Assembly: GCA_028717245.1 (NCBI GenBank) | Contig: JAQUOD010000002.1 | Span: 140,772 to 204,771, forward strand | DNA: 64,000 nt | Source: Candidatus Omnitrophota bacterium | Lineage (GTDB): Bacteria > Omnitrophota > Gorgyraeia > Gygaellales > Profunditerraquicolaceae | Direction: 5' to 3' | Shown here: positions 1 to 64,000 of the stretch, piece after piece | Position numbering within the stretch: position 1 is the stretch's first letter | Layout: every line of letters starts with the position of its first letter | Position numbers and translations under genes: made by a program | The notes under the pieces: model-generated | Told to the model about the DNA's origin: nothing | Database searches by the model: none | Seen by the model: the letters and a program-made list of their open reading frames with translations, nothing else

Positions 1-2
1 TA

Positions 3-3000
3 AGGGGTATAAGGCTTGAAGAAGATTACCTGGCGGTATTATCTGAATTACATAAGTTACATTTCAGCGATTTTGATACCCAACTTTTTACTGTAGAAGG
101 AAAGCATTATCAGGCGCACGAGAAACTCGGCGCGCATGTCGTTAAGACAGGAGACTGCGCCATAGGTACTTATTTTGCGGTATGGGCTCCTAATGCCCTG
201 GAAGTTTCAGTGATAGGTGATTTTAATAAATGGAACCCAACATCAAATTATATGTACCGGGTGAATTCAAACGGTATATGGGCGCTGTTTATCCCGGGGG
301 TCAAAGAAGGCGATCTCTATAAGTTTTCCGTCAAAGGGTGTGACGAGGTAATCCGTAAAAAGATTGACCCTTATGCGTTCTTTAATCAGTTTCCTACTAA
401 TGAACATCAACTTAGTAATGCATCGATTGTCGGGAGTTTGGGTTATTCTTGGAAGGATGATGCCTGGGTTAATGAGCGTTTATCTAATCAGGGGCCTGAT
501 AAGCCCATTTCCATTTATGAAGTCCATCTGGGTTCCTGGCAGCGCAAAAAAGAAGATAATAGTTGGTTGACTTATAGAGAGTTAGCAGAAAAGCTCGCAG
601 AATATGTTAAGGATATGGGATTTACTCATGTAGAGCTTCTCCCTGTCAGCGAACATCTCTTTTACGGTTCATGGGGATACCAGACAAGCGGCTGCTTTGC
701 TCCCAGTTCACGTTACGGCACGCCCCAGGATTTTATGTACCTGGTTGATTATCTCCATCAGAAGGGGATAGGCGTCATTATTGACTGGGTGCCGGCGCAC
801 TTTCCCAAAGATGAAGCTGGACTTGTAGCATTCGATGGCACAGAATTATATTCTCATAAAAATCCTTTAGAAGGGGAACATCCTGATTGGGGTACGCGGA
901 TATTTAATTATGGGCGTGCCGAGGTAAAGAGCTTCCTTATCAGCAATGCTCTTTTCTGGCTTAAAGAATACCATATTGACGGGTTACGGGTAGACGCGGT
1001 GGCATCAATGTTGTACCGCGATTATGGACGTAAAGAAGGAGAGTGGATTCCTAATAAAGATGGCGGGAGAGAGAATTTTGAGGTAGTAGCGTTCTTGAAA
1101 GAGCTCAACGAAGTAACCCATAGAGAGTGTCCGGCTATCCTGACCATTGCTGAAGAATCTACTGACTGGCAGGGAGTTTCGCGTCCCACAGATGGGGGAG
1201 GTTTAGGGTTTTCTCTGAAATGGGCAATGGGATGGATGCATGATACGTTAGAATATTTTAGACACGACCCTATACATAGACAGTACCATCAAAAAGAATT
1301 GACTTTTTATCCTTGGTATGCTTTTTCTGAGAATTTTACTTTAGTTTTATCTCACGATGAGGTAGTGCATGGTAAAGGCTCATTAATAGAAAAGATGCCC
1401 GGAGATTACTGGCAGAAATTTGCCAATTTGAGATTGCTCTTAGGCTTGATGTTTGCTATGCCCGGGAAAAAACTTTTATTTATGGGGGATGAGATTGGGC
1501 AACATAGAGAGTGGAACCATGACGGAAGCGTTGATTGGTATGTTCTCGATAAAAAAGACGAACATTCAAATATGCATAGAGGCGTACAGAATCTCGTAAA
1601 AGCCTTGAACCAATTATATCAAAGCGAACCGGCGCTTCACCAGCGTGATTTTGAATCTTCCGGTTTTGAATGGATTGATTTTAAGGATGCCAAACAAAGC
1701 GTAATCAGTTTTATCCGTAGAGGCAACAACCCTGACGAATCTGTTGTGGTAGTTTTCAATATGACTCCCGAGCCGCGATATAATTACCATATCGGCGTTC
1801 CTTGCGGAGGAGTTTGGCGCGAAGTTCTTAACAGCGATGCTAACGAGTATGGCGGTAGCGGTATGGGTAATCATGGGGTAGTAGATGCCACAAGTGAGCC
1901 GATGCACAATCGCCCCTATTCTTTAAATCTTACCTTGCCGCCCTTGGGAATGCTTATATTAAAAGTTAATAACCAAGCCTCCTCCGCCACTACAAAAGTA
2001 CAGGAGGATTCAAGAACTCCCCAGGATAGATTTAGAGAATTTTTAGGGACCAAACCAGAAGAATTTAATCTATGCGAGGCCTTAAAGCGATTTGGATTGA
2101 GTTTGGAAGAAGGAGTTGGTATTTTACAAAAGGTAAAATATGATTTTGGCGAGTATCTTGAAGTTTTGGACGAGAACGGAAAGTCAACCGGAAGAATGAA
2201 ACAGAGAGGCGCCATCCATGAGCAAGGCGATTGGCACAGGACAGCGCATATAATTATTATAAATAAGAAGGGTGAGGTTTTGCTTGGAGTTAGAGGCAAA
2301 AAAGCGCATAGTTCCCAGGGCAAGATTGATATATCCTGCGCCGGCCACGTTGCCATAGAAGACGGCAGGGATACTGCTTTTGAAGAAATCAAAGGCGAAT
2401 TAGTGATAGATAAAAATGAATTGTCCGAATTATCTGTTATCGGGCAGGAGAACGGATTCAAGAAGATAGGCGCTCTGCAACAGGAAGAAAAGATTGATGC
2501 CTGCGGGGTTTATTATTACCGGACAGCCGGGATAAATAAAGAATTTTCTACTCTTTATGTTGCCATAACAGATCTAACTGCCGATGAGATTAACGCGAGA
2601 TTACGCAAGCAAGGGGAAAATCGCGCGGTCGAAACAGTTTACTATGCCAATATAGAAAAAGAAGTTAAAGATCCAAACAAAGACTACAGTATCTATAGCA
2701 GCACTTTTAAGCAATATTTCTTAAATAGGGCAATATTGGATAAGATAATTGTTTTCACTAACGACGGCTCAGCGGACACCGCCTTAGAACAAGCTAAACA
2801 TAAGGCGTGGGGAATATATATTGAAATAAGAAAGCAAAATAAAGTTACATTCAAAGATGGCCGTGAATTCGAGGCTTTCGCCCATCAGATAGCCAATGAG
2901 GTGGGTGTAGAATTTGGATTAGATGCGAATCAGATAATAAAAGTTGCCCTTTTCTTAACTACTGCTTTCTTCCCGGGATGGGGCGGCCTGCCGGCACCAA

Positions 3001-6000
3001 TGCCTAATCCATCATATAAGAGCTTAGGATCCCTTGATTATAAGAAGCTTGTAGAACAGGCCTTAGGCGCCGGCACGTCACTAGAAACATTCGAAGGTAT
3101 TATGGCAATTCTAGAAAAGTTTGGAGATAGAATGATACGGGCTTATATTTTAACATACGCCAAATCCAAGTTGTCTAATAATGGAAGGCTCGTTGTCCAG
3201 ATAAGGGCGGAGGAAATTATACGTGCCATGGAAGCGCCTCATAAAAATAATAACAATGGCTATTATAATAGGAGAAAGAGAGAAGAAGAACGGCAAAGAA
3301 AAATACCTGATGTTATCGATAAAAAGGGTCTTCTTAGCAGAATGGTTGGCCGGTTGAAGAAAGCAAGCCCCGAAGAAACAGCGCAGATAAAGAAAAAATT
3401 AATTGAAGCCAGCAAAGATGATGCGGATGCGGTTATCGGTCCTGTTGTCGGCGCCTTTGTTGATCCTGAAATAAAATGTGCCGAAGAAATCCTCTTTGGT
3501 ATCCTGGATACAACCAAAGACCCGGCTAAAGTTTTCAATCGTGTTGTCCGCGCCTTGCATGAACGCAAAACAGATTCGGGTAAAACCCTATACCTCTGGC
3601 AGGGGCAGTGGTATGAGCCTACTCCGGAGGAAGCATTACAGCGGATAAGGCGCTTAGAAGAGTTTATTCGAAAAGCTGGTAAGCAGCATCCGGTAGAGGC
3701 CGGCAATGCGCTTGTCGGCGCATTGGCTGATTCTGACCCGCAGGCAGTGCTTTCAGCAGAAGAACTTCTTTTGGGTATAACAGAAGTATTCCCGGGAACA
3801 ACTGACAGGCAGCGTATCGTTATTTTTCTTCACTCTGTTAGAGTAGCTTTGGCAATAAGAATATTTACGAAGATAGCTAAAGAAAAGCCGTCGGAAGTTA
3901 AAGACGTACTGACCAGAATTTTCGAGGATAGGCATAATTCAATAAAGGCCAGAAACAGCGCCTTTGAAATCTTAAAGGCATTGAATGAAACGTCCATTCC
4001 GGCTGGCGCGATGAATGGTGGAATAGGGCAACAGCCGGTTGGCGCAAGCAACCCTACTCCCTTCTCCCGCCCTGTCTCTAAGGAAGCCCAGGAGCAGGCA
4101 GAGAAACTCTATGGCAAGAACTGGACATCTAAAGCGTTTACCCTTGATGACCTCCGGAATAATATTCTTGTCCAGGGGCTGACTAAAGATAATGCAGAAG
4201 GATTAATAAAGCAGATAAATGAAGTATCAGAAAACATCACTAAGACAGGCCCTCCGGAAGATTTAGCTAAAACCAAGGAAGCCTTAACGCAAATAAGGTT
4301 CTATCTCTCCAATGACACGGAAAAACTTGAGAAATACCCTGGAACAGATCTTCCTAATGTTGCCTCTTCCATAATTGATTCAAAAGAGGTTTATCTACAC
4401 GTTATAGGTTACTGGCAACAGCCCGACCAGCAAACAATTCTCCACCACGAAATCAAAAGCCACATCGCTGACAATGAGGCGGATGAAACTAAGGCGATGA
4501 AGGATACGCAGAGGTACTACCCCAGAGTAGTAAAGATTGAACCTTCTATACTTGATGTATCAGACGAGGAATTTGAAACCAAGGTTCGCCAAGCAGTGCT
4601 TGCCGGAGCAGACCAGCTACATACTGATTGGACGGATATTGAATTTACAAAACGGCCAACTGATATAGAGAATCTTACATCCAAGGTTAGATTCCTTAAG
4701 AAAAATTTTAACTTGCCGGTAGATGCCCATTTAATGGTGGTGGTAGATAAGCCCGAAGAGAATACCTATATTAACGCGGCTATCAATGCCGGCGCGGATA
4801 TTATTATTGTGCATTTTAAGGACGCCCATCGGGATTTAGAGCACCTTAAAGAGACTATCGCATATATTAAGTCAAAAGGCCGTAAGGTGGGCATAGCGCT
4901 TAAAATACCCGAACCCATTAAGGAAATAAAAGAGATTCTTCCCCAGATTGACACGGTCCTCTTATTGGCAGTAGACCCGGGTTATGGCGGGAGCCCATTT
5001 GATATAAGCGTATTGGGTAAAATTAAGAAACTAAGAAAGTTTATAGATGCAAAACACTTGAAGGTTGAAATTCAGGTAGATGGCGGCATTAGGCCCGCGA
5101 TTGCCGAAATAGTTTTTGATGCCGGAGCGGATATTTTAATTTCTGGTTCCGCCATATTTAAAGCAGAGGATATTTGTCAGGCCATTACGAACTTAAGAAT
5201 CTATTCGTCTAGAGAGCGCCTGATACGATATTTACGCCGTTACAAACCGGGCGCGGCAATACCTCTTCAAGAGGTTTCCCGGGCCATAGGTATTACACTT
5301 CAACAGATAGAGCCGCTTTTAGACGCCATTATTGATGAGCAGCCCGGTAAGTATATAGTTAAAAGGCAGGATGGCGGATATGCAGTTCCTCGCGGTTTAG
5401 GTTGTGCCTCGCCGAGAGAATTTGAAAACTCTGATAAGCAGCTACCTTATCGTGTTTTTACCGGAAGATATGCCCGGTATACAAATGTGGATACGACACA
5501 ATTTGAGCAGATTATATTAGGGTTATTTAAAGTCAAGGCGTTATCTGAGTTATCCCGGGAAGTCCAAAGAGAAGTATGGCGATTTAAACAGGCTTTACCC
5601 GAAATAGAAGATGTCCATTTTCAGGCAAGGGGTACCGCCGATATTATGGGAGGCGTATTGAATTGTGAAATTTGGGATCCCATGGTACCCCCAATTTTAC
5701 ATAAATATCAGTTAAAAGCAAGGTTAATCCGGCGTGAAAAAATGAAAATTCCCAGATGGGCGCTTAATGATTACCATCAATATACAATTACCGAAGTAGG
5801 CGGGCACGAACTTATTGTTAATGTTACAGCTGACCAATATGAGTTTAAAGATAGCGGCGCATTTGGGGCAGCCGCATATTATGACTTGGGCGTGGTGGTT
5901 ATACCGATAGAGGCGTTAGAAGATGGAACTTTATTTATGTATGCAACAGGCTTTCCCCGCGAAATACCTATGGAGGGAGTAAAAATTTCTTCTGATCCGA

Positions 6001-9000
6001 AAGACCGGGTCCAAGAGATTAGTCCTAATCTTATTGGTCCGCTTAGCATCGAACAGCAAAGAGACATCGTTGATTATGTCCTGCAAGAGGCGCAGCCGCA
6101 GATATCTTTTGACCAGGTTATTCCAGTGCGGGAAAAACAGGCTTATAAAAAATTATTTGCCAGATACGAAGGATATAAAGCGAGATTAGAAATAGACCAG
6201 ACTGTCCCGCTACCTAAATATTATTATGTATATTATGCTAATAATCCGGTAGGTGGTTTAAGAGTAAATTTAGAAAGTAGAAGTATTGATTCTAAATGGT
6301 TTGATGTAGGCACAAAAGGCGTCTTCTGTAATGATTATCTTCCCGCAATAGCTACTACAGGAAGGTTTGTCCCTGAATATGTCTGTGTGCTTATGGCCTT
6401 GCCTTCAGATATTGAATCGGCTGTAAGGCCAGAGATATGGGAGGTAATAGAAAATAAAGGGAATAATATCATTTTTCGTAAGGATGTGCCTTTTGATTAT
6501 AACCAAATAATACTTATAATAGACGAAGAGCGCATAGGCCGGGATGAACTTAATCAATTAAAGGAGTTCGTCGATAAATATAAGCTAACCCTCATCAGCC
6601 TTCAAGAGGCACAATTGGAGGCAGAACTGCTTTTTGAAGCGCGCAAACTCTACGACCGTGCCAGTCTCATTGCAGAAGGAAGGTTAACCTTAGATGAAAT
6701 CAGGATTTATGACAGGCCGGATAATATGGTTGAGTTTTATGAAGATTTACGGCCCGGAGATATAGTAGCACTTACCGATAACGAAGCGTATAGAGAAGCA
6801 TTCAAATTAAAAGTTTACGGCTATATTACCGAAGAAAGAGGAGATAAGTATGTGAATTTCTATCACCATCGCCTGGGTAGAATGCAAAGGAAGAAAATTG
6901 ATATTCCCGATAAGGTCTTGGGGAGGGATTATTCTCCTTGGTTTGGCATATATGCTACGGAGTATAAAAGTTATGACCTTTATCTAATCCGGCCTACTAA
7001 CGTGGTAATTCCCCTTGAGTTTTTATCTTATCTACATTTTTATGAAATCCTTGCTTCTGAGGAATATTCCTTGAAATTAAGCTTAACCCCTAAGTTACCC
7101 AGTAAGGGCATAAACTATTTAGATACCCTGTTTTCTCTACCTGAAGAGACGATAAGTGTGGCCTTAGAGTATTATAAAGAGGCAATAAGGATTATGGCGC
7201 TTCCTGAGCCCGAAGAGTATATTTACCGCCTGAGTCGTGAGCCTACTCCTAAAAACGTACGATTGCTATTACAAATTACCCGGATAATTCTTTATGAAAA
7301 AAGCCCTGATTTAGTACCTCAGGAAGTTATAAGCATGCTTCACAATGTAGCTGAATATAAAATTAAAGAAATTCCGTTTAGCTATAGAGATTGGGCTAGA
7401 TACATATTAGAGGCAATTGAAGGCAGAAGAAATGGGGGTACTGCTGGCTTTATGGATGATTCACTTCAGCCCTCCCTCGTGGCAAAGTACATTAAGGATA
7501 TAAAATATACTCCCTTACGGCTACTCTTGCAAGTATTCTTCGCGCCTGCCATTGTCCCCCATGAAATTGCGCATCTGCTCAGGGCTATTAAAAGGAAAGA
7601 ATTAAAGGGATTCAGGCCAAGGCATCTACTGGAAGGCATCCCTATCTTAAAAACCGGCCTGCCCATCTTGAGACTAGAAGGCTGGATTACCAATATCGTA
7701 TTGGCCGCTATATCTCTCATAGTATTATGCCATGCCCCTGCCTTAATTATTATCTGGATATTTCTTACCAACTTATTTCTCACCATATTTGAGCCATTAT
7801 TAAGTTTCAAAAATAATGAAGGCGATTTTATTTCGGAAAAAAAGAAAGGGCTTTCGAATCCATTTATTGCCGGCTGCCTGTTGCTTTTTATTCCGGTGGT
7901 TTCCGGATTTATCATAAATTCATGCAGTATTTTAAATATCGAATCTTACTTTTTCATAATTGGTTTAGTTTTATTAGTTGCGATTCTGGCGATTTTCATT
8001 CTTAATTACCCGGATAAATGGTGGTCGGATTTTAATGCCCCCTCCGCCAGAGAACACAAAACCCTTAATTTATATAAGAAACGCATTATGGAAACGGTCT
8101 TGCATTGGGCTGAAATGTTATTGCTATCCGACCAAAGTCCGCTTGTAGTACGTGGTGCCATCACAGACTTATCTGACTTCGTTGTTGAAAATAAAAATGA
8201 AATCGAATCCTCAGAGTTTATTAAGCGTTTAATTGAAGAAGTAAAGGATTTAGGTTGGCTTACCTATAATGCCATGGTTTCCGCCTTAGAAAAATTAGGC
8301 GCTACCAAAGAAGAGTGGTTGGATTTTTGCGAGATTAAAAATGTAAAAAGCATAGATAAGCTTACTTACAACGCCATAAAAGGCCTATTAGTAAAGTTAG
8401 GCGCTAACGAAGAACAGATGGCATATTTTTATAATCAGGCAAAAGCGGTTGGTTCAGATGCGCAAACCCGTCAAGCCGCTGAAGGATCATTGATAGAGAT
8501 TATCAATTCAACTTCTAATAATGGATTATTGCTGAGATTATTATCGTTAAATGAAGGGGAGGATGATTTTAAAGTTAACCGGGCTATACGTAGGGCGCTG
8601 GATTTGTTAGCAGCCCAGGCAGTACTCAAGCGAGGGTATCCTGAAGGGGCCATACCAGCCATATCAGAAGAACTCAAGAAATTACTCTCTGAAATAGGCC
8701 CTTCTTTGAGCCAAGGTTTAAGGCTAGAGAATACTGAACTATTAAAGGAAAATCTCCGGAAATTATGCTCATTAATTACTGAGAAAGGCCATATAAATGT
8801 TAATTCTCCCAGCCCATTGATTAGGCTTCTGGTGACCAGCCTGAATAAGGAAGATGTCTTTAAAGTAATAGACCAGGCTGTCTCCATTGAGAAGAAACGG
8901 GAATTAAAAAAGATTCTGGTAAGCTGTGTTGCAGTTTCCCAACTAACTTATATCATCTTAGCCTTATTGGGTCTTGAGGTAAAAGGCGTTATTGCGCCTA

Positions 9001-12000
9001 TGCACGCTTTTACCTTAATCCCTCTTTCTGGTGGAAGGGTTTTATTTGTAGATTTTAGTCTCAAGCTGATTTTAGAGATAGATCTTCTAGAACATTATCA
9101 AGAAGAAGGAGAAGGCAAATACCTGGTTCTAAAACCAGAATACCGCATTACTCCTGAAAGATTACTTGAGCTTCAGAGGCAAAAAGAGCAAGGAATCTTT
9201 AGATACGATAGATTAACAGAAGAAGAACTATTTAGCCTCTTCTATTCTTATATACAGATAACCGATGGTTATGCCTTAACTTCTGCTATGTATAACAACC
9301 TCGGTAACACCTACGCTAAATTAGGCAGATATGCTGAGGCAATAGCAGAATATCAAGCGGCCTTAAGGCTCAATCCTAACTATGCTGCAGCCCACAACAA
9401 CCTCGGTGGCACATATTTTATATTAGGCCAGTATGCTGAGGCAATAGCAGAACATCAAGCGGCCTTAAGGCTCAATCCTAACTATGCTGCAGCCCACAAC
9501 AACCTCGGTCGGATCTACTTTGGATTAGGTAGATATCCTGAGGCAATTGACAGTTTGGCAAGAGCAGTTAACTTACGCCCAGAATTAATAGATAATCTTC
9601 GCAAGATAGAAAGCGTAAGGCAACTGGTAAAGGCGAGGGCAGAGGAGTTAGCTAAAGAAAACAATCATGGCCTTGCCTCCGCAGCCCAGGCAGCGATAGA
9701 GGAGGAGGATAACCCCAGCCGCACAGGAGAGTCCGAATCCCCCCAGCGTGGCGAGCGGGGAGATTTTACCAAAGAACAGATATTAAACATCCGCCAAAAA
9801 ACTATTGCCATTGCTGAAGGAAAAATGCAGATAGTGGAAATGCCCTGGGTAAATATGACTTTAAAGGAACGGCGCGATTCCTTCAAGGAGCGGCTCTCCA
9901 GAGAGGCTCCTGCCAGAGACCCGCCTTTAGCCGTTGGCCATATTGAAGTCCTGGCTGTTGCTGAAGAAGATAATTTCCGCGCCATGGCACTCGATATTAA
10001 CGGTGAGTGCGTCCTTCTCCTTACCAAAGAAACCTACCTAAAAGAATTTTCCGAAAAAACCCTCGACCACGAAGTATTGGAGTATTGCCTGGGTGACCAT
10101 AATAAAGCAGTAGCCTTAGTTAAGAAAGAAGAAAAAGAAGAAAACTTCATCCAGCGCCTAAAGCAAACCTTAGATAGCAGTGATATCCAGAATCTGCCCA
10201 AGGTATACCAGGCTTTGGATAAAGACCCGGAATTATTAAGCCTTAAGGCTGATCGTGCCAGGCAGCTATATAAACATTTTGATGATTTAGGTAATGAAGT
10301 ATATAACCAAGGCCGGGAAGAAGAGGCTATCTCCTGCTATAAGTTAGCTATCCTCTTTGCCAGGCGTGCCGGCGCCTTATTTGTGCACCGTAATGAAAAG
10401 CAGTGGATAGGCGATATCAGCCTTTTAGGAGGCAAGATCTCTAACTCTTTGGATATGATGACTGGGAATTTGGAGGTTCCGCCCTTCTTTGGGACAACCA
10501 GCGTCCTGCAGAAATACCTCTGGCTGTATAACCAGCTGTTGAAGCCGATGCGCGAGATTGCTTTTGACGTAGATGCCCAGTATGACGTGGATATCTCTAC
10601 TGCCGAGGGCCGGATGAAGGATATGGTTAACAACGCTAATTTTTCCGAGGACACAGCAGAGGCTATGTGGGAAGAATTAAAGGCCATTGCCGCTGCCGAG
10701 GGATTAGATCCGATCGAGCTTGTTGAATTTATCTTCAGAAGTTCGCAGGGTTTAGAGGATTTGCCGGGCATACCTTCTGCGGGTATCGGCGATAGCATTC
10801 CGGTGCTGGGCAGGATTGAAGATGCAATTAATGTATTTAAGCAGGTTGCCGGCTCCACTTACAATAAGCGGGCATTCCAGTACCGCGATAAGGTAGCTGT
10901 CTTCAGGTGGTTGATGTATGAAACGACCCTTAAGGATTTAGAATATCTGATAGAGACCATCGAAGAACTGAATAAAGAGGTTAAGCGATTTGAGGTTGCG
11001 GGCATCACCAGGGATATTGAGCCCATATTAAAGGATTTAAAAGAGAATATCTCGCCGATAAAACGCGAAAGAAAACAAATGTGTTATGTTTCCTCAAGGC
11101 GCATATTGGCATTATTAGAACTGGCCAAGGGACGTTATCCTGAGAGGCGTTTTCTTGTTCAGATGATTTCTTCCTTAGAAAAAATAAGGACAGAGAGCCT
11201 GGATCCGGTAAGGATCGGCGGCGGTATACAGGTGCAGTTGATGCGCTCCAGCGAAGTATCCTTTGTTGGTTTTACGGTGAACAAGATAACCGGTTGGACT
11301 GGTTTTAGCAATGGCCTGGCAATTGTGGATTTTGATGTAGCCTATGGCCGGGGGGAGAATATTGTCCAGGGCCGCATTATCACTGACCACTACAAGATAG
11401 CCATTAACCCTCAAACAAAAGCTGTGGTTATCCTGAATAAGACCTGCGGTTCTAAGATAGCTATGCTTAAGCGTGGTGAACCGGGGCAAAAGTATCTGGC
11501 CTGGAAGGATATAAAAAATGGCATTACCGAGGAGATTACTGCCCAGTTAGGAAAGGAATACAATATGGTTACTCCGGAAGAGATGCGCAATAAATTCGTC
11601 ATCTCTGATGAAGAGGCAAAAGACTTTGCCTTCAGGGCCTACAGGACGTACCAGGTGCATAATAGGAATAGGCCCCAAACACCCATTCCTGTAGATTTAG
11701 AGGCTTGCCTCTATCGTGATGCGCGAGGCAAGAGGCAGTATTCTATCGTGCAGAAGAGAGACTCTGCCTTAAGGAACGGTTTTGATTTTGAGGACCCGGA
11801 TATTCTGGAATTAGTGATGCGCGAGGTTGTTGCTTCTGATGCTGAAGAGGCCCAGGCAGAAGGCCGGCTGGTTGGCCGGGGTTTTGAGACGCTCAATGCT
11901 GCTGCGGGCACCTCTTTTTGGGTAGAAGAAATCTCCACAGAAAGGATAAGAACTGCTTTGCTCCAGATTTGGGAGGAAGGTAAAGACGAATCTGCGATTG

Positions 12001-15000
12001 AAGATTTAATCCCGGAAGGCTTCTCTCAACTGTCTGAAAAAGAGCTCCTGATTTTAAGTAAGAACCTAACGCAAAATAAGGGTTCTCTCTCTGAAGAAGA
12101 GCAGATCGCCTTGATTAAAGAGAAAAAGGCGGTTAAGGGGCTTTATGCAAAAGAGGAGCTTTCAACTTTAGTTAATCGTATAAGGAGGCTGCAGGAGTTG
12201 GCTGAATCAGGGATCCAGCAGGACTTTGATGTTGAAGGGCTGCAAAGAGAATTAGCCAAGGATACAGCCGGCATAATCAGTAAAGGAGAGCCTTTAAGTG
12301 AAACAGAAAGGCTGACCCGCAAAGTCTTGGTTGATGCTGCGATAACACAAACTAGTATAGAACGTATTATTCAGGGCATAGAAAAGCTCTATAAATTTGA
12401 GGCTGATGCTGACGGCAGGCTGAATTTATTCTCTTTAATCATCAGGTTGAATCTTTTCAGCAAACCCAAGGGAGATTTAAAGAGTGCCTCCCTGGAAGAA
12501 GAGACAGCTAAATTATCCCGCCAGCTTTTAGACCGGCAATTTGAGATAGTCAAGTCTTTTGATAATGTTATTCTGGTTGCGCCGGAGACCAACCCTAATT
12601 TTAATGATATTATGCAGTTGGTAGATACCAAGGGCGGCGCTACTGTCACCTTGCAGGGGGGCCCGGGAGCGCACGCGATTATTATTGCCACTCAGTTTGG
12701 TTATTGTGTAGTAGGCGGGGTACAATTTGCCGATCCTAAGATATTAGATAGGATCAGGAATGGCGAAAGGCTGCCCTTGACCGTAGACGGCAACAAGGGC
12801 CTTGTTTATTCAGGGAAGTTAGGTATTTCCGAGTTCTCTATCCTGAATCAGGTAAGCCGCTGGGGGAATTTCGGCAAAGAGATCGGATTGATTACTAATG
12901 CCACCAATGAATTAGAAAAGGCCGCAAAGCTTGCCAGGTACCAGGTCGTTGTCAACAAAGAAAGATATCCTTATATGCACGAGGATAAGGTAGGCGCCTA
13001 TATGGTCAGCTTGGACAGGATTGAGGAGATATTATTGCTTTTAGGTATTGACTTCAGGGCAGCATTTGCCTATGGCAGGCTACAGGCTTTAGAAAGAGGC
13101 GAGCTAAAGGAACTTGATTTAAACCAGCAGCAGCTAAATGATGTTGAGAAGATGCGCGCCAGAAAGGATGTCCAGGAGAAGATCAGAAACAAAATACCCG
13201 GCTTTGCTACGCCGGTTGAGTTCTTGCGCAAGTCCCTAAGTTACCACTTCTTACAGATGGTTTCGGTAACCCGGCCGGGCCAGATAGTTCAGGTCAGGGA
13301 AAGAGACTTTAAGAAAAGAGAAATTAATAAGACCCAGATTGGCGCTGAGCTCTATTATAACGATGAAGAAGCCTCTATGATTGGTGACCGCGGCAGCGGC
13401 CTTGAAGTAAGGGATGAGAATATCGAGGCGCTGGACCTTCAGCTTATGGCTGTCTCTGATGCCATAAAAGAGGCTAAAAAATTAGGCAATGTAGGAGATA
13501 TTGGCTTTATGTTTGTATTTAACCGCAAGATAGATGATTTTAAGAAGGCCCTGGGGAGAATAATTGATCTTTACGATAAAGGGATATTAGAAGAAGTGCC
13601 TAAGCAGGTAGGGGCGATGTTTGAACTAGGGATTAATGCCATATTGGCTGACCGGCTAATGCAGGCCCTGCTTGATTTCCAAAGAGAAATGCGTAAACGG
13701 GGAATAGAGCTAAAAGTTTACATCTCTCACGGCACAAATGACCAGACCCAGTCTGTTAAAGGCAGCAGGGATGAGGTCCGTTACATAGCTATAGATGCGT
13801 TCCTTCCTGGCGGAAAGAGAATAAAGGATATCCGCACCTTTTATGAGGGCGACAAAGGGTTGGTGGATAATGTAAAACATGGCAATGCCGTAGCAAGCAA
13901 AATGGGCGTTAAAAGTGGCCTTTGCGGTGAGGCGCAAAATAGCCTGATTACCCGCGGTAGCCCTGATGCCTTAGATGCCTGTTCAGACATAGCCAGCGGC
14001 CTTGATTCTGTTGGCGGCAGCGTGAAAAACTATTCCAAGCTGGTAAAATTATACGCGGATATGCAACTAAGCCGGCAGTCTATCCCTGAGGCAGTGATAA
14101 GGAGAGCAAAGGTTATTGCCAAGGGTATATCTTTGTTTAATAAAGGCGCTGATGTAAGAAGGGTTGTGTTTATCAGGGATTTGAATGATTTATTTAAAGA
14201 GCATATTATCTTAAGAGATGGCGCAAAACGTAAAGAGACGCGTAAGATCTCCAGGGTAGTGGAAGGGGATATTATGATTGTTGCCAGCGGCATTAACAGC
14301 GATAATCCGGACTTCCTTAAAGCCTTAAATCGCCGCGATGGCTATGCCAGCGGCATGGTTATTACAGGGCAGATAGAAGACAACAGCCCTCTCCTTTACA
14401 AGGCGAGGCAGTTAGGCATACCCACCATGCTCGTAGAAGAGGATTTATTTAATAATAAATTAAAGGATGGCCGGGAATGTGCTTTTGATTTCCAGCGCGG
14501 CCTGATCTGTGAGGTTGAGGGCATCAGTTTTGATATTGCGCCTCTGGTTGACGACACAGCTTACACGACTATAAATTGGAGCGCAGAACCGGCCACAATT
14601 AATACGAAATCTTTCTCTATGGATGAGATATACCGGGAAATAGGCCTGCATCCTTTGGCATTACTGCTCTATGCTTATCATACCGGCGAAATCCCCAACC
14701 CCCTCATAGAAACACGGCCTGACGGTGTTCAGGTAACCAAACTTGACCTTATCTTCTCGCAGCATAAAATACCTCTTCCTCGAGAAAAGCTCCCGGAAGT
14801 CTATGCTGATGTAAAAGAGCGCCTCAAGGATTATCAGGTAACCAGCGTAAGAGAATTATTAACCAAAGTATTCCTGGCACAATGCAATGCCGCTAAAGAA
14901 TCATTAGGTAAAGATACCCGTTTGGTATTTGAAACCTCTAAAGCTGATGTCTGGTTTTTTGAGACGCTTAAATGGGGTAAGCGCGAGACTGAACTTGAGC

Positions 15001-18000
15001 TGAATGTATTTAACGTGCCCATAGACTTAAGGGGCCTCTTAAAGACTATCTCTCTTGGCTATGGTGATTTGTTTAATATCTTCCTTGAGTTGGTTCAAGA
15101 GCAGCGCGAGGAAGGCAATGATATCGCCATCCAGCTGGATTATGTCCAGGACCCCGAGAAACTGGATTTGGCCTTAGAGTTCCTTAAATATTACGGCCTT
15201 ACCTCTAATATAGGTATGGAAATAGCCACTACCCATAACTTCGTCCGCGCAGCGGATTACTTTACTAAAAGCAGGCTGATTGAATTTGTAAGTTTTAATG
15301 ATGACCTTTTACTGATGAACTTTGCCTTAGCTAATTTAGACCATCATACTGATGTCCTGCTCTGGACCGGCCAGATGGTTCCCCTTATTGACAAGAATGA
15401 AAAAGATTTCCAGGATGCTTTAAAGATAGCCAGGGCAATGGTCAAGACAGCTATGGTAGATAGAGGAATATTATCAGCTCTGCCTGTTGAAGTTCCGAAG
15501 CGGAATAAGGAAGAGGGTGGTCAAACTAAAACTAATAAAAACCTCTCCAAAGGACTGACTCCAAAGGATGAAATTCCTATCAGGCAGGCAATAGAGTTAG
15601 CTTTTGCGCAAGGAAGAGTAGAGGAACCGAGCCAGAGAATGAAAGAAGTTTTTTGTCAGTATGCGCAAGATTTGCGCAAGCGAAGAGAGGAGGGCTCGGC
15701 GAGATTGCTGGAGAGGGCAGAATTTAGATTGGTTGAGCAGCCGAAATCAGAAATCAAATCCCGTTCCCCGCCTTATTGCCTCTGGTATAAATCCCCCGAG
15801 AAATTTCTCGTAGCTTGTGTCTATGAATATGAAGGAAATAAAATCATCCTCCTGCCTTCTTATTTAGTAGAACTCCTCCTATACCACAAAGAAATAGATT
15901 TACTTATCCGGATTTTATCCCACGAAGCAAGGCATATCTATAGGCCTTTTACATCAGATCAAGAACACAATCAAGATGTAGAAGATATACTTATTAAGTT
16001 AGAAGAATTAGAGAAGAGGCTAAAAGTCATAAGCCCGGATTATCAAGGCGGACTTTTAGAGATAATTTCAGGGCAGAGCCGCCTTATCCAGGCAGCGCCT
16101 GAAGGCCGCGCAGGAGAAGAGCTGGCCGTAATACTGGCAAACACCCTGTTAAACAAAGAAGCCACATTTAGAGCGCGAAAAGAAGCAGCAGAGGGATTAG
16201 CTAAGTTAGACCCTCAAATTACATTATCTGTTTTTAGAGCAGTATTAAGCGATGGGTTCACGGCCTCGCCTTTATGCCAGATATTAATTGAGCTTACGGC
16301 AGGGATTGGCAGCGCCGAGGCGGTTGAATTAATCATAGATGTATTAAATCATAGCAGTTGCCTGTTGGTTAGAAAAGAGGCAATTTTGTTGCTGGAGAGG
16401 TTTAATGATGAGAGGATTTATCCGGCGCTATTGCCTTTTCTTAAAACAGGAGGCGATATTCTCTTTGAAACCGCCGCGGGTGTGCTTTACGCGTATAAAA
16501 AGAAGAATCCAGCAGCATTTAGAGAGTTGGAGGAAAACAGTTTTAGTATTGTCTTCCTAAATCATCCTAATCCGGGTTATATGGATGCCCGTCAGTTACT
16601 TACCGAAACAGAAAGGGTTTTAGAGAGTGTGGGACTGTCCTTCTTTTTGAGTAATGGGCGCGAATACAGGTTTGATTATGTAAGGTCCATATTCATAGAT
16701 TTAGGATTTGAGATAACAGCGCAATATTTTGGCAGGGATATACCCGCCAGCTATCCGTTAGCAGCAACCGCAGGCCAAATAATTGAACTATACGGCCGAG
16801 AGGAACTTTATCTGATAGTTGCCAGAAAAAATGGACTGCCGCATCGCCTCGCACCTTTAAAAGTGCAGGATGCTCAACCTTCCGTGGCTGGTGGGGGGCA
16901 TTTAGGCGGTGCGGCAGTTATTTCGGCTCAAGGGCCGTTCTTTGACAATGGTGGAGGCGTTAATAAAACAGCCGAAACCTTAGAAAACCCCGGACCCTTA
17001 AGTTTAGAGTCAAAGGTAAAAAAATATGCCATAGATTTATGCTCTATTGATGAGGCCGTCCACTCCGGGGCATTAAGAGCCCTGGTGGAGATGGGAAGCA
17101 TAGCTGTTCCTTACCTGATTAAGATATTAAGAGATACTGACTGGTATCATGAGAATAACTTTCACATCCGCTTATATGTAAAAGAGGCCTTAGAAAAGAT
17201 TGGCTCACCGGCTATCCTTTACCTGATTGAGGCATTAGAAGACAGCCACAGCGATGTCCGCTCTGACGCAGCCGACGTCTTAGAAAAACTCCATGCCTTA
17301 ACCGTAGAATTAAAGATGAAAAGATACATTGTAGATTTAAGCGATAATGACAGCAGTGTCCGTGCCCAAGCAGCTGAAGCTATGGGTGATATGGGCCTGC
17401 CTGCCGTTCTCCTCTACCTGATGAAGGCGCTAAAAGATAGTGATATTTATGTCTGTTACAAAGCAGCCGAAGCCTTAGGAAAAATCGGGCCTGCGGCTGC
17501 ACCAGCTGTTTCTGCGTTGATTGAGGCCTTAAAAGCAAAAGAGAAGGAGTATAGTTGGTATCTGCGTTCCTACGCAGCCCAAGCTTTAGGAGAAATCGGC
17601 ATAGCCTCTATGCCTGTTATCGATGCCTTGACGGAAGCCGTAGAAGATAGTAACAGCGATGTCCGCGCCAAGGCCTGCACAGCCTTAGAAAAACTCAATG
17701 CCTTAACCGTAGAATTAAAGATAAAAAGATACATTTTGGATTTACGCGATAATATCTCCGGTTCAGCCCAAGCTTTAGGAGAAATCGGACTCCCGGCTCT
17801 CTTCGCTTTAGTTGAGGTATTAGAAGATAAAAATCTTAACAGCAATGTCCGTGCCCGGGCAGTTGAAGCCATAGGGTATATGGGCCCGCCTGCTGTCCAC
17901 TACCTGAAGAAGGCATTAAAAGATAGTGACGCGAATGTCTATTACAAAGCAGCCGAAGCCTTAGGAAAAATCGGGCCTGCGGCTGCATCTGCTGTCCGCC

Positions 18001-21000
18001 GGCTGGTTAAGTTATTAAAAGCAAAAAATATTTACTGGGCTATCCGTTCCTACGCAGCCCAAGCCTTAGGAGAAATCGGCATAGCCTCTATGCCTGTTAT
18101 CGATGCCTTGACGGAAGCCGTAGAAGATAGTAACAGCGATGTCCGCGCCAAGGCCTGCACAGCCTTAGAAAAACTCAATGCCTTAACCGTAGAATTAAAG
18201 ATAAAAAGATACATTCTGGATTTAGGCGATATTGACCCATATACCCGTTCCTACGCAGCCGAGGCCTTAGGGGAAATCGGGCCTGCGGCCGCGCCAGCAA
18301 TCCTTCATCTGATTAAGTTATTAGGAGATAGCCATAGCGATGTTTACTATAGAGTAGTCAAAGCCTTAGGAAAAATCGGGCTGCCGGCTGTGCTTGCTTT
18401 AATCGGGATTTTAGAAGATAGAAGTAAAGACAGCAATAGCCGCGGCCAAGCAGCCAAAGCCTTGGGAGAAATCGGCCTACCAATAGCCGCACCCGCTCTC
18501 CCTTACCTGATTAAGGCATTAGAAGATAGTGACAGCAATGTCTCTTCTAAAGCTGCTGAGGCCCTGCTAAAAATCGGACTACCAGTTAAAACCGCGTCCT
18601 CCACTTTGCTTAAGATAGCAGAAGATAGCCATATTGATAGCGATGTCCGCTCAAGGGCCGCTGACGCCTTAATAAAAATGGGCCTTTTTAGAGGGGTTAC
18701 TTATAGCGTATCCTCTATAAATAATCTTTTATCCCATGTTACCTTAGGAGGCAAATTGTATGCCGGCGAAGACCCGGACAGGTTTATTTTTAATCCTACC
18801 ATATCTGCCCAAGAATTAGCCGGTCAGATAAAAGCAAAGATAAGCAAAAGAGGCGAACTGCAGGTGTCCGTAGGTTTTGATACAGGAGAAGGCATCTACA
18901 AACACCGGGCTAAGTTTATTGCTCTCGCTTTATTCATTGCCTCTACTAACCTTAAGAATAAGAATTTCCGGGCATTAAAGAGCGTTACCCCAAGAGATCC
19001 CGATGCAGCCTGTGGCCTTATTATTAGAGGCAAAAATGTAAGTCCGGTAAACGAGATTAACGTTCAGGAGCACCGCATTGACTATATCTTGCAAATATCC
19101 AAAGATATAACCAAAGAAAACCTGGCCTATTTTATTTCCTTTATCCAGTACCTTAACTTAGGGCTTCTGCTTACTGTTGCTCACAGGAGCTATGCCCGGT
19201 TAATGGATAAAGGGTTTCCCGGGATACCTCCCCAACACCTCGCCATTATTGAGGCATACGAAGGCTTTGAAGCGGCTCTGGTGAAGCTCTTGAGAAGATA
19301 CGATTCTTTGGTTAGCCCTGATTCGATCAGAGAGATAGAAGACCAAGAAGAAGAACACAAGGAGAGGGTGCAGGCCTTATTAAAATACCTGTTAGAAGAG
19401 TGCCTCTGGCCGGATAAGATATGGTTAGTGGACTTACACCAGAAGGATACCTCCTGGAATATCCTCTTACCTTACTTAAGAGCCCCTGAGGCAGTCTTCT
19501 TACACCGGGAAGCAGAAGAGGGCGAGCTGCCTATAGGCGATAAATTTATCCGGGAGGCCCGCCAGCTCCTCTTTAATAAGGCCCTTGAGATTAAGGATAT
19601 CTTGGAAGTAAAGAGAAGCCTCTCTAGTTATCCCGCCAGTTTAAGCCCGGAGAGAGACCCCTTCCTGGATTTAGCTTATCCTGAACAGAGCGCCAGATAC
19701 GCTAAGGCAATGAAGTCTTTAATCGCACGAGGGAGATTTAACGAAAATATGCTCTCTGTTGCGCCTGCATGGATTGAATCTTTTGTTCCGGAAGAGAAAC
19801 TCTCTTGGGATAACGGCGGCTCTCCTGAAATTGCCCCGTATAATACTAGAAAGGAAACTACTCCCAGAAGAGAGCCTGCAGAGGTACCCGAGAGAGTTGC
19901 CCCTCGGCCTAAGCCTCAGCCCCTGCCTCAACCTCAAAAGGAACCAGCTACTCCAAAAATACCTGAAAAAGTGAGGGTTCCGTTTCTCAACAAGAGCCTT
20001 TCTTATTCACCACCTCAGACAATTAAATTCATCTTCCTGCATGAAAATAGTATTTTATCTCCGGCCCATAGTATACCTGTTCAGATAGAAAAAGCCTTGC
20101 CTCTTAAAATTATTTCTCCCGAAGGCCTCTTCTTACGAAAATTCAATTTAAAGGCAATTAGGAAAAATCAATACCTTGTGGATGACTTATATGGATTAGC
20201 ACAAAAAATTAAATCCGCATCCGGGGAAGAGATAATCTTCTTAATTACAGACGCAGATATTACGGGTTATCGCGATGGCGAGTTACGCCGGTATCTTTTT
20301 GGCCGCAGCTGGCCCGAAGACAAAGTTACAGTTATGTCCGTAAACCGCCCGTATTCACCCGATGAAAAGCTTTACGGGGAGCGTATCCTAAAGAATGCCC
20401 TGCACGAATTAGGGCATGCATTCGGCCTTAGGCATTGCGATAACCCCGGATGCGTAATGCAATTCTCCGAGACGGTAGAGGCCTTAGATAAAACAGGCTT
20501 AGAATTCTGCCCTTCTTGCAGAAGCAGGCTGGCATCTCCTCAGTTAATTGCAGCCTCTTTCGACAATGGCGGAACATCTCTTATTTTTCACGCCAAACGT
20601 AAGCCCGGGTTTACCAAAAACCAAGTAAACAGAGAGATAAGAAAGATACTAAAATCAGAACTCAAGGGATGGCAGGCGGCGGGTATGGATGAGCCTTATG
20701 TAATAGCTGCTTTAAGGCATTTTATTCTGAAAGGCGAGCAGGCCCAGTTATTTGAAATGCTTGTTAATGCAGGAAGGCTTATGAGAGGAGAGGCAAAAAC
20801 CTTTTTTGGGAATACGATAACCTACCAGGGCAATAAATATATGCCTATAGCCGATGATGACCCTGATCCTGCTTCGACCATAGTGCACGAAATGGAACAC
20901 CTCTCGGGAGTTATTGATGAAGGCAAATGCGTGCAAGCAGAAAAAGAATTCAGGGAGCGTAGGGATATGGTTGCCTATGGGTATCCGGCGCATAAACATT

Positions 21001-24000
21001 TTAAAGACAGAAGTTTTATAGGCCATGGGTTAATGCGGAGTATGATAATAGACCTTAGCGCGAAATTCAGCAGTATAGATAGGCTTGTTGCCGGCCCATC
21101 CTTAAAGAAAATTATGATTATTGCTTCGGATACGCCTTATGCGCCGATTTATATCTCAAGTATTTTACAAAGTAAATTAGGTAAGGGTATTGAGGAAATA
21201 TCGCTATTGTCTGAATACCGCTACTTAGGATTAAAAGGAGAAGAGTGCCTCAGCGAATTTATTAACCAGATTAGAGCAGCAGACCTTTGGGATTTACCCC
21301 AGCAGATACAAGGTATTTATCAGGGGTTAGAGAGTAGAATACCCGCGATGTTAGCGAAAAGTAAGATTAGTTTTGTGACGCAGGCTGCTAAAGGCGAATT
21401 TGATTTTGTATTTATGCCAGCCTCGCCCGCGCCGCAAGAGTTAGAGAAGGTCAAGGCAGCCCTACGTGAAGGAGGCATATTCGCAGAAGATAGCGGGACG
21501 GATATCTGCCTATTTAAGAAAGCCAAGGGAGAGCTAGTTAACGTCTATCACATAAATGAAAAACCAGACTACAAGAATAAATTGACCCTTTGGGATTTAC
21601 GCAATACTCCTAATGCCTGGTTAGGGGCAGAGAATGTCATGGTGGATGTTGAGAATAAATGGCTTAATAAATTAAGTTTTGAATTAGAATCGGTTTTTGC
21701 TGCCGAAAGGCCTGAGAGGGCATCACATCACGGTCTGTCACATTCTTCGCGGATGTGGGAGAAAGCCAAGATTCTGATTGAGCGGCTCAGATTAAATGTG
21801 GATATTGAAGTTTTAATTGCGGCGGTATTCTTACATGATATAGCCACAGCTTATAGCGATGAGCCACAACATGGAGAAATCAGCGCGCAAAAGGCTGAGC
21901 CAATCTTAAGAAAAATCGGGTTCCCCGAGGAAAAGATACTCGCTGTCTTAGAAGCAATTAGGCTGCACGATGCTTACGAGGCAAAGAGGCAAACGCCAGA
22001 GGCTAAGATTTTATTTGATGTTGACGAAATTGATGCTTTCGGCGTAATAGGTATCTGGAGATATCTGATGATTTATTATGACCGTGGCTGGGACTTAAAC
22101 CGGATGGCCACTCATATAGTTAATAATATCCAAGTAAGATTTAATAATTTGCATTTCGCAGAATCCCGCTCTATGTGTAAAGTGGATTATGAGTATGCTT
22201 TAGGATATTTTGAAAAACTATGCGCAGAACTAAAGTCCGGCTATGATATACAAAGCCCATTCGGAGCAGTCGGTATTTATAATCTCCTTGTTCAATATAA
22301 AACCTCTTCCTTTAAAGATACGCCCGCTTTAGCAAACAAGGAGCTTTCAAGTGAATTTAATACGTTAAGCCCAGAAAAGCAAGAAGCAAATAGGGACGGT
22401 TTTACTTTCGCTGTGGAATATCTTGACAGATTTTTAAAAAATAATGCAGGATCCGTAAATGCTACAGCTTTATCTTATGCTGAAGACGGCGCGCCTAAGA
22501 AGAGATCCGAAGACCAGCGAGGCTCTTTAGCAGGTACGTCACCTAAAATTATTATTGCGATCGCACTGGCTGCGGTTGGCGCCACACTCGCCGCCGTTTT
22601 CCTGCCGGGCTACGAGAAAGAAATCGCCGTCATAGCGCCCCTGCTTATGTTGCTGGGGATAATAAAATCAAGGAATTTTATTCTCAAAGAAGATTTTCGA
22701 TCCATTAATATCGGCGCACAGATAAATTCTTCAATATCCGCGTTCATCTGGCAGCTCATTAGCAAACACCTTAAGAATATCGATGAAAAACAGGAACTTG
22801 AATTACTGGAGAAGCTGGACAGCTTCATCGACAACCTTGTGAAATTGAATATTATTATGATTGGCGGCATGGGTAGCGGAACGCACTCAGTACCAATTAA
22901 TATTCATAACATAGTTATCGTTGATATTCGCGCCTTGCAAATGGACACTTTTGGAAACTTCAGGGTAGCCCTGAGCAATGGACAGAGTGCTGAAGACCTT
23001 ACGGTCCTGCAGAAGATAATGAGAAAGCTCTTAGATATTCAGGACAAGGTCGAACTGCTTAAGTACAAATGCATGCTGGAGGCGCCTATTTTACTTACTG
23101 GCCGCGGCAGAATCGAAGAAGATATGATCGAATACGAATCTGAACAGGCAATTGCTCAACTGGTAGAATCATTTATCGATGTTGAATATCCTGTCATGCT
23201 TATCCATGAACTGAGATATCTTTATTTCCTTATCGATTCCTGGAAAGGTTCTACGAACAAGGCAAGCACCGGGAAATCTATCCTGGCTCTTTTGGCAAAA
23301 CTGGAACAGGAAATTAAGCAAAAACTGCAAACGGTGGCTAACAAAGAAAACCGGGCTTTGACAATTCAAGATCAGGATATGCCCATCGGTATGAAAAAAG
23401 ATCTTGAACAGGCGCTGGTTGAACTTTACAAACTAAAGGAATTAGCTGAAAATCTGAAGGTTGAGCAGCCTTCCACCATTGAAACCGGCATCAAAAATGA
23501 TCTTCCGAAGATCTTGATAGGTAGAATGTTCAATGTCATCAGTTCGCTGAAAGAACGTTTCCGTATTAGCCCCTATGCATCATCCAAAGAAGAAGCCGCG
23601 GGAAAAATTATTGATTACTCAAACGATAACAGGCAGGATATACTTTCAAAACTCGACGATCTGGATCGGTCAATTAATATACTGGCGAGTGCCGGGGCGG
23701 ACGATAATTTTGTTTTATCTGAACATCTGGCAGATCTCACGCGGCAATTAAGTGAAACGTTCATTACGGCAATGGCTCTGCACAACCTGGAAAAAGCTCT
23801 GAGGGCCATTGAAGGAATCTTCAGAAAGATTATTACCCTTGAAGAAAAGGCGCGGAAACTGGGAAAAGACAGGGATACAACAAGGTTTGCTCCTAATGTA
23901 GATATTATCAGCAATATCGACAACCTCCTGCCGCTAATCGATCATCCGATAGTAATGGTGGGCATCCTGGATTATTTTAACCGGTATGTTGCCTTTAACC

Positions 24001-27000
24001 TGGATTTTACTGACCGCGAGGCAAAGGCCGATAAGTTGGAGTTACTGGATGAACTCAGGAAAGCAGTTGCCGTAAAGAAGGAAGAACTGACACATTCCCA
24101 GGATCAATCGGCTGGCATCATAGAAAAGGAAGATGTATCCCAAAAGATCAATGACTTATCTGCCGCTGAAAAACTTATTGATGATCTGGAAAAGAATATA
24201 AATCATCTAAGAGATTTTTCTGACGTTCAAAATCCAATTGATGAAACAATTAAATCATTAGACCAAAGAAAATTGCTTCCACCCGCAACTAACCTGCCGA
24301 CCATGACAGGACTGATGGGCCCCTTAGCGGCAGTGACTATCATCCTGTCAATGGTATTAGCACAATACATTTTAGGTTCAGGCTTCGGTCAGGCAATCGA
24401 TAGTGTGCGGCTTGTCCAGGCAGGGATACTGCCTGATCTTTCCCGGCTTGGGCTTGCGGGCCTCTTGCTCCCGCCTCTTGTTCTTCTCGGGATGGCGATG
24501 TCAGGAAAAGAAAGTCCGGCGTCCTTTCAAGCGGGAAAGAATGAAGCACTGATAAGGATGCGAATAGGGACTCTGCGATTGCAAGATTTGAAATATATTA
24601 CTTTTGAAGATGTTGAACGAATCACCATAAAAGGTTTGCTCCTTGGGCTTCTTACTGATCAGTCGGCGGACGTCAGGGCAGCAATAGCAGAAAAACTCTG
24701 GTTTGACGGAAAGATAACCGATAATGCAATGCTTGCAAATGTTGCAATTCAGGATTTGAATAACAGAATTCAAGAAATGGGAAAAGGTTTTGAGGAGGAC
24801 AAAAATGTCCGCCTTGCGATTGTTAAAACCCTGGTTCATATGCTCCCTCAGTTTATAAGAAATCCCAAACTAAACAAAAATAAGGCATTTGTGGGCAATT
24901 GTTATGCAAGCGTAGAAAGGGAGCTGGGTGCACTTTTGAAAGAAGAAGGCCCAATAAAGAAAGGGGCTGAAATTGCCTGGGCAGAATTTGTCAATATCGA
25001 TCCGGGTGATACGCTGGAGCTTCGAGAATCAAAAGAATTTAGCTTCAGCTTCAAGGCAGGATATGGCATAGATACGGCTGATATCTGGAATATGACCGTA
25101 GGAATAACTAAAGCAGACCTGGGTGAAATTCCTTCTGATGCTATTATCATTGGTCTTGATTCAAACATGACCGATCAAACCGGATTTGCTGACAAAGCAA
25201 TAAGGATTATTGCCAGCAAATTGTTTTTCCCGAGAAAAAGTAATTTATCATTGACAAAGGATCTCATTTTCCCGACAAAAGGTTCTTTGAACCCAGGGCA
25301 TGCTTTAGCGGTACTCCTTGGATCAATGATTGATGATGCGCGATTGAATAAAGCGCCCGGATGGAAATATGCGATAAGCGTAATTACCCATTCGCCAGAG
25401 TCGAAGACTCCGAATGAAAAGGAATTCAAATTAGCAATAAATAATGCATTGTTGTTAGCTGAAACAAATAAGGCTAGCTCGGTTACAATTACGATCTTTA
25501 AGGCAATTAATGACAAGACATCAGCAAAATGGATGCTTTCTGCAATTGAAGAATTTGCAAGAGACTCTAAGCCCAGGAATTTGAAAAGAATTATCATCGC
25601 TCTAGAAGACAATCACGAACAATATATGACATTCCTGAATGAATTGCTGTCAAAGGAGAAGCCAAAATATAGGCAACAAATTCCCCTTTCTCAAAAGAAT
25701 AACCAGAAAAATAAAGCTAATGAATCCTTGTCGCAAAAACCAGCCGCAGTAGTGCCGGATGAAAGCAGGCAAACATCAGCACAACTTGCCAGGGAAAAAA
25801 TATTGTCAGGTTCTTTTAATACAGAAGATCTAAAGCAAATAACATTAAAGGATATAGACCCTAAATTACTTGATGCGTTGTTGTTTCAGCTGCGCACCAA
25901 TCCTTCTGCCCAGATTCGAATGGAAATACCATCGGCTTTATGGTCGAAAGGAGAGATTACCTCGAATCTGGAATTGACATTAAAGGTAATATGGTCCTTG
26001 TCATGGCTTTTACGTAGAGGCTCTGAAGTACAAACTGATAGCATAGTCAAGCTATCAATGGCATTTCTTCTGGGTAACATTGAAATTGCCTACCTGAGTA
26101 ACCAGCAAATCAGGGAAAACCTTGACCATGCAGCCGCTGCTGCAAATGAAGACCTTAATATTCATTTTACCACCCTTCAGAACGAATTGGACGCGCTGTC
26201 AAATGACAAAAATGAAGACGTGAAAAATGCGGCAAATTTACTGTCCGCAAACATAAAAGAAAGGCTTGTTTTATTTAATATCTTAAACAAAATACCGGTA
26301 TTTGGCCGACGGCCGCCGGCGCAAAGAGGCCAGAATGCAACAAGCGCCGGTGCCCGTGAGCCGATTATAAACTTTGCTATACCCAGCAATGTCAAAAGCA
26401 TTTTAATAGGTAATCTCGAAATTGCAATAGTTAGAGAAGACATAGGCAAAATAAAATCCGACGCCGTTATCGTTTGCTTAAACTCCGATATGAAGGCTGA
26501 TACTGGAACCGCGGAGAAAATAGTTGCAACGGTTGCTGATACGGATTATTACAACCACAACCAAAAACTGGCACATGATTTTATATTCCCCAGGAAGGAT
26601 GTCAATGTCGGATCAGCCTTTGAAATATTTCTCAGAAACATCAAAAATGAGCCAAAATGGCAGACTGCTCCCGGCTGGCAGTATGTAATAAACACCATAA
26701 CCCACCAATCAAAATACGCGGGTCCCAGCATCAATAACTTCCAGTTGGCTATCAAGAGTGCGCTGGAACTGGCTGAAAAGTACAGGCTGAGATCAGTTAC
26801 GATACCGGTTATCAAGTTGAGCAACGATGAAACATCAGCCAACTGGTTGGTTACTCCTGTTGGAAACTTTATCAGGGATAAGAAACCCAGGAATTTGGAA
26901 AAGATAACAATTGTCGTCAACAGTACCAGTCAGCAAGCGGCTTTTACTAAAGCCTTGTTGAAACTGCGAAATCTTGCGGTCGAAGAAATGGCGAGAAGCT

Positions 27001-30000
27001 TGCCAGGGCCGCAAAGAGGTGCTCGTAGCCTGTTCATCGGCTTAGCTTTTGTCGCGGGAGCGCTTCTTGATTATCTTGGGATCGGTCCGGTGCATTCGCT
27101 GCAAATCTATCGCGCCGGATTATTTACAGACCTAATTTCACTCGCGGCGCTCGTTGCCGGAATAGGGTTAATGATATATGCTATTTATGCGAAGATAGAC
27201 ATCGAGAATATAACCAGGCGCTCTTCCTCCAAATTTGGCCCACATCCTCTGCAGGAAGGCTTAAGGCCTTTATTCCAGAGGGTTGCTTGGGCAGATAAGT
27301 ATGCCCCGGCTGGTTTTAAGATTAAAGATATCTACGTCTTTAAAGTGCAAAAACACGGCATGGCCCCTACTCCGGCTATCTCATTTGGGATGGTTTTAGA
27401 GAATGGCGTAGTCTTAGAGCAGGCAGGGGTAATGGGAGGGATATCCAAAGGAAAATCCGAACCTGAAACCCACCCCAGCATTGATCAGGCAATTGAATTC
27501 TTCAATAAAAATGTCAGAAAGCATTTTATCGGGCTAAACGTCAGCCAGCCTGATGAGATCACCGATAAGATCATTGACTTAGATGAGCAATTCCGGACCC
27601 AAGCCGAAAACAAAGATAAACCCCGCTTCTCTTATATTGGCGCTGAGCTATCAGTAGGCATCTCCATGATTTGCTCAATTGCCTTTGCCGAAAGATTAGG
27701 CGTACCTTTAGAGATTATCACCAACTACCGTTATAACAAGTTCTGTTTAACTAAAGGCTATTCTAAAGAGCTTCGTCCCATGACTATCCCCGTAAACTAC
27801 TCTGTGGTCTGGGAAGGGGGTAAGCATGGCGTAGCCAGGCCATTAAAGGAGTTAGTGGAGCAGGGCATTATCAAGGATGCCTCAGAATTCCCGGATAAAA
27901 ACATAAATTTAGCCATGATCCCGCCGCAGGAAGTGCAGGTTATGGCCTTTACTCCTACCTGGCAAGAGGCAAGAGAGATCGCTATCCGGCTTACCGAGAA
28001 ATTCCAAGCCCTCTTAAAGAAAAAAGGGATTGAGATTAAGTATAAGTATGGCGCTGAATCCGGCTGCACTACTGAGCAGACCTATACCCAGGATGGCCGG
28101 CTGATTACCTTAGAGTTAATCCTGGATATCCTGGATGAGGCACGTAAGGCATTAGGGGCTGATGCCAAGTATGTCCGGTATGCCTTGGATATTGCCTCCT
28201 CTGAGATGTATATCTCCAAGATTGATAAATATTATATTGGCCCATCTTCTGCCGGCAATGAGAGCGGCTTAGTGACCAATGAAGAGTTCACCCAGTATAA
28301 ATTAAAACTCTTTAAGCGCTATCCTTTTATCTCTGTAGAGGACTGGGCTGATGAATCTAAATTAGAACACTGGCTCTCCGGCAAGGCGATTATGCCTTCC
28401 ATGATCCAGATAGGCGATGATAATGTCGTCTCCCGCGCAGACTTAATCTTAAAATTCAAAGACGTGATTAATGCCCATCTACAAAAACCCAATCAATCCG
28501 CAGAAGAATTGGCCATGATTCTGGCTGTAGCCACCAGCCATAAACTGGGTAATGTCGTGGTCTTTTCTCACCGCAGCACCCGGCCTGAACTGGAGACCTA
28601 CACCGCGCAGACAGCTATGGGTATGGGCGCTTTTGGAGGCAAATGGACTCTCTGGGGCGCTGGCCGGGGAGGCCTGATTGCCGCTACTAACCAGGCTGAT
28701 GAACTCTATAACCAAGGCCCTTACAAAAATGTAAAGCTTCCTTATCAGGGCGGGCTGGCCTTAGACCCAAATGGCCCGTATAAAGATTATGGTTGGGCTA
28801 AGAGGGTGAGAGAAGAGATTGCAGACCAAGAGTTACAGTTTAGGAACGAGCAGGGTAAGAGCAATTATCCTCTGGACTTAAGGAGAGAGGCCCCGGCCTT
28901 ATTTGAGCTGGCAAGAAGATTCCGCCTGCCTATTTACTCTAAGCTAGATGAGACAATTTACGTCTGGGATGCGGATGGTGTAGAGAGCGCCCTTCAGGCA
29001 AGATATGCCCAGGGTCAGAATGACCAGGCAATGATCTCTATTATTACTATCGGCCAAGACGGCATGCCTAAGTCAAGATTAGATAAGGGGGGGGCGGTAT
29101 TAAATATTAATTTTAGAAAAGACAGGCAGATACAATGGGTCTCCGCTATAGTTGACCCTAATTTTAATGCCTTCAAAGTTACGCCTCAGGCAAAAGATAT
29201 AAGTATCACCGGCACGGTCCAGTATGTCCCTGAGCTGGCGCAAGAGAGGGCTATTTTAGCTGATACCATAGTAGAAAATAGTTTAGCGCAAGTCTTAAGC
29301 CGGGAAGGTATTCATACCGTATATTTGTTTGATGCGGAAAAGAGCGTTTTTAGGGCTGTGGTTAAAGGCGGTAGAGAAGAACTCTTTAAAAATGAGGATA
29401 TAGAATATGCTTCCATCTCCATGCCGGTACTGATGAACCTTGAGCAGATAGGAAAATACAAGCCTGATGAATATAAGCAATTGGATAAAGATAAATATGT
29501 GGCTTGGTTTTATGGCCCGCTGCCTCAAACTGAAGAGTTAAAACAAATACAAAATAGAGACTACCGCATGTATCCGGCATTAAGCATGTTCGTTTTAGCC
29601 AGGGCAAATATAAGAAAGATTCAGACTGCCCGGCCCGGGACGCACGGTTTTACCAATTTATCCGCGCTGGATTTAATCGGCCACGTAGCCAAAGAGGACA
29701 TAAAGAAGATCACCAAACTCTTTGTAGAAAGGCCCGACGGCACATTTGAAATCAAAGAAGGAGACGGCTGGGCCTGTATAATGGAGTGCCTGAAGGTCGG
29801 CGATACCTGCGTAAAGATGATACTAGAGGCAGTAGAGCAAAAAGAAGGGGTGCTCATTCTCTACGGCGACCACGGCTCTGTAGACGATACCAGCCAGCCA
29901 GGCCATAGCTTTAATAATGTGCCGATATTTATTATTGATTTTAAGAATAAACAGGTCAAATTAGTCAGGCATAAAGGTAACCGAGAAGATACCCAGGCAG

Positions 30001-33000
30001 ACATTGCCGTAACTGTCTTGCACATTTTAGGGATAGCCAAGCCCGAGGAGATGACCGGCAAGAGCCTCCTACCGGATGATTATGTGGGCGCTAAAGAGAG
30101 GATTGTCTGGGAGGTCCTCTTAGACGGCTTTGGCCACACTGATTTTGCTGATCCAAAAAATGCCTTTGGCCCGGCAATCAAGCAGGGCATCATACCTACG
30201 ATTAAAGGATTATATGACCAAGATAACTACGCTATCCTTAAGGCCGCAGGTTGGTATGCCGGATTAAGAGGCGGCAGACAGGAAGATTTTAGGCCCGAGG
30301 AGATAAAGAACAGGGAGACGATGTTAAAAGGGGTGGCCCAGGCTGCTGAAAGTCTTAAGCTCCCCATAAAGATTATTTATTATGATTACCGTAACATCCC
30401 TGAGGCAACTAAAGCCTACGATTATCAGGCAGGTATAAAAGAGCTTCGGGAGAGCCCGTTCTTAAATGACAAAGATTTTGTCGTCAAGACGCTGGATAAT
30501 GAAGTTAATGTCCTTTGCCTTGACCCGGCGCAAATGGGCTCCACTGAATATAATACCTGGACTATAGGCGCAGGCCGCATTGTCAAGCAGTCCATTGTCG
30601 TCTTGGATGAGCAATTTATTAGCGGGGAAATCTGGGGAAATCCGGCCTTAAAAAATTATCTTGCCTTGGCTAAGAAACAAGGCTATGCCCACATGGTAGG
30701 CTTATTGCAAGAAGCCGGGGTGCATGCCTCAGCCACTCAGCTTTACTATCAAAATAAAAATTTCAAGAAAAATGGCATAGAGAGTCTTATGTTTGACTTA
30801 GGCAGTGACGGAAGAGACGAAGGGCCGAGGGATTGCCTAGGTCGCGTGCGCCAGCTTAGGGGAGCGCTTAAATATTTTGGCATAACAGATTATACAATCA
30901 ATATCCGCGGCAGAGAGATATGTTTTGACCGGGCTAAGAATTGGAAATTGACCGTAGCCTTTATTAACGAGCTTGTATTTGGCAGCCGGCTTGAAAAAAG
31001 AGCGCTGCAATCCGAGGAGCATAGAAAAGACAATCCCGGCTTTATCAAAGGCATAGCTTTATTAAATATGCTCTTAGTATTATTCGGGCTGGGGATTGTA
31101 GTTTCGTTATTGTTAGGTGTTTTTAAAAATGACATGCCTGTCCTTGCTGGATTGCCTCAGGGGTTTTTAAACTGGTTTGTACCAATGAGTGGGGTTGGTA
31201 TCAGCGCATTGATATTCTTGGTGGGGGTGTTAAGGGGTAGTCAATTCTTTGACAGCAGAACCTTAGAAAAAGTTATTCGCAAGCTCTTTGATATTGCTAT
31301 TGGGAAAACTGCGGGAGATAAAGAATATGCCGGGGGACTTTTAAAACAAATAGCAGAGAAAGTTGATAGTGATGATGTATCGCTGGGAGTGCGGCAAATA
31401 GCTGTTGGTTTGTCAACGCTGGAAGGCCTGGTTAATAATAATCCCCCGGATAATAAAAAAATAGGCTCCATTCTTAATATTGTTAATAACAGATTTACTG
31501 AAGGGGTAGAGGTCATATTAGATAACGAGAAATTATTAAAGATATTGATTCAAGCAATGAGCAGAGACAAAGAGATAAGCTATCAGATAGACTATGTATT
31601 GTCTTTTGAATTAGGCCTGGGAGAGAAGCTACGTGATAAAATCAGGCAAGCCACAACTTCTTCCGACCTCGAATTAAAGGAATGCGCCCAAAAACTGTGG
31701 GAGGAATTTGTAGAAGATACCAACAAAATCATAGATACAGATTTAAAAAGAGGCCGGAATTGGCAAGGCGCCATGGACACGTATTTGGGGACGGCTAATG
31801 ACGAAGGCTCAAAATTTTTATTAAAGAGGTTATTAGAGCCCAAAGAAGATCTTCTTGTGCAAATATACTCATATTTATGGCAGGTCAAAAGATTTAAAAT
31901 ATTTCATCAACATCTTTTGCAAGCTATGCATTCATCGGACGAAGAATTAATTAAGCTGGCTAAGAGTGTATTTGATTCTTTTAGTGAAATGATTACTAAA
32001 GATATAAGAGTAGAGGTAGAGATAGATATGAGAGATTACTACATTGATGCCATTAAGATATATCTTGATTTTCCCAATGGCCCTTCTTTAGATTATCTAA
32101 AGAAAATGTTCAACCAAAACACAACATATAAATTGGGAATACGTAATGCTATTATGAGTATATTATTGAGTAGCGAAGACGCAGATTTGCAGGCAGAAGC
32201 AAAAAAGTTATATTATGAACTTTTCCCAGAACCCGACACAAACAGCGACCACAACCTGCGCCTTGATACGCAGCGCCTGGCTGGCCGCATTTTAGAGGTT
32301 GTTCAAAAAAATAATATTTTCTTAAAGGTATATAATGAAGCCTACAAAAATAATTTAGAATATATTCAGGAACTCCATGGCAACAGGGGCCCGCCAACCA
32401 AAGTAGAGAAACGCTTTGCCCGCACTAACCCCATTGCCCGCGGCCTTACCCCCGATGGAGATATTAACTGGCTCATCTCCGCTAAATTCAGAAAGTTCTC
32501 GCCCAAAGTGCTCGCCTCCATTAAAGAACACGAATCCGGACGCACGGAACTACAAGGTTTAATCAGGCAGTATAATCAATCCCGGCAGAAAAAAATTTCT
32601 CCTATAACGAAAGCCTTTTCTAAAGTATTTAATCCGCAAAGCCTAATTATCTCATCATCCGTTATTTTTATCTTAGCTTGTTTAGGTATAATAATCGGCA
32701 AACTTAATGCTATGGGATTATTTGTTATCTCAATATTAATGGTGGGGATGGTTACGACAGCCCCCTTGATGCCTTCCCGCGATTGGATGGAATGTTCCCG
32801 GCAAATTGAAGCATGGGTAGGTATCAATACCGCTGAAACTAGAAGTTTGATTATATCCATGTTCAATGACCCTGACCGTACGGTAAGATTAGCGGCAGTT
32901 AACGCCTTTAATAAAATTAAAGACGAGCGGGCTGGCTTTGGGTTGTGTCAAATTATAAAAGACACCGATGAATATTTTCAAGTGAGGGCAGCGGCTATAT

Positions 33001-36000
33001 GTGCATTGGGCAATAATGCCCAAAAAATAGACGGCCGGGCCAAAGAAGCACTTGAGGCAGCAGTATTGGGCGGTTCTTTAATCGCAGAAAAGATTGCTAT
33101 TGCCCTTAGGCAGATAGGCGACCCGGAGGGTTTAGTTATACTTAAAAAAATATCTATACCAGCAAATGAAGATAGATTAAAAAGGCTGGTTAAATTCGCC
33201 AGAGATAAATTGGAAGGGAAGTCTATTGAGGATAAGCTTATAGCTTTTGCCCAAAAGTGCACAGGTAAAGATTTGGTTACTACCACAGCCAGCGAGTTAT
33301 TAGGAGAAGATTCCAACGACCTCTATATATTTCCGGGAGATTTTATTATACCCGGGTTGAATATAACTCCAGAGGGGGGTTATGATCCTGACTTGTATGT
33401 CGGTAGGCGCCAAATTAGTGATGGCCTAAAGATTGTTTATGAGATGATTCTCGCAGCAAAAGAAGGCAAGATTGTCGGGCAACGTTATTATCAATTCGAG
33501 TTTGCTGGTGATGGGCAGCCACCCTTGGTAAGGTTTAATTTTATAGTTGTGGATGAGGCTTATAGGCGCCAAGGCATAGGGAGAATACTGATGGATTTGT
33601 CCGTTGAGAAGGCGCTTGCATTAGGATGCACAGAAGAAGCGGATTCTGGCGTGGCTAATACGTCATCAGCCGAGGGTCTTCATAAGAAATTGTATGGTAT
33701 GAATTCAATTCCTTTGGGAGAATTTACCTTTCCTTTAAAGTTAATTCAAAACAATATAAGAAAAAATTTTAGGGAGGTAGCGGCGAGAGAATGGCAGATG
33801 AGTGGTAATCCCGCACTTTTTATCCTCGAGAGTATGCCTAAGGTAGAGGAATTCGTCAAAGAATACCCGGATAAGGTACTTAAGATATCCAAGGCATTTT
33901 CGCAGCGATTGGGCATAAGCGGCTTAGACGTCGAATGCGCCATAGCCAATTTTCTACGGTATTTCGTGTTTACGTGCCGGTTTACCGATATCTATAAGGG
34001 TTCTTTGGAAGGGGTGCTTGATGCCCTTATTGCTTATTCGGATCCGGTATTGCGAGAAATGGTAGATATATTCGGCGAGCACTTTAATTGGCAGCAACAC
34101 CATGTGGAGAGTTATTTCCTAAGATTCATCGAAACCGAGCAGGCGCGAGATTTTATCGCGAAGATCAAAGAGATAATCGCGCAAAAAAGGAAAAATAAAG
34201 AGGCGACCATAAACATCCTTATTCCCGCTTGTGCTTTCGGCCAGGAGATGATTACTTGGGCCTGGTACCTCAAGCAGAATATCGACCCTTCGGTTTTGAA
34301 AGAATTTACCTTTATATTCATCGGAATAGATAAGGAAGAAGTAGTGAAAGTAGCTAAAAGGAAAATGGAGTCAGGGTTCGATATTCTTTCGGCGTTGAAG
34401 GTCGATATGAGGGTAGACCAGTCAAAAAAACAGATAAAGAAAATCCTGGATTTAAAGGACGAGGTTAACAGTAATCTTGCCTATTACCGCAAGAAGATAG
34501 ATTTTGTTGCGGACACACTTCCTTCCGATAAGTTCAAGAGGATGCTTCAGGGCGCGGATCTGGTGATCATCAATAATCTGTGGGAATATCTGAATTACGA
34601 ACAGAAATGGGAGTTCGCAAAGATGCTACGCGCAGCGTTAAAACCTCGCGGGCATTTGCGTATTGTAGGCAACGACCTTGCAGAAGGCAGTTTCCGGTGG
34701 TTAGTCACTATTCCTGCTCAAAGCGTTGAGTCCAAGCAGGGGCCTCCGGTTTTTTGTTTTACCGGAGGTATTGTTGAGTTGGGAATTTTAACTTTATTAG
34801 CGCAGTCATTGGAGTTACCTTGGACACTTACCGTTAGCGCTGGTATTCTTGTAGTAATAGGAGGCTTATTCGCCTTCAAAAATAGGCATCGGATAATGGC
34901 TAAATTGAGAGAAAAATTCAAACGCCAAAAATCTTCTCCCCCAACGAAAGCGGTTGTTAGGCAAGAAAGAGAAGATTACTTCCCCAGCGAAACTCTTGCT
35001 CTAATTAATAAAGGTTTGCGAGACCCATCGGTTCGCAGGGAATTAAAAGAGGCTTTAAAGAAAAAGGATGCTCGTCAGAATTGTATTTATCCGGGCGACA
35101 GATGGGAGGCTTATTTAAATGGAGTTAAAGGCAGGATAATCAGTTTTCAAGTAATTTATCCTCTGCAGGGATTACCTCAGGTAATTATAGGGGAAGACAA
35201 ATATATTATAGCCGGCCCTTCAGAATTAGAACAAGCAATAATTGCCGAAGCGAAAGGAGAAACTACGCTCCGGTTTACTTCCAAGGTTCCTTTAGGCGGC
35301 CCTTTAAACCTTAAAGACATTTCAGTTTATAATACAGCCTCAAAGGAGGTTTTGGATTTGGCTTCTTTCCTTAATACATTCGCTCCCGCGCCGAGTGCCG
35401 CAAAGGGTGAACTGAGCCCTATAGAGAGCATAATGAATGCCAAGCCGCGCGGTGTAATAACGAGAGATAGAGTAGGCGAATTCTATCCTCGCCGCTTAAA
35501 CATTTATTCGTATTGCATTAATCAGCGCTGGTTGATTACAGGTTATAACGGGAAATATTTTCCCGGGGAAGAGCCCCTGGTTTTTTATAAGGTTATTTCA
35601 GGGGACGTATCAGACATATTTTCTTTCCATAAACTCGCAGAATTAATTTCTAACTGCGCATATAGTGAACCAAAAAGAGACGGGGAGAGGGTTGCGCAAC
35701 TATACCTTACAGAAAGAAACGATGGATTGTTGTTTATCCCTAGAAAAGAAATCGATTGGCTTAATGCCCGCGGAGCCCTTTTAGAAGGATATTTACTCCT
35801 TCAGGAAGCACATCCACTTAAGCAGGGACCAATAAGAGAATCATTCGGGCACTATTTTATTATTAAAGGAGCCAAGAATTATAAAATTGAAAAAGATAGG
35901 AAAAAGAAGGTTATCTCGCGGTACGAGCGGAAGGCACCCATAGAAAATAATCCCACTATGACCCATAAAGGCGCTATGGTTTCGGCCATAGTTACTATAA

Positions 36001-39000
36001 TTCTTGCAGCGTTTGGTTTCCGCTTAGGCCTGCCGCAGAAATTTATTTTATCCGGGGAAATAGTGGGCGCATTATTTTATGCTACAAGCTGCATAGTTAA
36101 GGTATATGAGCTCGCCTTAGGTGCGCATCCAACCCGGGCCGGGCCGGAAGGAGTTATCGCTACACCGGAAGAATTCTATGTGTTAGAGGCAATAAAAGCA
36201 CGCATCAAAGAATCCGGTTCTTCCTTGACTAAAGCCTTGTTCTGTTTCTCCGCTTTACCTTTATATATTCTTTGTCCTTTTATCTCTATCCACGAAATTA
36301 TCGGGCACAAAATCCTAAGGATCTCAAAGAACCAAGACTGCTTTGCCTATATTCTTCAGTGGTTATTGAGTTTTGCCCTTATCTTCCTATTCATCAGTGA
36401 GTTACCTTTAGCGATTGGGGCGGGCGTGGGCTTTATATTTGTAGGAATGGCTTACTCCGGGCTATTCGGGCTGCCCCGCCACAAAGAATTATTAGGGCAT
36501 TTATCCCAGATTAAGGGATTCAGGAATAAGGATTTCTCTTATGACAGATTACGGGAGAAAGTGCGCTTCCTGCTTTTATATAAAGGTAAATCAGAAAATA
36601 TAGTCCATACCTTTGTTTTTGAAGCAACAAAAACGATGGCAGGCGCTGTATTACGGGGCGAGAAATGCCGAAGCCAGGTTTTAGGGCTGGCAGGCGCGAT
36701 ATCCGGCCTTTATGAAATAGTTATAAAAAGAGGGACTACTCTTGAGAGCGTCAACTTAGGAAGGCTTTTGGCAGTGCCGGAGTTTGTATGCGATAACGGC
36801 GTGGTTTTAAAAGAGTTTGACGCAATGAGCAGCAATACGGCCTTTGAATTTAAATTCCATCTTAGTTTGCGTAAACTTTATCAGCAGGTAATAGGCGTGG
36901 ATTCGGCGTGCCTGCCCCATCTGAAAGTATTGACTGTTTATCCCAGATTCAGCGGAATAAGAAATTTAGTGTATTTCGGAGAAGCTGATAACGGCTATGT
37001 AGTTAGGGCAATAAATGATTTTGTTAAAGCCAGGCCTCAGTTCGCGCGAAAGCTAACGGTTACCCAAAAAGGAGGCGTGTCTATAAAATTAAGCTTGCCT
37101 GAGATAAAAGAATTCCTCTTTTGCGAATCTACCTTGGCGCTCGCCCGGCGAGAGGAGAAAGCATACAAACAAAAATTATTTACGGATAATTTTAAGATGT
37201 ATCGCCAGGAGATGGAAAAAATAATAGATGACAAAAAAGGACAACTCCAAGGGAAAAAGTTTGATGTGATTATTGCGGTAAGCAATTCTAGAATAAGCAG
37301 AGCTTCTCTAAATACTGTTTTACCCGAGGAAAGAATAATTTCTCTTAGAGACATCCTAATAAAAGAACTTGGGCAAGGTATCCGCCAGGGCCTAAGATTT
37401 ATGGATTTAGGAACCGGTGATGGAGGATTTTGCTGTGAATTTAAGCTTTTTCTTCACCATAAACTTGGTATACCTCTTAATAGTATAGCCGGTATCGGCG
37501 TTAATGATAATACTAAAGATGGTATTGACCCGGGGTTTAAAGATGATGGCGCAAACTTGTTATTTATTATCAGTAAGGTAGAAGATTTGCCGGAACAGGC
37601 TCCGTATCTGCAAGATAAGTCCATAGACATTATTACTATCAATGCGCCGTGCTTAACCAACAATAGCATCAACTTTCCTCTTTGGTTAGAGGCGGCAAAG
37701 CGTTATTTAAAAGATAGCGGCCTGGTTCTTATAAGGCTTTGTTTGTGGTTACCTGGCTCCGACCAGGATGTTCCTGAAGAAGCCGGGCTTGGGCTAGCTC
37801 TGGAAGAATTAAAAATCTTAGAAAGCGCTTTAAATAAAGATTCCGGGCTTATTTACCAAAAATTCGCACAACTTGATTCGCCGGATTACCCGCGGGGCCA
37901 ATATTGGTTAGGCCCGCTTGTGCTGGTTAAAAAAGCTTCAGCGCCTTTTAAAGAATGGTATCCAACGGGAAGCATTCAAAACTGCACCCCGAAGGATTTG
38001 ATTAAATACGGCTCTAAATTAATCCTAAAAGGCTTAATCAGAAAAGGCAATATAAGGGGCGGTTTGTTCTTGGAATATCTTGCGATGCGGATTATTCTTG
38101 CTTTTATCAAGGAATACGGCTTGATTAACGGCCCTCCTTTTTGGATGTTCACCCGGTCTGTTGCTAATAAGGAGATTGCCAGTATTAAGGAATTAGAAGA
38201 ATTTGAACCTGCCGCAAAACACCTGCCCATAGAACTCCAAAATTCCATTGTTTTTGACCACGAAGAAGCCCATCGCCAGGGGAAAAATGAAGAAGAGGCA
38301 TGCTTAGCCCAAACCCAGAGATGGCGGCAGGCAGGTATAGAGGTTATAAAGCTTTCATTCCCGTCGTTAGATAAACCTGTGTTGGCTATTTTTGATGTGC
38401 ATGGAGTCTTACTTCAGCCGACATGGAGGCAAGAATATGCCTTGGCTTATTGCCGGCTTACGGGAAGAACTGAAGATAAAGGGGGGATTAGGTGGGTTAA
38501 TCAAAATGTGATTCATGCCTCAGGGGAAGAGGTTATTCGTTTGTTATCTCAAGCATCCGGGAGAATAGAGAAAGAGGCTTTGGAGTGCCTTGCTCAAGCA
38601 CGAATAGATTCAAGGAGAACTAGTGTCCCTCTGGCTATGCCCGGTGTCTTGGAACTTATTAGGGCGCTTTATGAGAGAGGCATACCCATTGTGATTACGA
38701 GCGGCTCAGAACATTCTCTGGTTATTCGTCAGCTTAAAGAGCGCGGTTTCCTTGAGTTTATTCCTGAAGAGATGGTTATCTGCGCAGACGATATTTCGCT
38801 TTCTACGCCAAGCAGAAATGGCAAATCGCGATACCGGGATTTGGTTATAGAAAGCCTTAGGCACCATTTCCCGGGATATACATTTTTGTTTTTTAACGAT
38901 TGGGTTGAGGGCATTAAGGCAGTGAAGGAATCAGGCGGCATAATTTTAGGTTTGCCTCAAGGAAAAGGCCGAGAGAGAACGTTTAATCGCGAGGCGTTAA

Positions 39001-42000
39001 TTAAAGAAGGAGCTGACATTATTCTTGATGGCTGGCGCAACTGGCAGGGCCTTTTAGAGATATTGCGCCTTCAAGGAGAAGCCCAGAAGCCTTTTAGGCA
39101 AAAGGATAGGATAGAGGCCAGGATTTATTCTGATACCCCAGCGCTTTTAGAAAGGTTTAATTCGCTTTTAAATATTAAGAAAAGCCTCTCAGAACAGAGC
39201 TTAAGACGGATGTTTCCTGAGATCTACGGTTATTTATACCAGCGCTCTGAAGAGATGAATTTTGATGCCGAGAAAGCGCCCTTTGCAGGGGAAAGGAATC
39301 TTTCGCTAACGAAGCATATTCTTGAACGTGGTTTTGGCAGAAAACTTTTAGGCTTAGAAACAAAAGACATAAAACTCTTCCAGGATGAACCCGGTATTTC
39401 CAAGGAAGAGTTTAAAAAACTTTGCAGCATAGTCAGGTTTCTTAAAGAAAATAATCTTCTTGCTCATCTACGCGCGGCCTTCCTCTACCATGATGCGGCT
39501 AAAGCCGGCCTTCCTGAATTGAGGAAGGAATGGCAGAAAATCGAAGGGATAGATTTTAGGATTCCCAATAAAGCAGCCGGCCTTATCTTGCGCAATAAAG
39601 TTTCTTCCGGCAGTTGGCAGAAAGGCCTTTTTGAAAATATTGAGTTGTTTAGACAGCATCCTTACAGCCAAATTCTCAATGAGTTCTTTTACCGTCTCAT
39701 TGAGATGCGCGGATTCCCCGGGCAATGGGTAAGAGGAGAGGTATCTTACGATGTTTTTGTTGATTTTACAAATTGGGTCCGGGCAAATTTATCCGCTTTG
39801 TCCGAGGCAATTGGCTGTAAAGATCAAATAAGCGCTGCCGGAATAATAGCCGGTATCGTTTATCTCTTTAATTTCCTGGATACCGCTAGCCTTCGTGAAG
39901 GATTGATGACCACTCGTCTCAACAGGCAATTTGAGGAATTCTTTATGGATATGTACCGGGTGATTAAGCCCGAAGGAACAGAGTTTAAAACAAACTGGCA
40001 GGATATTCTTATTGCGCGCTGGGGGGACCTTGCTTCTGTTGAGGCACAAAAGAAATATCTAAAGGACCGCTTAGGGCGTTTCCGCCAGGAAAGAAGAGAT
40101 TTGGGCGAGCCTCTGCATGAGATAGGGCGGGTTATAGATAATTTGAGCCTTGATGCCGCCAGTGTTCTCTTTAGCGACTTACAACATTTCCAAGGTTGGT
40201 ATGTGGAAAGCGCCACTTTTGGATTACGGGCTGAGACTCAAGTAAAGGTTATTGCGCTTGCTTTAAATATGGCTAAGAGAAACAAAGTGAATATAAACGA
40301 ACCTTTCCACATTAGTTTCTTTGATTTTATGCATATACTCTCCAGCGGCCGGCACCAATTTGATTTATATAAAATCAGGATTATTGAGTTCCTATTACGC
40401 GATATAAAGTTAGAAGACTTAATTTTAAATCCGCAGGCCTGCGCGGCTTTTGACCCGGAAACTTTAACCCAAGGCCAGGAACCTACATTTGGGTGCGTAG
40501 AAATGGCCATAGAGGGCAGGAAAGCTATTTCTTTTGATTTTAACTTTAGCGAGGAAACAACCAGCCTCTTGGCCCTGGTGCATAAATATGAATTAAGGGA
40601 CTCTATTAAATTCCAGCAGGCGCTAAAAATGCTGTTAGACCTGTATGGAATTCGTATAGACGGGTTTGACCGGGTTAGTAACGAACTTCTTTATTTACAG
40701 GCAATGGAATCTGCCATGCCTGATAAGGCTCGGCTTTTAAATCACGGTAAAGGTAAAGTTTGGGTTGATGTTGGCCCCGGAGCTGGAGGGACGCTGGAGA
40801 TAGCCGAAGGGTTAAAGAAATCCAGAGGGATAGAAAGAATAGTGGCGATAGAGAAGTCCCAGGCAGCATTTGAGAAGTTACAGCAACAAATAGCCACGAA
40901 ACATCTTTCTGCCCAGGCGGTAAAAGACGAAGCAGCTAATCTTTCTCGCATCCTAAGGGAAATGGATATTCCGGCAGTAGATACAATTATATTCTGCTCG
41001 ATACTGCATGAAATATTTAGTTATCCGGGCAAAGACGGTAGAAACTTTAATATTGAGTCGGTAAAGGATGCTTTACGGGCAGCCCTTTTGTCTTTGTCCA
41101 GTGGTGGGCGCATTCTTATCCGGGATTGGCCTATGCCGGAAGATGGCGAGGGAATACAGATAGTTGAGTTAAGAGGTAAAAATAATAAAGAAGCATTTGA
41201 TTACTTTATTCAGAATTTTAAAGGTAGGGATTTATCAGGGGCCTATGAAATTATTGAGGAAAATTTAAAGAATGAGATATGGAAGATAAAAATGTTGCGT
41301 AAAGACGCGATGGAGTTTCTCTTTAAGTTAAGCTGGTGCTATCGCCCCGAATACAGCCCCATCAGTTTAACATATGAGGTAAGAGAGCAATACGGTGTGT
41401 TTACTCGAAGCGGGTATATTAAATTGTTTAATGATATAGCCCAAGAGCTAGGAATTACCGTAAAAGAAGTCCCCCTGGCTTTAGAAGAAGAGTCTTATTT
41501 ACAGCGGGGTTACGTTGATAACTTGAAAGGCAAGGCGCGGCTTTTGAATCTGGAAGGAAAAGAAGTCCCGCTTCCTGACAGCAATATGATGATTGTCATA
41601 GAGAAAGTTACCGCGGTAGAACCCTCCGGCGCGCGGGAGGATAGAGCACAGAATGAGGAAGGTTTAATCAATAGAGTAAGTAATTTTATCCGGGGCATAA
41701 ACCCCGCCTTGCAGAAGATTCTAAGAGAACACGAAGCTGGGTATGACGGCAGAATTCCAGAAACTAAATTATACAAATACCCCTTTGTCTGTGAGTTTGC
41801 TTCACAAGTTGAGAAAGAACTATTGATTAAGAAGTTTGGCAATTTAATAAAAGTTAGGGTAGTACAGGGAGAAAAAAGAACTCTTTCTCAATCTCACCCT
41901 TTCGATCCTCACTGGTGGATTGAGATAGATTTCAGTAATGTAACATATTACCTAAGTTTTACAGATACCCAGTATTATCCTTTTGAGGACGGAATCAAAT

Positions 42001-45000
42001 GTTTTTCTTCTAAGGAGTTTGATTTTTACACTAATCCTGTATTCTTAGAGAAAATTGACAATATACTCATAGAAAATCTGGTGAGATTTGAAGCAATCGG
42101 CGAAGATTTCTATACAAGGGAGATGCTCGATATAAAAAATAGAGATATTCCTGGTTATCAGATACCCATTTTACCAGAAATTTTAGAGCAGCTTAAGGCA
42201 GGCGGTTATGATATTGACGATGAAAATAATGGGGAAAATAATAGTGGCAAGTCCACTTTTAGTGACGGCAACGCTATGTGTATTCTTCTTCCTATTTTAG
42301 CAGGGCTGGGTGCGGGTGGCGTTGTGGGGGCTGCGGTTTTTGCAGTTTCCTCGTGGGTAATGCCGGTAATTCTAGTTGGAATTGCTGCTTTAGCTATAAC
42401 ATGGATATTTGGTCACAAAAATGAGGAGAATAACAACCTTCTTATACTTTTTAGCCTTCCTATAATTTCACTTTTGCTTTTATATTTAACCGGGCATATT
42501 CTTAGTAATCACCTAGATTTACAGGTTTTTATTACTCCTTTTGCCTCCGGAGCGCCCATATTATTAAGTTTGGCCTTGCCCATTATTCTACCCGAAGATA
42601 ATAATAAGGAGAATACCCTGAAGCGCCAAATCCTTACTTTAGCGGCTCAAGGATACGGGAATAAAAAGATTGCCCAAGAAATAGGGTTATCTGCGGTAGA
42701 AGTAAATAAGGCAATGCATGCTTGGTATTTAGAATATAATATTCCCAGCAGAAAGAAGGAAAATCGGAAAAAATTAGTTTTAGCGGTAAAGAAGGCAGGT
42801 GAATTATCAGACGACTTGGAATTTAACCCGCTTACTCAACGTGAGACCCTGGTATTAAAACTTGTTGCTCAAGGTAAATCTAATCAGGGAATCTCCGAGG
42901 TCCTAACTATTTCCAAAACAGCTGTGCACGGGCATATATCATGTATTTATAGCGCATTACGCAAAATAGGCTTTGATGCCAGAGGCCAGTTTAAGCGGCT
43001 ACTGATGGTAAAGTTCGCCCAAGACAAAGGGTTTATTCCCCCCGGTATAGACATTACCAAATTAATAATAGATAGCTACGGTAAACGTAAAGTTCGTGTT
43101 GTTGAGTTAATTGCTGAAGGTAAGAACTATAAGGAGATCAGTATTAAACTAACAATGCCGATAGGCCAAGTGAGAAGCGAGGTATCGAAGCTATACCAAC
43201 TATCTGGTGTTCGCGGCCCATTAGAGCTGGTAGAATGGGCAATAAAAGAAGGAATAATCTCTTCCCAGAAGTATAACCTGGAAGCTATTAAGCGTAAATT
43301 TAGGAATCCCCTTAAGCCGCGAGAAATAGACACATTGAATCTAATGGCTCAAGGTAAAACTAACTCCGAGATTGCCGAAGGTTTACAGATTGGCCTTGCT
43401 ACAATTGAAGATTATGTAGGCACTATTTTTGGTAAACTCAAAGTCGATGGCAAATCCCCTGATGCCCGGCTCATAGCTGTAAGAAAGGCTATGCAAAAAG
43501 GCTTCATTACTTTACAGGACACGTTTGAATTAGAAATAGGATTAAAGAACCCTTTAACAAATCGGGAAATGGAAGTGTTAATTTCGGCTGCCGACGGCCT
43601 TTCAGAGGAAGAGATTTCTGAAAAGATCGGAATCCAGAAGCGTAAGGTGCGCGAATACCTAAAGAGTGCAAGGCGCGCATTAGGTTTAACAGACGAAACC
43701 CCCAATCTTAGGGTAATTGCGATAATCCTATTCTTAGCTATCAGTAATCCGGGATTAAAACCGCAGGAGATAACACAATTCCTGATTACAGGCCAGCCAA
43801 AATTGAGTTTAGGAAGAATTTGGTTTACCAAGCCCGAAGTGCAATTATATACTTTTGAAGGCCGAAGAGTTATGCTCCGTATTCCAAAGGAGGCTGTTAA
43901 TAAGGATGTCAATCTGGAATTATTTAAATTTAACGGAGATTTCCGGGGTTTCTTAATCCGGGAATTAAACAAAGGCAAACCCGGAAAGCTTTTAGATAGC
44001 TGTGTCTTATTCAAAGGGGCATTCCTGAAGACACCCGAGCGAATCCCTACTGTTTTACTCGGTAAGTTTCAAGAAGCTCAATTGATTGCTTTTGACTACA
44101 GAGAATTACTAAAAAAGCTGCAGGCTATTCAGAAAATCCCCTATCCTGAACGGGATAATATCGCAGAGATTTTGTTTTATGCCGGGAAGCTGTATCCGCG
44201 AGAGATGGCAGAGCGCCTTAGTATGTTAGAAAAAAAAGTCGATCCAGCTAAAAGGTATAGCCCCGGGGTAAACAGGATACTTAAGCAACTCAGCGAAAGT
44301 GTTAAAACAGAGCTATTTGCAATAGATTCAGAACAGATTCGTCAGGCTTTGAAGGCTTATGCTAGCGGCGTAAAATCTACTAAAGATGAGCAATTAGTAT
44401 ACTTATTATTTAAAGCTGTAAATAGCAATGATAATGTTGTAACTCTTGCCAGGACCATTAAGAGAATTATTCGAAAGGATAGAGATTTTCGGCAAGAATT
44501 CGCTCAATTTACATGCAGAAAAGGATTAGACAATCCTAACGTCCGCAGGTTATTAAGTTTGATATATCCAGAAAATTCTTTGCTTGGGGTTAAGAATGGG
44601 TTTAAATCCTGCGGCAATGCGTTAGGAGTCGGCACTATTTTTTGCCTGGCTTTTGCTATCCTGGGTTCAGCCCTGCTTGTTTTACATTCCCTGCCTGCCG
44701 CAGAGGCAGGCATGGCTGGCGGGGGGCAAATATTTAAATGTATTGCCGGGGCTTCTACCTTGGGTCTTATATTGTCAGTTGATGGGGACACGGGATGGGC
44801 CTATAGCGGGGCCAGATGGCTTGAGGGCACACTCGAAAAGAGGCTCGGAATCAAATATTCATCCGGGCTCAGAAAAATAGGGGAGTGCCTTAGGCGTTGG
44901 AAAGATAATACTTTATCTCTTGAAGAATCAGAGCTGCTTATAGAGTTTTACGAAATATTTAAGCAAGATATGCAATCCCTCACTGGAATTACTGAAAACG

Positions 45001-48000
45001 AAAGGAAAAACAAGGGGATAAGAAGCAATGATGCGCAACACCAATTAGATATTATAGCCTTGCTTTTACAGGGGATGCCGGTTGCTCAAATAAAAGATGC
45101 AAGAGGCATTTGGTATGCCCGCTCGCGCCCGACAGTCTATAAACTTAGAGATGAAGCCTTGGCGAGGCTGTTCTACGGAAAAAGATTAAACAGGACAAGG
45201 GAATTTTTAATCAGGATAGGAAAGCTGCGCCAGGCGTCTTCCATGTCTTCGGAGGAGTTTCTCAGCGAGGCTGTTAGAGCAATAAAGATGGATAAAATCG
45301 CTTTGGCCGATGGTATCTCTTTATCAGAAATAAGCCTGCCTGATAATTGGGATTGGAAGAAAAAGAGTATTTTAGAGTTAGGCTCTGGCTTAGGTTACAA
45401 TGCCTTTTATGCCTATTATCAAGGCGCTAAAGAAATACGCGGATTGGATATCTCGATACGGGCAATAAGATTAGCCGGGGAGTTATCTAAATATCTTGAT
45501 GATGCAGAGGTTAAAAGGGCTATTTTTAGCGATTCTCCCGACGACATCGTCCAAAGGGCCAGCGATATAAAAAGGGAGGCAGAAAAACAAACGGCTAATA
45601 TAACTTTACACCGGCCAGAAAATTTGGCCTTTCGGCAGCACGATATCACCACGCGCCTGCCCTATGGGAATAACTCATTTGATATGGTTAACGCAACATT
45701 CATATTACATCGCTTAAGTAAAGAAGGGCAGGAATTTGCCATTGAGGAGATGTTGAGAGTTATTAAAGCCAATGGCCTTGTGCACGCTACTCTTTTGACA
45801 AGCCGCGAGATAAAAGAATTGTTTGTAAAGGCAGCAGAGATTTTACAGCAGGAAGAAAAAATGCCTGTCTCTTATGATATTAGTATTTCTGGCAAAGGCA
45901 CAGGATGGTTGGTTAAGGTAAAAAAGGCAGAAGTAGGATTAACAGAGGAAAGCAGGGAAGGCACGCTTGCCGAGGCGTTACGGGATCTTGTTGATATGCC
46001 CCTAACCAGCGCTGAGTTACGGGAAAAAAGAGGCGTACACAAGAAAACCGGGAAATTCTTCCACATCAGCGTATTCCACAAAGAGCTCAATGGCTTAATG
46101 AAGTTTGGCTTGGTGGAGTTAAAAGACGGAGAGTATTTCTTGACTGAAGTCATAGCGCGGGCTCCGCCGGAAGCAAGAAGAAAAATTGTTGAAACCCTCA
46201 TTAAAGAAATTCCCGAACTCAGCCGCGCAAGCCTTTCTAAATTCTCTCCCGAAGAAATCGAGCGGATAAAAGGCAACATAAAGCAGGCCTTACAAAAATT
46301 TTTCATTGCCTGGAAGCTTAGCTTATTTGAGGCTTACCCGGCCCCGCTGACGCCAAAAGGCAATGCTGCCTTGTCAGAGGTAAAACAAAGGCTTAATTCT
46401 AAGGCATTAACCCCTGAAGATAAAGAAGAGATTCTTAAGCTTTTGAGTAACCCTCCCTTTGAGTGGTTTGAGGGATATTTTAAAGGAATAGATAAACAAA
46501 AAGTGTTGGAGTGCCTTTTTAAATATTTATCGAACTTTAAGGTAAGTGTCACCGAGGGCTGTTCAGTGCAATGCGATTATTGTATGCGGGCAGCAGGAAC
46601 AAAAGTCTCCTATATGCCTTGGCCTTGGGTTTATGAATTAATAAAGTTTTCGGCAGAATATAGAGAGTTTCTTAAAAATAACCGCGATAATCTGCCCCTT
46701 TATCGTAATGAAGAAGAATTAAGTTCGTTTGGCAGCTGGTTTGATAATGACCCTATGCGTGATTACTATGACCCGATTTACGATAAAGATTACGCTGACA
46801 TTATTTCTGAGGTAATAAAAAATAATGCTGTGTCTTACGAGGGTGTACACGCTCCTACGTCGGGTTGGGAGATCGGTTCAATAGGCGAACGCGCGATGCG
46901 CAAGCTCATAGGAATAAAACACGAATATTCTTACCTTATGATTCATATCAGCTTTAACATAAGCGCGGAGAAAGAGTGGTTTAGAAGAATAGGGCGCGAA
47001 GAATATATCCGCCATATGAAGGCAGCGTATGATTTGGCACGGGAAGTACGTCTGATATTTGAAGCGAGTTTTGAAGTGGGGGGTTTTGAGTATTGGTCAA
47101 CCGGCCCTGTGGACGCAGAATTAATACAAGCAATAGTAGGGAAACTCCTTCCGCATCATTTAGAGTTGATATCCCAGGAGTGCAAACCAGAAAGAGTGGG
47201 CAGGGCCATCCAATTCCCCGAAGAAAAAACGCGAAAGTATATAAAAGAGAAGCCGGTTATTCTTTTTCGGCCAAACATAGACATCATCGTTTTCGAGCAC
47301 GACAAAAAAGGCCGAATAAGCAAGGAATCTTTATTGCCGGTTTTGAGCAAACAAAGCCAACCTGAAAGCATGGTATCTAAACGCGTCAATCTAAACCCTG
47401 ATATTTCCCTGGATGGCCCAGAAACGCAAAAACGGGATAGGGTAAATGAAGAATTTTTGTTGAGGCTATCTCCACACCTAAAAGAGGCGTTAAGAATCCT
47501 TGAGGATTTAAGAAGGGAAGGGATTGTGCAGCATTATTATCTTGCCGGCAGTTTAGCCAGAGGAGATTTTAAAATTCCGCCTAAGGATGTTGATTTTGCC
47601 ATTAGTTTGACGGTGCGCGGGTTTAATGAGTGGCTTACCTATCAAGATAGGGTAATAGAAGGCCTGGAAGACTTAAGAAGGAAAACAGGAATAAATTTTG
47701 TAATTTCATCTACTGAGCCGTATGGCCAGCTATATAAAGTTGGCGAATCGGGTATTGAGCCGGAAGATATATTGCGGCCGGATATAATAGAGAAGACAGA
47801 GGACGGCAAGGAATGCATTCTTATTGATTTAGGCGGTGCTTATAAGTATATCTTCACTAAAAATGATTTCTTTGTCGAATTGTATCGCAAGATCCGCGAT
47901 TATAATAAGAAGAGGCAATCTACTCAACCCCAAAAAATAATTGGCCCTGGCGCCCCGCACATCTCAAATATTTTACTAATTCTGGTTTCTGCGGCTATAA

Positions 48001-51000
48001 TCTGGTCGTTTATCAATGGCCATTGGCAGGCAGGTTTAACTGCTGCATTTATTCCATCTTTTATGGGCGGCCTGGGCGCATCTAACCCGCTTGAATACGC
48101 AAACAGGGTTAAAGAAAAGGCGGAAGAGCTTTTACAAAAGAAAAACGCCGCAGAATTACCTGAAATGGAAGTAAGGGCGTATGAAGAGATATTAGAATAT
48201 CTTCAGTTAGCAATCGCGGGAGATGAGTTTGTAGATGGCAGCACAACAGAAGGCTATGAAGATATTATAGAAAGTGGAAAATATGACGATAAATTGAAGG
48301 ATGAAGCAAGGCGTAATTTAAAATCAGTTTACATGGAGATGATTGAGATTTACCAAAAATTATCCCGCCTGACAGGCGAGGATTATATTGATGCAATACT
48401 CGGTTCTTATAATGAGGCAATAAGGTATAATCCCAAAGATTTGGAACTACACGCAGGATTAGCAAAATATTGCTTAAAGAATGGCCTGCTCTCCACTCTA
48501 TCCGAAGCAATAAAATACCTTTCCCAGACTATTGAGGGGCAATTGAAATTAGCCCGGGTTTATTCAGATTCAGAAATGTATGAAAGCGCAAAAAATGAAG
48601 CCTTTGGAGTTTTAAGCCGCGAGCCGGACAATACTGATGCTCTCGCTCGTTTATTATTTCTCTATAATGTCATAGGCGATATGGATAGGGACAGGGTTAT
48701 TGCTGCGGCAGAGTATATTATAGACAATGCCTCTTTGAAAAAAAAGAAAGATGTTTCTAACGCTCTATGGCGGAGTTTTAATAACGTCCAAGAAGCATTG
48801 TTAAGAAGTGAAAAACTGGAAAACATATTAAAGAAGGCAATAGCGGCTTATCCACATCTGGGTGATAGATTTGGGAGGTTCCTGGTAGTATTGGGAATGA
48901 ACACAAAAGAAGAGATTGGGCAGTTGCAAGAAACCCAACTCGGCATAAATAAAAAAATCACAGCTTATCAACAGAAAATAGCATCTCAGATTAATCTTAA
49001 GTCAACCTGGCAGGGAAGGGAAAAATTTGTAATCGGAGTTTATAGGCAGGCCTTAGCCGATGGCATCATAGGCTCTGCCGAGATTCTAATTTATTTTTTC
49101 CGCGCCTCTTATTCTATTAACTATCCCCTTTATTTTATTTTGAAGGAAATAGAACCTCGCCTTCAACAAAGGCTTAGCCTCGGCGAAGCGGAAAAAACAA
49201 AACTTTTGCGCCAGTTGATAGAAGAAGAAACAAGAAATCATCAGTCTAAATTAAGCAATGAGGAGAAGGATGAGCTATGGGCAATCTCTAGTGTAATAGG
49301 AGGGGAATTTGGTGATGCCTGGTTGGAATGGATTGAAAGAATCTTTACCATCGTTTTACCATTTTTATTTTTAGGTTTAACTATTTGGCAGATGTTTCAG
49401 GGAGGGGGGATTCCAGGCGCGCCTTTGGTTGCCTTAGGAGTTATTCCTGCTATACGGCCACTTCCTGATTTAGTAAAAAATTTACGTCAAGGCCTTAAAC
49501 CTTTACCTAACGACAGCACAGTTTATCTGCCTGAGGGGAATATTGCCAAGAAAAAAAGAGGGCATAAGATAGGGATTATAGTTGCCACAGACGGTAAGAA
49601 AAAAATTAAATGGCATGCGAAAGAGCGTAACTTGCTTTTAAGAAACGAGGCAAACAAGAAAGAGTTAATGATTACAGTCTTGCTTAAAAGCCTTAAGTTT
49701 AGGCCTATAGATACAATCTGGGTTGGCGATACAGAATATGCCTTAATTCAAGATAGGGCTGATAAGAGAAATGTTTTTATGAGAAAGATAAAGAATGAGA
49801 GTAAGGACGGCAGCTTAATTTTTGATGGGAAAGAGGCGTATCAGTTAAGAAAAGGCGCGCGGGCAAGACTAATAATTAGCCTTGAGCAATTAAAAGAGAA
49901 TCCGGATGTAAAGAAATTTTACGGTAACGAACAGCAACAAAAAAATCTCCCGGGAAAAATCACTGAGGATGAGGCGCATTTCAGGGATTATTCCGAGGAT
50001 TTGCTGGAGAAGAACCTGGAGCTTTTTGTGCTTCTTTCCAAGAGGATGATGTTAGAAGGTAAGGAGAAAGAAGAGACGGCGCAAAGAAGGGAAGAGCTCG
50101 TAGGAGAACTCTTAGATTGCGCTATTAAGTACCATATTCAGAGGTTTAAGAATGATAAAACCAAAGTCAGGGTAGCCAAAATAAATAGAATGATTTTAGA
50201 AGCAGTGCAGCTGATTAACGCGGATAATGAAGTGGCAGCCCATGCAACTTTATATGGCGCAATAAACAGGATTAATGATATTCGCATAGAGTTGCTGAAA
50301 GCGCGGCTTAAGAAGAGAAGAGGGTATGGGCCAAAATTATGGTGGGATAGCAGCGCGGTATGTATTTCTCAACAGAGGTATATCGTCCCAGAGGGCGGTA
50401 GGAGGCCTATGTTAGGAATAGCCGTAATAAAGTATAGAACGCTCTGGGAGGCAATTAGGGGGACAGTTGAACAGGTTAATTCCGAGGCAATAGAGAAACG
50501 CTGGGCCGCTAAGAGCATAGAATTGGTTTCCGCAGCGCTTAATTTGATGGAGAGAGTCAAATCAATTCAGGATGGTGTTCCTGAAATAAAATTAAGCCAG
50601 CAGGAGCGCGAGGAGATAAAAGCAAAACTTAATAGTATGCTTAGCGCAATCGGCCAAGTGCGGGTTGAGGAGAAGAGGGCCGTGAGGCTTCTAATAAAAG
50701 CGGCCCTGGAGATAATATCATTGGGAGACAGGCATAATCTGACTGCCGAAGCATTTTTAATCATAGCTAGATACTATCTGCAAGAGAGGGAGGAAGATAC
50801 CGAGGCAATGATTAAATCGCTTAAGACTGTAAGCACCGAAGGATTAAGAGGCATGGCAAGGACCAGAGACAATTATGTATTAGAGGCTAGTGGAGAAATT
50901 ATTGATTTAATAAATAAGGATAAGTTAGGGGCTGCCTGCAACGAAATTAATAAAATGATGCGGCAATACGGCCTTACCCAAGAGCCCGAATATTTAATCC

Positions 51001-54000
51001 ATAAGATACTCAATCCCGCCTTAAGGTTTCTTAACGCCAAGAAAAAAGCCGAAGCAATTTCTTTAATGGGATCCGTTAAGAAGAAAGCCAAACTTTCGGT
51101 AATCCTACAAACGATATTAGCTGAATACCGCAAGAGGTTAACCGATATTCTACTGGACAGAGAAATTTCCGCAGAGGAGAGAGATGTTTTATTAAAGGAG
51201 GTATTTTCGGCGGTTCTCGAAGATATTCGTTCTTCTGGCAAGGAGTTATCTGAAGAAGGAGTTGCTATATTATGGGCAAGGGCATATCAGGCCGTAAATA
51301 TAGCTCCTCGGGTTCCTGGCGCCAGGAATAGAACCGAGAAAGTAACTAACAAAACCTTTGAAGCTGCCCAAAGATATATCCGCCTCTTAGGGCTCCTGGG
51401 AGATGATTCTATAGAAGAAATCCTTAAGAAAGGATGGATTTATAAGCCAGAGTTTAAAAATATGAGAGTATTTTTAAAAAGAGTGCAGATACAGATAAAG
51501 GAAAGAATGAAAATAAGTCCCGAGACCGCGGCAGAGGTTAGTTTGAGAATACGCTTGATACCAGATGATTTCTTGTGTTTAGCTGAAATATTAGCCAAAG
51601 AAAAAGAACTTAAGCTTGATGTTGAGCAAATGGAGCTACTTAGGGGTTGTGTTTGGGTTGATACAAATTGTCCTTCCAAAAATACCGGCACTCATACGGG
51701 CGCAGAAAGGGCTTTTAAGTCTGACCCTAAGGAGAGTTTACCGGAATCATATTCAAGCCGTAGCACACACGCACATTTTCCGCAGGATCCTCTTGACAGC
51801 CCCTTTACTTATAGCAGAGGTGCACATTATTTTACCGGAAGTATAGTTGGCAGTGCAGGCGTTATGGTTGACTCTACTAACAACATAGGGAGTCCCCAAG
51901 GTGAATTTGATCTCGCGATAAAAAAGGCAGGCTTGTCTAAGACAGCCAAGGGTAGGTTTAAGCCTGTATTGTTTATAACGAGAAAAAGGCATAGGCTTAT
52001 CTTTTATCAGAAAGGGCAGAGGCTCCCTATCCAGGATATTATTGTTTTATTTAGAGGTTGCCGGGCTAAAGAAGGCAATAATAGGTCATTCGGCTGGAAA
52101 AATATTAAAGAGAATATTCGGGCGCGTTGGGAGAAAAAAGGAAAGGCGATATTCGGCGCTAAATTCTCAGGCAGCCAGCTCATAAATGAGCAAGAGGTCC
52201 TGGAGAAGATCGCTAAGACATTGGAAGCGGGTGAACAGATCAGGGAGAATTTCTCAGAAGAGAGGGCATGCACCCATTATATATTAAAGGACGCAGAAGA
52301 GGGGAAGTTATATGATGTTATTACCGGTACTTTAGGCGATGTGGTAAGAATTGACGAACTTCGGATTGACTACTATCCAGCGTATATTTTCTATATTCAG
52401 TCCGGTATTGGTGATTTCTGGTTAGCCAAGTATTTAATAGGTATCCTTCAAGAAGGCAAATTAAAGATTGGCCCAAAATATTATCCCCGTCCAGGTTACC
52501 AAAGAATAAGAGTTAATGACTTGGCCCGAGGCAAGGCGCTCAAAGGCGTAAAGATAGAGAGAAAAATCTTCTTTGAAAAAGCAAAGGGACTAATATACAT
52601 CATAGATGCAAAAGAAGGCGATTGTTTAGTAGTTGACGTAAAGGGGCATTACTATGCTTATTGGTACAGGATAAAAACCGGGGATTTTATAGACAGAGAC
52701 GAATATTTGGAGATAACAGAAATTGTTAATTCCGGCGCAACGCAGCGCCAAAATACCGGCACTCATTTTGGCGACGAGGAGACTTATGACCCTGATTTCA
52801 GGCCGTTTATTATTAAGGGTAAGAGGATGAATTTCGATGAAGCGCATAAGGCATTTGTTAAACAATATATACACAGCCCGGATACCTTAGTAATCAGGCT
52901 GCAAAACGGCATCTTAACGCAAATCAACCCTAACGCTCCGCCTCAGGAAATACCCGCAATAATTAGCAAACCCATTCTAAAACTAGAAAAACCCCTCGTT
53001 TCCGGTAGATTGATTCGTTTCTGTATATTTCAAGGAAAAGCCAAAGACTACATATACGGGATTAATCCCTATTCTTTATTAGATGCGCAAGGCAGGGCAG
53101 TCTACGCCGAGGCAGGAAGCGGAGGCAAAAATGAAATAGGCCAATACCACAATATCATTTCTATATACCTCAGCCGGGAACTCTTCATGATTTTATCTAC
53201 TGAAGCCATGGTGGAAAGGCTTTCTGAAGAGCTAAGACACGCCATAAAAAAGGTTGAGCAGAATAACCATACTCAGGAGAAATTTGATAATGACCCGGGG
53301 AGGCAAAAGAAATTAGACTCTATACAGTCTCGAATGAAAGGCATAGGCCCGATTTCGCCTTTCTCAAGGGAAGAATTAATCAAGAGAATGGAAATCACAC
53401 CTACAAAATCAGATAGGTTGTATGATTTGCGAAAGTATAGCACAGCCGTAGATTATTTAAGGAGAGATGAAGAGCAAATCAGAGGTTTCTTAAAAGCTAA
53501 ACATTCATTAGAACCCTGCACTTTGGCAGGGATTATTCAGGCGTTATCTTCAGATTTCGCCATCATTCAGAATGAGGCGGAATTAGAAGAGGCAATCAAG
53601 AGGCTTATTTTAAAAGGTAATCAGATAAGCTGGGTTGAAGGCAAAAGAGTAATCTGGAATGAGCCTTATGGCCAGCCTGTCAGCGCTAAAGAGAAAGCTA
53701 AGAAAAATTCAGCGGATGAAAGTACAGGAAGTGACGTAGAACCTAAAATACCAAAAAAGAGCTACGTTTTTGAAATAGGAGAGAAGGGGGCTATTACCCT
53801 ATCTTTACCTGGTGCAAGGGAAAGGGTAACTTTCTCATCCCAAGAAAGAGCCATATTAATTGCTTACGGATATACTGATGGAGAATTAATGAACGAAACC
53901 GATATTAATAACTCTAACTGGGTTAAATCCTACATAGGAAGTATTATTAGTAAAATAGAGGCGATCGCTGAGTTGAAATTCAAAGCGCCAAAAGGAGATA

Positions 54001-57000
54001 TACCAGGTGCATTAAAGGAAGCAAGGCGCCTCTATCGTGAAACAATAGAGGGCGACTTAATAAATGAAGGATATCCAGAGCCCATCGCTATTGTGGCAGC
54101 CAGGGAGAAGAGCCCGCGGGGATTAGCAGAAAGCCTGAAAAGCCAGATGCAAAGGGAGTCAACGCCTTACGGCGTGATTTTAGATAAGGCGCCTCAACAG
54201 GCAAAGGGTGCCTTGCGCGAATTTTTACTCGCGTTCTTAGAGAATAAGAATCCTGACTACATCCAATTTTTTGAAGGTTTGACAAAAACAGCCACTCCTA
54301 AAGCTATGACTGATGAGGTACGCAAAATTTATTCGACCGATTCGGAAATATTGAAAGAGTTTTTAGAAAAAGAAACCACAGGCCAATTTAGAGAATTAGT
54401 TAAAAATGTTGTTCGCCCGAATCTTCCTCAAGGGTTAATTTCATTAGTCCTGATACTCTTTCTTTCTGTAAGCCTCTTCTTTAGCGCTTGCAAGCCAGTC
54501 GGCCCACCAGCAGTTTCTAATAATCCTACCTCAACGCCTCCTGTTGTATCTACGCCCAACGAGCCGGAAATATCTTTAACTGATGCCCAGGAATGCAATA
54601 GTAAAGGTGTTGATTTGGTTGAGGCCAGAGATTATAAGAATGCAAAGAGATATTTTGAGAAGGCCATTGAACTCGACCCTAATTTTGCCGAGGCATACGC
54701 AAATATAGGAACGCTCTACGGTGAATCAACGGAATATGAGATGGCTATTGAATATCTCAATAAAGCAGTTTATCTGGATCCTAATTCAGCCGTTGCCTAC
54801 GCAAACTTGGGCAAGGCCTGGCTAAACTTAGCGAAATTTCCGGGAGATGTCAATCATGCGGTAAAATATCTTACCAGGGCCATAGAATTAGACCCTCGAT
54901 ATAAGGATGCCTATTACGATTTAGCTATTGCTTATAGGATAATAAAAGATTATGACCGGGCAGAGGGAGTTTTGCTTAAGTTAATTGAGAATAGGCCCGA
55001 TGATGCCAATGCCTACAAGAATTTGGGCGCGGTATATGTTAAGAAAGGCGATTTTCAGCGTATCGAAGTAGGCGATTTTATTCAGGCAGTAGAAGATTAT
55101 AAAAAGGCAATAGAGTATTTCCAGAAGGCAGCGGACCTCGATCCAAATTTACGGGATATTGTAGAATATAATATCAAGCAAATTAGGGAATCGATAAATT
55201 TAATGTGCCCCCAGGCGCATAATCCGATAGACTCATTACCGCTTGCCTTGATGGCGGCTGGCGTTGTTCCTCTGGGAGTAAGAGGAGGGAAAAAGAAAAG
55301 AAAAGAAAAAATCATTGGCGAGAGAGAAGAAAGATTCTTTGTTTTTCAAGGCGAACTTAGCAGATTTATCCGAATAAGCGCCGAGAAATTTAAGGCGATA
55401 ATCTTGGAATTACAGCCATATAAGCCACTGGTTGAAGAACAAAGAAAAGAAATCGGGGAATTCTTAGAAGCCTTAGGAGAAATTGGCAGTTTAAGAGAAG
55501 ATTATTTGATGGAGGAAGATTATCCTTATATCTGCGATGGTTATGCGAAGAGAATGGTAGGGATTCTAAGAAGATACGGGCTGAGTGCTGAAGAGGAAGC
55601 CCGGCAATGGCCGGAATTAAAGCCGATTATGGAAGAGTTTGTAAAGAAGTTTGGAGAAAAGATTGAAGTTTATTCTGAACACCATTTTGTCCGGTGCAGA
55701 ATTGCCGGGTACGATTTCATTCTTGATATTACTGCTGACCAGTTTGAAATAAGAGACCTGACAGGTAGATACCAGCAATTAGGCATTGTGGTTTTGCCAT
55801 CGGTCATTGCTCAGAGAAATCCTGCAAGATTCTGGATGTATAATTGCAAGTTATCTGAATCATTTGCCGAAGTTCTTGAAAAAGACAGGCCGATTATGCT
55901 TGAAGCGTTTTGTGATATCCTAAGAGTCCTTAACGAAGGGGCAAAAGCGAGGTTATCTACAATTTTGTGGCCTGCAGTTAGAGCTTCAATTAATAAATTA
56001 AATCAGAGGGAATTACCCAATGAAAAGGAAATTTTTCCGAACCAAGTTAGAGAATATCCAGGTGACCCATGGGGCATCCTGCCTAATAAAGGCTCGACAG
56101 CGGATTTCTTGAAGGATTTATGGAAATTTAGAGATATCCTGAAAGATTATCCGATAATTCCTGCTCAGCGGGGTCAAATAGAAATTGCCAATAGCGAAAC
56201 AATAATATGGAGGCGGTTGCATAAAACAAGAGGGGCTCCGCAAGGCTTGCCTTTTAGCCGCGAAACTTTAAGGCAAGAAATACTCGCCGCCCAAATATTA
56301 GGTTTTCTCGACGAAAACCATAAAATTACCCCTAAGCTCCTGAATCTCACCCATGAGCAGTTAAATGAAATCTGCAATATTCCCAAATTAACCCAGTCTC
56401 CTATTAGGGTAATCAACTTAAGGAGAAGGCCAAAAAGACTTCTGATAGAAATTGATTTCGCCATTTTTGGGTTTGGCAAGATAAATCCAAGAGTGAGGCA
56501 GTTAGCCATCCAAGTCATTGCCGCAGGAAAAGAGTTAAGCCGGATTACGGATGAGGAGGCCAGGCAGGATGTTGAGGATTTAGTTCGGCTTTATCAGGGG
56601 ATGAAAATAGATGAATTCCTGCAAAATAGTTTTGACAAATTATCTGCAGAAGAAAAATTGGCGTGGTTAAGAGCGCTTATAGAAAAGAGGAAAACAGAAA
56701 TAGAATCATTGGATTTTCGCAGGCTTGCATCTGGTGGGGTTGATTTGGCAATCTCTGCGTTATTCCGGGCCTATAGGGATAAGGAAGTGAAGGAGCCTGT
56801 AAAAGGGATGCTTAAAGATATTCTTTTTTATAAATGCAGGGGCCCGATTGAGCCAATTACTGCAAATAATGTTGCAATCTACCTTGAAGAATTATCTAAA
56901 ATGTATGAGATTTACCAGCCGTATAAAATCACGAAAGAGACGTTAAAAGGCACAGCCACAGTTTTGACGAGTTTCTTATTTTATTGGGGAGGCAATATTT

Positions 57001-60000
57001 ATGTCTTCAGCTACGAGAAGGACGGCGAGATAATGCATACTCTCATTGATTCAGGCGATAGGCAGCATAGGCCACGCATATTAAGATTATTGAGAGAAAA
57101 CGGAGTTGAGCCGGCCAATATTGAGAAGATTATTTTGACCCACCACCATTTCGACCATAGCGGTTTGGTTAATGTTCTCTGTTTGGTTTCTGGTGCGAGG
57201 GCCTTGGTTCATCCTAATTTTAAAGACATAGTTGAAGGCAGAATAGTTGATTATGAGGTTACGGCGAAAGCGGCAAGTAGGCTTAAGGTAGAATATTTGT
57301 TTTCCGCTGGCTACCAAAGAAATATAGGCGGGGTTGACTTCCCTGCTTTTAAGGCGGTTGATATCGGAGAAGGGGTAACTTTAGAGATAATCGGCCTTCC
57401 TAAAGCTGAATTGTTCCATACCCTTAACCAACTCTGCTGTATATTTACACCTAATGCCCCTTTTAAGCCCGCGGATGAGATGATTTTTTCCGGAGACCTC
57501 TGGTTGAAGGAGCCCCCGGGTATTCCAAAAAATATTTCATTTTATTCACCGCACATTTTTGAATGGATAAAAGAACTCAGGCGTGGCTTTGATTTTCGCC
57601 CGCAGGACCGAAGAGCAAAGGATGCGCTTAAGAAAGGTTTTAGCCTTATCGAAGTAAAGCCCGGCCACGGCGGACCATTTTTAGGCACTACAATAATCGG
57701 CACGCTGCTTGCCCGCCGCGACATCTTAGTAAAATTGGGTTTTGGCGAAAATGCGGATAAAGCCATATTGGATAAAGAAGATATGGTTCTCAAGATAAAG
57801 GAATTAAAAGAAAAGGCCTACCAGGGTTTTATTAAAGAATTAAAATTCTGGCAGAGGCCTCTTATAGAAACAGGATGGTCCGGTTATAGCGTTGAGGAGA
57901 TATCCGGCTTTTTACTGCGGGTATACCAGGAGCAAAGCGGCGGGGGAGAATTAGTCGGAGAAGACAGAAAGGAAAGGAGAATTGACCTTAAGGATAAATT
58001 ATGGAGATTAAAAAGCGATGAGCAGCAGCTAGTAGAGTTACGCCAAATAGCCGAATCCTCATTAGCAAAAATTGAGGGGCTATTAACGCCGCGCAAACCT
58101 GATTTTAAATCCGATGAGGTTGCAGAAGATTGTAATCCCTTTAATTCGCTGGGTGGTAGAGCACATACACACCATCCGGAAAATAGTTTGTTTCCTGACC
58201 CAGTTGGCTTTGACCGCTGGGGTAATCCTTCGCTGCGCTATCGGGATGGAGCAAGAAAAAGAGGGCCAAGGCAGGATGATATGGAGCCATGTCTTGAAGT
58301 AACAATTAGAATTGACGAGGAATTTCGAAAGAAGGCGCAGGAGATCCTTGGCGAGGGTTATAAGAGAAGGGCTAAGCAACCGCTTAACCTTAACCCCCCT
58401 GAATTAGAGATGCTCAGATTTATTATCGATGGCGACAAGGCCAAAACCAAAGAAATCCAGTCTAAATCAGATAGTTCTCTTTCAAGATACCTGAAAGGCA
58501 TATTGGAAGATTTGAGAACAAATAACCGTATCCACGCAGTAATATTAGGTATAGCTTTAGGCGCAACCGGAGCCGAGGAAATCAAGTTTTTCATTAAAAA
58601 AGAGCCTCAGCGGGAATTGACTAAGCATGAGCAAGAGATACTGATACTGATTGCCAGAGGATACAGCAGGAAAATGATAGCCGCTAAATTAGGTATCCGC
58701 CAGCATAGAGTTAAAATAGAAATTAGAAAAATATGCGATGATTTTGGTATTTATATTAAAGCAGACAGCTCTGCGTCGCAAATGCAAGCAGTATTAATTG
58801 CGCTCTGGAAGGGACTGTTTAAAGATAAGGATTTAATTAAAGAGATAGGCTCAGAAGAAAAACCGGAGCAGCCATCGGTGAATGAGCCGCAGTTGGAAGA
58901 GGAATTTAAAAGAAAAATCTCGCCTGAATTAGCCGAATCACTTTACGCACTGACAGGCAGGGGAAACAATATCTGGGAGGGCGCAATAAACAAATTGACG
59001 CACGGACAAGTTGTTCAATTAAACAAGATACTCAGTTCACCCGGCCTGGTTGATCCTTTATTAATTCATCTTTATTTAGTCAGCTATTTTAAAAGAAATC
59101 GCAATACTAACGATCAGGGCTTGGCATTAATATTATTGGAATATCTCGTTGATAATTTTAATAACGAAGAGGAATTATTAGGACAGGCCGGAGTAAATAA
59201 GGAATATTTCCAGCAACTAAAGAAGCTATCCCGGTTTGAGCAATGGTCAAGAATGATATGCGGCAGCGGTAAAAAGCGTTATAGCCTTGATGAAATCGCC
59301 ACCAGAAGCGGGGTGGATAAAGATTTTATTGAAGCCAATAAAGATATTATTCAAAGGCATATCTTATGGATGCAGAAGCTTGACTGGGTAGCTGCATGCA
59401 GAGAAAGGATCCAAGACGATGGTAAAGCCAAGGGATGGACTAAAGAGCAGCTGCGTCAAAAACTAGGGGTTCCTTATGATAGGGTTATAGGGTTGGCATG
59501 GACAGGGGGGATATGGGCCGTTAATGTGCGCAAGGCCGCTGACATATTTGAACGAGAAGCAGCTTTCTTTATGTACGGTGGCGCAGAAAATAACCTGCTG
59601 GAAAGGTTGCCCTTTAACAGGCGGATCGAGTTCTTTAGGTATAAGGAAGGCTGGAGCCAGGAAGAGCTCGCATCGCAATGCCGGGTTGCCACTATGGAAG
59701 TAAAGCGCTGGGAGAATGGCGTATTCATCCCTGCGCCTGAAATGATGTTGCGCTTAGCCGAGATATTCAACGTAGAAGTAAGCGAGCTTATGTATGGTTT
59801 AAAACATGCCGAAGCGCTGAAAGGATTACCTTTCTGCAAACAGATTGAATTGTTAAGGTATGAAAAGGGATGGACCCAGAAGGAGTTAGCGTTAAAGTGC
59901 GCAGTTGGCACTACGACCGTAAGATATTGGGAATATGGAATGAGTTCCCCTAATCTTCAGTACAGGCAAAGGTTAGTGAATATTTTAGGGGAAGAAATCA

Positions 60001-63000
60001 TCGATGGCGAAGAATTCAATAGCGACGGAACGCGTAAAATGCCCGATAAAGATACGGGGAGGGATGAGATTGAAGAAATCATTAAGTTAGGCGAGAAGGG
60101 GATAATCGCTTTACATAAAATGCTCAGGCCCGAAAGCAAAGGCGGTATCAGCCAAAATCAGGCAGGGCTTAGAAAATACATTTGGGAGAAGATAATCGCT
60201 TATTCTTTCGGGGGCGCGAAAAATATCCGTTTTATCAATAAAGATAAATTGCCTCGCGGTGCCGCATATGAGCGCTATAAAGGCTTAGGGCATATAGTTT
60301 TAAAAGGCCGCCTTCCGCCTCGTAGCGGCAGTTTAGACGCAGGGAGGCATTGGGTTGAATTTGAGGAATACGCGGATGTCGGCGCCGGAGCAGATTATTT
60401 ATTAGAAATGAACGACGGAATTCCGGTTAGGATATTCTTTTCTAAAGATTGCTCTGCCTTTGAGCTCTTACCTATTATTGACAATAAGGCAGGGCAGGTT
60501 ATCAGGGCCCACCGCGGAAAAATAATGAGGGTTGAATTCGCTAAATATGGATATGTCACTACATATACATACTCAACCCGCCTAGAAGGTCTCGTTGAAA
60601 TTGGCGGGGGCAGGCCGATGTATAACGGCCAGATGCCTAAGAAAAATAGGCCCTGGACAAAATTCAAGGATCATCCTGATGAAAAGATAAGGTTAACAGT
60701 CAAAGGAGGTTTAGTTGTAAGATGCACTTCCTTAGAATCAGATTTGGATGAAGAGTTCTTTTTAATCTGGCATAAACCAACGCAGCGTTATACGACTATC
60801 TTTACGCGGTCAAATGCGGACGAATTTAACCAATTAGGCCCGGATTACGAAGTTTATCGTAGTTTAAACAAGAATGGTTCTTTATATGCAGGGGCCGAAG
60901 AACCGGTAATGAAATTTAACCCCAAATACGCTTATAAAACGGCCAGAGCGTATGATATCCGTAATCCCACAGGTAAAAAGGCCTTTGTTGTAGGAGCAGA
61001 GGTGGTAGAAGGAGACAAGGTTTTAGCCAGAAAGAGCCTTCATTTGATTTATGAGGTCCCTGAGAATAGGCCCGAAAAATCTTTTGCCAAAGCAGATATA
61101 TTCGCTGCCTTTGAAAAGTGGAGTGAGGATAAATTATTACGTCCGGATGGAACAAAATTAGGCACTTATATTATTGCTGAGATTAAAACTGATAAGAAAG
61201 GTTTTTTAAGGGCAGATGGGTATTGGAGCGTGTTTAGCCATTATCCCGAGGCAGAAGTTGAGGCAAAGGTTATAAACGGGGACAAGTGTTTTGTAAAGTT
61301 TATCAAAGATAAACAAGGCAATCCTATTTTGAATATAGAAGGTAAACCATTAATTATAGATATCAGGCAGGATATAAAAAGTCAGATGAAAGGCATACGC
61401 ATTAAGCCCGTTATTGAGCCAGGAAAACAAATGCCGGATAAATCAGCGAAAAGAGAAGATACGCCGGAAGAGAAGGGAAGCCCATCGTCTGAAGAAGTGA
61501 AAATCCGGATGCAGAGGATCCCTGAGTTAAAAGCCTATCCAAGTCTGATGGTAAAATATGCATTACAAAGAGATGGGACTTCTGATGAGGTATTGTTAAA
61601 AATAATAAGGCTGCTTAATAGTATAAGGGGGGCCTTAATTAAAGAACAAGGCTGTGAGGAGCAGTTGGCTACTATATTGGCATGTTGTTGCGATGAAGAC
61701 CCCAAGAAAGCAATTGCAATGTTTATTAACGGGATTACTTTTGAAGAGGCGTATAAATTAGCCGAAACTAAAATTATGCCCGCTCTCGGTTCTGCAGGCG
61801 TAGGAACTGGCAGCCAATTAACGAGCCATAAAGTTGTGAGAGAAGAGCTTAAAGCCGGTAGGCCCCATAATCCTGCGCAACCAGTAGAGAGTAAGCCGGC
61901 CGCGAAAGAAGAGCCCAAAGTGCCTGTTTCTGGTAGCGTTGTTCAGTTAGAAGAAGAAAAAAGCTCGCCAAGGCAGCCAAAGATTGGTGATACGGTTAGC
62001 TACAATGGTTACGGCAGAGGAGTAGTTACCAGAATTGGAAATGATGAACAATACGGGCTCTCAGTCAGGGTTGAATTTGAGAATGTAAATGTAGGAGTAA
62101 AAAATTTAATCTGGGAAATTGCTGCAAGAAAAATTACCTTTGAACATACGGAGGTAAAAGCCGCGGATAACACAGGGAATGTAAGTAATGGCGGTAAAAT
62201 CCCTCCTGGGCCTCATCCGGCGAGTCCGTCAAGTGTGGCATCCCTGGAAAGATTGAAAGACGATATCGCGCGCATAAATGCCGCATACGCGCAAGGCACC
62301 GAAAAACCGGAAGAAGAGGAAGAGGAAATCGCCTTGCAGGAAGATGATGAGGATAATAAAGCGCCAAAAGATAAGCCAGTAGCTGATAAAACGCTAATCG
62401 AAGATTGCGTCCAATCTTTTTCTGAATTAACCGGCATCAAATCGGAAACATGGCGAAGAGCGATAGGATGGCTCACGCCCAAAGACATAACTGAATTAAA
62501 TAAAATTATGCTTGGCTCAGTTGTAGTTTTTGGCCATCTGAAGGTTTCTTTCTTACTTTTTCAATTCCTCCAGGACATAGAAAATGATGATTGGAGTTCG
62601 TGCCTCATGGCCTTACGTTATCTTGCTGTGGGGGCATTAAAGGAGGGGCTTATTGAAGAGGAAGACCGGCAGGATTTTGAAATGTTCAAGAAGCTATGCT
62701 TATGGGAAAAAAATGAGAAAATAATCAGCACAGAGAAAAGCAAAAGGTATACTACTACCCAAATTGCCCAGATGAGCGGGGTTAATGAAAATTATGTAAA
62801 CCGGTATAAGGACGCGGCCCGCAGGTTTATCTTGTGGATGCAGCGGATGGGTTTGGATAAGGTTTCCGGGATAACAGCAGGAACAGGGGCAGGATTAGCA
62901 TTATTATCTAAGAGTGAATTAGATGCATTAAAATTAGTTGCCCAAGGCTATGCTACTTTAGATATTGCAAGATCTTTAGGCTTAACGAAGAAAACTGTCC

Positions 63001-63998
63001 AGGGTTACTTGAGTAGAGCATTGGAAAAGTTACAAGTTCATAGCCGTAAAGAGGCAGTAAAAATATTCTTGGCAGGAGAGGCATCCTTAGGGAAAGAGGG
63101 CCTACCGGCCGCATCCGAAATCAAGCCCGGAGTAGCAGAGAATAAGGAACTCGGAGTCAACTTCCTTACCGATGGCACAGATATGATAAGTTCGGGAATT
63201 GGAATCGAACGCCCGTCATCGTGGCCGCCTTGGGGTATGGTCACGAGAAAATTAGAAAGCGGAATCGAGCCGTTAGGCGGGGCAGGGCAGAAAGATTTTA
63301 GTAGCTTTAAGATTGACCCCAGGCCGGTAGAATACGGGTTAAGGCACCCTATATTTGTTGCCTATGATATGGCGCAAAAGGAAGTGGTGAATCCTAACAA
63401 CGAAGAGAAAGTCGCCCTTTATGGTTGCTCCGGGGCTGACTACTCAAGCATAATGCTCTCCACTAATGCCACCGAGATTTATTTGGTTGATAGGACACCT
63501 ATTAATATACCAAGGCTGCGGGAATTATTTGCTTATTGGGATGAGTTAAAGCAAGGCGATAAAGTTAAGGATTACCTTCAATTTGAACAAACTCGGAATT
63601 ATGCAAGAGGCAGCGAAGGCGGAATGGCAAACCTCGAGCTGAAATTAGTTCTTCAGTTACAGGCTATGGGGGTAAAAAAAGAAGATATGGAGGAGCCCAT
63701 TGATAATTTGGATGGTGCAGTTACGCTCAAATTTAAATGGGCATATTTCGGGCAAAAAATAAAGCCCTATGTTATTACTTATATAGAAGCGGACATTATT
63801 AATCCTGATAATTATCCGCAAAGGCCGAACGAAGTTTTAAGAAAAGGAATTGATATTTATTATCAGAAAGCAGCTTGCGAGATGACAGGAAGATACTACA
63901 GGTATTTAGTATCTATTGCCTCAAGCATTAAAGAAGGCGGCTTGCTGATGACAGATGATATTAGCCTTGAAGAGCTGAAAGCTGTAAATCCCGAGCCA
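3..63998 (+). CDS. Fragment of one giant multidomain ORF of at least 21,332 codons, open at both window edges with no start or stop in the window. Predicted to be a membrane-tethered mosaic or polyprotein-like protein.
   Basis: A codon-by-codon walk of the frame starting at position 3 found no TAA, TAG or TGA across the whole window. Recognisable protein motifs appear in this same frame at both ends (GlgB at the 5' end, LuxR HTH at the 3' end) and throughout. I confirmed the frame at spot checks near 20403, 28563, 46542 and 62883. The other five frames carry only short ORFs, as in the supplied track. The absence of any listed ORF in this frame fits a frame that is never closed by a stop. Confidence 0.9.
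57..1977 (+). other. glgB: Domain: 1,4-alpha-glucan (glycogen) branching enzyme, essentially full length (CBM48 N-domain, GH13 catalytic barrel, C-terminal beta domain).
   Basis: Translation shows GKHYQAHEKLGAHVV, then FAVWAPNALEVSVIGDFNKWN (CBM48). GH13 region I is GVIIDWVPAHF, region II GLRVDAVASM (nucleophile Asp), region III AILTIAEEST (acid/base Glu), region IV LSHDEVVHGKGSL. The C-terminus ends ...LPPLGMLILKVN, where free-standing GlgB proteins normally stop, but the frame continues. Confidence 0.9.
2190..2720 (+). other. Domain: Nudix / isopentenyl-diphosphate isomerase type 1-like fold.
   Basis: HRTAHIIIINKKGEVLLGVRGKKAHSSQGKIDISCAGHVAIEDGRDTAFEEIKGEL resembles the IDI/Nudix core (HRAFSVFLFN.KGELLLQQR...PG..TNSCCSHP...E...ELGI). 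Confidence 0.45.
4590..5200 (+). other. Domain: ribulose-phosphate 3-epimerase-like TIM barrel. The first metal-binding motif looks degenerate.
   Basis: LHTDWTDIEF (compare LHvDvMDGHF), then LPVDAHLMVVV...AGADIIIVHFKD...KVGIALKIPEPIKEI...IDTVLLLAVDPGYGGSPFD...KVEIQVDGGI...AGADILISGSAIFKA matches the RPE pattern (dvHLMv...aGAd.itvH.E...GlalnP.T...vDlvLlMsVnPGFGGQ.F...ieVDGG...aGad.lVaGSaiF). Confidence 0.55.
5760..5960 (+). other. Recurrent domain of unknown function, copy A (TADQ[YF]E motif).
   Basis: ITEVGGHELIVNVTADQYEFKDSGAFGAAAYYDLGVVVIPIEALEDGTLFMY aligns with a second copy about 50 kb downstream, VRCRIAGYDFILDITADQFEIRDLTGRYQQLGIVVLPSVIAQRNPARFWMY. Confidence 0.4.
7540..8030 (+). other. 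HExxH metalloprotease-like motif followed by a multi-helix hydrophobic (membrane) segment.
   Basis: FAPAIVPHEIAHLLRAI (cat gaa att gcg cat at about 7558-7572) is followed by hydrophobic stretches GWITNIVLAAISLIVLCHAPALIIIWIFLTNLFLTIF, NPFIAGCLLLFIPVVSGFIINSC and YFFIIGLVLLVAILAIFILNY. Confidence 0.4.
9270..9570 (+). repeat. TPR repeat array encoded by near-identical 102-nt tandem DNA units.
   Basis: Protein: NNLGNTYAKLGRYAEAIAEYQAALRLNPNYAAAH / NNLGGTYFILGQYAEAIAEHQAALRLNPNYAAAH / NNLGRIYFGLGRYPEAIDSLARAVNLRPE. DNA 9331-9407 and 9433-9509 are near-identical (atgctgaggcaatagcagaa[t/c]atcaagcggccttaaggctcaatcctaactatgctgcagcccacaacaacctcggt). The string aacaacctcggt recurs at about 9296, 9398 and 9500. 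Confidence 0.85.
12600..14000 (+). other. PEP-utilizing-enzyme-like module: phosphohistidine swivel domain plus PEP/pyruvate-binding TIM barrel signatures (PPDK / PEP synthase / Enzyme I family).
   Basis: TKGGATVTLQGGPGAHAIIIATQFGYCVVGG then LPLTVDGNKGLVY matches the swivel-domain signature GGxTSHAAIIARelGIPaVVG...vtvDG.tG.vy, with the His retained. Downstream ISHGTNDQTQ matches the barrel motif SiGTNDLtQ, and LCGEAQNS matches the conserved MCGE region. A possible degenerate second swivel-like stretch (ASGMVITGQIEDNSPLLYKARQLGIPTMLVEE) sits near 14330-14450. Confidence 0.5.
16130..18680 (+). other. Long array of PBS-lyase-type HEAT repeats.
   Basis: About 30-residue repeats of the form D.d..VR..AaeALgkiG.paa...Li.aLkD.d..V, e.g. 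DSHSDVRSDAADVLEKL, DNDSSVRAQAAEAMGDMGLPAVLLYLMKALKDSDIYVCYKAAEALGKIGPAAAPAVSALIEAL, SYAAQALGEIGIASMPVIDALTEAVEDSNSDVRAKACTALEKL, DSDSNVSSKAAEALLKIGLP, DSDVRSRAADALIKMG. Confidence 0.7.
17297..18217 (+). repeat. Near-identical tandem DNA duplication (unit about 480 nt, 160 aa) inside the HEAT array.
   Basis: 17561-17733 and 18041-18217 are almost identical (...cgttcctacgcagcccaagc[t/c]ttaggagaaatcggcatagcctctatgcctgttatcgatgccttgacggaagccgtagaagatagtaacagcgatgtccgcgccaaggcctgcacagccttagaaaaactcaatgccttaaccgtagaattaaagataaaaagatacatt). gcagccgaagccttaggaaaaatcgggcctgcggctgca occurs at about 17465 and again at about 17945, 480 nt apart. Confidence 0.85.
20090..20540 (+). other. Domain: archaemetzincin-like zinc metalloprotease (peptidase M54-type HEXXHXXGXXXCX4CXM...CXXC signature).
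   Basis: ...ITDADITGYRDGELRRYLFGRSW...VMSVNRPY...LKNALHELGHAFGLRHCDNPGCVMQFSETVEALDKTGLEFCPSCRS. cac gaa tta ggg cat is at 20403-20417 in the giant frame. The His-Glu-x-x-His-x-x-Gly pattern, the third His, two Cys pairs and the Met-turn are all present with archaemetzincin spacing. Confidence 0.65.
21690..22100 (+). other. Domain: HD metal-dependent phosphohydrolase.
   Basis: ERASHHGLSHSSRMWEKAKILIERL...DIEVLIAAVFLHDIATAY...PQHGEISAQ...ILAVLEAIRLHDAY...ILFDVDEIDAFG shows the H...HD...H...H...D...D residue series typical of HD domains. Confidence 0.6.
22540..22670 (+). other. Predicted transmembrane hairpin.
   Basis: PKIIIAIALAAVGATLAAVFLPGYEKEIAVIAPLLMLLGIIKS: two hydrophobic helices separated by a short polar turn. 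Confidence 0.5.
24290..24500 (+). other. Predicted transmembrane hairpin.
   Basis: LPTMTGLMGPLAAVTIILSMVLAQYILGSGF...AGILPDLSRLGLAGLLLPPLVLLGMAMSG. Confidence 0.5.
25080..25640 (+). other. Macro-like (ADP-ribose-binding/processing) module, copy 1 of a tandem pair.
   Basis: GITKADLGEIPSDAIIIGLDSNMTDQTGFADKAIRIIASKLFF...PGWKYAISVITHSPE...KASSVTITIFKAINDKTSAKWMLSAIEEF fits the macro pattern (gDIt...DAIVNaANs.L.gGgGV.gAI...aG...yviHtVgP...SiAfPaIstG). It is paralogous to copy 2. Confidence 0.4.
26390..26940 (+). other. Macro-like module, copy 2.
   Basis: IGNLEIAIVREDIGKIKSDAVIVCLNSDMKADTGTAEKIVATVADTDYY...PGWQYVINTITHQSK...RLRSVTIPVIKLSNDETSANWLVTPVGNFIRDKKPRNLEKITIV aligns residue for residue with copy 1 (PGWKYAISVITHSPE...SVTITIFKAINDKTSAKWMLSAIEEFARDSKPRNLKRIII). 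Confidence 0.4.
27320..28720 (+). other. Domain: enolase-like (N-terminal capping domain plus C-terminal barrel, with enolase signature residues).
   Basis: N-domain: IKDIYVFKVQ...GGISKGKSEPETHPSIDQAIEFFNKNV...RFSYIGAELSVGISMICSIAFAERLGVPL (compare lGANAILaVSlAaakAaA...gvPLY). Barrel: YALDIASSEMY (DvAASEfY), ISVEDWADESKLEHW (sIEDPFdqdDWeaW), LQKPNQSAEEL (IKvNQIGtlTE), VFSHRSTRPE (SHRSGETED). The metal-ligand Asp/Glu/Asp and the Lys/His positions appear retained. The N-domain SGASTG loop is replaced by GGISKG. Confidence 0.6.
29000..30070 (+). other. Domain: alkaline-phosphatase-superfamily phosphomutase-like metalloenzyme (cofactor-independent phosphoglycerate mutase / phosphopentomutase-like).
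   Basis: ISIITIGQDGMP (compare vLiilDGlgd), LILYGDHGSVDDTSQPGHSF (compare tADHGnDPT..gt.Ht), DTQADIAVTVLHILGIAKPEEMTGKSLL (compare DiaPTiLdLlGlekP.eMtGksLl). Confidence 0.5.
31040..31230 (+). other. Predicted transmembrane segment (2-3 helices).
   Basis: GIALLNMLLVLFGLGIVVSLLLGVF...LNWFVPMSGVGISALIFLVGVL. Confidence 0.5.
33390..33690 (+). other. Domain: GNAT N-acetyltransferase.
   Basis: VGQRYYQFEFAGDGQPPLVRFNFIVVDEAYRRQGIGRILMDLSVEKALALGCTE carries the GNAT motif A (V..xxRrqGiG..Ll). Confidence 0.55.
35950..36480 (+). other. Predicted multi-helix membrane segment.
   Basis: AMVSAIVTIILAAFGFRLGL...IVGALFYATSCIV...LFCFSALPLYILCPFISI...ILQWLLSFALIFLFISELPLAIGAGVGFIFVGMAYSGLFGL. Confidence 0.5.
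37380..37780 (+). other. Domain: class I SAM-dependent methyltransferase.
   Basis: Motif I LRFMDLGTGDGGF, an acidic motif II (GIGVNDN), then KSIDIITINAPCL ... SGLVLIRL. Confidence 0.5.
38370..39040 (+). other. Domain: HAD-like hydrolase fold with an atypical motif I (DxH instead of DxD).
   Basis: LAIFDVHGVLLQP (motif I-like), IPIVITSGSEH (motif II Ser/Thr), GKSRYRD (motif III Lys), FFNDWVEGIKAVKESGG (motif IV-like). Confidence 0.35.
40740..41130 (+). other. Domain: class I SAM-dependent methyltransferase.
   Basis: GKVWVDVGPGAGGTLEIAEGL (motif I), RIVAIEKS (motif II), AVDTIIFCSILHEIF (motif IV region), SSGGRILIRDW. Confidence 0.5.
42250..42600 (+). other. Predicted multi-helix membrane segment immediately upstream of the LuxR array.
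   Basis: CILLPILAGLGAGGVVGAAVFAVSSWVMPVILVGIAALAITWIFG...LLILFSLPIISLLLLYLTGHIL...FITPFASGAPILLSLALPIILP. Confidence 0.5.
42600..43700 (+). other. Tandem array of five LuxR/GerE-type helix-turn-helix DNA-binding domains (about 80-aa period).
   Basis: (1) TLKRQILTLAAQGYGNKKIAQEIGLSAVEVNKAMHA; (2) NPLTQRETLVLKLVAQGKSNQGISEVLTISKTAVHGHISCIYSALRKIG; (3) RKVRVVELIAEGKNYKEISIKLTMPIGQVRSEVSKLYQLSGV; (4) LKPREIDTLNLMAQGKTNSEIAEGLQIGLATIEDYVGTIFGKLKV; (5) LTNREMEVLISAADGLSEEEISEKIGIQKRKVREYLKSARRALG. All fit LT.RE.EVL.l.a.G.sNkEIA..L.iS..TV..H...i..KL. Confidence 0.7.
45330..45800 (+). other. Domain: class I SAM-dependent methyltransferase.
   Basis: SILELGSGLGYNAFYAYYQGAKEIRGLDIS (motifs I and II), then NNSFDMVNATFILHRLSKEGQEFAIEEMLRVIKANGLV (motifs IV and V region). 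Confidence 0.5.
46540..47110 (+). other. Domain: radical SAM core (CxxxCxxC cluster-binding motif).
   Basis: VSVTEGCSVQCDYCMRAAG spans 46542 onward in frame. It has the canonical CX3CX2C with an aromatic residue before the third Cys. Confidence 0.45.
47480..47640 (+). other. Domain: minimal nucleotidyltransferase (polymerase-beta-like) fold.
   Basis: GIVQHYYLAGSLARGDFKIPPKDVDFAISL fits the hG[GS]...D.D motif. Confidence 0.45.
54420..54580 (+). other. Internal lipoprotein-signal-peptide-like segment (basic n-region, hydrophobic core, LxxC lipobox-like SAC) followed by a Ser/Thr/Pro-rich linker. It leads into the TPR array.
   Basis: VKNVVRPNLPQGLISLVLILFLSVSLFFSAC KPVGPPAVSNNPTSTPPVVSTPNEPEISL. 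An in-frame ATG lies upstream at 54307, but there is no stop codon anywhere upstream in frame. Confidence 0.4.
54580..55150 (+). other. TPR repeat array.
   Basis: ...NAKRYFEKAIELDPNFAEAYANIGTLYGESTEYEMAIEYLNKAVYLDPNSAVAYANLGKAW...AVKYLTRAIELDPRYKDAYYDLAIAYRIIKDYDRAEGVLLKLIENRPDDANAYKNLGAVYVKKGDF...AIEYFQKAADLDPN. Confidence 0.8.
55650..55860 (+). other. Recurrent domain of unknown function, copy B (TADQ[YF]E motif).
   Basis: HHFVRCRIAGYDFILDITADQFEIRDLTGRYQQLGIVVLPSVIAQRNPARFWMY, see copy A at 5760-5960. Confidence 0.4.
57030..57710 (+). other. Domain: metallo-beta-lactamase fold.
   Basis: MHTLIDSGDRQ (motif 1 Asp), IILTHHHFDHSG (HxHxDH), ARALVHP, MIFSGDLWL (Asp), EVKPGHGGPF (His). Confidence 0.6.
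58390..58750 (+). other. Two LuxR/GerE-type HTH domains.
   Basis: LNPPELEMLRFIIDGDKAKTKEIQSKSDSSLSRYLKGILEDL and LTKHEQEILILIARGYSRKMIAAKLGIRQHRVKIEIRKICDDFGI. Confidence 0.6.
59610..60000 (+). other. Two tandem XRE (Cro/C1)-type HTH domains.
   Basis: RRIEFFRYKEGWSQEELASQCRVATMEVKRWENGVFIPAPEMMLRLAEIFNVEVSELM and KQIELLRYEKGWTQKELALKCAVGTTTVRYWEYGMSSPNLQYRQRLVNILG. Confidence 0.65.
62890..63060 (+). other. LuxR/GerE-type HTH domain.
   Basis: LSKSELDALKLVAQGYATLDIARSLGLTKKTVQGYLSRALEKLQVHSRKEAVKIFL, read in frame from 62883. Confidence 0.7.
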
Positions 63999-64000
63999 TT

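Follow-up and report, generated by a model that had tools for sequence, protein, structure and literature searches.

The DNA analysed here, a stretch of 64,000 nucleotides that is referred to as the window, is occupied throughout by a single reading frame on the plus strand. According to a six-frame count, the frame with codons starting at positions 3, 6, 9 and so on contains 0 stops in 21,332 codons, as had been claimed by an earlier sequence-only reading of this DNA. The remaining five frames are broken into short ORFs, again in agreement with that reading, with 656 to 1,973 stops each and a longest open run of 218 codons. The base composition of the window yielded a stop probability of 0.064 per codon, and the chance of a stop-free run of 21,332 codons is therefore about 10^-616. 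The coding signature was alike in all sixteen 4-kb blocks (GC1 about 0.50, GC2 about 0.35, G1 about 0.33), and the RNY pattern was highest in frame 3 in each of them. The window consists of the letters A, C, G and T only (N = 0); the number of A residues is exactly 20,000, which was taken as a coincidence.

The frame represents a continuous coding sequence without any sign of internal genes. An SD motif precedes 8.4% of the in-frame ATG codons of the window (1.4% strong), compared with 61% (39% strong) at the real starts of the Omnitrophota locus L081, the corresponding value over all codons being 11.8% (3.3% strong). Promoter-like and terminator-like sites occur at shuffle level only within the 60 kb that were scanned. 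A hidden operon was rejected on the basis of these two results. Searches of the window for tRNA genes and Rfam families gave 0 matches and thus no embedded RNA genes. A scan for direct repeats of at least 40 nt with a 14-nt seed located all repeats in the regions 17.1-18.6 kb, corresponding to an array of HEAT repeats, and 9.3-9.5 kb, corresponding to a duplication within TPR repeats. The repeats, all of them in frame, take up some 2 kb of the window and leave about 62 kb devoid of direct repeats of this kind, and a repeat-driven artefact was rejected accordingly. The tetranucleotide composition is even among 8-kb blocks (r = 0.87-0.96), for which reason a chimeric join was rejected, and the profile of the window was nearest to that of L081 (r = 0.94).

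The features detected in the window are compiled in Table 1. The encoded chain comprises at least some 25 globular modules. Short linkers connect these, and about 17 clusters of hydrophobic helices are interspersed among the modules. About 16 distinct Pfam domain types exceeded the threshold, the highest copy numbers being those of HEAT_2 (7) and GerE (7), and roughly 70% of the residues, as estimated from the domain coordinates, lack a significant Pfam match. For the 1,201 residues at positions 1750-2950, a word-indexed search of a set of 5.8 billion protein clusters revealed no relative.

Table 1. Features of the 64-kb window, with nucleotide and residue positions.
Feature	Nucleotides	Strand	Residues	Basis or remark
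Single stop-free reading frame, 21,332 codons; internal fragment of a larger gene	3..63998	+		Open at both window ends
GlgB module (CBM48, GH13 catalytic and C-terminal domains)	93..1967	+	31-655	Pfam
NUDIX/IDI-like module (weak)	2199..2492	+	~733-830	Pfam NUDIX, BLAST
Ribulose-phosphate 3-epimerase module	4533..5159	+	1511-1719	Pfam E=1.1e-40, full profile
Cluster of three hydrophobic helices	7695..8003	+	2565-2667	Hydropathy; preceded by HEIAH motif at aa 2520
TPR repeats	9282..9596	+	3094-3198	Pfam
Enlarged PPDK/PEP-synthase-like module	10137..15482	+	~3379-5160	Pfam PPDK_N, PEP-utilizers
HEAT-repeat array	16950..18692	+	~5650-6230	Pfam HEAT_2, 7 stretches, E=6.7e-69
Module A, conserved domain of unknown function	18750..19982	+	6250-6660	Directly 3' of HEAT array
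Peptidase M54 (archaemetzincin-like) module	20109..20531	+	6703-6843	Pfam Peptidase_M54 E=1.1e-21, HELGH motif
HD phosphohydrolase module	21735..22037	+	7245-7345	Pfam
Old internal duplication, HEAT-like plus Macro-like module	24567..26936	+	8189-8540 and 8603-8978	
Divergent enolase module	27219..28832	+	9073-9610	Pfam
Cofactor-independent phosphoglycerate mutase (iPGM)-like module	28977..31028	+	9659-10342	Pfam iPGM_N, Metalloenzyme
GNAT acetyltransferase; CheR-type methyltransferase	33444..34673	+	11148-11229; 11375-11557	Pfam
SAM methyltransferase; HAD hydrolase; second methyltransferase	37383..40961	+	12461-12581; 12795-12978; 13589-13653	Pfam
Four-helix hydrophobic cluster	42282..42587	+	14094-14195	Hydropathy
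Five tandem LuxR/GerE-type HTH units	42624..43715	+	14208-14571	Pfam GerE E=1.7e-36
Lipoprotein-signal-like helix to second helix, with TPR domain between	54435..55280	+		Pfam TPR; hydropathy and charge
Metallo-beta-lactamase-fold module	57036..57272	+	19012-19090	Pfam
LuxR-type HTH; two XRE-type HTH_3 units	58617..59987	+	19539-19583; ~19873-19995	Pfam, profile search
LuxR/GerE-type HTH	62883..63077	+	20961-21025	Profile search

One group of modules resembles enzymes of carbohydrate and central carbon metabolism, and alignments indicate that the catalytic motifs are intact in the GlgB, epimerase and enolase modules. The GlgB domain that the sequence-only reading had placed at the left edge proved to be genuine, since it matches solved GlgB over the full length with 767 bits, retains the GH13 motifs DWVPAHF, GLRVDAV, AEEST and LSHDEV and keeps the region of the catalytic triad. 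It shares 57-60% identity with GlgB modules of Omnitrophota (GTDB species representatives, best 60%), GlgB proteins of other phyla being almost equally similar (59-60%). GlgB is likewise embedded in long stop-free frames of the loci L001, L002 and L045, which comprise two Omnitrophota MAG contigs and one contig labelled PVC. The adjacent NUDIX-like stretch is a weak assignment, with a Pfam NUDIX match (E=0.0084, 16.6 bits) under the curated cutoff of 21.1, an IDI2 match of E=0.5 and a single-sequence AlphaFold2 model with a pLDDT of 37; BLAST aligned residues 621-828 with three stretches of L001 (E=3e-9 to 1e-7), the first of which overlaps the Pfam NUDIX match of that locus. In the ribulose-phosphate 3-epimerase module, the motifs H-x-D, D-x-H, PGxGG and DGG are kept in the alignment with 1rpx. 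The PPDK-like module carries the phospho-histidine motif GAHAII and is 46-48% identical, at a query cover of 93%, to stand-alone proteins of 2,170-2,637 aa from Ca. Orphnella occulta and other Omnitrophota that possess a signal-peptide-like sequence at their start. The enolase module starts 20 aa downstream of a TM hairpin with the conserved motif FGPHP and keeps the metal-ligand and catalytic positions in the alignment. Its identity amounts to 61-67% with the enolase modules of Omnitrophota multi-enzyme proteins of 3.6-4.2 kaa (P0001-P0005) and to 61% at best with sequences from JGI metagenomes, and a stand-alone enolase of 616 aa in locus L083 has the same FGPHP start. For three modules, GlgB, enolase and PPDK-like, the nearest relatives belong to Omnitrophota; phylogenetic marker genes were not found within the 64 kb.

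The second group of modules comprises modifying enzymes and scaffolds. The methyltransferase stretches matched the families CheR, Methyltransf_31/23, Methyltransf_25 (twice) and Methyltransf_11. The DNA repeats of the HEAT array are in frame, with copies that are up to 96% identical and spacings that are all multiples of 3, and the first TPR stretch holds an in-frame tandem duplication of 102 nt (positions 9294-9497). Stand-alone relatives of module A measure 427-566 aa with 38-54% identity, and several of them consist of HEAT repeats followed by module A, in the order found in the window. The two copies of the HEAT-like plus Macro-like module share 30-39% identity with each other, the Macro match (E=0.002) lying under the curated cutoff.

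Moreover, nine HTH units were identified in the window, seven of the LuxR type and two of the XRE type. The five-unit LuxR array, whose units were recognized individually by profile search with E values from 2.6e-13 to 2.1e-20, directly follows the four-helix hydrophobic cluster. None of the 33 other large proteins that were sampled contains LuxR HTH units or a tandem array of five, and neither LuxR nor XRE units are mentioned in the main text of Nielsen & Lui 2026 (bioRxiv 10.64898/2026.06.07.730766). The LuxR-type HTH that the sequence-only reading had noted at the right edge was recovered (residues 20967-21021), but the further sequence of conserved appearance beyond it, at residues 21050-21332, gave no significant family match.

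With respect to membrane association, a hydropathy scan revealed 32 candidate TM segments in about 17-18 hydrophobic clusters that are located between the modules and mostly form hairpins, each lone helix being paired with a weaker partner helix. As the helices mostly occur as hairpins, the chain would return to the same side of the membrane each time. In five clean hairpins detected by a simple hydropathy scan, the density of K plus R is 0.193 in the flanks versus 0.070 in the loops. By the positive-inside rule, the K/R-rich flanks would therefore place the enzyme and HTH modules on the cytoplasmic face. This placement is contestable because the stand-alone relatives of the PPDK-like module start with signal-peptide-like sequences and because West-Roberts et al. 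predict most domains of such proteins to be extracellular. The region 54435..55280 has a different layout, consisting of a helix that ends in LFFSAC (residues 18145-18163), a Pro/Ser/Thr linker, a TPR domain (residues 18197-18383) and another helix (residues 18412-18426) followed by RGGKKKRKEK, and it is the only large loop of the chain that is predicted to be external.

Each module tested has relatives that exist as stand-alone genes or in other fusions, with the same boundaries and in different order. In an exhaustive search, 144 of the 150 matches listed covered a single stretch and none of those listed was collinear over most of the query. No collinear orthologues were found: the loci L001, L002 and L045 share only GlgB with the window, apart from the weak NUDIX-like matches in L001, and the proteins P0001-P0005 share only the enolase. 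The sequence of the window itself was absent from all three collections that were searched, namely the set of 5.8 billion protein clusters, the GTDB species representatives and the JGI metagenomes.

Very long genes are a known trait of Omnitrophota, as ORFs of more than 20 kb are present in 77 of 116 Velamenicoccia genomes (Seymour 2023, PMC10066038) and as many as 3,650 proteins that reach 10 kaa or more are listed by Nielsen & Lui 2026. There is also a published catalogue with 916 long proteins of Omnitrophota. The giant ORFs of this phylum encode many TM helices and metabolic enzymes, and peptide evidence of their expression has been reported (West-Roberts 2023, bioRxiv 10.1101/2023.11.21.568195; Nielsen & Lui 2026; PMC10066038). 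With 21,332 sense codons and no stop, the window exceeds both 20 kb and 10,000 aa. The size tiers of West-Roberts et al. 2023 are 'large' for at least 10,000 aa and 'giant' for at least 30,000 aa, and since at least 21,332 aa are demonstrated here, the protein is to be termed 'large' and not yet 'giant'. The notion that genes of this size are very rare is valid across bacteria, but not within Omnitrophota, where they are common.

The window closely resembles the Class 1 'multi-enzyme metabolic clusters' of Nielsen & Lui 2026. In both cases many Pfam families tile one polypeptide without a dominant one, and sugar and central-carbon enzymes, methyltransferases (four matches in the window), GNAT, HAD, HD and NUDIX domains (the last a weak candidate in the window) are accompanied by internal HEAT and TPR scaffolding. 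Membrane anchoring, predicted from hydropathy for the window, is another common trait, with TM helices making up roughly 2% of the residues, and both are largely unique in sequence despite the common domain repertoire. Similarly, the window has much in common with the Archaeovorins (West-Roberts 2023), whose type sequence comes from Ca. Velamenicoccus archaeovorus LiM and measures 39,678 aa. Shared elements are the scaffolds of HEAT and TPR repeats, methyltransferases, one glycoside hydrolase, one peptidase, the PPDK-like module, glycolytic enzymes and numerous TM helices; a putative NUDIX module may be a further one. The glycosyl hydrolase is represented by GlgB (GH13) and the peptidase by M54, whereas C39 and S8, the peptidase types that the authors describe, have no match in the window; they may lie in parts of the gene beyond it. 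An N-terminal signal peptide together with a C39 or S8 peptidase is a further trait of the Archaeovorins, and the N-terminus of the present protein is located outside the window. The glycosyl transferase families GT5 and GT1 of Archaeovorins gave no match at E<=1e-3 in the 21,332 aa; they may lie in unseen parts of the gene, as in the Omnitrophota giant-ORF fragment L001, which combines the 60% identical GlgB with the full Archaeovorin repertoire of GT5, GT1, NUDIX and GH. The divergent SecA DEAD-like domain present in most full-length Archaeovorin giants is likewise without a match, which is not decisive because the gene in the window is incomplete. Another point of difference concerns location: most Archaeovorin domains are regarded as extracellular by the authors, but the arrangement of hairpins and charges in the window favours the cytoplasmic side.

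The Omnitrophota glycolytic fusions of 3.6-4.2 kaa, for instance the GAPDH-PGK-TIM-enolase protein P0002 (GCA_026387335.1), whose gene sits in an ordinary housekeeping context, contain the same divergent enolase with the same N-terminal boundary and short linkers to other central-carbon enzymes; they are five or more times shorter, however, with few or no internal TM segments, other partner enzymes and similarity in the enolase only. NRPS/PKS megasynthases and repeat-rich giant adhesins (Chlorobium chlorochromatii, RTX-type) are likewise very long multi-domain products of single ORFs, but Pfam detected neither condensation, adenylation, KS, AT or carrier domains nor Ig-like, cadherin, RTX, dockerin or TSP3 repeat arrays in the window, and the domains PF00404 and PF18884 of dockerin-type giant proteins gave no match either. 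In view of the relatives of three modules, the domain content and the periodic TM segments, which agree with the tentative assignment to the Omnitrophota class made by the sequence-only reading, the window is probably an inner part, comprising at least 21,332 codons, of a single genuine and very long gene of the Archaeovorin or 'multi-enzyme metabolic cluster' type. The source would be a member of Omnitrophota or a close PVC relative, a placement that is based on the three modules and on composition.

The alternatives to a genuine gene carry little weight. An artificial concatenation of stop-stripped coding sequences, such as a phylogenomic supermatrix or a synthetic construct, would account for a succession of unrelated enzyme domains over 64 kb without stops, yet it is hardly conceivable: the modules start without Met or other start codons and are joined via linkers and TM hairpins, codon and tetranucleotide usage is uniform, the same architecture occurs in natural MAG contigs, and orphan sequence, amounting to about 70% here, would not be picked for a supermatrix. 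An assembly or curation artefact, in which several genes were united by a chimeric join, the collapse of repeats or polishing that restored the frame, deserves mention as assemblies of such genes need curation according to West-Roberts et al. 2023. It is nevertheless very improbable, because errors usually break frames instead of creating them; the minute chance of a stop-free 64 kb given above, the homogeneous composition, the scarcity of direct repeats and the lack of SD-led starts at module boundaries also speak against it, and independent MAG contigs show the same phenomenon.

A different question is where the product of a genuine gene acts and whether it stays whole. The published interpretation of the class is that of an extracellular coat or predation organ: the bulk of the polypeptide would be located beyond the cytoplasmic membrane, where it would mediate prey-cell attachment and degradation of surface polymers, as proposed for V. 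archaeovorus and the Archaeovorins. This interpretation is backed by a three-fold increase of the peptides in attached cells and would suit the HEAT and TPR scaffolds, the GH13 module and the signal-peptide-like starts of both the PPDK-like relatives and the fusion P0002. For the window this function seems distinctly unlikely, as its modules would use cytoplasmic substrates (ATP/PEP, phospho-sugars, SAM, acetyl-CoA) or, in the case of the nine HTH units, bind DNA; in addition, the helices form hairpins with K/R-rich flanks, and adhesin, dockerin, lectin and lytic transglycosylase domains were not detected by Pfam in the window. A tentative and somewhat unlikely reading is that of a polyprotein, the single translation product of which would be split into individual enzymes and regulators. 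The cuts would be made by the embedded peptidases (M54 and other HExxH stretches), by signal peptidases that recognize signal-like helices within the chain, for instance the one with the lipobox-like LFFSAC at residue 18163, or by both. HExxH motifs occur five times versus 0.39-0.49 expected, with more than three in 0 of 300 local shuffles and control motifs at or near expectation, but this statistic is post hoc because the motif was spotted by eye before testing. One of the motifs belongs to a bona fide M54 peptidase and the HEARH region weakly matches a DUF5700 zinc-peptidase (E=0.047), although the HExxH neighbourhoods are without detectable mutual homology (none at E<=1e-4) and no clear enrichment of the motif was seen among the 33 other large proteins, a sample partly chosen through M54, in which it occurs 5 times versus 2.5 expected. 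The internal lipoprotein-signal-like segment and the coincidence of module boundaries with the ends of stand-alone proteins would fit processing. Cleavage by C39 or S8 peptidases was proposed by West-Roberts et al. 2023, but these domains are absent from the window according to Pfam. The polyprotein is a variant of the membrane-bound multi-enzyme protein and does not contradict it.

For the preferred reading as a membrane-threaded multi-enzyme protein, the following course may be proposed. Formerly independent genes, many of them for membrane-anchored products, would have been fused end to end and shuffled to give rise to the gene, and it would be translated as one polypeptide that is co-translationally inserted into the cytoplasmic membrane. 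With the enzyme and HTH modules on the cytoplasmic face and one TPR module exposed outside, GlgB, the pentose-phosphate and lower-glycolysis enzymes (iPGM, enolase and PPDK-like), the modifying enzymes and the scaffolds would be kept together at the membrane in a constant ratio to one another; it is conceivable that smaller products are released by cleavage afterwards. It is a speculative and rather unlikely extension that the polypeptide, through its nine HTH units, physically ties the membrane and the central-carbon enzymes to the chromosome, or controls genes from its position in the membrane, and that it may also process itself via zincin-like HExxH modules and internal signal-peptide-like sites. 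Neither the coupling through HTH units nor the self-processing features are discussed in the main texts of Nielsen & Lui 2026 and West-Roberts et al. 2023.

Because of the match to the published Archaeovorin and 'multi-enzyme metabolic cluster' giants, the window provides a new example of a kind of gene that is already well documented in Omnitrophota and no new phenomenon. With its 64 kb, it is a clean addition to the known giant multi-enzyme proteins of this phylum that are threaded through the membrane, and the picture of the field is not changed by the window alone. Several modules match free-standing genes and smaller fusions boundary for boundary, which is direct evidence that the giants were built in the manner proposed above, and the junctions defined in this way are concrete places for asking if the product remains intact or is divided. 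Furthermore, the arrangement of hairpins and charges suggests a testable view that differs from the prevailing one of an 'extracellular coat', at least where giants of the metabolic type are concerned.

A six-frame stop count across the window revealed that none of the 21,332 codons of the + strand frame with codons starting at 3, 6, 9 and so on is TAA, TAG or TGA, whereas stop counts in the remaining five frames range from 656 to 1,973, and no open run there is longer than 218 codons. With a per-codon stop probability of 0.064 derived from the base composition, the chance of 21,332 stop-free codons amounts to about 10^-616. The coding signature was alike in all 16 blocks of 4 kb (GC1 about 0.50, GC2 about 0.35, first-position G about 0.33), and the RNY bias of such blocks was strongest in the stop-free frame. 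These data clearly indicate that the whole window represents one stop-free + strand frame with a uniform coding signal; the sequence-only reading, which had regarded it as a fragment of a giant gene, was correct, and the feature is real. The 656 stops belong to minus-strand frame 1, a count markedly below those of the remaining non-coding frames, which is what one expects when the sense frame has an RNY bias. Methionine accounts for only 1.62% of the residues of the translation, and the window contains exactly 20,000 A, presumably by coincidence.

A scan for direct repeats (minimum length 40 nt) reported them in two places only, the HEAT array (17.1-18.6 kb) and a TPR duplication of 102 nt (9294-9497). 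All spacings are multiples of three, and the scan detected no further repeats of this kind in the remaining 62 kb or so. Two HEAT segments of 196 nt each (17556-17751 and 18036-18231) share 96% DNA identity and lie 480 nt apart in frame, which suggests a recent duplication; this pair is the single place where a short-read assembly might have mis-counted copies. The tetranucleotide profiles of eight 8-kb blocks are similar to each other (pairwise r = 0.87-0.96), and that of the window correlates best with an Omnitrophota locus (L081; r = 0.94), which together argues against a join between genomes. Neither tRNA genes nor matches to Rfam families were detected in the window. Shine-Dalgarno-like motifs were present at 61% of the real gene starts of L081 (39% strong), at 8.4% of the 346 in-frame ATGs of the window (1.4% strong) and upstream of 11.8% of all window codons (3.3% strong), so that the in-frame ATGs do not rise above background. 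Moreover, promoter-like and terminator-like sites were no commoner than in shuffled sequence over the 60 kb of the window that were scanned. These three scans at background level argue against a frame hiding separate translation or transcription units, and one continuous coding sequence is the simplest reading.

The modules of the translation were placed by a Pfam search, and the LuxR-type units were counted by a local profile search. According to an estimate from the Pfam coordinates, the recognised modules cover about 30% of the residues, and the 1,201 residues at aa 1750-2950 have no detectable relative among 5.8 billion protein clusters.

Modules recognised in the translation of the stop-free frame (aa, codons of that frame; nt, window positions)
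Module	aa	nt	Strand	Basis
GlgB	31-655		+	Pfam
Ribulose-phosphate 3-epimerase	1511-1719		+	Pfam
TPR	3094-3198		+	Pfam
PPDK/PEP-synthase-like enzyme	~3379-5160		+	Pfam
HEAT array	~5650-6230		+	Pfam
Peptidase M54	6703-6843		+	Pfam
HD	7245-7345		+	Pfam
Enolase	9073-9610		+	Pfam
iPGM	9659-10342		+	Pfam
GNAT, CheR-type and other methyltransferases, HAD	11148-13653		+	Pfam
LuxR/GerE HTH, five in tandem	14208-14571	42624-43715	+	Pfam, profile search
Further methyltransferase	15192		+	Pfam
Second TPR domain	18197-18383		+	Pfam
Metallo-beta-lactamase fold	19012		+	Pfam
XRE-type HTH, two units	~19873-19995	within 58617-59987	+	Pfam
Final LuxR HTH	20961-21025	62883-63077	+	Pfam, profile search

A full-length alignment of the GlgB module with branching enzymes of solved structure scored 767 bits and showed all four GH13 motifs intact, and intact positions were likewise found in the epimerase module (metal- and phosphate-binding motifs) and in the divergent enolase module (aligned metal-ligand and catalytic positions). 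With these motifs, which we take to be the characteristic ones of the GH13, epimerase and enolase families, the enzyme modules look to be under constraint. An old internal duplication comprises aa 8189-8540 and 8603-8978 (24567-26936), the copies being 30-39% identical and the second one yielding a sub-threshold match to the Macro domain (E = 0.002). Two further pairs of distant, functionally unassigned internal paralogues with 27-30% identity were observed, one at aa 1816-1968 and 18445-18599, the other at aa 19642-19793 and 20801-20949, where each copy precedes a LuxR HTH.

A hydropathy scan of the whole translation yielded 32 candidate membrane helices in about 17-18 clusters. The helices are mostly paired, and each of the seemingly lone ones at aa 7516, 14879, 15990 and 16447 has a weaker partner 5-10 residues downstream. 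In the five clean hairpins, lysine plus arginine reached a density of 0.193 in the flanks but fell to 0.070 within the loops, compared with 0.135 overall. Judged by the positive-inside rule, and thus by simple rules rather than a trained predictor, these K/R-rich flanks suggest that the large modules are located on the cytoplasmic side and stapled to the membrane by hairpins. The segment aa 18145-18426 (54435-55280) begins with a helix ending in LFFSAC (aa 18145-18163); after it come a Pro/Ser/Thr-rich linker, then the second TPR domain, and finally another helix (aa 18412-18426), which RGGKKKRKEK follows. It reads as an external loop of about 250 aa, the only large one of this kind, and could be an exception to the cytoplasmic placement. 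The helix ending in LFFSAC resembles a lipoprotein signal peptide; this segment has the appearance of an N-terminus left over from a lipoprotein that was formerly separate, and it could alternatively be a processing site rather than an external loop.

The membrane-threaded enzyme chain contains seven HTH units of the LuxR/GerE type and two of the XRE type (42624-43715, 58617-59987, 62883-63077), and the five-unit tandem LuxR array adjoins a four-helix cluster, which it directly follows. LuxR HTH units were present in none of 33 other large proteins sampled, and the main texts of West-Roberts et al. 2023 (bioRxiv 10.1101/2023.11.21.568195) and Nielsen & Lui 2026 (bioRxiv 10.64898/2026.06.07.730766) do not mention LuxR/XRE HTH units. 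Additionally, HExxH motifs were found at aa 2520, 5307, 6801, 6962 and 12753 (nt 7560, 15921, 20403, 20886 and 38259), which by a post hoc statistic compares with about 0.4-0.5 expected in the window and no more than three in any of 300 local shuffles; control motifs were at or near expectation in the same test. Only one of the five lies in a recognised peptidase (M54), another gives a weak match to the DUF5700 zinc peptidases, and the five regions show no detectable homology to one another. The related HExxxH motif occurs three times in the window (0.38 expected), and the set of 33 large proteins shows no clear enrichment of HExxH.

ORFs exceeding 20 kb are known from 77 of 116 Velamenicoccia genomes and from other Omnitrophota classes, including an ORF of V. 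archaeovorus with 39,678 aa, 42 TM helices and expression backed by peptides (Seymour et al. 2023, PMC10066038). West-Roberts et al. 2023 described proteins of up to 85,804 aa and Archaeovorins, which are defined by the presence of GT, methyltransferase, GH, peptidase and NUDIX domains, frequently contain HEAT, TPR, glycolytic and PPDK domains and are proposed to be cleaved by C39/S8 peptidases. Nielsen & Lui 2026 reported 3,650 proteins with a length of 10 kaa or more, the longest with 147,155 aa, whose sequences are largely unique, and a membrane-anchored 'multi-enzyme metabolic cluster' class with about 2% TM residues. The window displays all tested features of the latter class and most of those of the Archaeovorin type. 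GT, SecA-like and C39/S8 domains were not found in the window, which covers the gene incompletely. It does not fit the definitions of dockerin-type giants, NRPS/PKS or repeat adhesins. The gene is a member of a class that is already well documented.

The window's own sequence was recovered neither from the protein collection (query aa 1750-2950) nor from the GTDB species representatives (query GlgB) or the JGI metagenomes (query enolase). The two best matches of the GlgB module are Omnitrophota MAG contigs with 57-60% identity. One open frame around GlgB occupies the whole of the 21.9-kb Omnitrophota locus L001 (NUDIX, GT5, GT1, GlgB, GH94) and of the 5-kb Omnitrophota contig L002. The whole 11.9-kb locus L045 (CAYHZK010000021.1, 2-11886, labelled uncultured Planctomycetales) is also one open frame, with SLOG/LOG-like, Sigma70_r2, CofD and GlgB domains, and is a piece of a giant ORF from outside Omnitrophota, unless the contig was mis-binned. 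These three frames show no collinearity with the window outside GlgB, and the other 77 GlgB loci, one from Omnitrophota among them, contain an ordinary stand-alone glgB. The enolase module is 61-67% identical to those inside Omnitrophota glycolytic fusion proteins of 3,600-4,248 aa; the GAPDH-PGK-TIM-enolase protein P0002 (GCA_026387335.1) is a complete gene in a housekeeping context. The NCBI protein P0001 (4,248 aa), which spans an entire contig of 12,745 bp, contains iPGM followed by enolase, the reverse of the order in the window, with 67% identity between the enolases; its label as Bacteroidales bacterium is probably a binning error. The same enolase type forms a stand-alone ORF of 616 aa on the metagenome contig L083, and the module begins at an FGPHP motif in all contexts compared.

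The PPDK-like module shares 46-48% identity over 93% of the query with stand-alone proteins of 2,170-2,637 aa, including proteins of the Omnitrophota species Ca. Orphnella occulta. Eight such proteins (P0006-P0013) all start with the conserved signal-anchor-like sequence M-A-R-x-I-N-K-F-L-S-Y-L-I-I-I-A-F-L-S-T-S-T-N in front of an ATP/PEP-dependent enzyme core of twice the usual size; if this N-terminal sequence is a cleaved signal peptide, the place where the enzyme resides would be puzzling. An exhaustive search with aa 6250-7449 resulted in a single-stretch match in 144 of the 150 matches listed, and none of the 150 was collinear over most of the query. Stand-alone relatives were found for the previously dark conserved domain directly after the HEAT array (aa 6250-6660), some combining HEAT with this domain in the order of the window and others TM helices with it. 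According to these comparisons, the gene is a unique concatenation of portable modules. Since such modules exist elsewhere as free genes, with stand-alone relatives that match at the module boundaries, we infer that it originated by gene fusion and shuffling.

Follow-up and report, generated by a model that had tools for sequence, protein, structure and literature searches.

The 64-kb stretch of DNA analyzed here (64,000 nucleotides; hereafter the window) is occupied by one reading frame, in which five enzyme modules were identified based on Pfam: GlgB, RPE, a PEP-synthase/PPDK-like enzyme, an enolase-like enzyme, and an iPGM-like enzyme. These are the five enzyme folds that a preliminary description of this DNA had proposed. 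The most plausible reading, to which we assign a probability of roughly 0.7, is that the gene product is an array, associated with the membrane, of functional enzymes for central carbon and glycogen metabolism, and that the gene is of the giant kind found in Omnitrophota.

Open frame and module content

Frame +3 is free of stops from nt 3 to 63998 (21,332 codons) and open at both ends of the window; the remaining five frames contain 656–1973 stops in a six-frame count. Because the stop density in the other plus-strand frames is about 8–9% of codons, such a long run cannot realistically arise by chance. The codon-position composition is coding-like, and codon frequencies correlate between annotated domains and unannotated linkers (r = 0.93). 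No Rfam families or tRNAs were found in the window, and Tandem Repeats Finder detected only one nucleotide tandem repeat (102-nt unit, inside the TPR region). A hydropathy scan found about 28 hydrophobic helices in the window ORF, a density of about 2–2.5% of residues. The main features are as follows (amino acid numbering from the translation of frame +3).

3–63998, + strand: giant ORF (at least 21,332 aa), an internal segment of the gene for a giant membrane-threaded multi-domain protein
87–1967, + strand: GlgB cassette (aa 29–655), a complete 1,4-alpha-glucan branching enzyme with CBM48, GH13 catalytic domain, and C-terminal beta domain
4530–5201, + strand: RPE cassette (aa 1510–1733), a full-length ribulose-phosphate 3-epimerase barrel
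9282–9596, + strand: TPR repeats (aa 3094–3198; Pfam TPR families), a scaffold or interaction module
10137–15713, + strand: long PEP-synthase/PPDK-like (PPS-like) cassette (aa 3379–5237), a complete but divergent unit
10410–11645, + strand: ATP-grasp domain of the PPS-like cassette (aa ~3470–3881)
12567–12830, + strand: phospho-histidine swivel of the same cassette (aa 4189–4276)
13164–13982, + strand: PEP/pyruvate barrel of the same cassette (aa ~4388–4660; detected by NCBIfam and PDB alignment)
16965–18686, + strand: HEAT-repeat array (aa ~5655–6228)
20109–20531, + strand: archaemetzincin-type metalloprotease (Peptidase_M54)
27030–27188, + strand: hydrophobic helix pair (aa 9010–9028 and 9044–9062; hydropathy scan, K/R flank counts), directly upstream of the enolase-like cassette
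27219–28832, + strand: enolase-like cassette (aa 9073–9610), a divergent "long" enolase of ~540 aa with N-terminal extension, internal insert, and C-terminal extension
28920–31022, + strand: circularly permuted iPGM (cofactor-independent phosphoglycerate mutase) cassette (aa 9640–10340), in the order iPGM 220–509 then 1–209, with a ~110-aa insert after the D12 motif
31068–31232, + strand: hydrophobic helix hairpin (aa 10356–10374 and 10392–10410), directly downstream of the iPGM cassette, with K/R-rich outer flanks and a short, neutral loop

At the sequence level, the cassettes are the size of whole genes. The enzyme modules are not contiguous but spread across more than 10,000 residues, and the cassette order differs between giants. 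They are interleaved with HEAT, TPR, protease, HD, methyltransferase, GNAT, HAD, and DNA-binding modules, the last represented by LuxR/GerE, HTH_3, and sigma-70 region 4. The HEAT array (HEAT_2 7e-69 in eight stretches in Pfam, self-similarity, and alphaRep/HEAT matches in PDB) is a scaffold module typical of Archaeovorin-type giants. The metalloprotease (PF07998, 1e-21 in Pfam) has a complete zinc and Cys4 signature in the translation (HELGHAFGLRHCDNPGCVM...CPSC, aa 6801–6840) and is a candidate self-processing activity.

The five enzyme cassettes

For GlgB, the CBM_48, Alpha-amylase, and Alpha-amylase_C domains span aa 41–655 (Pfam), and the scores exceed the cut-offs of three NCBIfam equivalogs: 938 bits (cut-off 741), 891 (577), and 874 (464). 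PDB 8zqa is aligned over residues 14–617 of 620 (E = 1e-229), and the GH13 regions DWVPAHF, GLRVDAVAS, AEEST, and LSHDEV are all intact, in agreement with the preliminary view of a catalytically intact enzyme. Its location had been given correctly, with somewhat too wide limits (nt 57–1977). The closest relatives of this module, with 57–63% identity, are in Omnitrophota MAGs and lie at four independent loci, each within an ORF that is open through the entire locus. In the RPE cassette, Ribul_P_3_epim (PF00834) matches aa 1511–1719 over model positions 1–198 of 198 (E = 1e-40; Pfam), PDB 1rpx matches at 1e-33, and the metal/catalytic motifs H-x-D, D-x-H, and DGG are retained. The NCBIfam subfamily NF004076 is passed (167 against a cut-off of 165), whereas the score for the equivalog TIGR01163 is below its cut-off (155 against 213).

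With these NCBIfam cut-offs as the curated model test, three of the five modules are well below the equivalog level, such that their substrate or role may have changed. The PPS-like cassette scores 153 with the PEP synthase model (cut-off 598). Pfam detects PPDK_N (aa 3473–3830, 86.5 bits) and PEP-utilizers (aa 4188–4266, 36 bits), the alignment with PDB 2ols consists of four collinear pieces, and the cassette ends with a conserved C-terminal region of ~580 aa. Conservation extends to the swivel His and to R, R, E, N-D, and C of the barrel. Two proteins of ~2,170 aa (P0278 and P0279) have 47% identity to aa 3379–5237 of the giant; P0278 is a long gene of the PPS-like kind, with a housekeeping neighborhood that includes pfk. 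The PEP-utilizing unit is present as proposed earlier, but its start had been placed ~2.2 kb too far downstream.

The enolase-like cassette contains Enolase_N and Enolase_C at aa ~9140–9542 (Enolase_C 65 bits; Pfam) and scores 80 with the eno equivalog (cut-off 300; NCBIfam). Eleven catalytic positions are kept across the clade (S39, H159, E168, E211, D246, E295, D320, K345, H373, R374, and K396). The AF2 model (pLDDT 86, pTM 0.89) has exclusively enolases among its top 50 Foldseek matches (TM 0.81–0.87). This clade is rare, with 21 representatives at E <= 1e-30 among 1.84 billion, and the source names of the matches are Omnitrophota or Elusimicrobiota. Stand-alone counterparts include P0138 (550 aa), L086 (573 aa), and L088 (616 aa).

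The iPGM cassette (iPGM_N and Metalloenzyme at aa ~9659–10342; Pfam) aligns with PDB 1ejj in three pieces in permuted order. The phosphomutase module had earlier been thought to end at nt 30070; it extends to ~31022 because the N-terminal third is located downstream. Compared with the canonical GpmI (PDB 1EJJ), the cassette shares the two-domain alkaline-phosphatase-superfamily fold, all Mn ligands (D12, D403, H407, D444, H445, and H462), and all substrate-binding residues (H123, R153, D154, R185, R191, R261, R264, and K336). It differs in the permutation, the insert, the conservative replacement of the nucleophile S62 by Thr, and a score below the NCBIfam equivalog cut-off. Except for this replacement, alignment found the catalytic positions present in all five modules. 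The AF2 model (pLDDT 90, pTM 0.90) gave 21 significant Foldseek matches, all of them iPGMs at partial coverage. The enolase-like and iPGM modules are the two that diverge most, and both models are of high confidence. The permuted order is common to P0001, P0005, P0017, P0018, and L090, and P0016 is cut at a different point. On two contigs, the gene for the P0016 permuted iPGM immediately follows pfk. No earlier report of a circularly permuted iPGM was found in the literature.

Relatives and known giant proteins

By sequence comparison, the enolase-like, iPGM-like, and PPS-like modules are members of rare lineage-specific clades that also exist as stand-alone genes and as fusions of two to five enzymes. 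Fusion partners include GAPDH, PGK, TIM, aldolase, FBPase, and PGI, and the gene neighborhoods are glycolytic or gluconeogenic.

P0137 fusion: GAPDH, PGK, aldolase-like, TIM, enolase-like
P0139 fusion: TIM, PGM, PGI, enolase-like
P0136 fusion: PGK, enolase-like
L087 fusion: PGK, FBPase_3, TIM, enolase-like
L090 and P0001 fusions: enolase-like, permuted iPGM
P0013 locus: [FBPase][GAPDH+PGK][TIM+enolase-like+PGK], adjoining a sugar ABC transporter

The P0013 locus is also flanked by a GH2 glycosidase, and P0005 adjoins PFOR and PEPCK. This recurrent fusion to glycolytic/gluconeogenic enzymes supports functional coupling, and enolase, iPGM, and the PEP/pyruvate enzyme do catalyze consecutive lower-glycolysis steps, as had been pointed out.

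Giant Omnitrophota genes of this kind were first described in 2023 as "Archaeovorins" (West-Roberts 2023, 10.1101/2023.11.21.568195). The type is a 39,678-aa protein of Velamenicoccus archaeovorus LiM, and TIM, PGI, FBPase, PGM/PMM, aldolase, and PPDK domains were reported in giant ORFs of this phylum (10.1101/2023.11.21.568195). Since then, a class of long proteins in Omnitrophota has been defined as the "multi-enzyme metabolic cluster" (Nielsen & Lui 2026, 10.64898/2026.06.07.730766). The giant architecture, which the preliminary description considered undescribed, is therefore known already; new here are the whole-gene-sized cassettes, the rare lineage-specific clades, and the permuted iPGM. 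The window shares with Archaeovorins a very long single ORF, many transmembrane helices, HEAT and TPR scaffolds, in-frame sugar-metabolism enzyme domains, and PPDK_N, HAD, GNAT, methyltransferase, peptidase, and glycoside-hydrolase-family domains, and the closest relatives of its modules are likewise in Omnitrophota MAGs. However, enolase, iPGM, RPE, and GlgB, all present in the window, are not named in the text of the Archaeovorin paper, whereas glycosyl transferase, NUDIX, and SecA_DEAD are absent from the 64-kb segment and may sit beyond it. In common with the metabolic cluster class, the chain is covered by many different Pfam families with none dominant, methyltransferase, GNAT, HAD, and HD ("module 1") occur alongside sugar metabolism, helix density is similar, and there is hardly any nucleotide-level tandem repetition. 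The catalogue of Nielsen & Lui stresses starch synthase, GT1, PGM/PMM, ROK kinase, and hexokinase, and its main text contains neither the lower-glycolysis set of the window nor a permuted iPGM. Given the GlgB relatives, the source names of the enolase-like matches, the helix density, and the HEAT/TPR/PPDK_N/HAD/GNAT/methyltransferase content, the window most likely belongs with the Omnitrophota giant proteins.

Natural fusions of consecutive enzymes include the TIM-PGK of Thermotoga maritima, the TPI-GAPDH of stramenopiles, and the pentafunctional AROM of fungi, in which each part is active. P0137, L087, P0013, and L090 are larger versions of this single-polypeptide arrangement. Such fusions consist of two to five soluble domains and a few thousand residues at most, whereas the enzymes of the window are dispersed within a far longer protein, with unrelated modules and membrane helices between them. 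Membrane-threaded polyproteins of viruses such as flaviviruses also have one long ORF, membrane helices alternating with enzyme domains, and an embedded protease. This resemblance is an analogy only, as the window is from a cellular gene that is far longer and for which processing is putative.

Activity, sidedness, and processing

In the preferred reading, the chain would be a series of in-frame cassettes, each the size of a whole gene, between which lie unannotated linkers and membrane-threading hydrophobic helices, either single or in pairs. The GlgB, RPE, long PEP-synthase-like, long enolase, and permuted iPGM cassettes are most likely still enzymatically active. The PPS-like enzyme, enolase, and iPGM would act in sequence, linking pyruvate with PEP, 2-PG, and 3-PG in this order or its reverse, and the array would provide co-localization and co-expression in an ultra-small cell rather than a set of dead binders. 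Hints from the recurring FBPases, the PPS-like enzyme, the PEPCK neighbor, and GlgA/GlgB suggest that the physiological direction may be gluconeogenesis, leading to glycogen. Of the earlier suggestion of a metabolon, functional coupling is supported; the window is not a dedicated glycolytic metabolon, and a channeling one in the strict sense is weakened, because the enzymes are scattered and their order is not conserved among giants.

A tentative alternative is that the membrane-threaded chain is a polyprotein precursor, cut by embedded proteases and/or by signal peptidases acting on internal signal-like helices to release enzymes and transcription factors. This possibility also fits active enzymes and departs from the membrane-associated array in the final physical state only. 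The intact M54 signature is consistent with it, as are the whole-gene nature of the cassettes, several of which are preceded by a helix resembling the signal-like N-terminus of stand-alone relatives, and the presence of the DNA-binding modules, which are normally soluble proteins. Moreover, West-Roberts et al. proposed that C39 or S8 peptidases found in giants are the cleaving agents; however, neither domain was found within the 64-kb window (Pfam), and no conserved cleavage motif was found at the cassette borders. In the mid-sized fusions of two to five enzymes, which are complete ORFs, no protease domain was detected, such that covalent fusion itself seems tolerated. The signals for sidedness, i.e., whether the enzymes face the cytoplasm or the exported side, conflict. 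Less likely than processing is that the enzymes face the periplasm or surface, or are delivered to prey or host, for pre-processing of host sugars or rewiring of host metabolism. A role in attachment and predation has been proposed for Omnitrophota giants, the giant peptides of V. archaeovorus are 3-fold up in prey-attached cells, and TMHMM and DeepTMHMM put the metabolic domains of giants outside (10.1101/2023.11.21.568195; 10.64898/2026.06.07.730766). In addition, 18 of the 21 complete relatives of the three divergent modules have Sec-signal-peptide-like N-termini with AxA-type sites, and the transporter and glycosidase adjoining one fused locus would suit such a role. Nevertheless, an extracytoplasmic site is problematic because the PPS-like enzyme requires ATP and enolase, iPGM, and RPE use phosphorylated intermediates, substrates not expected outside the cell. 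The DNA-binding modules also require the cytoplasm, the enolase–iPGM unit between helix hairpins with K/R-rich flanks is predicted to be cytoplasmic by the positive-inside rule, P0138, an enolase-like protein that stands alone, lacks a signal peptide, and the pfk, PFOR, and PEPCK neighbors resemble housekeeping metabolism.

Inactive, moonlighting, or purely structural modules, which the preliminary description had also considered, are decidedly unlikely. Enolases that moonlight on the surface are well known in other bacteria, and folds could be kept for ligand binding or scaffolding (e.g., glucan- or plasminogen-like binding) with no catalysis. The three scores far under equivalog cut-offs and the reports of giant ORFs as fast-evolving, and adhesin-like in some classes, would accord with this. 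Yet all catalytic, metal-, and substrate-binding positions checked are conserved in the window and in each clade, apart from the Ser-to-Thr change in iPGM, clade members are 46–66% identical with flanks that lack any similarity, and both partners and neighbors are pathway enzymes. Least credible is an artefact, i.e., an assembly chimera, separate genes with stops lost to sequencing error, or separate translation from internal starts. Against it are the absence of stops from this one frame, a coding signature that is uniform across the linkers, the four MAG loci with GlgB, and published genomes, complete and from long reads, whose ORFs reach 147,155 aa. Finally, Shine-Dalgarno-plus-start signals show no in-frame enrichment, with 18 in frame compared with 47 and 11 in control frames, and none is at a cassette start.

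A reading frame open across the window

Between nt 3 and nt 63998, frame +3 is free of stop codons (21,332 codons), compared with 656-1973 stops in the other five frames. The giant ORF runs over both window edges, and its length of at least 21,332 aa is a lower bound that exceeds the threshold for "large" among the size classes used for Omnitrophota long proteins ("large", at least 10,000 aa; "giant", at least 30,000 aa). The composition at codon positions 1, 2, and 3 is as usual for coding DNA, and codon usage in unannotated stretches agrees with that of the recognised domains (r = 0.93). No Rfam families (gathering threshold) or tRNAs were found across the 64 kb, and no embedded RNA elements or introns were seen. 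The only tandem repeat is a 102-nt TPR unit. Taken together, the absence of stops, the coding composition, and the near absence of repeats and RNAs indicate that the window is one continuous non-repetitive coding sequence. A series of separate genes was rejected, as there are no in-frame stops and Shine-Dalgarno-plus-start signals are not enriched and do not occur at any cassette start. Recent tandem expansion was also rejected, since only the single TPR repeat is present and protein self-similarity is confined to HEAT, TPR, GerE, and one 370-aa duplication. Since the giant ORF is open at both edges, complete ORFs of 150 aa or more are limited to three in the window, all of them antisense.

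Complete antisense ORFs (173-200 aa) inside the giant ORF
nt 1916-2461, minus strand: antisense ORF
nt 10337-10858, minus strand: antisense ORF
nt 43412-44014, minus strand: antisense ORF

These are probably by-products of the codon bias of the giant ORF, because stops are scarcest in the minus frame that corresponds to them.

Omnitrophota genomes are very small, yet much of their length consists of giant genes, whose function is puzzling. Giant ORFs exceeding 20 kb in length are common throughout the phylum. The preliminary description took the present architecture to be undescribed, a view that does not stand given the Archaeovorins (West-Roberts, 2023; 10.1101/2023.11.21.568195) and the multi-enzyme metabolic cluster class (Nielsen and Lui, 2026; 10.64898/2026.06.07.730766). 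Archaeovorins have HEAT, TPR, PPDK_N, HAD, and GNAT domains and embedded TIM, PGI, FBPase, PGM/PMM, and aldolase domains, and the multi-enzyme class has hardly any nucleotide repeats. The window is a fresh example of this published architecture, sharing with the published Omnitrophota giants a single long ORF and many helices, and in part their characteristic mix of HEAT/TPR and enzyme domains, to which glycosyl transferases and NUDIX also belong. A crude hydropathy scan of the whole chain gave approximately 28 hydrophobic 19-mers, or roughly 2.5% of residues, compared with about 2% in the multi-enzyme class. Several of these candidates are borderline, and "TM11" is in fact a helix buried in the enolase domain, which makes helix parity a poor guide to topology. 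Pfam domains in the chain include HEAT, TPR, several methyltransferases (CheR among them), GH13, Peptidase_M54, HAD, GNAT, PPDK_N, HD, and a metallo-beta-lactamase fold; no glycosyl transferase or NUDIX domain was found when the 21,332 aa of the window were scanned with Pfam. Most full-length Omnitrophota giants have a divergent SecA_DEAD and an N-terminal C39 or S8 peptidase. None of these was found in the same scans of the internal segment that the window covers.

Five enzyme cassettes

Five enzyme modules had been recognised in one frame. Pfam places all five, here called cassettes because they are whole-gene sized, in frame +3, with the positions in the preliminary description close to correct for three of them.

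Enzyme cassettes of the giant ORF (amino acids numbered in frame +3)
nt 87-1967 (aa 41-655 by Pfam), plus strand: GlgB, CBM48/GH13 branching enzyme
nt 4530-5201 (aa 1511-1719 by Pfam), plus strand: ribulose-phosphate 3-epimerase (RPE), full-length Pfam match, E = 1e-40
nt 10137-15713 (PPDK_N and PEP-utilizers at aa 3473-4266 by Pfam), plus strand: long cassette resembling PEP synthase (PPS) and pyruvate phosphate dikinase (PPDK)
nt 27219-28832 (Enolase_N/C at aa ~9140-9542 by Pfam), plus strand: enolase-like cassette
nt 28920-31022 (aa 9640-10340; iPGM_N/Metalloenzyme at aa ~9659-10342 by Pfam), plus strand: circularly permuted cofactor-independent phosphoglycerate mutase (iPGM)

The GlgB cassette passes three NCBIfam equivalog cut-offs (including NF003811, 938 bits against 741, and TIGR01515, 874 against 464) and aligns end to end with the solved GlgB PDB 8zqa (E = 1e-229). 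All four GH13 regions (I-IV) are present with the catalytic Asp/Glu/Asp, in agreement with its earlier reading as a catalytically intact-looking enzyme. The RPE-like barrel is likewise upheld by the full-length Ribul_P_3_epim match. Alignment with 1RPX shows that H-x-D, D-x-H, DGG, and the GS phosphate loop are kept, including the His/Asp/His/Asp metal/catalytic positions. This cassette passes the subfamily model NF004076 narrowly (167 against a cut-off of 165) and falls below the equivalog TIGR01163 (155 against 213).

The PPS-like unit is very divergent and remains below both NF005057 (153 against 598) and TIGR01828 (46 against 843). Nevertheless, its order of ATP-grasp, swivel, and barrel is complete, and four collinear pieces align to PDB 2OLS. 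Comparison with seven canonical PEP synthases shows that the phospho-histidine and the barrel Arg, Arg, Glu, Asn-Asp, and Cys are kept. The swivel and barrel of a PEP-utilizing enzyme had been recognised correctly, but the unit starts about 2.2 kb earlier than proposed and includes the ATP-grasp domain. The long cassette has two protein matches (P0278 and P0279), with 47% identity over 1,850 residues. The approximately 580 aa that lie 3' of the barrel (nt 13983-15713, aa ~4661-5237) have no recognisable family and share about 47% identity with these two proteins, which are stand-alone and 2,170 aa long.

For the enolase-like cassette, the earlier assignment is borne out by the fold and the catalytic residues, although the curated equivalog score is not reached (TIGR01060, 80 against 300). 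Among the Pfam models, Enolase_C passes (65 against 21.5) and Enolase_N fails (18.6 against 35). The cassette retains all 11 catalytic/Mg positions, as does its clade throughout. The AlphaFold2 model (pLDDT 86, pTM 0.89) has only enolases among its top 50 Foldseek matches, with TM scores of 0.81-0.87 over both domains. Of 1.84 billion representatives, only 21 match the module at E <= 1e-30, and ordinary enolases first appear near 1e-13.

The phosphomutase-like domain directly after the enolase is indeed present, but it ends at about nt 31022 rather than nt 30070. Compared with the Bacillus iPGM 1EJJ, it aligns in three pieces in permuted order (220-394 and 417-509, then 53-209), with the D12 motif between them. 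Canonical residues 220-509 are thus followed by 1-209, with an insert of approximately 110 aa. The equivalog TIGR01307 is not reached (177 against 331). Every Mn ligand and substrate residue is present, and the nucleophile Ser62 is replaced by Thr in the window and is Ser in the related protein P0001. Two broken iPGM copies were considered and rejected in favor of circular permutation, as the canonical C-terminus is joined directly to the N-terminus in the same order in five relatives (P0001, P0005, P0017, P0018, and L090), and the AlphaFold2 model of the 706-residue unit (pLDDT 90, pTM 0.90) is one compact unit. All 21 significant Foldseek matches of this model are iPGMs. Their coverage is partial, as expected when an aligner that depends on sequence order meets a permutation. 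Another relative, P0016, represents the same ring opened elsewhere, and P0019 is also among the relatives of this cassette. Close matches to the permuted iPGM comprise six clusters, after which the score drops from 453 to 137 bits. No report of a circularly permuted iPGM was found in the literature searched, and this sub-feature appears to be new. With cut points that differ among relatives, it is a clean natural case of a permuted enzyme of central metabolism. Judged by database matches, the enolase-like, permuted iPGM, and PPS-like modules are members of rare clades.

Stand-alone, fused, and giant-borne relatives

The closest relatives of the modules are from Omnitrophota MAGs, plus one MAG from Elusimicrobiota and another that carries a Planctomycetales label; those of the enolase-like module include several labelled Omnitrophota and one labelled Elusimicrobiota. 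Omnitrophota MAGs contain the nearest GlgB cassettes (57-63% identity), in every case within an ORF without a break over the full length of the retrieved locus. Conserved synteny between giants was rejected, as GlgB is the only cassette common to the window and the related loci L001, L002, L003, and L060. Its neighbors there are quite different, namely NUDIX, a GlgA-type synthase, and a GH94 phosphorylase in L002, sigma-54 activators and a histidine phosphatase in L001, and LOG and CofD in L060. The cassettes are of whole-gene size and are shuffled between giants.

The glycolytic modules also occur at smaller scales. Stand-alone enolase-like genes were found in P0138, L086, and L088. The stand-alone permuted iPGM gene P0016 lies immediately downstream of pfk in two contigs, and the stand-alone long PPS-like gene P0278 has a housekeeping context with pfk. 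Fusions combine the enolase-like module with GAPDH, PGK, an aldolase-like domain, and TIM (P0137), with TIM, PGM, and PGI (P0139), with PGK, FBPase_3, and TIM (L087:1076-12031, 3,652 aa, on a 476-kb contig), or with the permuted iPGM (P0001 and L090). Another relative, P0005, adjoins PFOR and PEPCK. No further modules common to the giant and the relatives P0136-P0151 were found. The P0013 locus (JGI sample 3300075153) has three consecutive genes, which encode an FBPase (1,261 aa), GAPDH+PGK (1,588 aa), and TIM+enolase-like+PGK (1,978 aa) and adjoin a sugar ABC transporter. In the loci of the relatives, apparently the whole of lower glycolysis/gluconeogenesis is contained in a few huge fused genes.

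Repeated fusion to pathway partners whose order varies is a classical sign of a common function, here a predicted one. The recurring FBPases, PPS-type enzyme, and glycogen enzymes hint at gluconeogenesis towards glycogen as the direction. No member of the enolase-like clade was found in a giant in the JGI scan, which places the window at the extreme end of the range. This continuum from stand-alone genes through fusions of two to five enzymes to the giant suggests that giants grow via in-frame capture of whole genes.

Processing, sidedness, and other modules

The modules are probably working enzymes that are held at the membrane as parts of one very long chain. Of the possibilities raised in the preliminary description, inactive moonlighting modules are unlikely, as the active sites are intact. 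A covalent metabolon fares better in part: active, functionally linked enzymes are likely on the sequence evidence, but strict channelling is unsupported because the cassettes are scattered and their order is not conserved. The third possibility is a polyprotein, in which the chain is cut to release the enzymes. It draws on a protease motif and DNA-binding modules within the same chain.

Protease and DNA-binding modules of the giant ORF
nt 20403-20522 (aa 6801-6840), plus strand: complete archaemetzincin (Peptidase_M54) signature, HELGHAFGLRHCDNPGCVM...CPSC
nt 42828-43682 (aa 14276-14560), plus strand: DNA-binding module (Pfam)
nt ~59643-59789 (aa ~19881-19929), plus strand: DNA-binding module (Pfam)
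nt 62901-63065 (aa 20967-21021), plus strand: DNA-binding module (Pfam)

The intact M54 motif makes self-processing by this module possible, and cassettes that equal whole genes also fit with cutting. However, the mid-sized fusions are complete ORFs without a protease, which argues against it. Each of the five textbook enzymes has an intact active site and can be excised for assay or complementation, so that this single chain offers a direct test of whether giant-protein domains work.

The location of these enzymes is a further puzzle. On either side of the enolase-iPGM unit is a pair of helices whose outer flanks are rich in K/R and whose loops are short and neutral, and the positive-inside rule would therefore place the unit in the cytoplasm. 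This conflicts with the N-termini of the relatives. Of 21 complete proteins related to the glycolytic modules, 18 have signal-peptide-like N-termini with AxA-type sites.

Relatives with signal-peptide-like N-termini
P0001, P0002, P0005-P0009, P0011-P0014, P0016-P0018, P0136, P0137, P0278, P0279

Export is thus predicted for enzymes that depend on ATP or phosphorylated substrates. Predictions in both preprints (West-Roberts, 2023; Nielsen and Lui, 2026) also put metabolic domains outside. It would be very odd to find a PPS that depends on ATP, and enzymes acting on phosphorylated intermediates, outside the cytoplasm, and the clash between export-type N-termini and cytoplasm-only substrates sharpens a question left by the published work. 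One speculative explanation is a "stop-less operon", in which a polyprotein or export-targeted train would carry a complete gluconeogenesis and glycogen toolkit (the long PPS, long enolase, permuted iPGM, RPE, and GlgB, with partners outside the window) to the extracytoplasmic face or an attached host cell. The export part of this idea comes from the N-termini of the smaller relatives. We consider it improbable, with somewhat less than one chance in five. If true, it would imply phosphorylated-intermediate metabolism outside the cytoplasm of the producer, or the metabolism of a cell as one membrane-threaded precursor.

Several other parts of the chain merit description. The DNA-binding set, in a membrane-threaded chain, comprises four tandem LuxR/GerE HTHs, HTH_3/XRE, and further GerE/sigma-70 region 4 modules; sigma-54 activators and sigma-70 region 2 occur in the related giants L001 and L060. 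Three dark stretches (nt 1968-4529, 5205-9272, and 22440-27122; approximately 850, 1,350, and 1,560 aa) lie between the enzyme cassettes and have a normal coding signature. No Pfam match was found in them, and aa 656-1509, 1735-3090, and 7480-9040 have no PDB sequence matches. The PDB matches of aa 5238-6700 are HEAT repeats only. An internal duplication (nt 24606-25622 and 25824-26936; aa 8202-8540 and 8608-8978) consists of a unit of approximately 370 aa with 30% identity (E = 2e-41). Neither Pfam nor PDB gives a match for it, and hydrophobic helices occur in pairs in this part of the chain. Finally, nt 32,400-58,200 (aa ~10,800-19,400) of the same ORF contain GNAT, CheR-type and other SAM methyltransferases, HAD, a second TPR block, and the metallo-beta-lactamase fold, a set that agrees with the "regulatory" module set described for Omnitrophota long proteins.

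Follow-up and report, generated by a model that had tools for sequence, protein, structure and literature searches.

The five HExxH motifs in the giant open reading frame (ORF) that fills the window, by which we mean the whole 64,000-nt stretch of DNA analysed, are a heterogeneous set. Judged from its sequence and predicted fold, HELGH forms the active site of a genuine, complete archaemetzincin (peptidase M54) domain, and HEIAH is the invariant core of a module that recurs in giant ORFs and was not described before. We consider it probable, at roughly 60%, that the ORF is an Omnitrophota-type giant ORF of fused cassettes in which the M54 domain is a captured enzyme and the HEIAH module a probable membrane zinc site, with the other HExxH motifs being unassignable. 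The features are summarized in Table 1.

Table 1. Features of the window, with coordinates in nucleotides of the window and residues of the giant ORF
Feature	Nucleotides	Residues	Strand	Basis or context
Giant ORF, interior part	3-64000		+	Stop-free frame, Pfam tiling and hydrophobic-segment scans; open at both window ends
HExxH and TM-hairpin module	7470-7922	2490-2640	+	phmmer, BLASTP and five-copy alignment
HEIAH motif, invariant module core	7560-7574	2520-2524	+	Motif scan and alignment
Cluster of four TM-like helices	7674-8003	2558-2667	+	Hydrophobic-segment scans; the first two are part of the module
HEARH motif	15921-15935	5307-5311	+	With the PPDK-like C-terminal domain on one side and the HEAT array on the other
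Complete archaemetzincin (peptidase M54) domain	20022-20540	6674-6846	+	Profile, PDB, AF2 and Foldseek
HELGH motif	20403	6801	+	Predicted active site of the M54 domain
Archaemetzincin signature, HELGHAFGLRHC-x4-C-x-M-x16-C-x2-C	20403-20519		+	Regex and alignments
HEMEH motif	20886-20900	6962-6966	+	Follows the M54 domain by about 115 aa
HEEAH motif	38259-38273	12753-12757	+	A HAD-type hydrolase domain follows after about 40 aa
Putative lipoprotein-type signal peptide with lipobox (RPNLPQGLISLVLILFLSVSLFFSAC, followed by KPVGPP...)	54414-54491		+	Regex scan

The giant open reading frame

Frame +3 of the + strand, which begins at nt 3, has no stop codon over 63,997 nt (21,332 codons), whereas each of the remaining five frames has 656-1,973 stops; the window is thus the interior of a single ORF with a length of 21,332 aa or more. 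Pfam tiling revealed an in-frame mosaic of cassettes for enzymes, regulators and repeats, each of the size of a gene (GlgB-like, Rpe, PPDK-like, enolase-like, iPGM, HD, methyltransferases, LuxR/HTH arrays and HEAT/TPR), in agreement with the initial annotation, which had described normally independent enzymes and transcription-factor domains in one ORF. Catalytic motifs are kept in the Rpe and enolase-like cassettes, and separate-gene counterparts occur elsewhere for Rpe plus the region downstream of Rpe (P0041 and P0042). Hydrophobic-segment scans found about 30 TM-like helices across the ORF, whose hairpin pattern is broken by single TM helices; residues 2993-7509 are without a strong TM segment and have two weak hydrophobic segments, within the HEAT array or immediately behind it. 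The Pfam search of the window found no C39, S8 or SecA domain.

The ORF matches the multi-enzyme giant-protein type known from Omnitrophota (West-Roberts et al. 2023, bioRxiv 10.1101/2023.11.21.568195; 2026, bioRxiv 10.64898/2026.06.07.730766; Seymour et al. 2023, PMC10066038). Like the 'Archaeovorin' and multi-enzyme metabolic classes, it is far above 20 kb, is tiled by many Pfam families including HEAT_2, TPR, PPDK_N, methyltransferases, GNAT, HAD and HD (the first three being among the top domains of the class), and has dozens of TM helices with poor sequence conservation between giants. The published peptidase content of these proteins is C39, S8 and signal peptidase II, and the giant-gene paper makes no mention of M54 or zincins.

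The archaemetzincin domain

The sequence beginning at HELGH, HELGHAFGLRHCDNPGCVMQFSETVEALDKTGLEFCPSC, spans nt 20403-20519 (20403-20525 in the initial annotation) and fits the archaemetzincin signature by regex, with the predicted three His zinc ligands, catalytic Glu, Met-turn and Cys4 zinc finger; the spacing from the Met to the third Cys is equal to that of A. fulgidus AmzA, since the alignment has no gap there. The surrounding domain scored 82.8 bits with Pfam PF07998 (cut-off 24.4), matched the PDB sequences 3zvs, 4axq, 2x7m and 3lmc at E values of about 1e-16, and has all 12 of the invariant columns in a 39-sequence M54 alignment. Its AF2 model (pLDDT 80-97) matched 3zvs in Foldseek with an E value of 1.7e-12 and a TM-score of 0.83. 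The M54 signature with the third His, the Met-turn and two Cys pairs was thus correctly recognized at the outset, and the HMM search and the structure prediction that had been proposed as checks on it agree with each other and with the PDB-sequence matches. The NCBIfam archmetzin model gave 103 bits, under its own cut-off of 145, and the NCBIfam 'non-proteolytic archaemetzincin-like' model also matched, with 47 bits.

Compared with the archaemetzincins of known structure (AfAmzA, 3zvs/4axq; MkAmzA, 2x7m; and 3lmc), the domain is likewise full, running from its first strand through to the C-terminal CxxC, and has in common with them the HExxHxxGxxH motif, the Met-turn and the Cys4 zinc finger, with 25-45% identity to its relatives. 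It is co-extensive with an entire stand-alone archaemetzincin. The known members stand alone, at about 170-300 aa, as do all of the 39 nearest relatives (171-297 aa), whereas here the domain is found some 6,700 aa inside a protein that exceeds 21,000 aa. No M54 domain was found in three related giant-ORF stretches (12,572 aa).

From its conserved residues, the M54 cassette looks catalytically competent. It lies in a block of about 4,500 aa free of strong TM segments, which also includes PPDK-like, HEAT, methyltransferase-like and HD domains. In archaemetzincins, the Cys4 zinc finger occupies the place of the disulfides in extracellular metzincins (PMC3427221), which may suggest a reducing, cytoplasmic-type compartment for the domain. 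The cassette would be one further captured enzyme, a zinc peptidase, rather than a protease dedicated to maturing the polyprotein.

The HEIAH module and the remaining HExxH motifs

HEIAH lies in a module of about 130 aa that consists of P-x-I-x-P-H-E-x-x-H, a loop, TM1 with an invariant Asn, TM2 with an invariant Asn and an acidic residue, and then G/S-D; the HExxH ends a hydrophobic segment, and the TM hairpin with the Asn, Asn, acidic and Asp residues comes next. A phmmer search of 1.84e9 proteins with the module matched the protein P0046 (E = 1.3e-5), to which BLASTP gave 33% identity over 133 aa. Five copies are present in four giant ORFs, and the HExxH, including its Glu, is invariant in all five. 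Three genome loci (L004-L006) carry the module, every one within a long open frame, and one module relative is labelled Omnitrophota; this label and the architecture are what the Omnitrophota assignment of the ORF is based on. The module is almost the only similarity among these giant ORFs; in the related stretches (12,572 aa) all four HExxH motifs are inside it and none is outside.

Searches of the module against Pfam, NCBIfam, PHROGs and PADLOC gave nothing relevant at E<=10, a PDB profile search gave nothing, and the AF2 model had a pLDDT of 32-41. The M50 motif is NxxPxxxLDG. The module shares with M50 (site-2 protease) and M48 (HtpX/Ste24) an HExxH that closes a hydrophobic segment, and its later TM helices bear Asn, Asn, Glu/Asp and Asp residues that could complete a zinc site; it differs in having no NxxPxxxLDG, in its length of about 130 aa with only two conserved TM helices, and in being embedded in giant ORFs. 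We therefore regard M50 or M48 identity as unsupported by Pfam, NCBIfam or PDB. The initial annotation had placed multi-helix hydrophobic segments immediately after HEIAH and likened the site to a membrane metalloprotease: the four TM-like helices are there, the first two of them within a conserved, membrane-associated module, and it is the membership in M50 or M48 that found no support. Since the module is conserved and recurring and its HExxH is invariant, a membrane-associated metal site is a reasonable reading; judging from five sequences, the module is most likely a membrane-embedded zinc-binding site, possibly catalytic.

The four HExxH sites flagged initially, at about 7558, about 15920, 20403 and about 20890, were located at 7560, 15921, 20403 and 20886, and HEEAH is a fifth, beyond the span then considered. 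The zincin identity suggested for HEARH and HEMEH found no support: neither has a homologue, profile or PDB match, HEARH has no similarity to the remaining HExxH sites, and around HEMEH the AF2 model stays under a pLDDT of 50. Homologue and profile searches with HEEAH gave no match.

In a search that was post hoc, the five HExxH motifs compare with 0.39 expected, both from composition and from 300 shuffles, a more than ten-fold enrichment (P(>=5) = 6e-5, P(>=4) = 7e-4). The patterns HExH (0), HxExH (1) and HDxxH (1) were near expectation, and HExxxH was also high (3 versus 0.39 expected). HxxxH pairs are generally over-represented about 2.5-fold (12 versus 4.7 expected), with Glu in the second position in 5 of the 12. 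It is possible, and we hold this tentatively, that the HExxH motifs other than HELGH are random occurrences in a very long, helix-rich protein, as would be consistent with the excess of HxxxH and with HEARH, HEMEH and HEEAH having no profile, homologue or structure support; for HEIAH, invariant in five copies from four ORFs, such an origin is refuted. When HELGH and HEIAH are subtracted, three sites are left versus 0.39 expected (P about 0.007, Poisson calculation), suggesting that some of the three may be genuine metal sites, and the absence of HExxH outside the module in the related giant ORFs also argues against chance.

Processing of the giant protein

That the product of the giant ORF is cut, in cis or in trans, into separate enzymes and regulators by zincins within it (M54, the HEIAH module and the remaining HExxH sites) seems unlikely to us, even with gene-sized cassettes that keep catalytic motifs and in some cases are separate genes elsewhere, an intact embedded protease domain, the HExxH enrichment, and an HExxH-TM module whose recurrence is specific to giant ORFs. 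M54 is absent from the related giant-ORF stretches and from any long protein among the 39 nearest relatives, three of the five HExxH sites are without protease-fold support, and no k-mer of the ORF recurred as a cleavage motif above the shuffle expectation, although this test is weak. The archaeal archaemetzincins tested in vitro were inactive and have occluded active sites, and the human ones are aminopeptidases, not site-specific endopeptidases; on the other hand, the archaemetzincin AMZ-tk shows zinc-dependent self-cleavage in vitro (PMC4681839), which leaves room for a cis-processing role of M54.

In membrane-threaded viral polyproteins, such as those of flaviviruses, a protease within the chain makes the cuts on one face of the membrane and the host signal peptidase those on the opposite face. 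The giant ORF would be analogous in its repeated TM hairpins, embedded protease domain and internal signal-peptide-like segment with a lipobox, with no homology and with sizes an order of magnitude apart; unlike such polyproteins, its cassettes are cellular metabolic enzymes and regulators.

We find it rather improbable that the M54 domain and the HEIAH module are non-catalytic, zinc-stabilised structural or binding modules, as in the non-proteolytic, archaemetzincin-like CarG of Myxococcus, of an intact, membrane-anchored scaffold. The NCBIfam scores given above, the two archaeal archaemetzincins inactive in vitro and the plentiful HEAT and TPR scaffolding would fit such a protein, but the domain keeps the catalytic Glu, the three His and the Met-turn, unlike CarG, which is without the catalytic Glu (PMC3427221), and the Glu of HExxH, needless in a purely structural zinc site, is invariant in every copy of the module. 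That the 64-kb open frame comes from a chimeric assembly or from pseudogenes fused in a row is hardly credible, given the uninterrupted sense codons against the stops of every other frame, the location of every detected domain in a single frame with catalytic motifs kept, the composition, which is even along the window, and the comparable ORFs published by the hundreds, of which some come from complete genomes and one is backed by peptides.

The lipobox regex scan of the giant ORF gave one match versus 0.03 in 200 shuffles, and a Pro/Ser/Thr linker and then a TPR array (Pfam) lie downstream of it. The segment is a candidate for cleavage by signal peptidase II, suggests that processing occurs at one site or more, and is the more concrete candidate. 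Cleavage of such giant proteins is already suspected in the field, embedded C39 and S8 peptidases having been proposed to cleave those of Omnitrophota (bioRxiv 10.1101/2023.11.21.568195), and the concept is therefore not new; what is new here is the M54 and HExxH-TM elements within giant proteins. If the giant protein is processed, the HExxH-TM module and the internal lipobox would be better candidates than M54.

Composition of the giant ORF

Over the 64,000 nt, the + frame that begins at nt 3 is free of stop codons, whereas each of the five other frames contains 656-1,973 stops, so that the window represents an internal piece of an ORF that is at least 21,332 codons long and open at both window ends. 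The GC content is uniform across the window (0.39-0.46), and the GC skew is positive almost everywhere. The domains detected by Pfam tiling are summarized, in their order along the ORF, in the table together with the features discussed below.

Features of the giant ORF, with Pfam domains numbered in the order of the tiling
Feature	aa	nt	Strand	Basis or remark
GlgB-like branching enzyme (CBM48, alpha-amylase, C-terminal domains)			+	Pfam tiling, 1
Ribulose-phosphate 3-epimerase (Rpe)			+	Pfam tiling, 2
TPR array			+	Pfam tiling, 3
PPDK-like enzyme (PPDK_N, PEP-utilizers, PEP-utilizers_C)			+	Pfam tiling, 4
Long HEAT array			+	Pfam tiling, 5
Peptidase_M54			+	Pfam tiling, 6
HD domain			+	Pfam tiling, 7
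Enolase-like and iPGM domains			+	Pfam tiling, 8
GNAT, CheR-type methyltransferase, other methyltransferases			+	Pfam tiling, 9
HAD domain			+	Pfam tiling, 10
GerE/LuxR HTH arrays			+	Pfam tiling, 11
Second TPR array			+	Pfam tiling, 12
Metallo-beta-lactamase domain			+	Pfam tiling, 13
HTH_3			+	Pfam tiling, 14
HEIAH	2520	7560	+	Translated-frame motif scan
HEARH	5307	15921	+	Translated-frame motif scan
M54 domain	6674-6846	20022-20540	+	Pfam, PDB, alignment, AF2/Foldseek
HELGH	6801	20403	+	Translated-frame motif scan
HEMEH	6962	20886	+	Translated-frame motif scan
HEEAH	12753	38259	+	Fifth HExxH, outside the span of the initial annotation
Lipoprotein-type signal peptide and lipobox	18138-18163	54414-54491	+	RPNLPQGLISLVLILFLSVSLFFSAC followed by KPVGPP...; ...LFFSAC followed by KPVGPP...

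This architecture is the one published for giant proteins of Omnitrophota. The ORF exceeds 20 kb, encodes many enzyme Pfams and HEAT/TPR scaffolding, and has numerous transmembrane (TM) helices, which are traits of the multi-enzyme or Archaeovorin type; HEAT_2, TPR and PPDK_N are counted among the commonest domains in 'Archaeovorins' (West-Roberts et al., bioRxiv 10.1101/2023.11.21.568195), and the class of 'multi-enzyme metabolic clusters' has many distinct Pfams and from dozens to more than 100 TM helices (bioRxiv 10.64898/2026.06.07.730766). The window is thus of a known kind, that of giant multi-enzyme proteins, and the M54 and HExxH-TM elements described below are new there. The main giant-gene paper makes no mention of archaemetzincin, M54 or zinc (bioRxiv 10.1101/2023.11.21.568195). 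The GTDB representatives, the JGI metagenomes and a collection of 5.8e9 proteins yielded no close orthologous giant ORF.

The cassettes do not have the look of decay, since alignment to solved enzymes showed that the hallmark catalytic motifs of the Rpe and enolase-like cassettes are kept. Rpe together with the following ~400 aa (window ~4530-7080, aa ~1510-2360) occurs elsewhere as the stand-alone proteins P0041 and P0042 (646 and 735 aa), which indicates that at least some cassettes are whole multi-domain genes captured in frame. The HAD-type hydrolase after HEEAH reads FDVHGVL (window ~38370-38400, aa ~12795-12803). Motif I of this family is usually DxDG, so that the second Asp may be replaced by His here, which could mean that the domain is a variant or inactive. 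An unannotated domain of ~165 aa is present twice in the ORF (aa 1816-1950 and 18445-18585, nt ~5448-5850 and ~55335-55755, 27% identity), and also near the C-terminal part of three long proteins (P0040, P0043 and P0044; 1,905-3,838 aa; E down to 1e-21). Unannotated segments are also duplicated within the ORF at aa 8361-8540 / 8802-8978 (39% identity) and at aa 19642-19793 / 20801-20949 (30% identity).

The archaemetzincin domain

The initial annotation had noticed four HExxH sites and had read one of them, HELGH, as an archaemetzincin (M54) signature. Translation placed all four sites within a few bases of where they had been reported, and the assignment of HELGH was borne out by the profile search, the matches to solved structures, the invariant columns and the predicted fold, all of which agree. 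Pfam PF07998 was matched at 82.8 bits (gathering score 24.4) over profile positions 43-192 of 194, and the NCBIfam archmetzin model NF033823 at 103 bits, under its strict cut-off of 145. Four solved archaemetzincins were matched by the window segment at E about 1e-16. The segment extends over the full length of stand-alone archaemetzincins and keeps every column, including Gly, that is invariant in the 39-sequence alignment. HELGHAFGLRH (aa 6801-6811) fits HExxHxxGxxH with the catalytic Glu, and the invariant H147, E148, G150, H151 and H157 are all present. The Met-turn and the Cys4 zinc finger are complete (C6812, C6817, M6819, C6836 and C6839, each in an invariant column of the same alignment), and the spacing C-x4-C-x-M ... 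C-x2-C is that of AfAmzA in a gapless alignment.

The AF2 model built from the 39-sequence alignment has a pLDDT of 80-97 over the domain. It shows the metzincin alpha/beta fold, with an N-terminal sheet, an active-site helix and a Cys-rich C-terminal subdomain. The top five Foldseek matches are archaemetzincins (best E 1.7e-12, TM 0.83 to 3zvs), followed by adamalysin, fragilysin, ADAM and MMP metzincins. The alignment and the model together indicate that the HELGH segment is a bona fide archaemetzincin domain and a putative protease. It differs from CarG, a non-proteolytic relative of archaemetzincins, in that the catalytic Glu is kept (PMC3427221). Extracellular metzincins have disulfides where archaemetzincins have the Cys4 zinc finger (PMC3427221), and the zinc finger in place of disulfides hints at a reducing, cytoplasm-like compartment for the domain. 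Note that zinc-dependent peptidase activity is ambiguous even among the characterised archaemetzincins (PMC4681839, PMC3427221).

All of the 39 nearest M54 relatives in the 5.8-billion-protein collection are small proteins of 171-297 aa. When the stretch from M54 to HEMEH was used as a query against the 5.8e9 proteins, one small M54 protein was matched; the GTDB genome scan gave no match for this stretch, and the metagenome scan gave only small M54-like loci, namely a stand-alone small M54 gene (L001) and a 75-codon M54-like fragment without HExxH (L002). By local profile searches, the window has a single M54 copy, whereas three stretches of related giant ORFs have none. With stand-alone relatives and no copy in those three stretches, M54 has the appearance of one cassette that was captured, rather than of a feature typical of giant proteins.

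The HEIAH module and the remaining HExxH sites

With the 1,200 aa that surround HEIAH as the query, an exhaustive HMMER search of 1.84 billion representatives gave seven relatives. Among these, P0046 shows 33% identity in an alignment of 133 aa that takes in HEIAH and the first TM helices; it represents the first 1,875 aa of an ORF running off its contig in a Candidatus Omnitrophota MAG. Scanning genomes with the resulting two-sequence profile added two loci, from MAGs labelled 'uncultured bacterium' and 'uncultured Planctomycetales'. Their frames stay open throughout the retrieved DNA (>=3,886 and >=6,773 codons), and one of the two loci has two copies of the module. In all five copies, P-x-I-x-P-H-E-x-x-H ends a hydrophobic stretch and is followed by a loop closing on a conserved Pro; TM1 then carries an invariant Asn, TM2 an invariant Asn plus an acidic residue, and the hairpin is directly succeeded by an Asp, which in the window is D2621 in the sequence EGDF. 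The module is nearly the sole similarity between these giant ORFs, and all HExxH motifs in the relatives (12,572 aa) fall inside its copies. Judged from these comparisons, it is a new, conserved and recurring module of giant ORFs from differing lineages. Besides the module, the only extended similarity of the window to another giant ORF that we observed is between window aa 20083-20505 (nt ~60249-61515) and aa 4816-5244 of the ORF at one of these loci (L006; 26% identity, 447 aa, E 3e-32); Pfam HTH_3 lies in the same tile.

The initial annotation had likened HEIAH to a membrane metalloprotease and proposed searches for M50 and M48. Neither family (PF02163, PF01435) was recovered from Pfam or NCBIfam at E<=10 with the window segment or P0046, and the module had no match in Pfam, NCBIfam, PHROGs or PADLOC. 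A four-sequence profile gave 0 matches in the PDB at E<=10, and a profile search of the 5.8e9-protein database found no further members. The single-sequence AF2 model is of low confidence (pLDDT 32-41), and Foldseek with this model (pLDDT <50) gave no match at E<=0.001. In the module, HExxH follows a hydrophobic segment, and the acidic residue of TM2 and the Asp after the hairpin are conserved in 5/5 copies, which might parallel the HExxH next to a TM helix and the downstream acidic ligand of the M50/M48 membrane metalloproteases; the canonical LDG motif of M50 is missing. We read the module as a predicted zinc site embedded in the membrane and as a candidate metallopeptidase, whose logic would be M50/M48-like without demonstrable membership of either family.

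The ORF as a whole contains five HExxH motifs, where composition and 300 shuffles predict 0.39 (P(>=5)=6e-5). Glu occupies the second position in 5 of the 12 HxxxH pairs, and HExH (0), HxExH (1) and HDxxH (1) are at expectation. HExxxH is also above expectation in the whole ORF (3 vs 0.39), as are adjacent HH pairs (12 vs 4.7). When the two explained sites are left out, three HExxH remain against 0.39 expected, with P ~0.007 by our own Poisson calculation for a motif picked post hoc; this residual enrichment suggests that HEARH, HEMEH and HEEAH are not all accidental.

The proposal that HEARH and HEMEH are also zincins found no support. Neither these sites nor HEEAH gave a match in Pfam, NCBIfam, PHROGs, PADLOC or the PDB as evidence of a zincin; for the HEMEH region, the one covered by a word-indexed database search, no homologues were found, and the AF2 pLDDT around HEMEH is <50. 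The three sites resemble neither one another nor M54 or the HEIAH module, and local profile searches found no degenerate copies of M54 or of the module. A mini-domain common to the four non-M54 contexts was sought by phmmer/BLASTP among themselves and against the whole ORF and was rejected. HEMEH, which we took to resemble a DUF4157-type zincin, was dropped as such, no Pfam family being found at E<=10. From HEMEH to the HD domain, the intervening sequence (window ~21100-21520, aa ~7035-7170) has by eye the look of a Rossmann-type methyltransferase (...FDFVFM... ...LREGGIF...), a resemblance that no profile search bore out.

Membrane topology and possible processing of the giant protein

The giant ORF has ~30 hydrophobic TM-like helices, mostly in hairpins or four-helix clusters. 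Most are paired (aa 7516/7543, 9010/9044, 10356/10389, 11582/11607 and others) with Lys/Arg on the outer flanks, a pattern that would place the large soluble blocks on either side of the hairpins on one and the same positive-inside (K/R-rich) face. Isolated single helices are also present (aa 2975, 10882, 14876, 15986 and 18145), and therefore the positive-inside rule gives no consistent global topology. The region of ~4,500 aa from aa 2993 to 7509, which contains the TPR, PPDK-like, HEAT, HD and M54 domains, is without a strong TM segment.

A lipobox scan of the giant ORF gave one match where shuffles predict 0.03. The signal is followed by a Pro/Ser/Thr linker and then by a TPR array, and another signal of this kind is present within a related giant ORF (L005, aa 2992-3013). 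The site at nt 54414-54491 is a possible internal cleavage site for signal peptidase II; if used by Lgt and this peptidase, it would be a genuine internal processing site. Since internal signal-peptide calls were deliberately suppressed in the 2026 survey of giant proteins (bioRxiv 10.64898/2026.06.07.730766), which counts 5,761 Omnitrophota proteins of at least 10 kAA, internal lipobox sites would go unreported.

Whether bacterial giant proteins of 20,000-150,000 aa are single molecules or cut precursors is explicitly open, proteomics on another giant protein left the question of cleavage undecided, and proteolytic maturation has already been proposed for C39 and S8 domains (bioRxiv 10.1101/2023.11.21.568195); the idea of polyprotein maturation is thus not new, and what is new is these particular elements. 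The initial annotation had gone further and regarded the ORF as a self-processing polyprotein, a reading that we consider plausible but unlikely. The cassettes are gene-sized, at least two of them (M54, and Rpe with its ~400 aa, as in P0041 and P0042) are separate genes elsewhere, and the ORF embeds both a protease domain and an internal lipoprotein signal peptide. One archaemetzincin has been reported to cleave itself in vitro (PMC4681839), whereas archaeal members of the family showed no activity in vitro and the human enzymes are aminopeptidase-like (PMC3427221). M54 is, moreover, not common to the related giants, and no 4-, 5- or 6-mer recurs above shuffle expectation outside the repeat arrays as a cleavage motif would, a search that degenerate sites would escape. 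The HEIAH module and the lipobox are better candidates for processing than M54. We give a probability of only about 15% to the stronger reading in which the HEIAH module founds a membrane-embedded metallopeptidase family of bacterial giant proteins and, with signal peptidase II and maybe a cytoplasmic-side M54, cuts mega-polyproteins. Membrane-threaded mega-polyproteins would then yield mature enzymes and lipoproteins, in a cellular equivalent of the way in which flaviviruses process their polyprotein.

These results overturn nothing and bear on the open question of giant proteins. The intact M54 domain, the HExxH-TM module and the internal lipoprotein signal peptide provide three mutable handles on cleavage, each usable as a small fragment and not requiring the whole protein, and the first of them belongs to a family without a known physiological role in any organism. 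If processing takes place, cellular organisms would have polyprotein-style gene expression on a scale without precedent; otherwise the giant ORF would still provide a new conserved domain and a normally free-standing protease captured by a mega-protein.

Follow-up and report, generated by a model that had tools for sequence, protein, structure and literature searches.

The window (the whole 64,000-nucleotide stretch of DNA analysed here) is occupied by one continuous open reading frame (ORF). Frame +3 contained no stops in 21,332 codons, compared with 656 to 1,973 stops in each of the other five frames, and besides this giant ORF only three others of at least 150 aa are present. The ORF extends past the window at both ends, a point absent from the first-pass annotation, and the N-terminus of the protein lies outside. 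What the window covers, 21,332 residues, is an interior part of a giant gene of the Omnitrophota multi-enzyme (Archaeovorin-like) type. Its translation is a non-repetitive enzyme mosaic with about 34 predicted helices, which make up 3.3% of the residues.

Table. Features of the giant ORF in window coordinates (nt); aa, residue numbers of the window translation; helices are predicted
Feature	Position	Strand	Basis and details
Continuous ORF, internal piece of giant gene	3..63998	+	Stop count by frame
GlgB-type 1,4-alpha-glucan branching enzyme block (CBM48, alpha-amylase catalytic and C-terminal domains)	93..1967	+	Pfam, E 1e-29 to 1e-18
Ribulose-phosphate 3-epimerase domain	4533..5159	+	Pfam full-length profile match, E 1.7e-41
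Cluster A, four helices	7683..8006	+	aa 2561-2583, 2584-2603, 2620-2640, 2648-2668
Candidate 14th cluster A2	8913..9038	+	Strong helix aa 2971-2991, weak partner aa 2996-3012
TPR repeats	9291..9602	+	Pfam
PPDK / PEP-synthase-like block	10170..15713	+	Pfam; alignment to P0018, P0019
HEAT-repeat scaffold, internally repeated	16965..18686	+	Pfam; repeat analysis
Peptidase M54 (archaemetzincin-like) domain	20106..20531	+	Pfam, E 6.8e-22
HD phosphohydrolase domain	21726..22433	+	Pfam; 38 aa upstream of hairpin B
Hairpin B	22545..22679	+	aa 7515-7535, 7542-7559; turn 6 aa
Hairpin C	24303..24503	+	aa 8101-8123, 8148-8167; turn 24 aa
Hairpin D	27030..27191	+	aa 9010-9029, 9044-9063; turn 14 aa; 10 aa before enolase-like domain
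Enolase-like domain	27219..28832	+	Pfam; homologue alignment
Cofactor-independent phosphoglycerate mutase (iPGM)-like region	28977..31031	+	Pfam pieces, unusual order; 8 aa before hairpin E
Hairpin E	31053..31235	+	aa 10351-10374, 10392-10411; turn 17 aa
Hairpin F	32640..32771	+	aa 10880-10899, 10904-10923; turn 4 aa
GNAT acetyltransferase and CheR-type SAM methyltransferase domains	33444..34673	+	Pfam
Hairpin G	34749..34880	+	aa 11583-11601, 11607-11626; turn 5 aa; then 8 K/R in 20 aa
Cluster H, two tight hairpins and odd helix	35973..36470	+	aa 11991-12033, 12113-12156 (3-aa turns); odd helix aa 12078-12097
SAM methyltransferase and HAD hydrolase domains	37383..38936	+	Pfam
Cluster I, double hairpin	42279..42593	+	aa 14093-14113, 14118-14137, 14146-14165, 14176-14197; turns 4, 8, 10 aa
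GerE/LuxR-type and related helix-turn-helix array	42828..43682	+	Pfam, GerE E 5e-40, 3 stretches
Hairpin J	44628..44786	+	Strong helix aa 14876-14895, weak partner aa 14911-14928
SAM methyltransferase domain	45573..45800	+	Pfam; J-K block
Hairpin K	47958..48083	+	Strong helix aa 15986-16005, weak partner aa 16010-16027; turn 4 aa
Hairpin L	49338..49463	+	Strong helix aa 16446-16465, short weak partner aa 16472-16487
Cluster M, first helix	54432..54491	+	aa 18144-18163
244-aa loop with TPR domain	54492..55223	+	Pfam; topology enumeration; aa 18164-18407
Cluster M, partner helix	55224..55280	+	aa 18408-18426, KD 1.56; then RGGKKKRKEK, 9 K/R in 20 aa
Downstream block: metallo-beta-lactamase fold, GerE, two HTH_3 (XRE-type), another GerE	57039..63065	+	Pfam

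Soluble domains recognisable by Pfam occupy the stretches between the hydrophobic clusters, and the first-pass annotation, which took the clusters to separate enzyme-like blocks, was right in this respect. Domains of cytoplasmic type comprise five or more GerE and two HTH_3 domains (at least seven helix-turn-helix domains), four SAM methyltransferases, and PPDK, GNAT, HD and HAD domains. There is also a weak NUDIX match, and the Pfam search found no SecA-DEAD, C39/S8 peptidase or glycosyltransferase domains within the window. The PPDK-like block is 47% identical to, and collinear over about 1,850 aa with, the standalone proteins P0018 and P0019 (2,170-2,179 aa); the P0018 gene sits among housekeeping genes, PFK included. 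Domains in multi-enzyme proteins of Omnitrophota and Elusimicrobiota share 51-64% identity with the enolase-like domain. When the latter was aligned with E. coli enolase, the metal-ligand and catalytic-Lys motifs matched, and the active-site motifs are kept. Hairpins D and E lie at module junctions, since they are within 10 aa of the homology limits to standalone enolase-iPGM proteins. Internal hairpins are absent from relatives of the enolase block, and essentially no homologues were found for the hairpin-bearing regions.

A Kyte-Doolittle (KD) scan with a 19-residue window and a mean of ≥ 1.6 yielded 35 segments in the translation. Each of the 13 hydrophobic clusters located by the first-pass annotation (A to M) was matched by such segments. 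Four helices are present in A and in I, five in H and two in each of B to G and J to L; in most of the clusters, two helices form one hairpin or four form two, and the turns measure 0-24 residues. M has a single helix at its listed position, with a partner 244 residues downstream, and one helix of H is probably non-spanning. The spacing of the clusters, which had been called regular, is irregular, with gaps of 377-4,545 aa (CV 0.9). Further isolated segments at aa 5427, 6118, 6374, 9211 and 20835 appear to be helices of soluble cores; the one at aa 9211-9229 belongs to the core of the enolase-like domain and is conserved in every homologue.

Helices 1 and 2 of cluster A form a single 43-aa stretch with a CHAP turn; this cluster has no Pfam or PDB match, and a HEIAH motif lies 40 aa upstream. 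It may contain three to five spans, which makes it less certain on which side the first 2,560 residues, with the GlgB/RPE block, lie. The odd helix of cluster H is hydrophobic and Pro/Cys-rich and is followed by HEIIGH; the AF2 model of this cluster was poor (pLDDT 46). The first helix of cluster M terminates with FFSAC, which resembles a lipobox, and a linker rich in Pro, Thr and Ser comes next (aa 18144-18190 in all), and the distant partner helix restores even parity.

The number of segments at KD ≥ 1.6 was not in excess of that in shuffled sequences (35 versus 31-34). At KD ≥ 2.0, however, 20 segments compare with 6.8 ± 2.6 in shuffles (maximum 13), an about threefold excess, and 15 adjacent pairs (≤ 60 aa apart) compare with 1.8-3.2 (maximum 9). 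The signal therefore lies in the strength and pairing of the segments rather than in their number. The strong segments are 19-24 residues long, uncharged and tightly paired.

Membrane insertion and its direction we infer from helix assignments that are based on hydropathy scales and the positive-inside rule. The charge bias, proposed in the first-pass annotation as a check, is present: K and R account for 7 of 126 residues in the turns (5.6%) versus 113 of 680 in the 20-aa flanks (16.6%; Fisher p = 0.0009). With 15-aa flanks, the counts were 13/164 (turns) and 68/417 (flanks; p = 0.008). Immediately after hairpins G and M the chain is very basic (8 and 9 K/R in 20 aa, respectively), and 4-5 K/R occur in the 20 aa directly upstream of E, F and K. 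In a TopPred-style enumeration, 2^13 × 2 = 16,384 topologies were scored on K/R inside minus outside. The all-hairpin model with the bulk inside places 84 K/R inside and 9 outside (+75) and ranks 9 of 16,384. Six weak partner helices (B, H, J, K, L, M) were accepted independently, and the odd fifth helix of H, rejected by the charge criterion, probably does not span the membrane. Even-numbered hairpins would hold all soluble blocks to a single side, which is most likely cytoplasmic. The earlier proposal that all blocks stay on one side is supported in part, by charge bias, rank and the cytoplasm-type domains; a 244-aa TPR loop is predicted to be outside, and cluster A may have three to five spans.

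We regard it as rather probable that the window protein consists of soluble blocks joined by hairpins and tethered to the membrane on its cytoplasmic side. The polypeptide would be a string of blocks of 400-4,500 residues each, containing enzymes of glycogen, the pentose-phosphate pathway and lower glycolysis, methyl- and acetyltransferases, hydrolases, helix-turn-helix domains and TPR/HEAT scaffolds. The joints would be helical hairpins, either one (a pair of hydrophobic helices whose connecting turn is very short and poor in K/R) or two side by side. Each hairpin would enter the inner membrane co-translationally, with the turn alone reaching the periplasm; with the K/R-rich flanks in the cytoplasm, both neighbouring blocks would be there as well. 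This would give about 14 tether points on the inner membrane face within the window and leave less than 2% of the residues outside. The large exception to inside placement would be the TPR loop, for which alone, among parts of appreciable size in the window, an outside position is predicted. The likely role would be to keep the huge nascent chain membrane-bound, with its enzymes and regulators in an ordered array, and/or the hairpins may mark junctions of a polyprotein that is cut later.

Such cutting near the hairpins would yield individual multi-enzyme proteins, each anchored in the membrane, comparable to the standalone homologues; it fits every topology, and we entertain it tentatively. 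The D-E and PPDK-like blocks match standalone proteins of 1,280-2,179 aa with one N-terminal hydrophobic segment. An M54 metallopeptidase domain is part of the chain, and HExxH-like motifs stand beside predicted membrane helices at aa 2518 and aa 12097; these two segments, however, match no family and have no detectable relation to each other. West-Roberts et al. suggested cleavage by C39/S8 domains (10.1101/2023.11.21.568195), but no cleavage sites or processing protease were identified in the window.

The same hairpins could also face the opposite way, with the first helix of each pair as stop-transfer and the second as internal signal-anchor. The turns would then be cytoplasmic and the blocks periplasmic or at the surface, as an extracellular coat or a prey-directed enzyme array. 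We consider this arrangement unlikely. The mirror model (bulk outside) scored -75, the turns contain 5.6% K/R whereas cytoplasmic loops are expected to be K/R-rich, and the 8-9 K/R in 20 aa after G and M would need to be translocated. Helix-turn-helix domains that bind DNA, and enzymes that depend on ATP, SAM or acetyl-CoA, are not known to have substrates outside, which also counts against it. On the other hand, for the enolase-like and PPDK-like blocks, every standalone homologue that is complete (13/13) has a Sec-signal-like N-terminus (basic n-region, 13-24-aa uncharged stretch), and at face value these enzymes would be exported. These starts make the side that the bulk faces less certain. 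Opposite orientation is further favoured by the internal lipobox-like helix and Pro/Thr-rich linker (aa 18144-18190). Where TMHMM and DeepTMHMM were applied to such giants in published work, they put a large part of the content outside (10.1101/2023.11.21.568195; 10.64898/2026.06.07.730766). West-Roberts et al. predicted most domains to be extracellular but themselves called some of these placements highly unlikely (10.1101/2023.11.21.568195), and the content of a 147-kAA multi-enzyme giant was put on the periplasmic/extracellular face (10.64898/2026.06.07.730766). For the V. archaeovorus protein of 39,678 aa, Kizina et al. proposed a role as extracellular coat, as summarised by Seymour et al. 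(PMC10066038).

Blocks split between cytoplasm and periplasm, as would result if weak partners (B2, J2, K2, L2, M2) and/or the odd helix of H shifted the parity, seem highly doubtful. In hydrophobicity, about six or seven weak partner helices do not exceed soluble-core controls (Hessa sums of 3.6-7.3 for B2, H2, K2, L2, M2 and the A2 partner, with J2 close, versus 2.3-7.3 in five controls). Moreover, H has five hydrophobic segments and A three to five, and the helix number in such proteins differs between published predictors (10.1101/2023.11.21.568195). Yet the score was +27 with only the 27 strong helices and +17 with the odd helix of H added, versus +75 for the all-hairpin model. The chain is strongly basic on the N-side of K and M and on the C-side of K, L and M, which demands an inside location before and after each, and the SAM methyltransferase of the J-K block and the helix-turn-helix domains after M would otherwise land outside.

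It is barely credible that the segments are buried cores or linkers of a soluble cytoplasmic giant with no membrane helices: the shuffle-like count at KD ≥ 1.6, several isolated hits that are clearly soluble cores (e.g. aa 9211-9229) and the lack of a confident AF2 model agree with it, but at least 20 segments at KD ≥ 2.0, three times the shuffle level, are uncharged, 19-24 residues long and in tight pairs, they fall between recognisable domains and not inside, the flank/turn charge asymmetry has no reason in a soluble protein, and trained predictors in the literature describe this protein class as TM-rich.

The favoured arrangement of cytoplasmic blocks tethered by hairpins resembles replicase polyproteins of coronaviruses and other plus-strand RNA viruses (nsp3, nsp4, nsp6), in which even-spanning multi-helix tethers reportedly leave all enzymes cytosolic. 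Some of their hydrophobic segments are non-spanning, as proposed for the odd helix in H. The viral polyproteins, with 10-fold shorter chains, are cut by their own proteases and remodel host membranes, and they have no sequence relationship to the window protein.

Archaeovorin and 'multi-enzyme metabolic cluster' giants of Omnitrophota (10.1101/2023.11.21.568195; 10.64898/2026.06.07.730766) share with the window protein an enormous single ORF, a TM content of about 2-3% of residues and a mosaic of methyltransferases, peptidases, NUDIX (a weak match in the window), PPDK, glycolytic enzymes, GNAT, HAD and HEAT/TPR. Sequence conservation is likewise poor, the best homologues of the window protein being from Omnitrophota MAGs. 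A difference is that SecA-DEAD, C39/S8 peptidase and glycosyltransferase domains were not found within the window. Hairpin pairing and charge asymmetry are not described in those two papers, in which the content is mostly placed outside or the side is left open. Omnitrophota giants have many TM helices, and their TM-only class has been interpreted as a membrane-anchored architecture of cytoplasmic domains. The published multi-enzyme giants gain a member here; the idea of membrane anchoring itself is not new.

A giant ORF is also present in 'Ca. Velamenicoccus archaeovorus' LiM, an ultra-small member of the Omnitrophota that depends on a host (Kizina et al. 2022 in PMC10066038); its 39,678-aa product has 42 predicted TM helices, an even number. 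The coat proposed for it (PMC10066038) sets this protein apart from the blocks studied here, for which a cytoplasmic location is favoured. Giant adhesins and repeat proteins (Chlorobium chlorochromatii large ORFs, Ebh; PMC10066038, PMC11573180) are similar in extreme length and in coming from symbiotic or host-attached bacteria, but they are secreted and repeat-dominated, with few or no internal TM helices.

The standalone fusions of Omnitrophota and Elusimicrobiota MAGs (P0001-P0019, L001-L010) are related to the enolase-like (51-64%) and PPDK-like (47% identity) blocks and combine PGK, GAPDH, TPI, iPGM and PPDK in single chains; the enolase-iPGM module order is the same as in P0003. They are 850-3,956 aa long, with no more than one signal-like segment each, at the N-terminus. 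A hairpin is present at the C-terminus of one of them, and none has internal hairpins.

Two hydrophobic features were unlisted in the first-pass annotation, namely the partner helix of M and the candidate hairpin A2. The Hessa 17-mer sums of A2 are 0.7 (strong helix) and 7.3 (partner), and its N flank has 6 K/R in 20 aa. The A2 partner helix was accepted in half of the eight tied best enumeration models.

Frame +3 of the window (nt 3–63998) contains 0 stops across 21,332 codons, whereas the other five frames contain 656–1,973. The window therefore covers only an inner part of a gene that exceeds 64 kb, and the giant ORF, of at least 21,332 codons, is open at both window ends. Amino acid i of its translation corresponds to nt 3i to 3i+2. 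Elsewhere in the window there are three short ORFs of at least 150 aa and no more. The G+C content is even across the window (0.39–0.46) and the coding strand is purine-rich throughout: only one 2-kb window lacks a positive GC skew and only two lack a positive AT skew, and the cumulative GC skew climbs steadily to 3.97.

Pfam scans of the entire translation yielded the domains tabulated here. Four methyltransferases were counted in the window, and NUDIX gave a weak match only (E 0.018).

Pfam domains along the frame +3 translation of the window
Feature	Position (aa)	Strand	Source
GlgB-type branching enzyme (GH13)	31–655	+	Pfam
Ribulose-phosphate 3-epimerase	1511–1719	+	Pfam
TPR repeats	3094–3198	+	Pfam
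PPDK/PEP-synthase-like block	3473–4644	+	Pfam
HEAT repeats	about 5655–6228	+	Pfam
M54 peptidase	6702–6843	+	Pfam
HD domain	7245–7345	+	Pfam
Enolase-like domain, Pfam match	9140–9542	+	Pfam
iPGM pieces	9659–10343	+	Pfam
GNAT and CheR-type methyltransferase	11148–11557	+	Pfam
Methyltransferase and HAD hydrolase	12461–12978	+	Pfam
GerE/HTH domains, three or more	14276–14560	+	Pfam
Methyltransferase	15191–15266	+	Pfam
TPR repeats	18197–18383	+	Pfam
Metallo-beta-lactamase fold, GerE, two HTH_3, another GerE	19013–21021	+	Pfam

Alignment of aa 9073–9610 with E. coli enolase (1e9i) paired ALDIASSE with AMDCAASE, SVEDWADE with SIEDGLDE, IGDDN with VGDDL, QKPNQ with IKFNQ and SHRS with SHRS. The enolase-like domain thereby keeps the metal ligands (D, E, D), the catalytic Lys and the His-Arg motifs, and its active-site residues are invariant among eight homologues. 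In the iPGM-like region (nt 28977–31031), the Pfam matches run in the order iPGM_N 135–215, Metalloenzyme 171–233, iPGM_N 5–148; this unusual order suggests a permuted or duplicated arrangement. The stretch from nt 10170 to 31031 places iPGM, enolase and PPDK, three consecutive steps of lower glycolysis, on one polypeptide. Glycolytic copies embedded in this manner may be missed or miscounted by pathway surveys that use gene-sized matches.

The first-pass annotation had described hydrophobic clusters at 13 places along the chain (clusters A to M), and a Kyte-Doolittle (KD) scan agreed with it at every one. Helices were called using hydropathy scales and the positive-inside rule. By this count there are two helices in each of B–G and J–L, four in A and in I, and five in H. 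Cluster M had been described in part: one helix lies where it was placed, and its partner (aa 18408–18426), which is moderately hydrophobic and followed by RGGKKKRKEK, had been overlooked. The same holds for a candidate hairpin, A2, at aa 2971–3012. In total, ≈ 34 helices, called by hydropathy only, fall into 14 clusters and make up 3.3% of residues. Gaps between clusters vary from 377 to 4,545 aa (CV 0.9), and the regular spacing that had been claimed is therefore not borne out.

Owing to the high Ile and Leu content of the protein, the number of segments with KD ≥ 1.6 (35) is not raised over that in shuffled sequence (31–34); this raw count was dropped as evidence, since shuffles reach the same number. 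At KD ≥ 2.0 there are 20 segments versus 6.8 ± 2.6 in shuffles, and adjacent segment pairs number 15 versus 1.8–3.2 (maximum 9). The clusters are thus real and non-random. Isolated matches at aa 5427, 6118, 6374, 9211 and 20835 are most readily explained as soluble cores; the segment at aa 9211 is a conserved helix within the enolase-like domain of every homologue. None of the TM clusters had a significant counterpart in Pfam, even with a cutoff of E ≤ 0.5, or matched a sequence in the PDB. We also considered that the hairpins might be copies of one repeated cassette and rejected this, as the repeats found by self-BLAST are TPR, HEAT and GerE repeats plus a few of unknown domains, none of them over hairpins. 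The unknown-domain repeats, at 26–30% identity, pair aa 8189–8400 with 8603–8841, aa 19642–19793 with 20801–20949 and aa 1816–1968 with 18445–18599.

The helices (≈ 17–24 aa) form 16 tight pairs with turns of 0–24 aa, plus one wide pair with 244 aa between its helices. Hydrophobicity is marginal in seven of the partner helices, and the weak partners do not exceed soluble-core controls in this respect. Lysine and arginine account for 7 of the 126 residues in the turns of the tight pairs (5.6%) and for 113 of the 680 residues in the 20-aa outer flanks (16.6%; Fisher p = 0.0009), the average over the whole protein being 13.5%. An earlier version of this comparison with 15-aa flanks gave p = 0.008. 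The charge bias that the first-pass annotation had proposed as a guide to topology is therefore present, and it matches cytoplasmic flanks.

We enumerated 16,384 topologies, built from 27 strong and 13 optional helices with either starting side, and ranked them by a TopPred-style score (K+R inside minus K+R outside). The model with all hairpins inserted and the soluble blocks inside has 84 K/R in and 9 out (score + 75, rank 9). The eight higher-scoring models depart from it at isolated candidates and at the partner helix of A2, and nowhere else. All eight keep the weak partners of B, H, J, K, L and M, and all leave out the enolase core helix and the odd helix of cluster H (aa 12078–12097). The favoured reading of cluster H is thus a pair of tight hairpins, each with a 3-aa turn, on either side of a hydrophobic helix that does not cross the membrane. 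AlphaFold2 prediction of this cluster from a single sequence gave a mean pLDDT of 46 and was uninformative for the span count. Retaining the strong helices only gave 50 K/R in and 23 out (+ 27), and adding the odd helix of H to all hairpins gave 57 in and 40 out (+ 17). The mirror model, in which the same hairpins hold the blocks outside, has 9 in and 84 out (− 75).

The proposal that even-numbered hairpins keep the enzyme blocks on one side of the membrane is supported by the pairing, the K/R distribution and the enumeration, except in two places. Cluster A, whose first two helices are one 43-aa stretch, may have 3–5 spans, which leaves less certainty about the side on which the first 2,560 residues lie. 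Cluster M is predicted to be the wide hairpin, whose 244-aa TPR loop would be the only sizeable piece outside. There is good support for the hairpin, same-side reading, which we consider very probably correct. A cytoplasmic side for the blocks is favoured with distinctly less assurance, mainly because of the N-termini of the homologues.

All 13 complete standalone homologues of the enolase-like and PPDK-like blocks (P0001–P0003, P0005, P0007–P0010, P0012–P0014, P0018 and P0019, with locus L005:1046–1200 given alongside) open with 2–6 K/R followed by an uncharged stretch of 13–24 residues, which often ends in an AxA-like site. Judged by sequence, these N-termini look like Sec signal peptides and, taken at face value, would export enolase- and PPDK-type enzymes. 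The enzymes on which these starts sit are of cytoplasmic type. In many of the homologues several K/R come directly after the hydrophobic stretch, a pattern that exported proteins seldom show.

The best homologues of the enolase-like domain, at 51–64% identity, are domains of multi-enzyme fusions in Omnitrophota MAGs and one Elusimicrobiota MAG, where they are joined to PGK, GAPDH, TPI, iPGM or PPDK. Over about 1,850 aa, the PPDK-like block shares 47% identity with standalone proteins of 2,170–2,179 aa, and the neighbourhood of one PPDK-like homologue (P0018) is of the housekeeping kind (PFK, EF-P and AccBC). Homology to a standalone enolase-iPGM protein (P0003) begins 10 aa past hairpin D, just before the enolase-like domain, and the Pfam iPGM match stops 8 aa ahead of hairpin E; at least these hairpins are therefore located at module junctions. 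Scans with the enolase-like domain retrieved 3 loci in GTDB genomes and 6 in JGI metagenomes, at identities of ≤ 67%. Internal hairpins were found neither in these loci nor in the relatives, some of which reach 3,956 aa. Among the relatives, a hairpin occurs only in P0005 from the Elusimicrobiota MAG (L002:7037–12109; 1,687 aa), which runs from a signal-like N-terminus through iPGM, HD and the enolase-like domain, in this order, to a terminal hydrophobic hairpin of two helices (aa 1575–1638). Synteny between the giant ORF and the operons of its relatives did not extend beyond single blocks. Exhaustive HMMER analysis of aa 7450–8600 (nt 22350–25800), which include two hairpins, gave 2 weak matches in 1.84 billion representatives, and a word-indexed search with aa 10860–12200 (nt 32580–36602) gave none. 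At the level of sequence, these long parts of the ORF are orphans.

To our knowledge, no proteins longer than the Omnitrophota giants have been predicted. The window protein fits this class, which is already published; the location of its content is the debated point addressed here. West-Roberts et al. (2023; bioRxiv 10.1101/2023.11.21.568195) reported giants as long as 85,804 aa from Omnitrophota, those of the Archaeovorin type exceeding 30,000 aa, with numerous TM helices and with PPDK and glycolytic domains. In that study, TM tools disagreed and placed most domains outside, a placement doubted by the authors, and divergent SecA DEAD-like and N-terminal C39/S8 peptidase domains were found in "most" giants, not all. 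A 2026 preprint (10.64898/2026.06.07.730766) defines a "multi-enzyme metabolic cluster" class with TM helices at ≈ 2% of residues, reads the TM-only class (46%) as a membrane-anchored cytoplasmic-domain architecture and puts SP+TM giants outside. Like the Archaeovorin-type giants, the window protein has numerous TM helices (3.3% of residues) and is a mosaic with methyltransferases, a glycosyl hydrolase, a peptidase and PPDK/glycolytic domains; Pfam scans detected no dockerin or TSP3 in its 21,332 residues. Unlike them, it contains no SecA DEAD-like, C39 or S8 peptidase or glycosyltransferase domain within these residues; the SecA-like and peptidase domains may sit beyond the window. Published predictors disagree, and both extracellular and cytoplasmic locations have been proposed for the Omnitrophota giants. 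The first-pass idea coincides with one surviving published hypothesis, to which we add the tight pairing, the K/R-poor turns and a formal parity argument.

Tentatively, the giant class could be regarded as a cytoplasmic, membrane-stitched metabolic and regulatory array, against the prevailing "extracellular coat / prey cell-wall weapon". The cell's own lower-glycolysis enzymes (iPGM, enolase and PPDK), its glycogen branching enzyme and dozens of regulators would form a single translated chain. Helical hairpins would pin this chain to the inner membrane face, and no more than small loops, for instance the TPR domain, would reach the periplasm. The coronavirus replicase polyprotein offers a possible functional analogy: each of its nsp3, nsp4 and nsp6 has an even number of membrane spans, so that every enzyme domain remains on the cytosolic side, and not all hydrophobic segments in these three proteins cross the membrane. 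The rule we propose is that a hairpin leaves its neighbouring blocks on the same side and that basic flanks mark the cytoplasmic side. It is applicable to all such giants, predicts which few loops are exposed and would move the functional discussion from prey-wall degradation to membrane-tethered metabolism and regulation. It also raises the questions of how dozens of hairpins are inserted during the tens of minutes' translation of a single chain, and why standalone relatives of cytoplasm-type enzymes bear signal-like N-termini.

Two Pro-containing hydrophobic helices end in HExxH-like motifs: HEIAH beside cluster A (nt ∼ 7509–7575; aa 2503–2525) and HEIIGH beside cluster H (nt 36234–36308; aa 12078–12102). 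They recall membrane-embedded zinc proteases and, by this analogy, could be linked to self-processing. Neither segment had a Pfam or PDB match, and a membrane-metalloprotease module shared by clusters A and H was unsupported, as no mutual similarity was detectable.

At nt 54432–54570 (aa 18144–18190), a lipoprotein-signal-like segment, GLISLVLILFLSVSLFFSAC, precedes a Pro/Thr/Ser-rich linker, and downstream of it lie the TPR domain, a weak helix and RGGKKKRKEK (nt 55224–55310). The motif in aa 18144–18164 is F-S-A-C, not the canonical L-[AS]-[GA]-C lipobox. It lies within the chain, 18,000 residues from the start of the window, and the segment does not qualify as a bacterial lipoprotein signal; its likeness to one is a resemblance only. 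It could have been left behind by a fused lipoprotein gene, or be part of a deliberately exposed periplasmic TPR loop.

Follow-up and report, generated by a model that had tools for sequence, protein, structure and literature searches.

A probable PEP-synthase-type module with a degenerate swivel-barrel duplicate in a giant Omnitrophota-type protein

A giant multi-enzyme reading frame and a conserved unit within it

The window analysed here, a stretch of 64,000 nucleotides, is crossed from end to end by a single reading frame on the plus strand that starts at nt 3, spans 21,332 codons and is open at both ends. Since no stop codon interrupts it over 64,000 nt, we took it to be the coding frame; an antisense ORF lying inside it (nt 10337–10858, 173 aa) was regarded as spurious. 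The product is a membrane-anchored, giant multi-enzyme protein of the Omnitrophota type, at least 21,332 amino acids in length: one ORF of many thousand codons in which enzyme and repeat domains form a mosaic, interrupted here and there by predicted transmembrane segments. An earlier sequence-only reading of this DNA had placed a phosphotransfer unit inside a giant protein, and the stop-free frame bears out the giant protein.

Other domains encoded in the ORF include GlgB, RPE, TPR, HEAT, M54, HD, enolase and iPGM, together with GNAT, CheR, methyltransferase, HAD, GerE and MBL domains. The GlgB domain is full-length, with CBM48 (938 bits), and the enolase and iPGM domains score well under their family cut-offs. 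A hydropathy scan, from which alone the topology is estimated, revealed 33 hydrophobic peaks, mostly in pairs, with the stretch from aa 2667 to 7509 free of any strong transmembrane segment. Because the hydrophobic segments after aa 7509 are mostly paired, the domains would stay on one side of the membrane.

Proteins of this kind have been described as 'Archaeovorins' (West-Roberts et al. 2023, bioRxiv) and as 'multi-enzyme metabolic cluster' giants (2026, bioRxiv 10.64898/2026.06.07.730766). They resemble the window protein in their giant ORFs and transmembrane segments and in their TPR, HEAT, methyltransferase, GNAT, HAD and central-carbon enzyme domains. PPDK-type domains are said there to be common in the giants of Omnitrophota (bioRxiv 10.1101/2023.11.21.568195), with PPDK_N among their 20 most frequent domains (bioRxiv 10.1101/2023.11.21.568195; 10.64898/2026.06.07.730766); many such domains are predicted in published work to be extracellular, a place where ATP would be lacking. 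In both papers the PPDK domain is treated at the Pfam level only.

The subject of this analysis is a PEP-synthase-like unit of approximately 1,800 residues (Table 1). BLASTP comparison of four related loci with the window protein gave one block in each case, beginning at aa 3379, 3460 or 3519, ending at aa 5156 or 5191, and 41–74% identical; beyond aa 5160, identity falls to 0–30%. The unit is kept as one block in 10 other near-full loci and is also found as free-standing ORFs of 2,276–2,610 aa (P0003 being 2,276 aa), which are ordinary genes whose surroundings give no hint of export. A homologue search with aa 4180–5180 returned two matches, and an exhaustive representative search returned 70. 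The named relatives come nearly all from Candidatus Omnitrophota MAGs; three related loci carry the labels uncultured Planctomycetia or Planctomycetales. An exact search for a 44-nt stretch of the DNA among metagenome contigs gave no match. Relatives are annotated at source as 'phosphoenolpyruvate synthase' or as 'pyruvate, water dikinase'. The closest relative (L001) has pyruvate:ferredoxin oxidoreductase (PFOR) domains on the same ORF as the unit, and in another (L003) the unit is flanked by triosephosphate isomerase (TIM), FBPase and PGK.

Table 1. Features of the PEP-synthase-like unit, in window (nt) and protein (aa) coordinates.
Feature	nt	aa	Strand	Basis
Whole PEP-synthase-like unit, ~1,800 aa	10137–15497	3379–5165	+	BLASTP block conservation
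ATP-grasp nucleotide-binding domain	10398–11837	3466–3945	+	PPDK_N, hhalign
~100-aa insertion within ATP-grasp	10908–11207	3636–3735	+	
~235-aa linker insertion, ATP-grasp/swivel	11838–12542	3946–4180	+	unaligned in hhalign
Swivel (phosphohistidine) domain S1	12543–12827	4181–4275	+	Pfam PEP-utilizers
Catalytic PEP/pyruvate-binding TIM barrel B1	12978–14102	4326–4700	+	Pfam PEP-utilizers_C
Degenerate swivel-like domain S2	14235–14537	4745–4845	+	hhalign, structure prediction
Degenerate barrel B2	14538–15482	4846–5160	+	hhalign, PDB profile, AF2/Foldseek

The catalytic domains and their relation to PEP synthase

The first part of the unit comprises an ATP-grasp domain, a swivel domain carrying the phospho-acceptor histidine and a PEP/pyruvate-binding TIM barrel, in an order colinear with canonical PEP synthase. 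Each of the three matching Pfam families scored above its curated gathering score: PPDK_N (93.7 bits, E 1.7e-26, cut-off 27), PEP-utilizers on S1 (38.3 bits, E 1e-9, cut-off 23.1) and PEP-utilizers_C on B1 (25.6 bits, E 8.5e-6, cut-off 22.8). The sequence-only reading had likened the region to the PEP-utilizing family and had proposed a search with the latter two models and for an ATP-grasp domain upstream. HMM, profile-profile and fold evidence agree on the family assignment, and the upstream domain is present, so the unit holds a complete PEP-synthase-type enzyme and goes beyond a phosphohistidine module.

Alignment of the ATP-grasp domain with 13 canonical PEP synthases by hhalign (Prob 99.8%, E 1.4e-29) covered PEP synthase positions 3–473. 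Its residues Lys3478, Arg3579, Glu3900, Gln3917 and Arg3919, which align with the motifs GGK, RSS, D-I-E-W and Q-A-R, are all present and are identical in the four closest orthologues. The linker that follows is absent from canonical PEP synthase and gave zero Pfam matches; it is 35–65% identical between orthologues, with residues ~4005–4043 missing from three of them (L002–L004). Insertions in the module total about 335 aa.

The swivel motif GGPGAHAIIIATQFGYCVVGG begins at aa 4219 (nt 12657), GTNDQTQ at aa 4577 (nt 13731) and LCGE at aa 4640 (nt 13920), exactly where the sequence-only reading had placed them. That reading had also regarded the phospho-acceptor of the swivel as retained, which holds: His4224 (nt 12672–12674), in a GGxxxH motif, is invariant in 20 of the 20 sequences that cover it, out of 23 aligned. 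Eight residues of B1 (Arg4339, Glu4341, Arg4463, Glu4541, the Asn4579 and Asp4580 of GTNDQTQ, Arg4589 and the Cys4641 of LCGE) are, like His4224, invariant wherever covered among those 23 sequences, which are 21–74% identical. The barrel motifs had been described as diverged; their unusual spelling is real, but the divergence was overstated, as the Asn, Asp and Cys are intact and both motifs are trivial variants, given that close relatives have GTNDL/MTQ. One canonical residue is exchanged, the Asn of NPMLGxRG being an Ala in the module (EEASMIGDRG).

An AF2 model of aa 4180–5165 (pLDDT 88.8, pTM 0.87) has a pLDDT mostly above 90 in B1 and of 68–85 in S1, below that of the barrels. Its best Foldseek match is the PEP synthase 2OLS (2.8e-13), then PPDKs (1e-12) and Enzyme I (3e-8). 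In a PDB sequence search the three best matches were all PEP synthases (2OLS, E 4e-18), a phmmer comparison with a canonical 796-aa PEP synthase gave four colinear blocks (E 1.7e-25), and the NCBIfam PEP synthase model PRK06464 matched with an E-value of 1.3e-44, the barrel covering profile positions 388–753. The NCBIfam PEP synthase models NF005057 and TIGR01418 gave 152.5 and 133.9 bits against cut-offs of 598 and 739.75; judged on these sequence scores by the NCBI equivalog criterion, the module is a diverged relative of PEP synthase and not an equivalog.

PEP synthase (PpsA; structures 2OLS, 8A8E and 9DAE) is the best match in sequence, profile and fold. The three domains and their order are common to both, and the module keeps the phospho-His, the catalytic Cys and the Arg/Arg/Glu/Asn-Asp/Arg set of ligands. 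It differs from PpsA in having about 17–26% identity, the two additional insertions and an appended, degenerate second swivel and barrel, and in residing within a polypeptide of >21,000 aa as opposed to a free protein of ~790 aa. PPDK and PTS Enzyme I likewise work by a swivelling phospho-His, and their PEP-binding barrel is homologous to that of the module; in Enzyme I an HPr-binding subdomain takes the place of the ATP-grasp domain. Glucan, water dikinase and rifampin phosphotransferase combine an ATP-grasp domain with swivel phospho-His chemistry and are not known to have a PEP-binding barrel, whereas the module has two barrels, one of them catalytically intact.

A degenerate second swivel and barrel

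Downstream of B1 the unit continues with a second copy that is detectable by profile comparison and structure prediction only. Single-sequence Pfam and PDB searches with aa 4701–5200 gave nothing meaningful (DRTGG 0.042, Not1 0.13). An iterated jackhmmer search on a small local set merged the two copies, and its E-values were set aside because of the tiny database and possible drift on iteration; hhalign with orthologue-only profiles and a PDB profile search were used instead. The second-copy orthologue profile matched canonical PEP synthases by hhalign (Prob 98.3%, E 2e-14, PEP synthase 378–749/796), and a second-copy profile (A3) matched 8A8E (6.4e-36), 9DAE (1.1e-30) and 2OLS (1.7e-29) in the PDB. 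An AF2 model of aa 4730–5165 by itself (pLDDT 83.3) gave Foldseek matches to 2OLS (8.3e-10) and 9DAE (1.5e-9).

In the hhalign alignment, S2 (EGDIMIV...ASGMVITGQIEDNSPLLYKARQLGIP) is paired with the canonical swivel gdILV...AaAIVT..GGRTcHAAIvARELGIP. The position of the phospho-His is occupied by Pro4796 (nt 14388–14390), and over the family this column holds P, A, T, V, S, E, L or I and never His. In B2 the family shows no constraint at the positions that match the catalytic Arg, Glu, Asn-Asp and Arg, there are almost no invariant polar residues, and the domain stops just before the point at which the strand with the catalytic Cys would come. Profiles, residue pattern and predicted structure together indicate that S2–B2 (aa 4745–5160) duplicates both swivel and barrel in full, in a degenerate form that is catalytically dead. 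The sequence-only reading had noticed a swivel-like stretch without His near nt 14330–14450 and had suggested a duplicated, inactivated swivel. The stretch is real, lies within S2 and is a degenerate duplicate by hhalign, PDB profile and AF2 model; the duplication extends beyond the swivel to include the barrel.

Identity between orthologues is 35–69% in S2 and 46–77% in B2, as against 52–74% in B1, which puts the conservation of the inactive barrel level with that of the active one. From this pattern of conservation, S2–B2 is judged to be still under strong purifying selection. This duplication of both domains has been conserved in a family of Omnitrophota proteins and is not specific to the window.

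Literature searches on PEP synthase in Omnitrophota, and on PEP-utilizing domains that are duplicated or pseudo-enzymatic, brought up no relevant work, and the passages searched in the giant-protein papers gave no account of the ~1,800-aa unit, its intact catalytic set, its free-standing orthologues or its dead duplicate. The enzyme itself is of a known kind; the dead swivel-barrel duplicate appears to be undescribed.

Proposed function and alternatives

Taken as a whole, we consider it likely that the giant protein contains a complete PEP-synthase-type (pyruvate, water dikinase-like) module followed by a degenerate S2–B2 copy. To go by its residues, the module is apparently active as a pyruvate-to-PEP enzyme. 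ATP bound in the ATP-grasp domain would phosphorylate His4224, the swivel domain would then turn to B1, and the phosphoryl group would be passed to the enolate of pyruvate to give PEP, with Mg2+ held on Glu4541 and Asp4580 and with Cys4641 as a proton shuttle. The opposite direction, in which ATP would be formed from PEP, is equally possible.

Identification of the module as a pyruvate, phosphate dikinase is unlikely in our view. The N-terminal Pfam family is named PPDK_N, which is the reason for the label 'PPDK' in earlier surveys (such domains are named pyruvate-diphosphate kinase by West-Roberts et al., bioRxiv 10.1101/2023.11.21.568195), and the Foldseek scores of PPDKs and of PEP synthase 2OLS are nearly equal. 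The sequence models separate the two: the PPDK model TIGR01828, whose cut-off is 843, gave 42.4 bits, the PEP synthase models scoring 3–4 times higher, and it was on these NCBIfam scores that a PPDK identity was dropped. PPDK also reached just 5.8e-5 in the PDB sequence search in which PEP synthases took the three best places, the N-terminal half can be aligned over its full extent with PEP synthase positions 3–473, and the annotations of the relatives name that enzyme. A different phosphoryl acceptor, whether a glucan (as for glucan, water dikinase), a small molecule (as for rifampin phosphotransferase) or a protein (as for Enzyme I), we regard as very unlikely. The presence of a full GlgB with CBM48 on the same polypeptide, the strong divergence and large insertions of the module, and the possibility in principle that B2 has gained a new ligand site could all be cited for it, but the PEP barrel has its full set of PEP, pyruvate and Mg2+ residues and its catalytic Cys, all invariant, and B2 has next to no invariant polar residues from which to build a site. 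The fusion partners of the relatives, moreover, handle pyruvate and triose-phosphate. Given the intact PEP barrel, a role like that of glucan, water dikinase or rifampin phosphotransferase was dropped.

It also seems unlikely that the module is a relic, a structural pseudo-enzyme, or an effector deployed in prey or otherwise beyond the cell in place of a part in the organism's own metabolism. Such a reading would fit the publications on Omnitrophota giants, which predict most of the domains to be extracellular and tie the giants to predation, and it would fit the low scores of the enolase and iPGM domains of the same protein and the demonstrably dead half of the unit, S2–B2. Full invariance of nine catalytic residues of swivel and barrel would not be expected of a relic at such levels of divergence, however, and decay was dropped as an explanation on that ground. 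Against an effector stand the free-standing genes for the unit, the want of substrate outside the cell for an ATP-dependent enzyme, and the hydropathy profile, with its long interval lacking a strong transmembrane segment and its mostly paired segments thereafter.

On the reading of a PEP-synthase-type module with a degenerate copy, S2–B2 arose by duplication and has lost the His, all the barrel catalytic residues and the Cys strand. Its conservation and the high pTM of the model suggest that it may serve B1 as a structural partner without catalysis of its own, the two forming an intramolecular pseudo-dimer that would stand in for the barrel-to-barrel dimerisation of free PEP-utilizing enzymes. 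If S2–B2 replaces that intermolecular contact, the module could operate as one tethered unit. It probably either supplies or drains the central-carbon domains that neighbour it on the polypeptide, namely enolase, phosphoglycerate mutase, ribulose-phosphate epimerase and glycogen branching enzyme.

A broader and more tentative proposal, which we hold to be possible but doubtful, joins these ideas: as a pseudo-dimer partner in cis, S2–B2 would make the module a self-sufficient monomeric cassette, and such cassettes would form a tethered pathway from pyruvate toward glycogen. The cassettes would comprise PEP synthase (window), PFOR, TIM, FBPase and PGK (relatives), and enolase, iPGM, RPE and GlgB (window), strung by transmembrane hairpins into a membrane-anchored, covalently tethered 'metabolon on a string'. 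Assembly would have proceeded by the shuffling of modules, each an entire enzyme, between giant and free-standing genes.

What had been a Pfam-level remark ('PPDK domains in giant Omnitrophota proteins') becomes a defined unit of ~1,800 aa whose boundaries are precise and whose active site is intact. Its expressible free-standing orthologues offer a tractable test of whether enzyme domains in giants from uncultivated lineages are really active, and S2–B2 is a clean case of a pseudo-enzyme domain kept beside its active parent; should it replace an intermolecular dimer, it would account for the fitting of an oligomeric enzyme into one tethered polypeptide. With PFOR, TIM, FBPase, PGK, enolase, iPGM and GlgB among them, the fusion partners argue that the giants carry real central-carbon metabolism, and thereby bear on the question of what giant proteins are for.

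The giant reading frame and its domain content

The plus-strand frame that begins at nt 3 contains no stop codon over 64,000 nt (21,332 codons, nt 3-63998, open at both ends; residue n corresponds to window nt 3n to 3n+2), and none of the other frames of the window stays open for as many as 300 codons. Since this frame runs off both ends of the window, the gene must be longer than 64 kb. Pfam and NCBIfam scans placed many different domains along the single polypeptide (see table), together with TPR and HEAT repeats, GNAT, HAD and metallo-beta-lactamase domains, CheR and other methyltransferases, and several LuxR/GerE and XRE helix-turn-helix domains. One possible role of the M54 peptidase domain is in self-processing of the giant. 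Helix-turn-helix domains of a DNA-binding type (GerE/LuxR at least four times, plus XRE-type HTH_3) are present inside a membrane-anchored giant. Kyte-Doolittle hydropathy gave 33 transmembrane-like peaks, mostly paired; the closely spaced pairs divide blocks of enzyme domains from one another, and no strong peak lies between aa 2667 and 7509. An antisense ORF of 173 aa (nt 10337-10858, minus strand, GTG start) falls within the ATP-grasp coding region and is probably spurious.

This architecture is that reported for Omnitrophota giant proteins by West-Roberts et al.; such giants include a 'multi-enzyme metabolic cluster' class, as set out in a 2026 preprint (10.64898/2026.06.07.730766). Domains of the PEP-synthase/PPDK type have already been reported from Omnitrophota giants. 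Literature searches on such giants and domains turned up no description of the ~1,800-aa unit as delimited here, of the intact active site, of its occurrence in free-standing ORFs as well as within giant ones, or of the conserved degenerate swivel-barrel duplicate.

Coordinates of features in the window and of free-standing orthologues (L, related loci, in locus coordinates)
Feature	nt	aa	Strand	Evidence or remark
GlgB, glycogen branching enzyme, full-length (CBM48, alpha-amylase, C-terminal domain)	87-1964	29-654	+	938 bits; NCBIfam equivalog cut-off 741
RPE, ribulose-phosphate 3-epimerase	4533-5159	1511-1719	+	166 bits, at the subfamily cut-off
Hydrophobic triple	7695-8003	2565-2649, within 2565-2667	+	between GlgB/RPE and PEP synthase blocks
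ATP-grasp		3466-3945	+	hhalign vs 13 canonical PEP synthases: 99.8%, E 1.4e-29, PEP synthase positions 3-473
Insertion in ATP-grasp, ~100 aa		3636-3735	+	
Linker insertion, ~235 aa		3946-4180	+	
Swivel S1 with His4224		4181-4275	+	
Barrel B1		4326-4700	+	
Second swivel S2		4745-4845	+	
Second barrel B2		4846-5160	+	
Peptidase M54, archaemetzincin-type	20109-20531	6703-6843	+	3' of HEAT-repeat block
HD phosphohydrolase	21735-22037	7245-7345	+	3' of HEAT-repeat block
Enolase barrel	27951-28628	9317-9542		75 bits, well under equivalog cut-off
iPGM, cofactor-independent phosphoglycerate mutase	29784-31028	9928-10342		173 bits, well under equivalog cut-off
Helix-turn-helix	~42828-42953 and other sites	14276-14317	+	
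Helix-turn-helix	59643-59789	19881-19929	+	
Helix-turn-helix		~20967-21021	+	
Hydrophobic pairs		7509/7543, 8101/8146, 9010/9044, 10356/10389, 10875/10896, 11582/11607, others		Kyte-Doolittle
Free-standing orthologues	L002 7409-15241; L004 7409-14239; L005-L010			

Family assignment and catalytic residues of the first copy

A scan of GTDB genomes yielded four related loci, and comparison of their ORFs with the window protein by BLASTP revealed a single conserved block common to all four (window aa 3379, 3460 or 3519 to 5156 or 5191, 41-74% identity). A sequence-only reading had proposed a phosphotransfer module of the PEP-utilizing family here and had suggested a search upstream for an ATP-grasp or nucleotide-binding domain. 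Its GTNDQTQ, LCGE and swivel-His motifs all lie where it had placed them, and PEP-utilizers (38.3 bits), PEP-utilizers_C (25.6) and, upstream, PPDK_N (93.7) all exceeded the Pfam curated thresholds. The top PDB sequence match was the Neisseria PEP synthase 2OLS (4e-18), and a canonical 796-aa PEP synthase aligned as four colinear blocks spanning all three domains. A confident AlphaFold2 model of aa 4180-5165 (pLDDT 88.8, pTM 0.87) gave 2OLS (2.8e-13), many PPDKs (~1e-12) and Enzyme I (~1e-8) as top PDB fold matches. That the unit is a PPDK rather than a PEP synthase is disfavoured by the NCBIfam comparison, in which the window protein matched the PEP synthase model PRK06464 at 1.3e-44 versus 2.4e-11 for the PPDK model.

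In an alignment of 23 sequences (21-74% identical to the window), the residues invariant wherever covered comprised His4224, Arg4339 and Glu4341 (canonical GLARLEF), Arg4463 (NPMLGFRG), Glu4541 (MMCEIPS), Asn4579 and Asp4580 of GTND, Arg4589 (DRD) and Cys4641. With the barrel residues mapped to PPDK and Enzyme I, we take the equivalents in Clostridium PPDK to be Arg561, Arg617, Glu745, Asn768, Asp769 and Cys831. Lys3478, Arg3579, Glu3900, Gln3917 and Arg3919 of the ATP-grasp domain match the canonical GGK, RSS, DIEW and QAR motifs and are unchanged in all four of the closest orthologues. The barrel motifs had been described as diverged, and GTNDQTQ and LCGE do differ from the canonical forms; the differences nevertheless represent ordinary variation at non-catalytic positions, because the orthologues vary at the same places (M or L for the Q that follows GTND in loci L001-L004; SCGE or LCGQ for LCGE). 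These comparisons show the first copy to carry a complete PEP-synthase-type catalytic apparatus.

The degenerate second swivel and barrel

A single-sequence search with aa 4701-5200 returned no match, and the second copy was identified by three independent tests (an orthologue profile, a PDB profile search and an AlphaFold2 fold match). Second copies from seven orthologues, combined into a profile, matched the canonical PEP synthase profile with 98.3% probability (hhalign, E 2e-14) over 348 columns; the aligned stretch opens with the swivel (position 378) and runs as far as position 749 of 796, ending just before the strand that bears the catalytic Cys. A profile of 21 second copies matched 8A8E (6.4e-36), 9DAE (1.1e-30) and 2OLS (1.7e-29) in the PDB, spanning both swivel and barrel. 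Modelled alone, aa 4730-5165 (pLDDT 83.3) had 2OLS as its top fold match (8.3e-10); next came 9DAE and 8A8E, both isolated PEP-binding domains, with PPDKs and Enzyme I after them. The His-less swivel-like stretch suggested from sequence is therefore a genuine swivel-like domain, found by profile and fold comparison; the proposed duplicated, inactivated swivel does lack the phospho-His, and the duplicate also takes in a barrel.

Pro4796 occupies the phospho-His position of S2, where no relative has His. The B2 equivalents of two Arg, the Glu, the Asn-Asp pair and the third Arg vary freely among relatives, and the Cys strand is absent. Identity among orthologues was 46-77% for B2 versus 52-74% for B1, and 35-69% for S2; by this measure B2 is conserved as strongly as the active barrel, and S2 somewhat less. 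Taken together, the alignments show S2-B2 to be a dead but selected duplicate. Of the 70 representative clusters recovered by an exhaustive search, ~25 have a second barrel, whether or not S2 is also present. Those named by source belong to Candidatus Omnitrophota, with annotations of 'hypothetical', 'PEP-utilizing enzyme', 'phosphoenolpyruvate synthase' or 'pyruvate, water dikinase', apart from one 'Desulforudis' PEP synthase.

Mobility, fusion partners and proposed function

Homology between the closest locus, L001, and the unit ends at aa 5156, and the next L001 segment matches window aa 10746-10932 (BLASTP), so that the unit behaves as a movable module. Two L001 segments that adjoin the unit resemble distant regions of the window protein, with ~31% identity (L001 ORF aa 1644-1828 with window aa 10746-10932, and aa 2633-2763 with window aa 3242-3374), a pattern of similarity that indicates module shuffling between giant genes. 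Free-standing ORFs of 2,276-2,610 aa hold the unit in L002, L004 and six JGI metagenome contigs. The 400-750 aa that follow B2 in these orthologues gave no Pfam match and no similarity to the window; in one of 2,276 aa (P0003), aa 1871-1935 weakly resemble part of the barrel profile, a third such match. Among the neighbours of L002 are a ROK-family kinase and a B12-radical SAM protein.

Enolase, iPGM, RPE and GlgB share the polypeptide with the unit in the window. Located 3' of the unit in L001 (ORF aa 1912-3824, locus nt ~5738-11474) are a second PPDK_N and then Fer4, TPP_enzyme_C, POR, POR_N and PFOR_II, the last five being, by domain assignment, a complete pyruvate:ferredoxin oxidoreductase set. 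L003, from an Omnitrophota MAG (ORF open at both ends), has triosephosphate isomerase and a GlpX-type FBPase upstream of the unit and phosphoglycerate kinase downstream.

PEP-utilizing enzymes dimerise or oligomerise through the PEP-binding barrel, and 8A8E and 9DAE are entries for multimeric C-terminal domains. S2-B2 might act as an intramolecular substitute for a partner subunit; the high pTM of the four-domain model is compatible with a fixed B1-B2 packing.

The invariance of the catalytic residues disfavours an evolutionary relic. An extracellular or effector role seems unlikely, since neither ATP dependence nor the existence of free-standing orthologues fits it easily. A phosphoryl acceptor other than pyruvate is likewise disfavoured, given an intact barrel and the fusion context. 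PEP synthase and PPDK are able to run glycolytically in anaerobes. By the usual swivel mechanism, the phosphoryl group would pass from ATP to His4224 and from there to pyruvate at B1, or equally in the opposite direction. Because the fusion partners are predicted to handle pyruvate, PEP or neighbouring intermediates, their association with the unit favours true conversion between pyruvate and PEP over a reaction on a new substrate.
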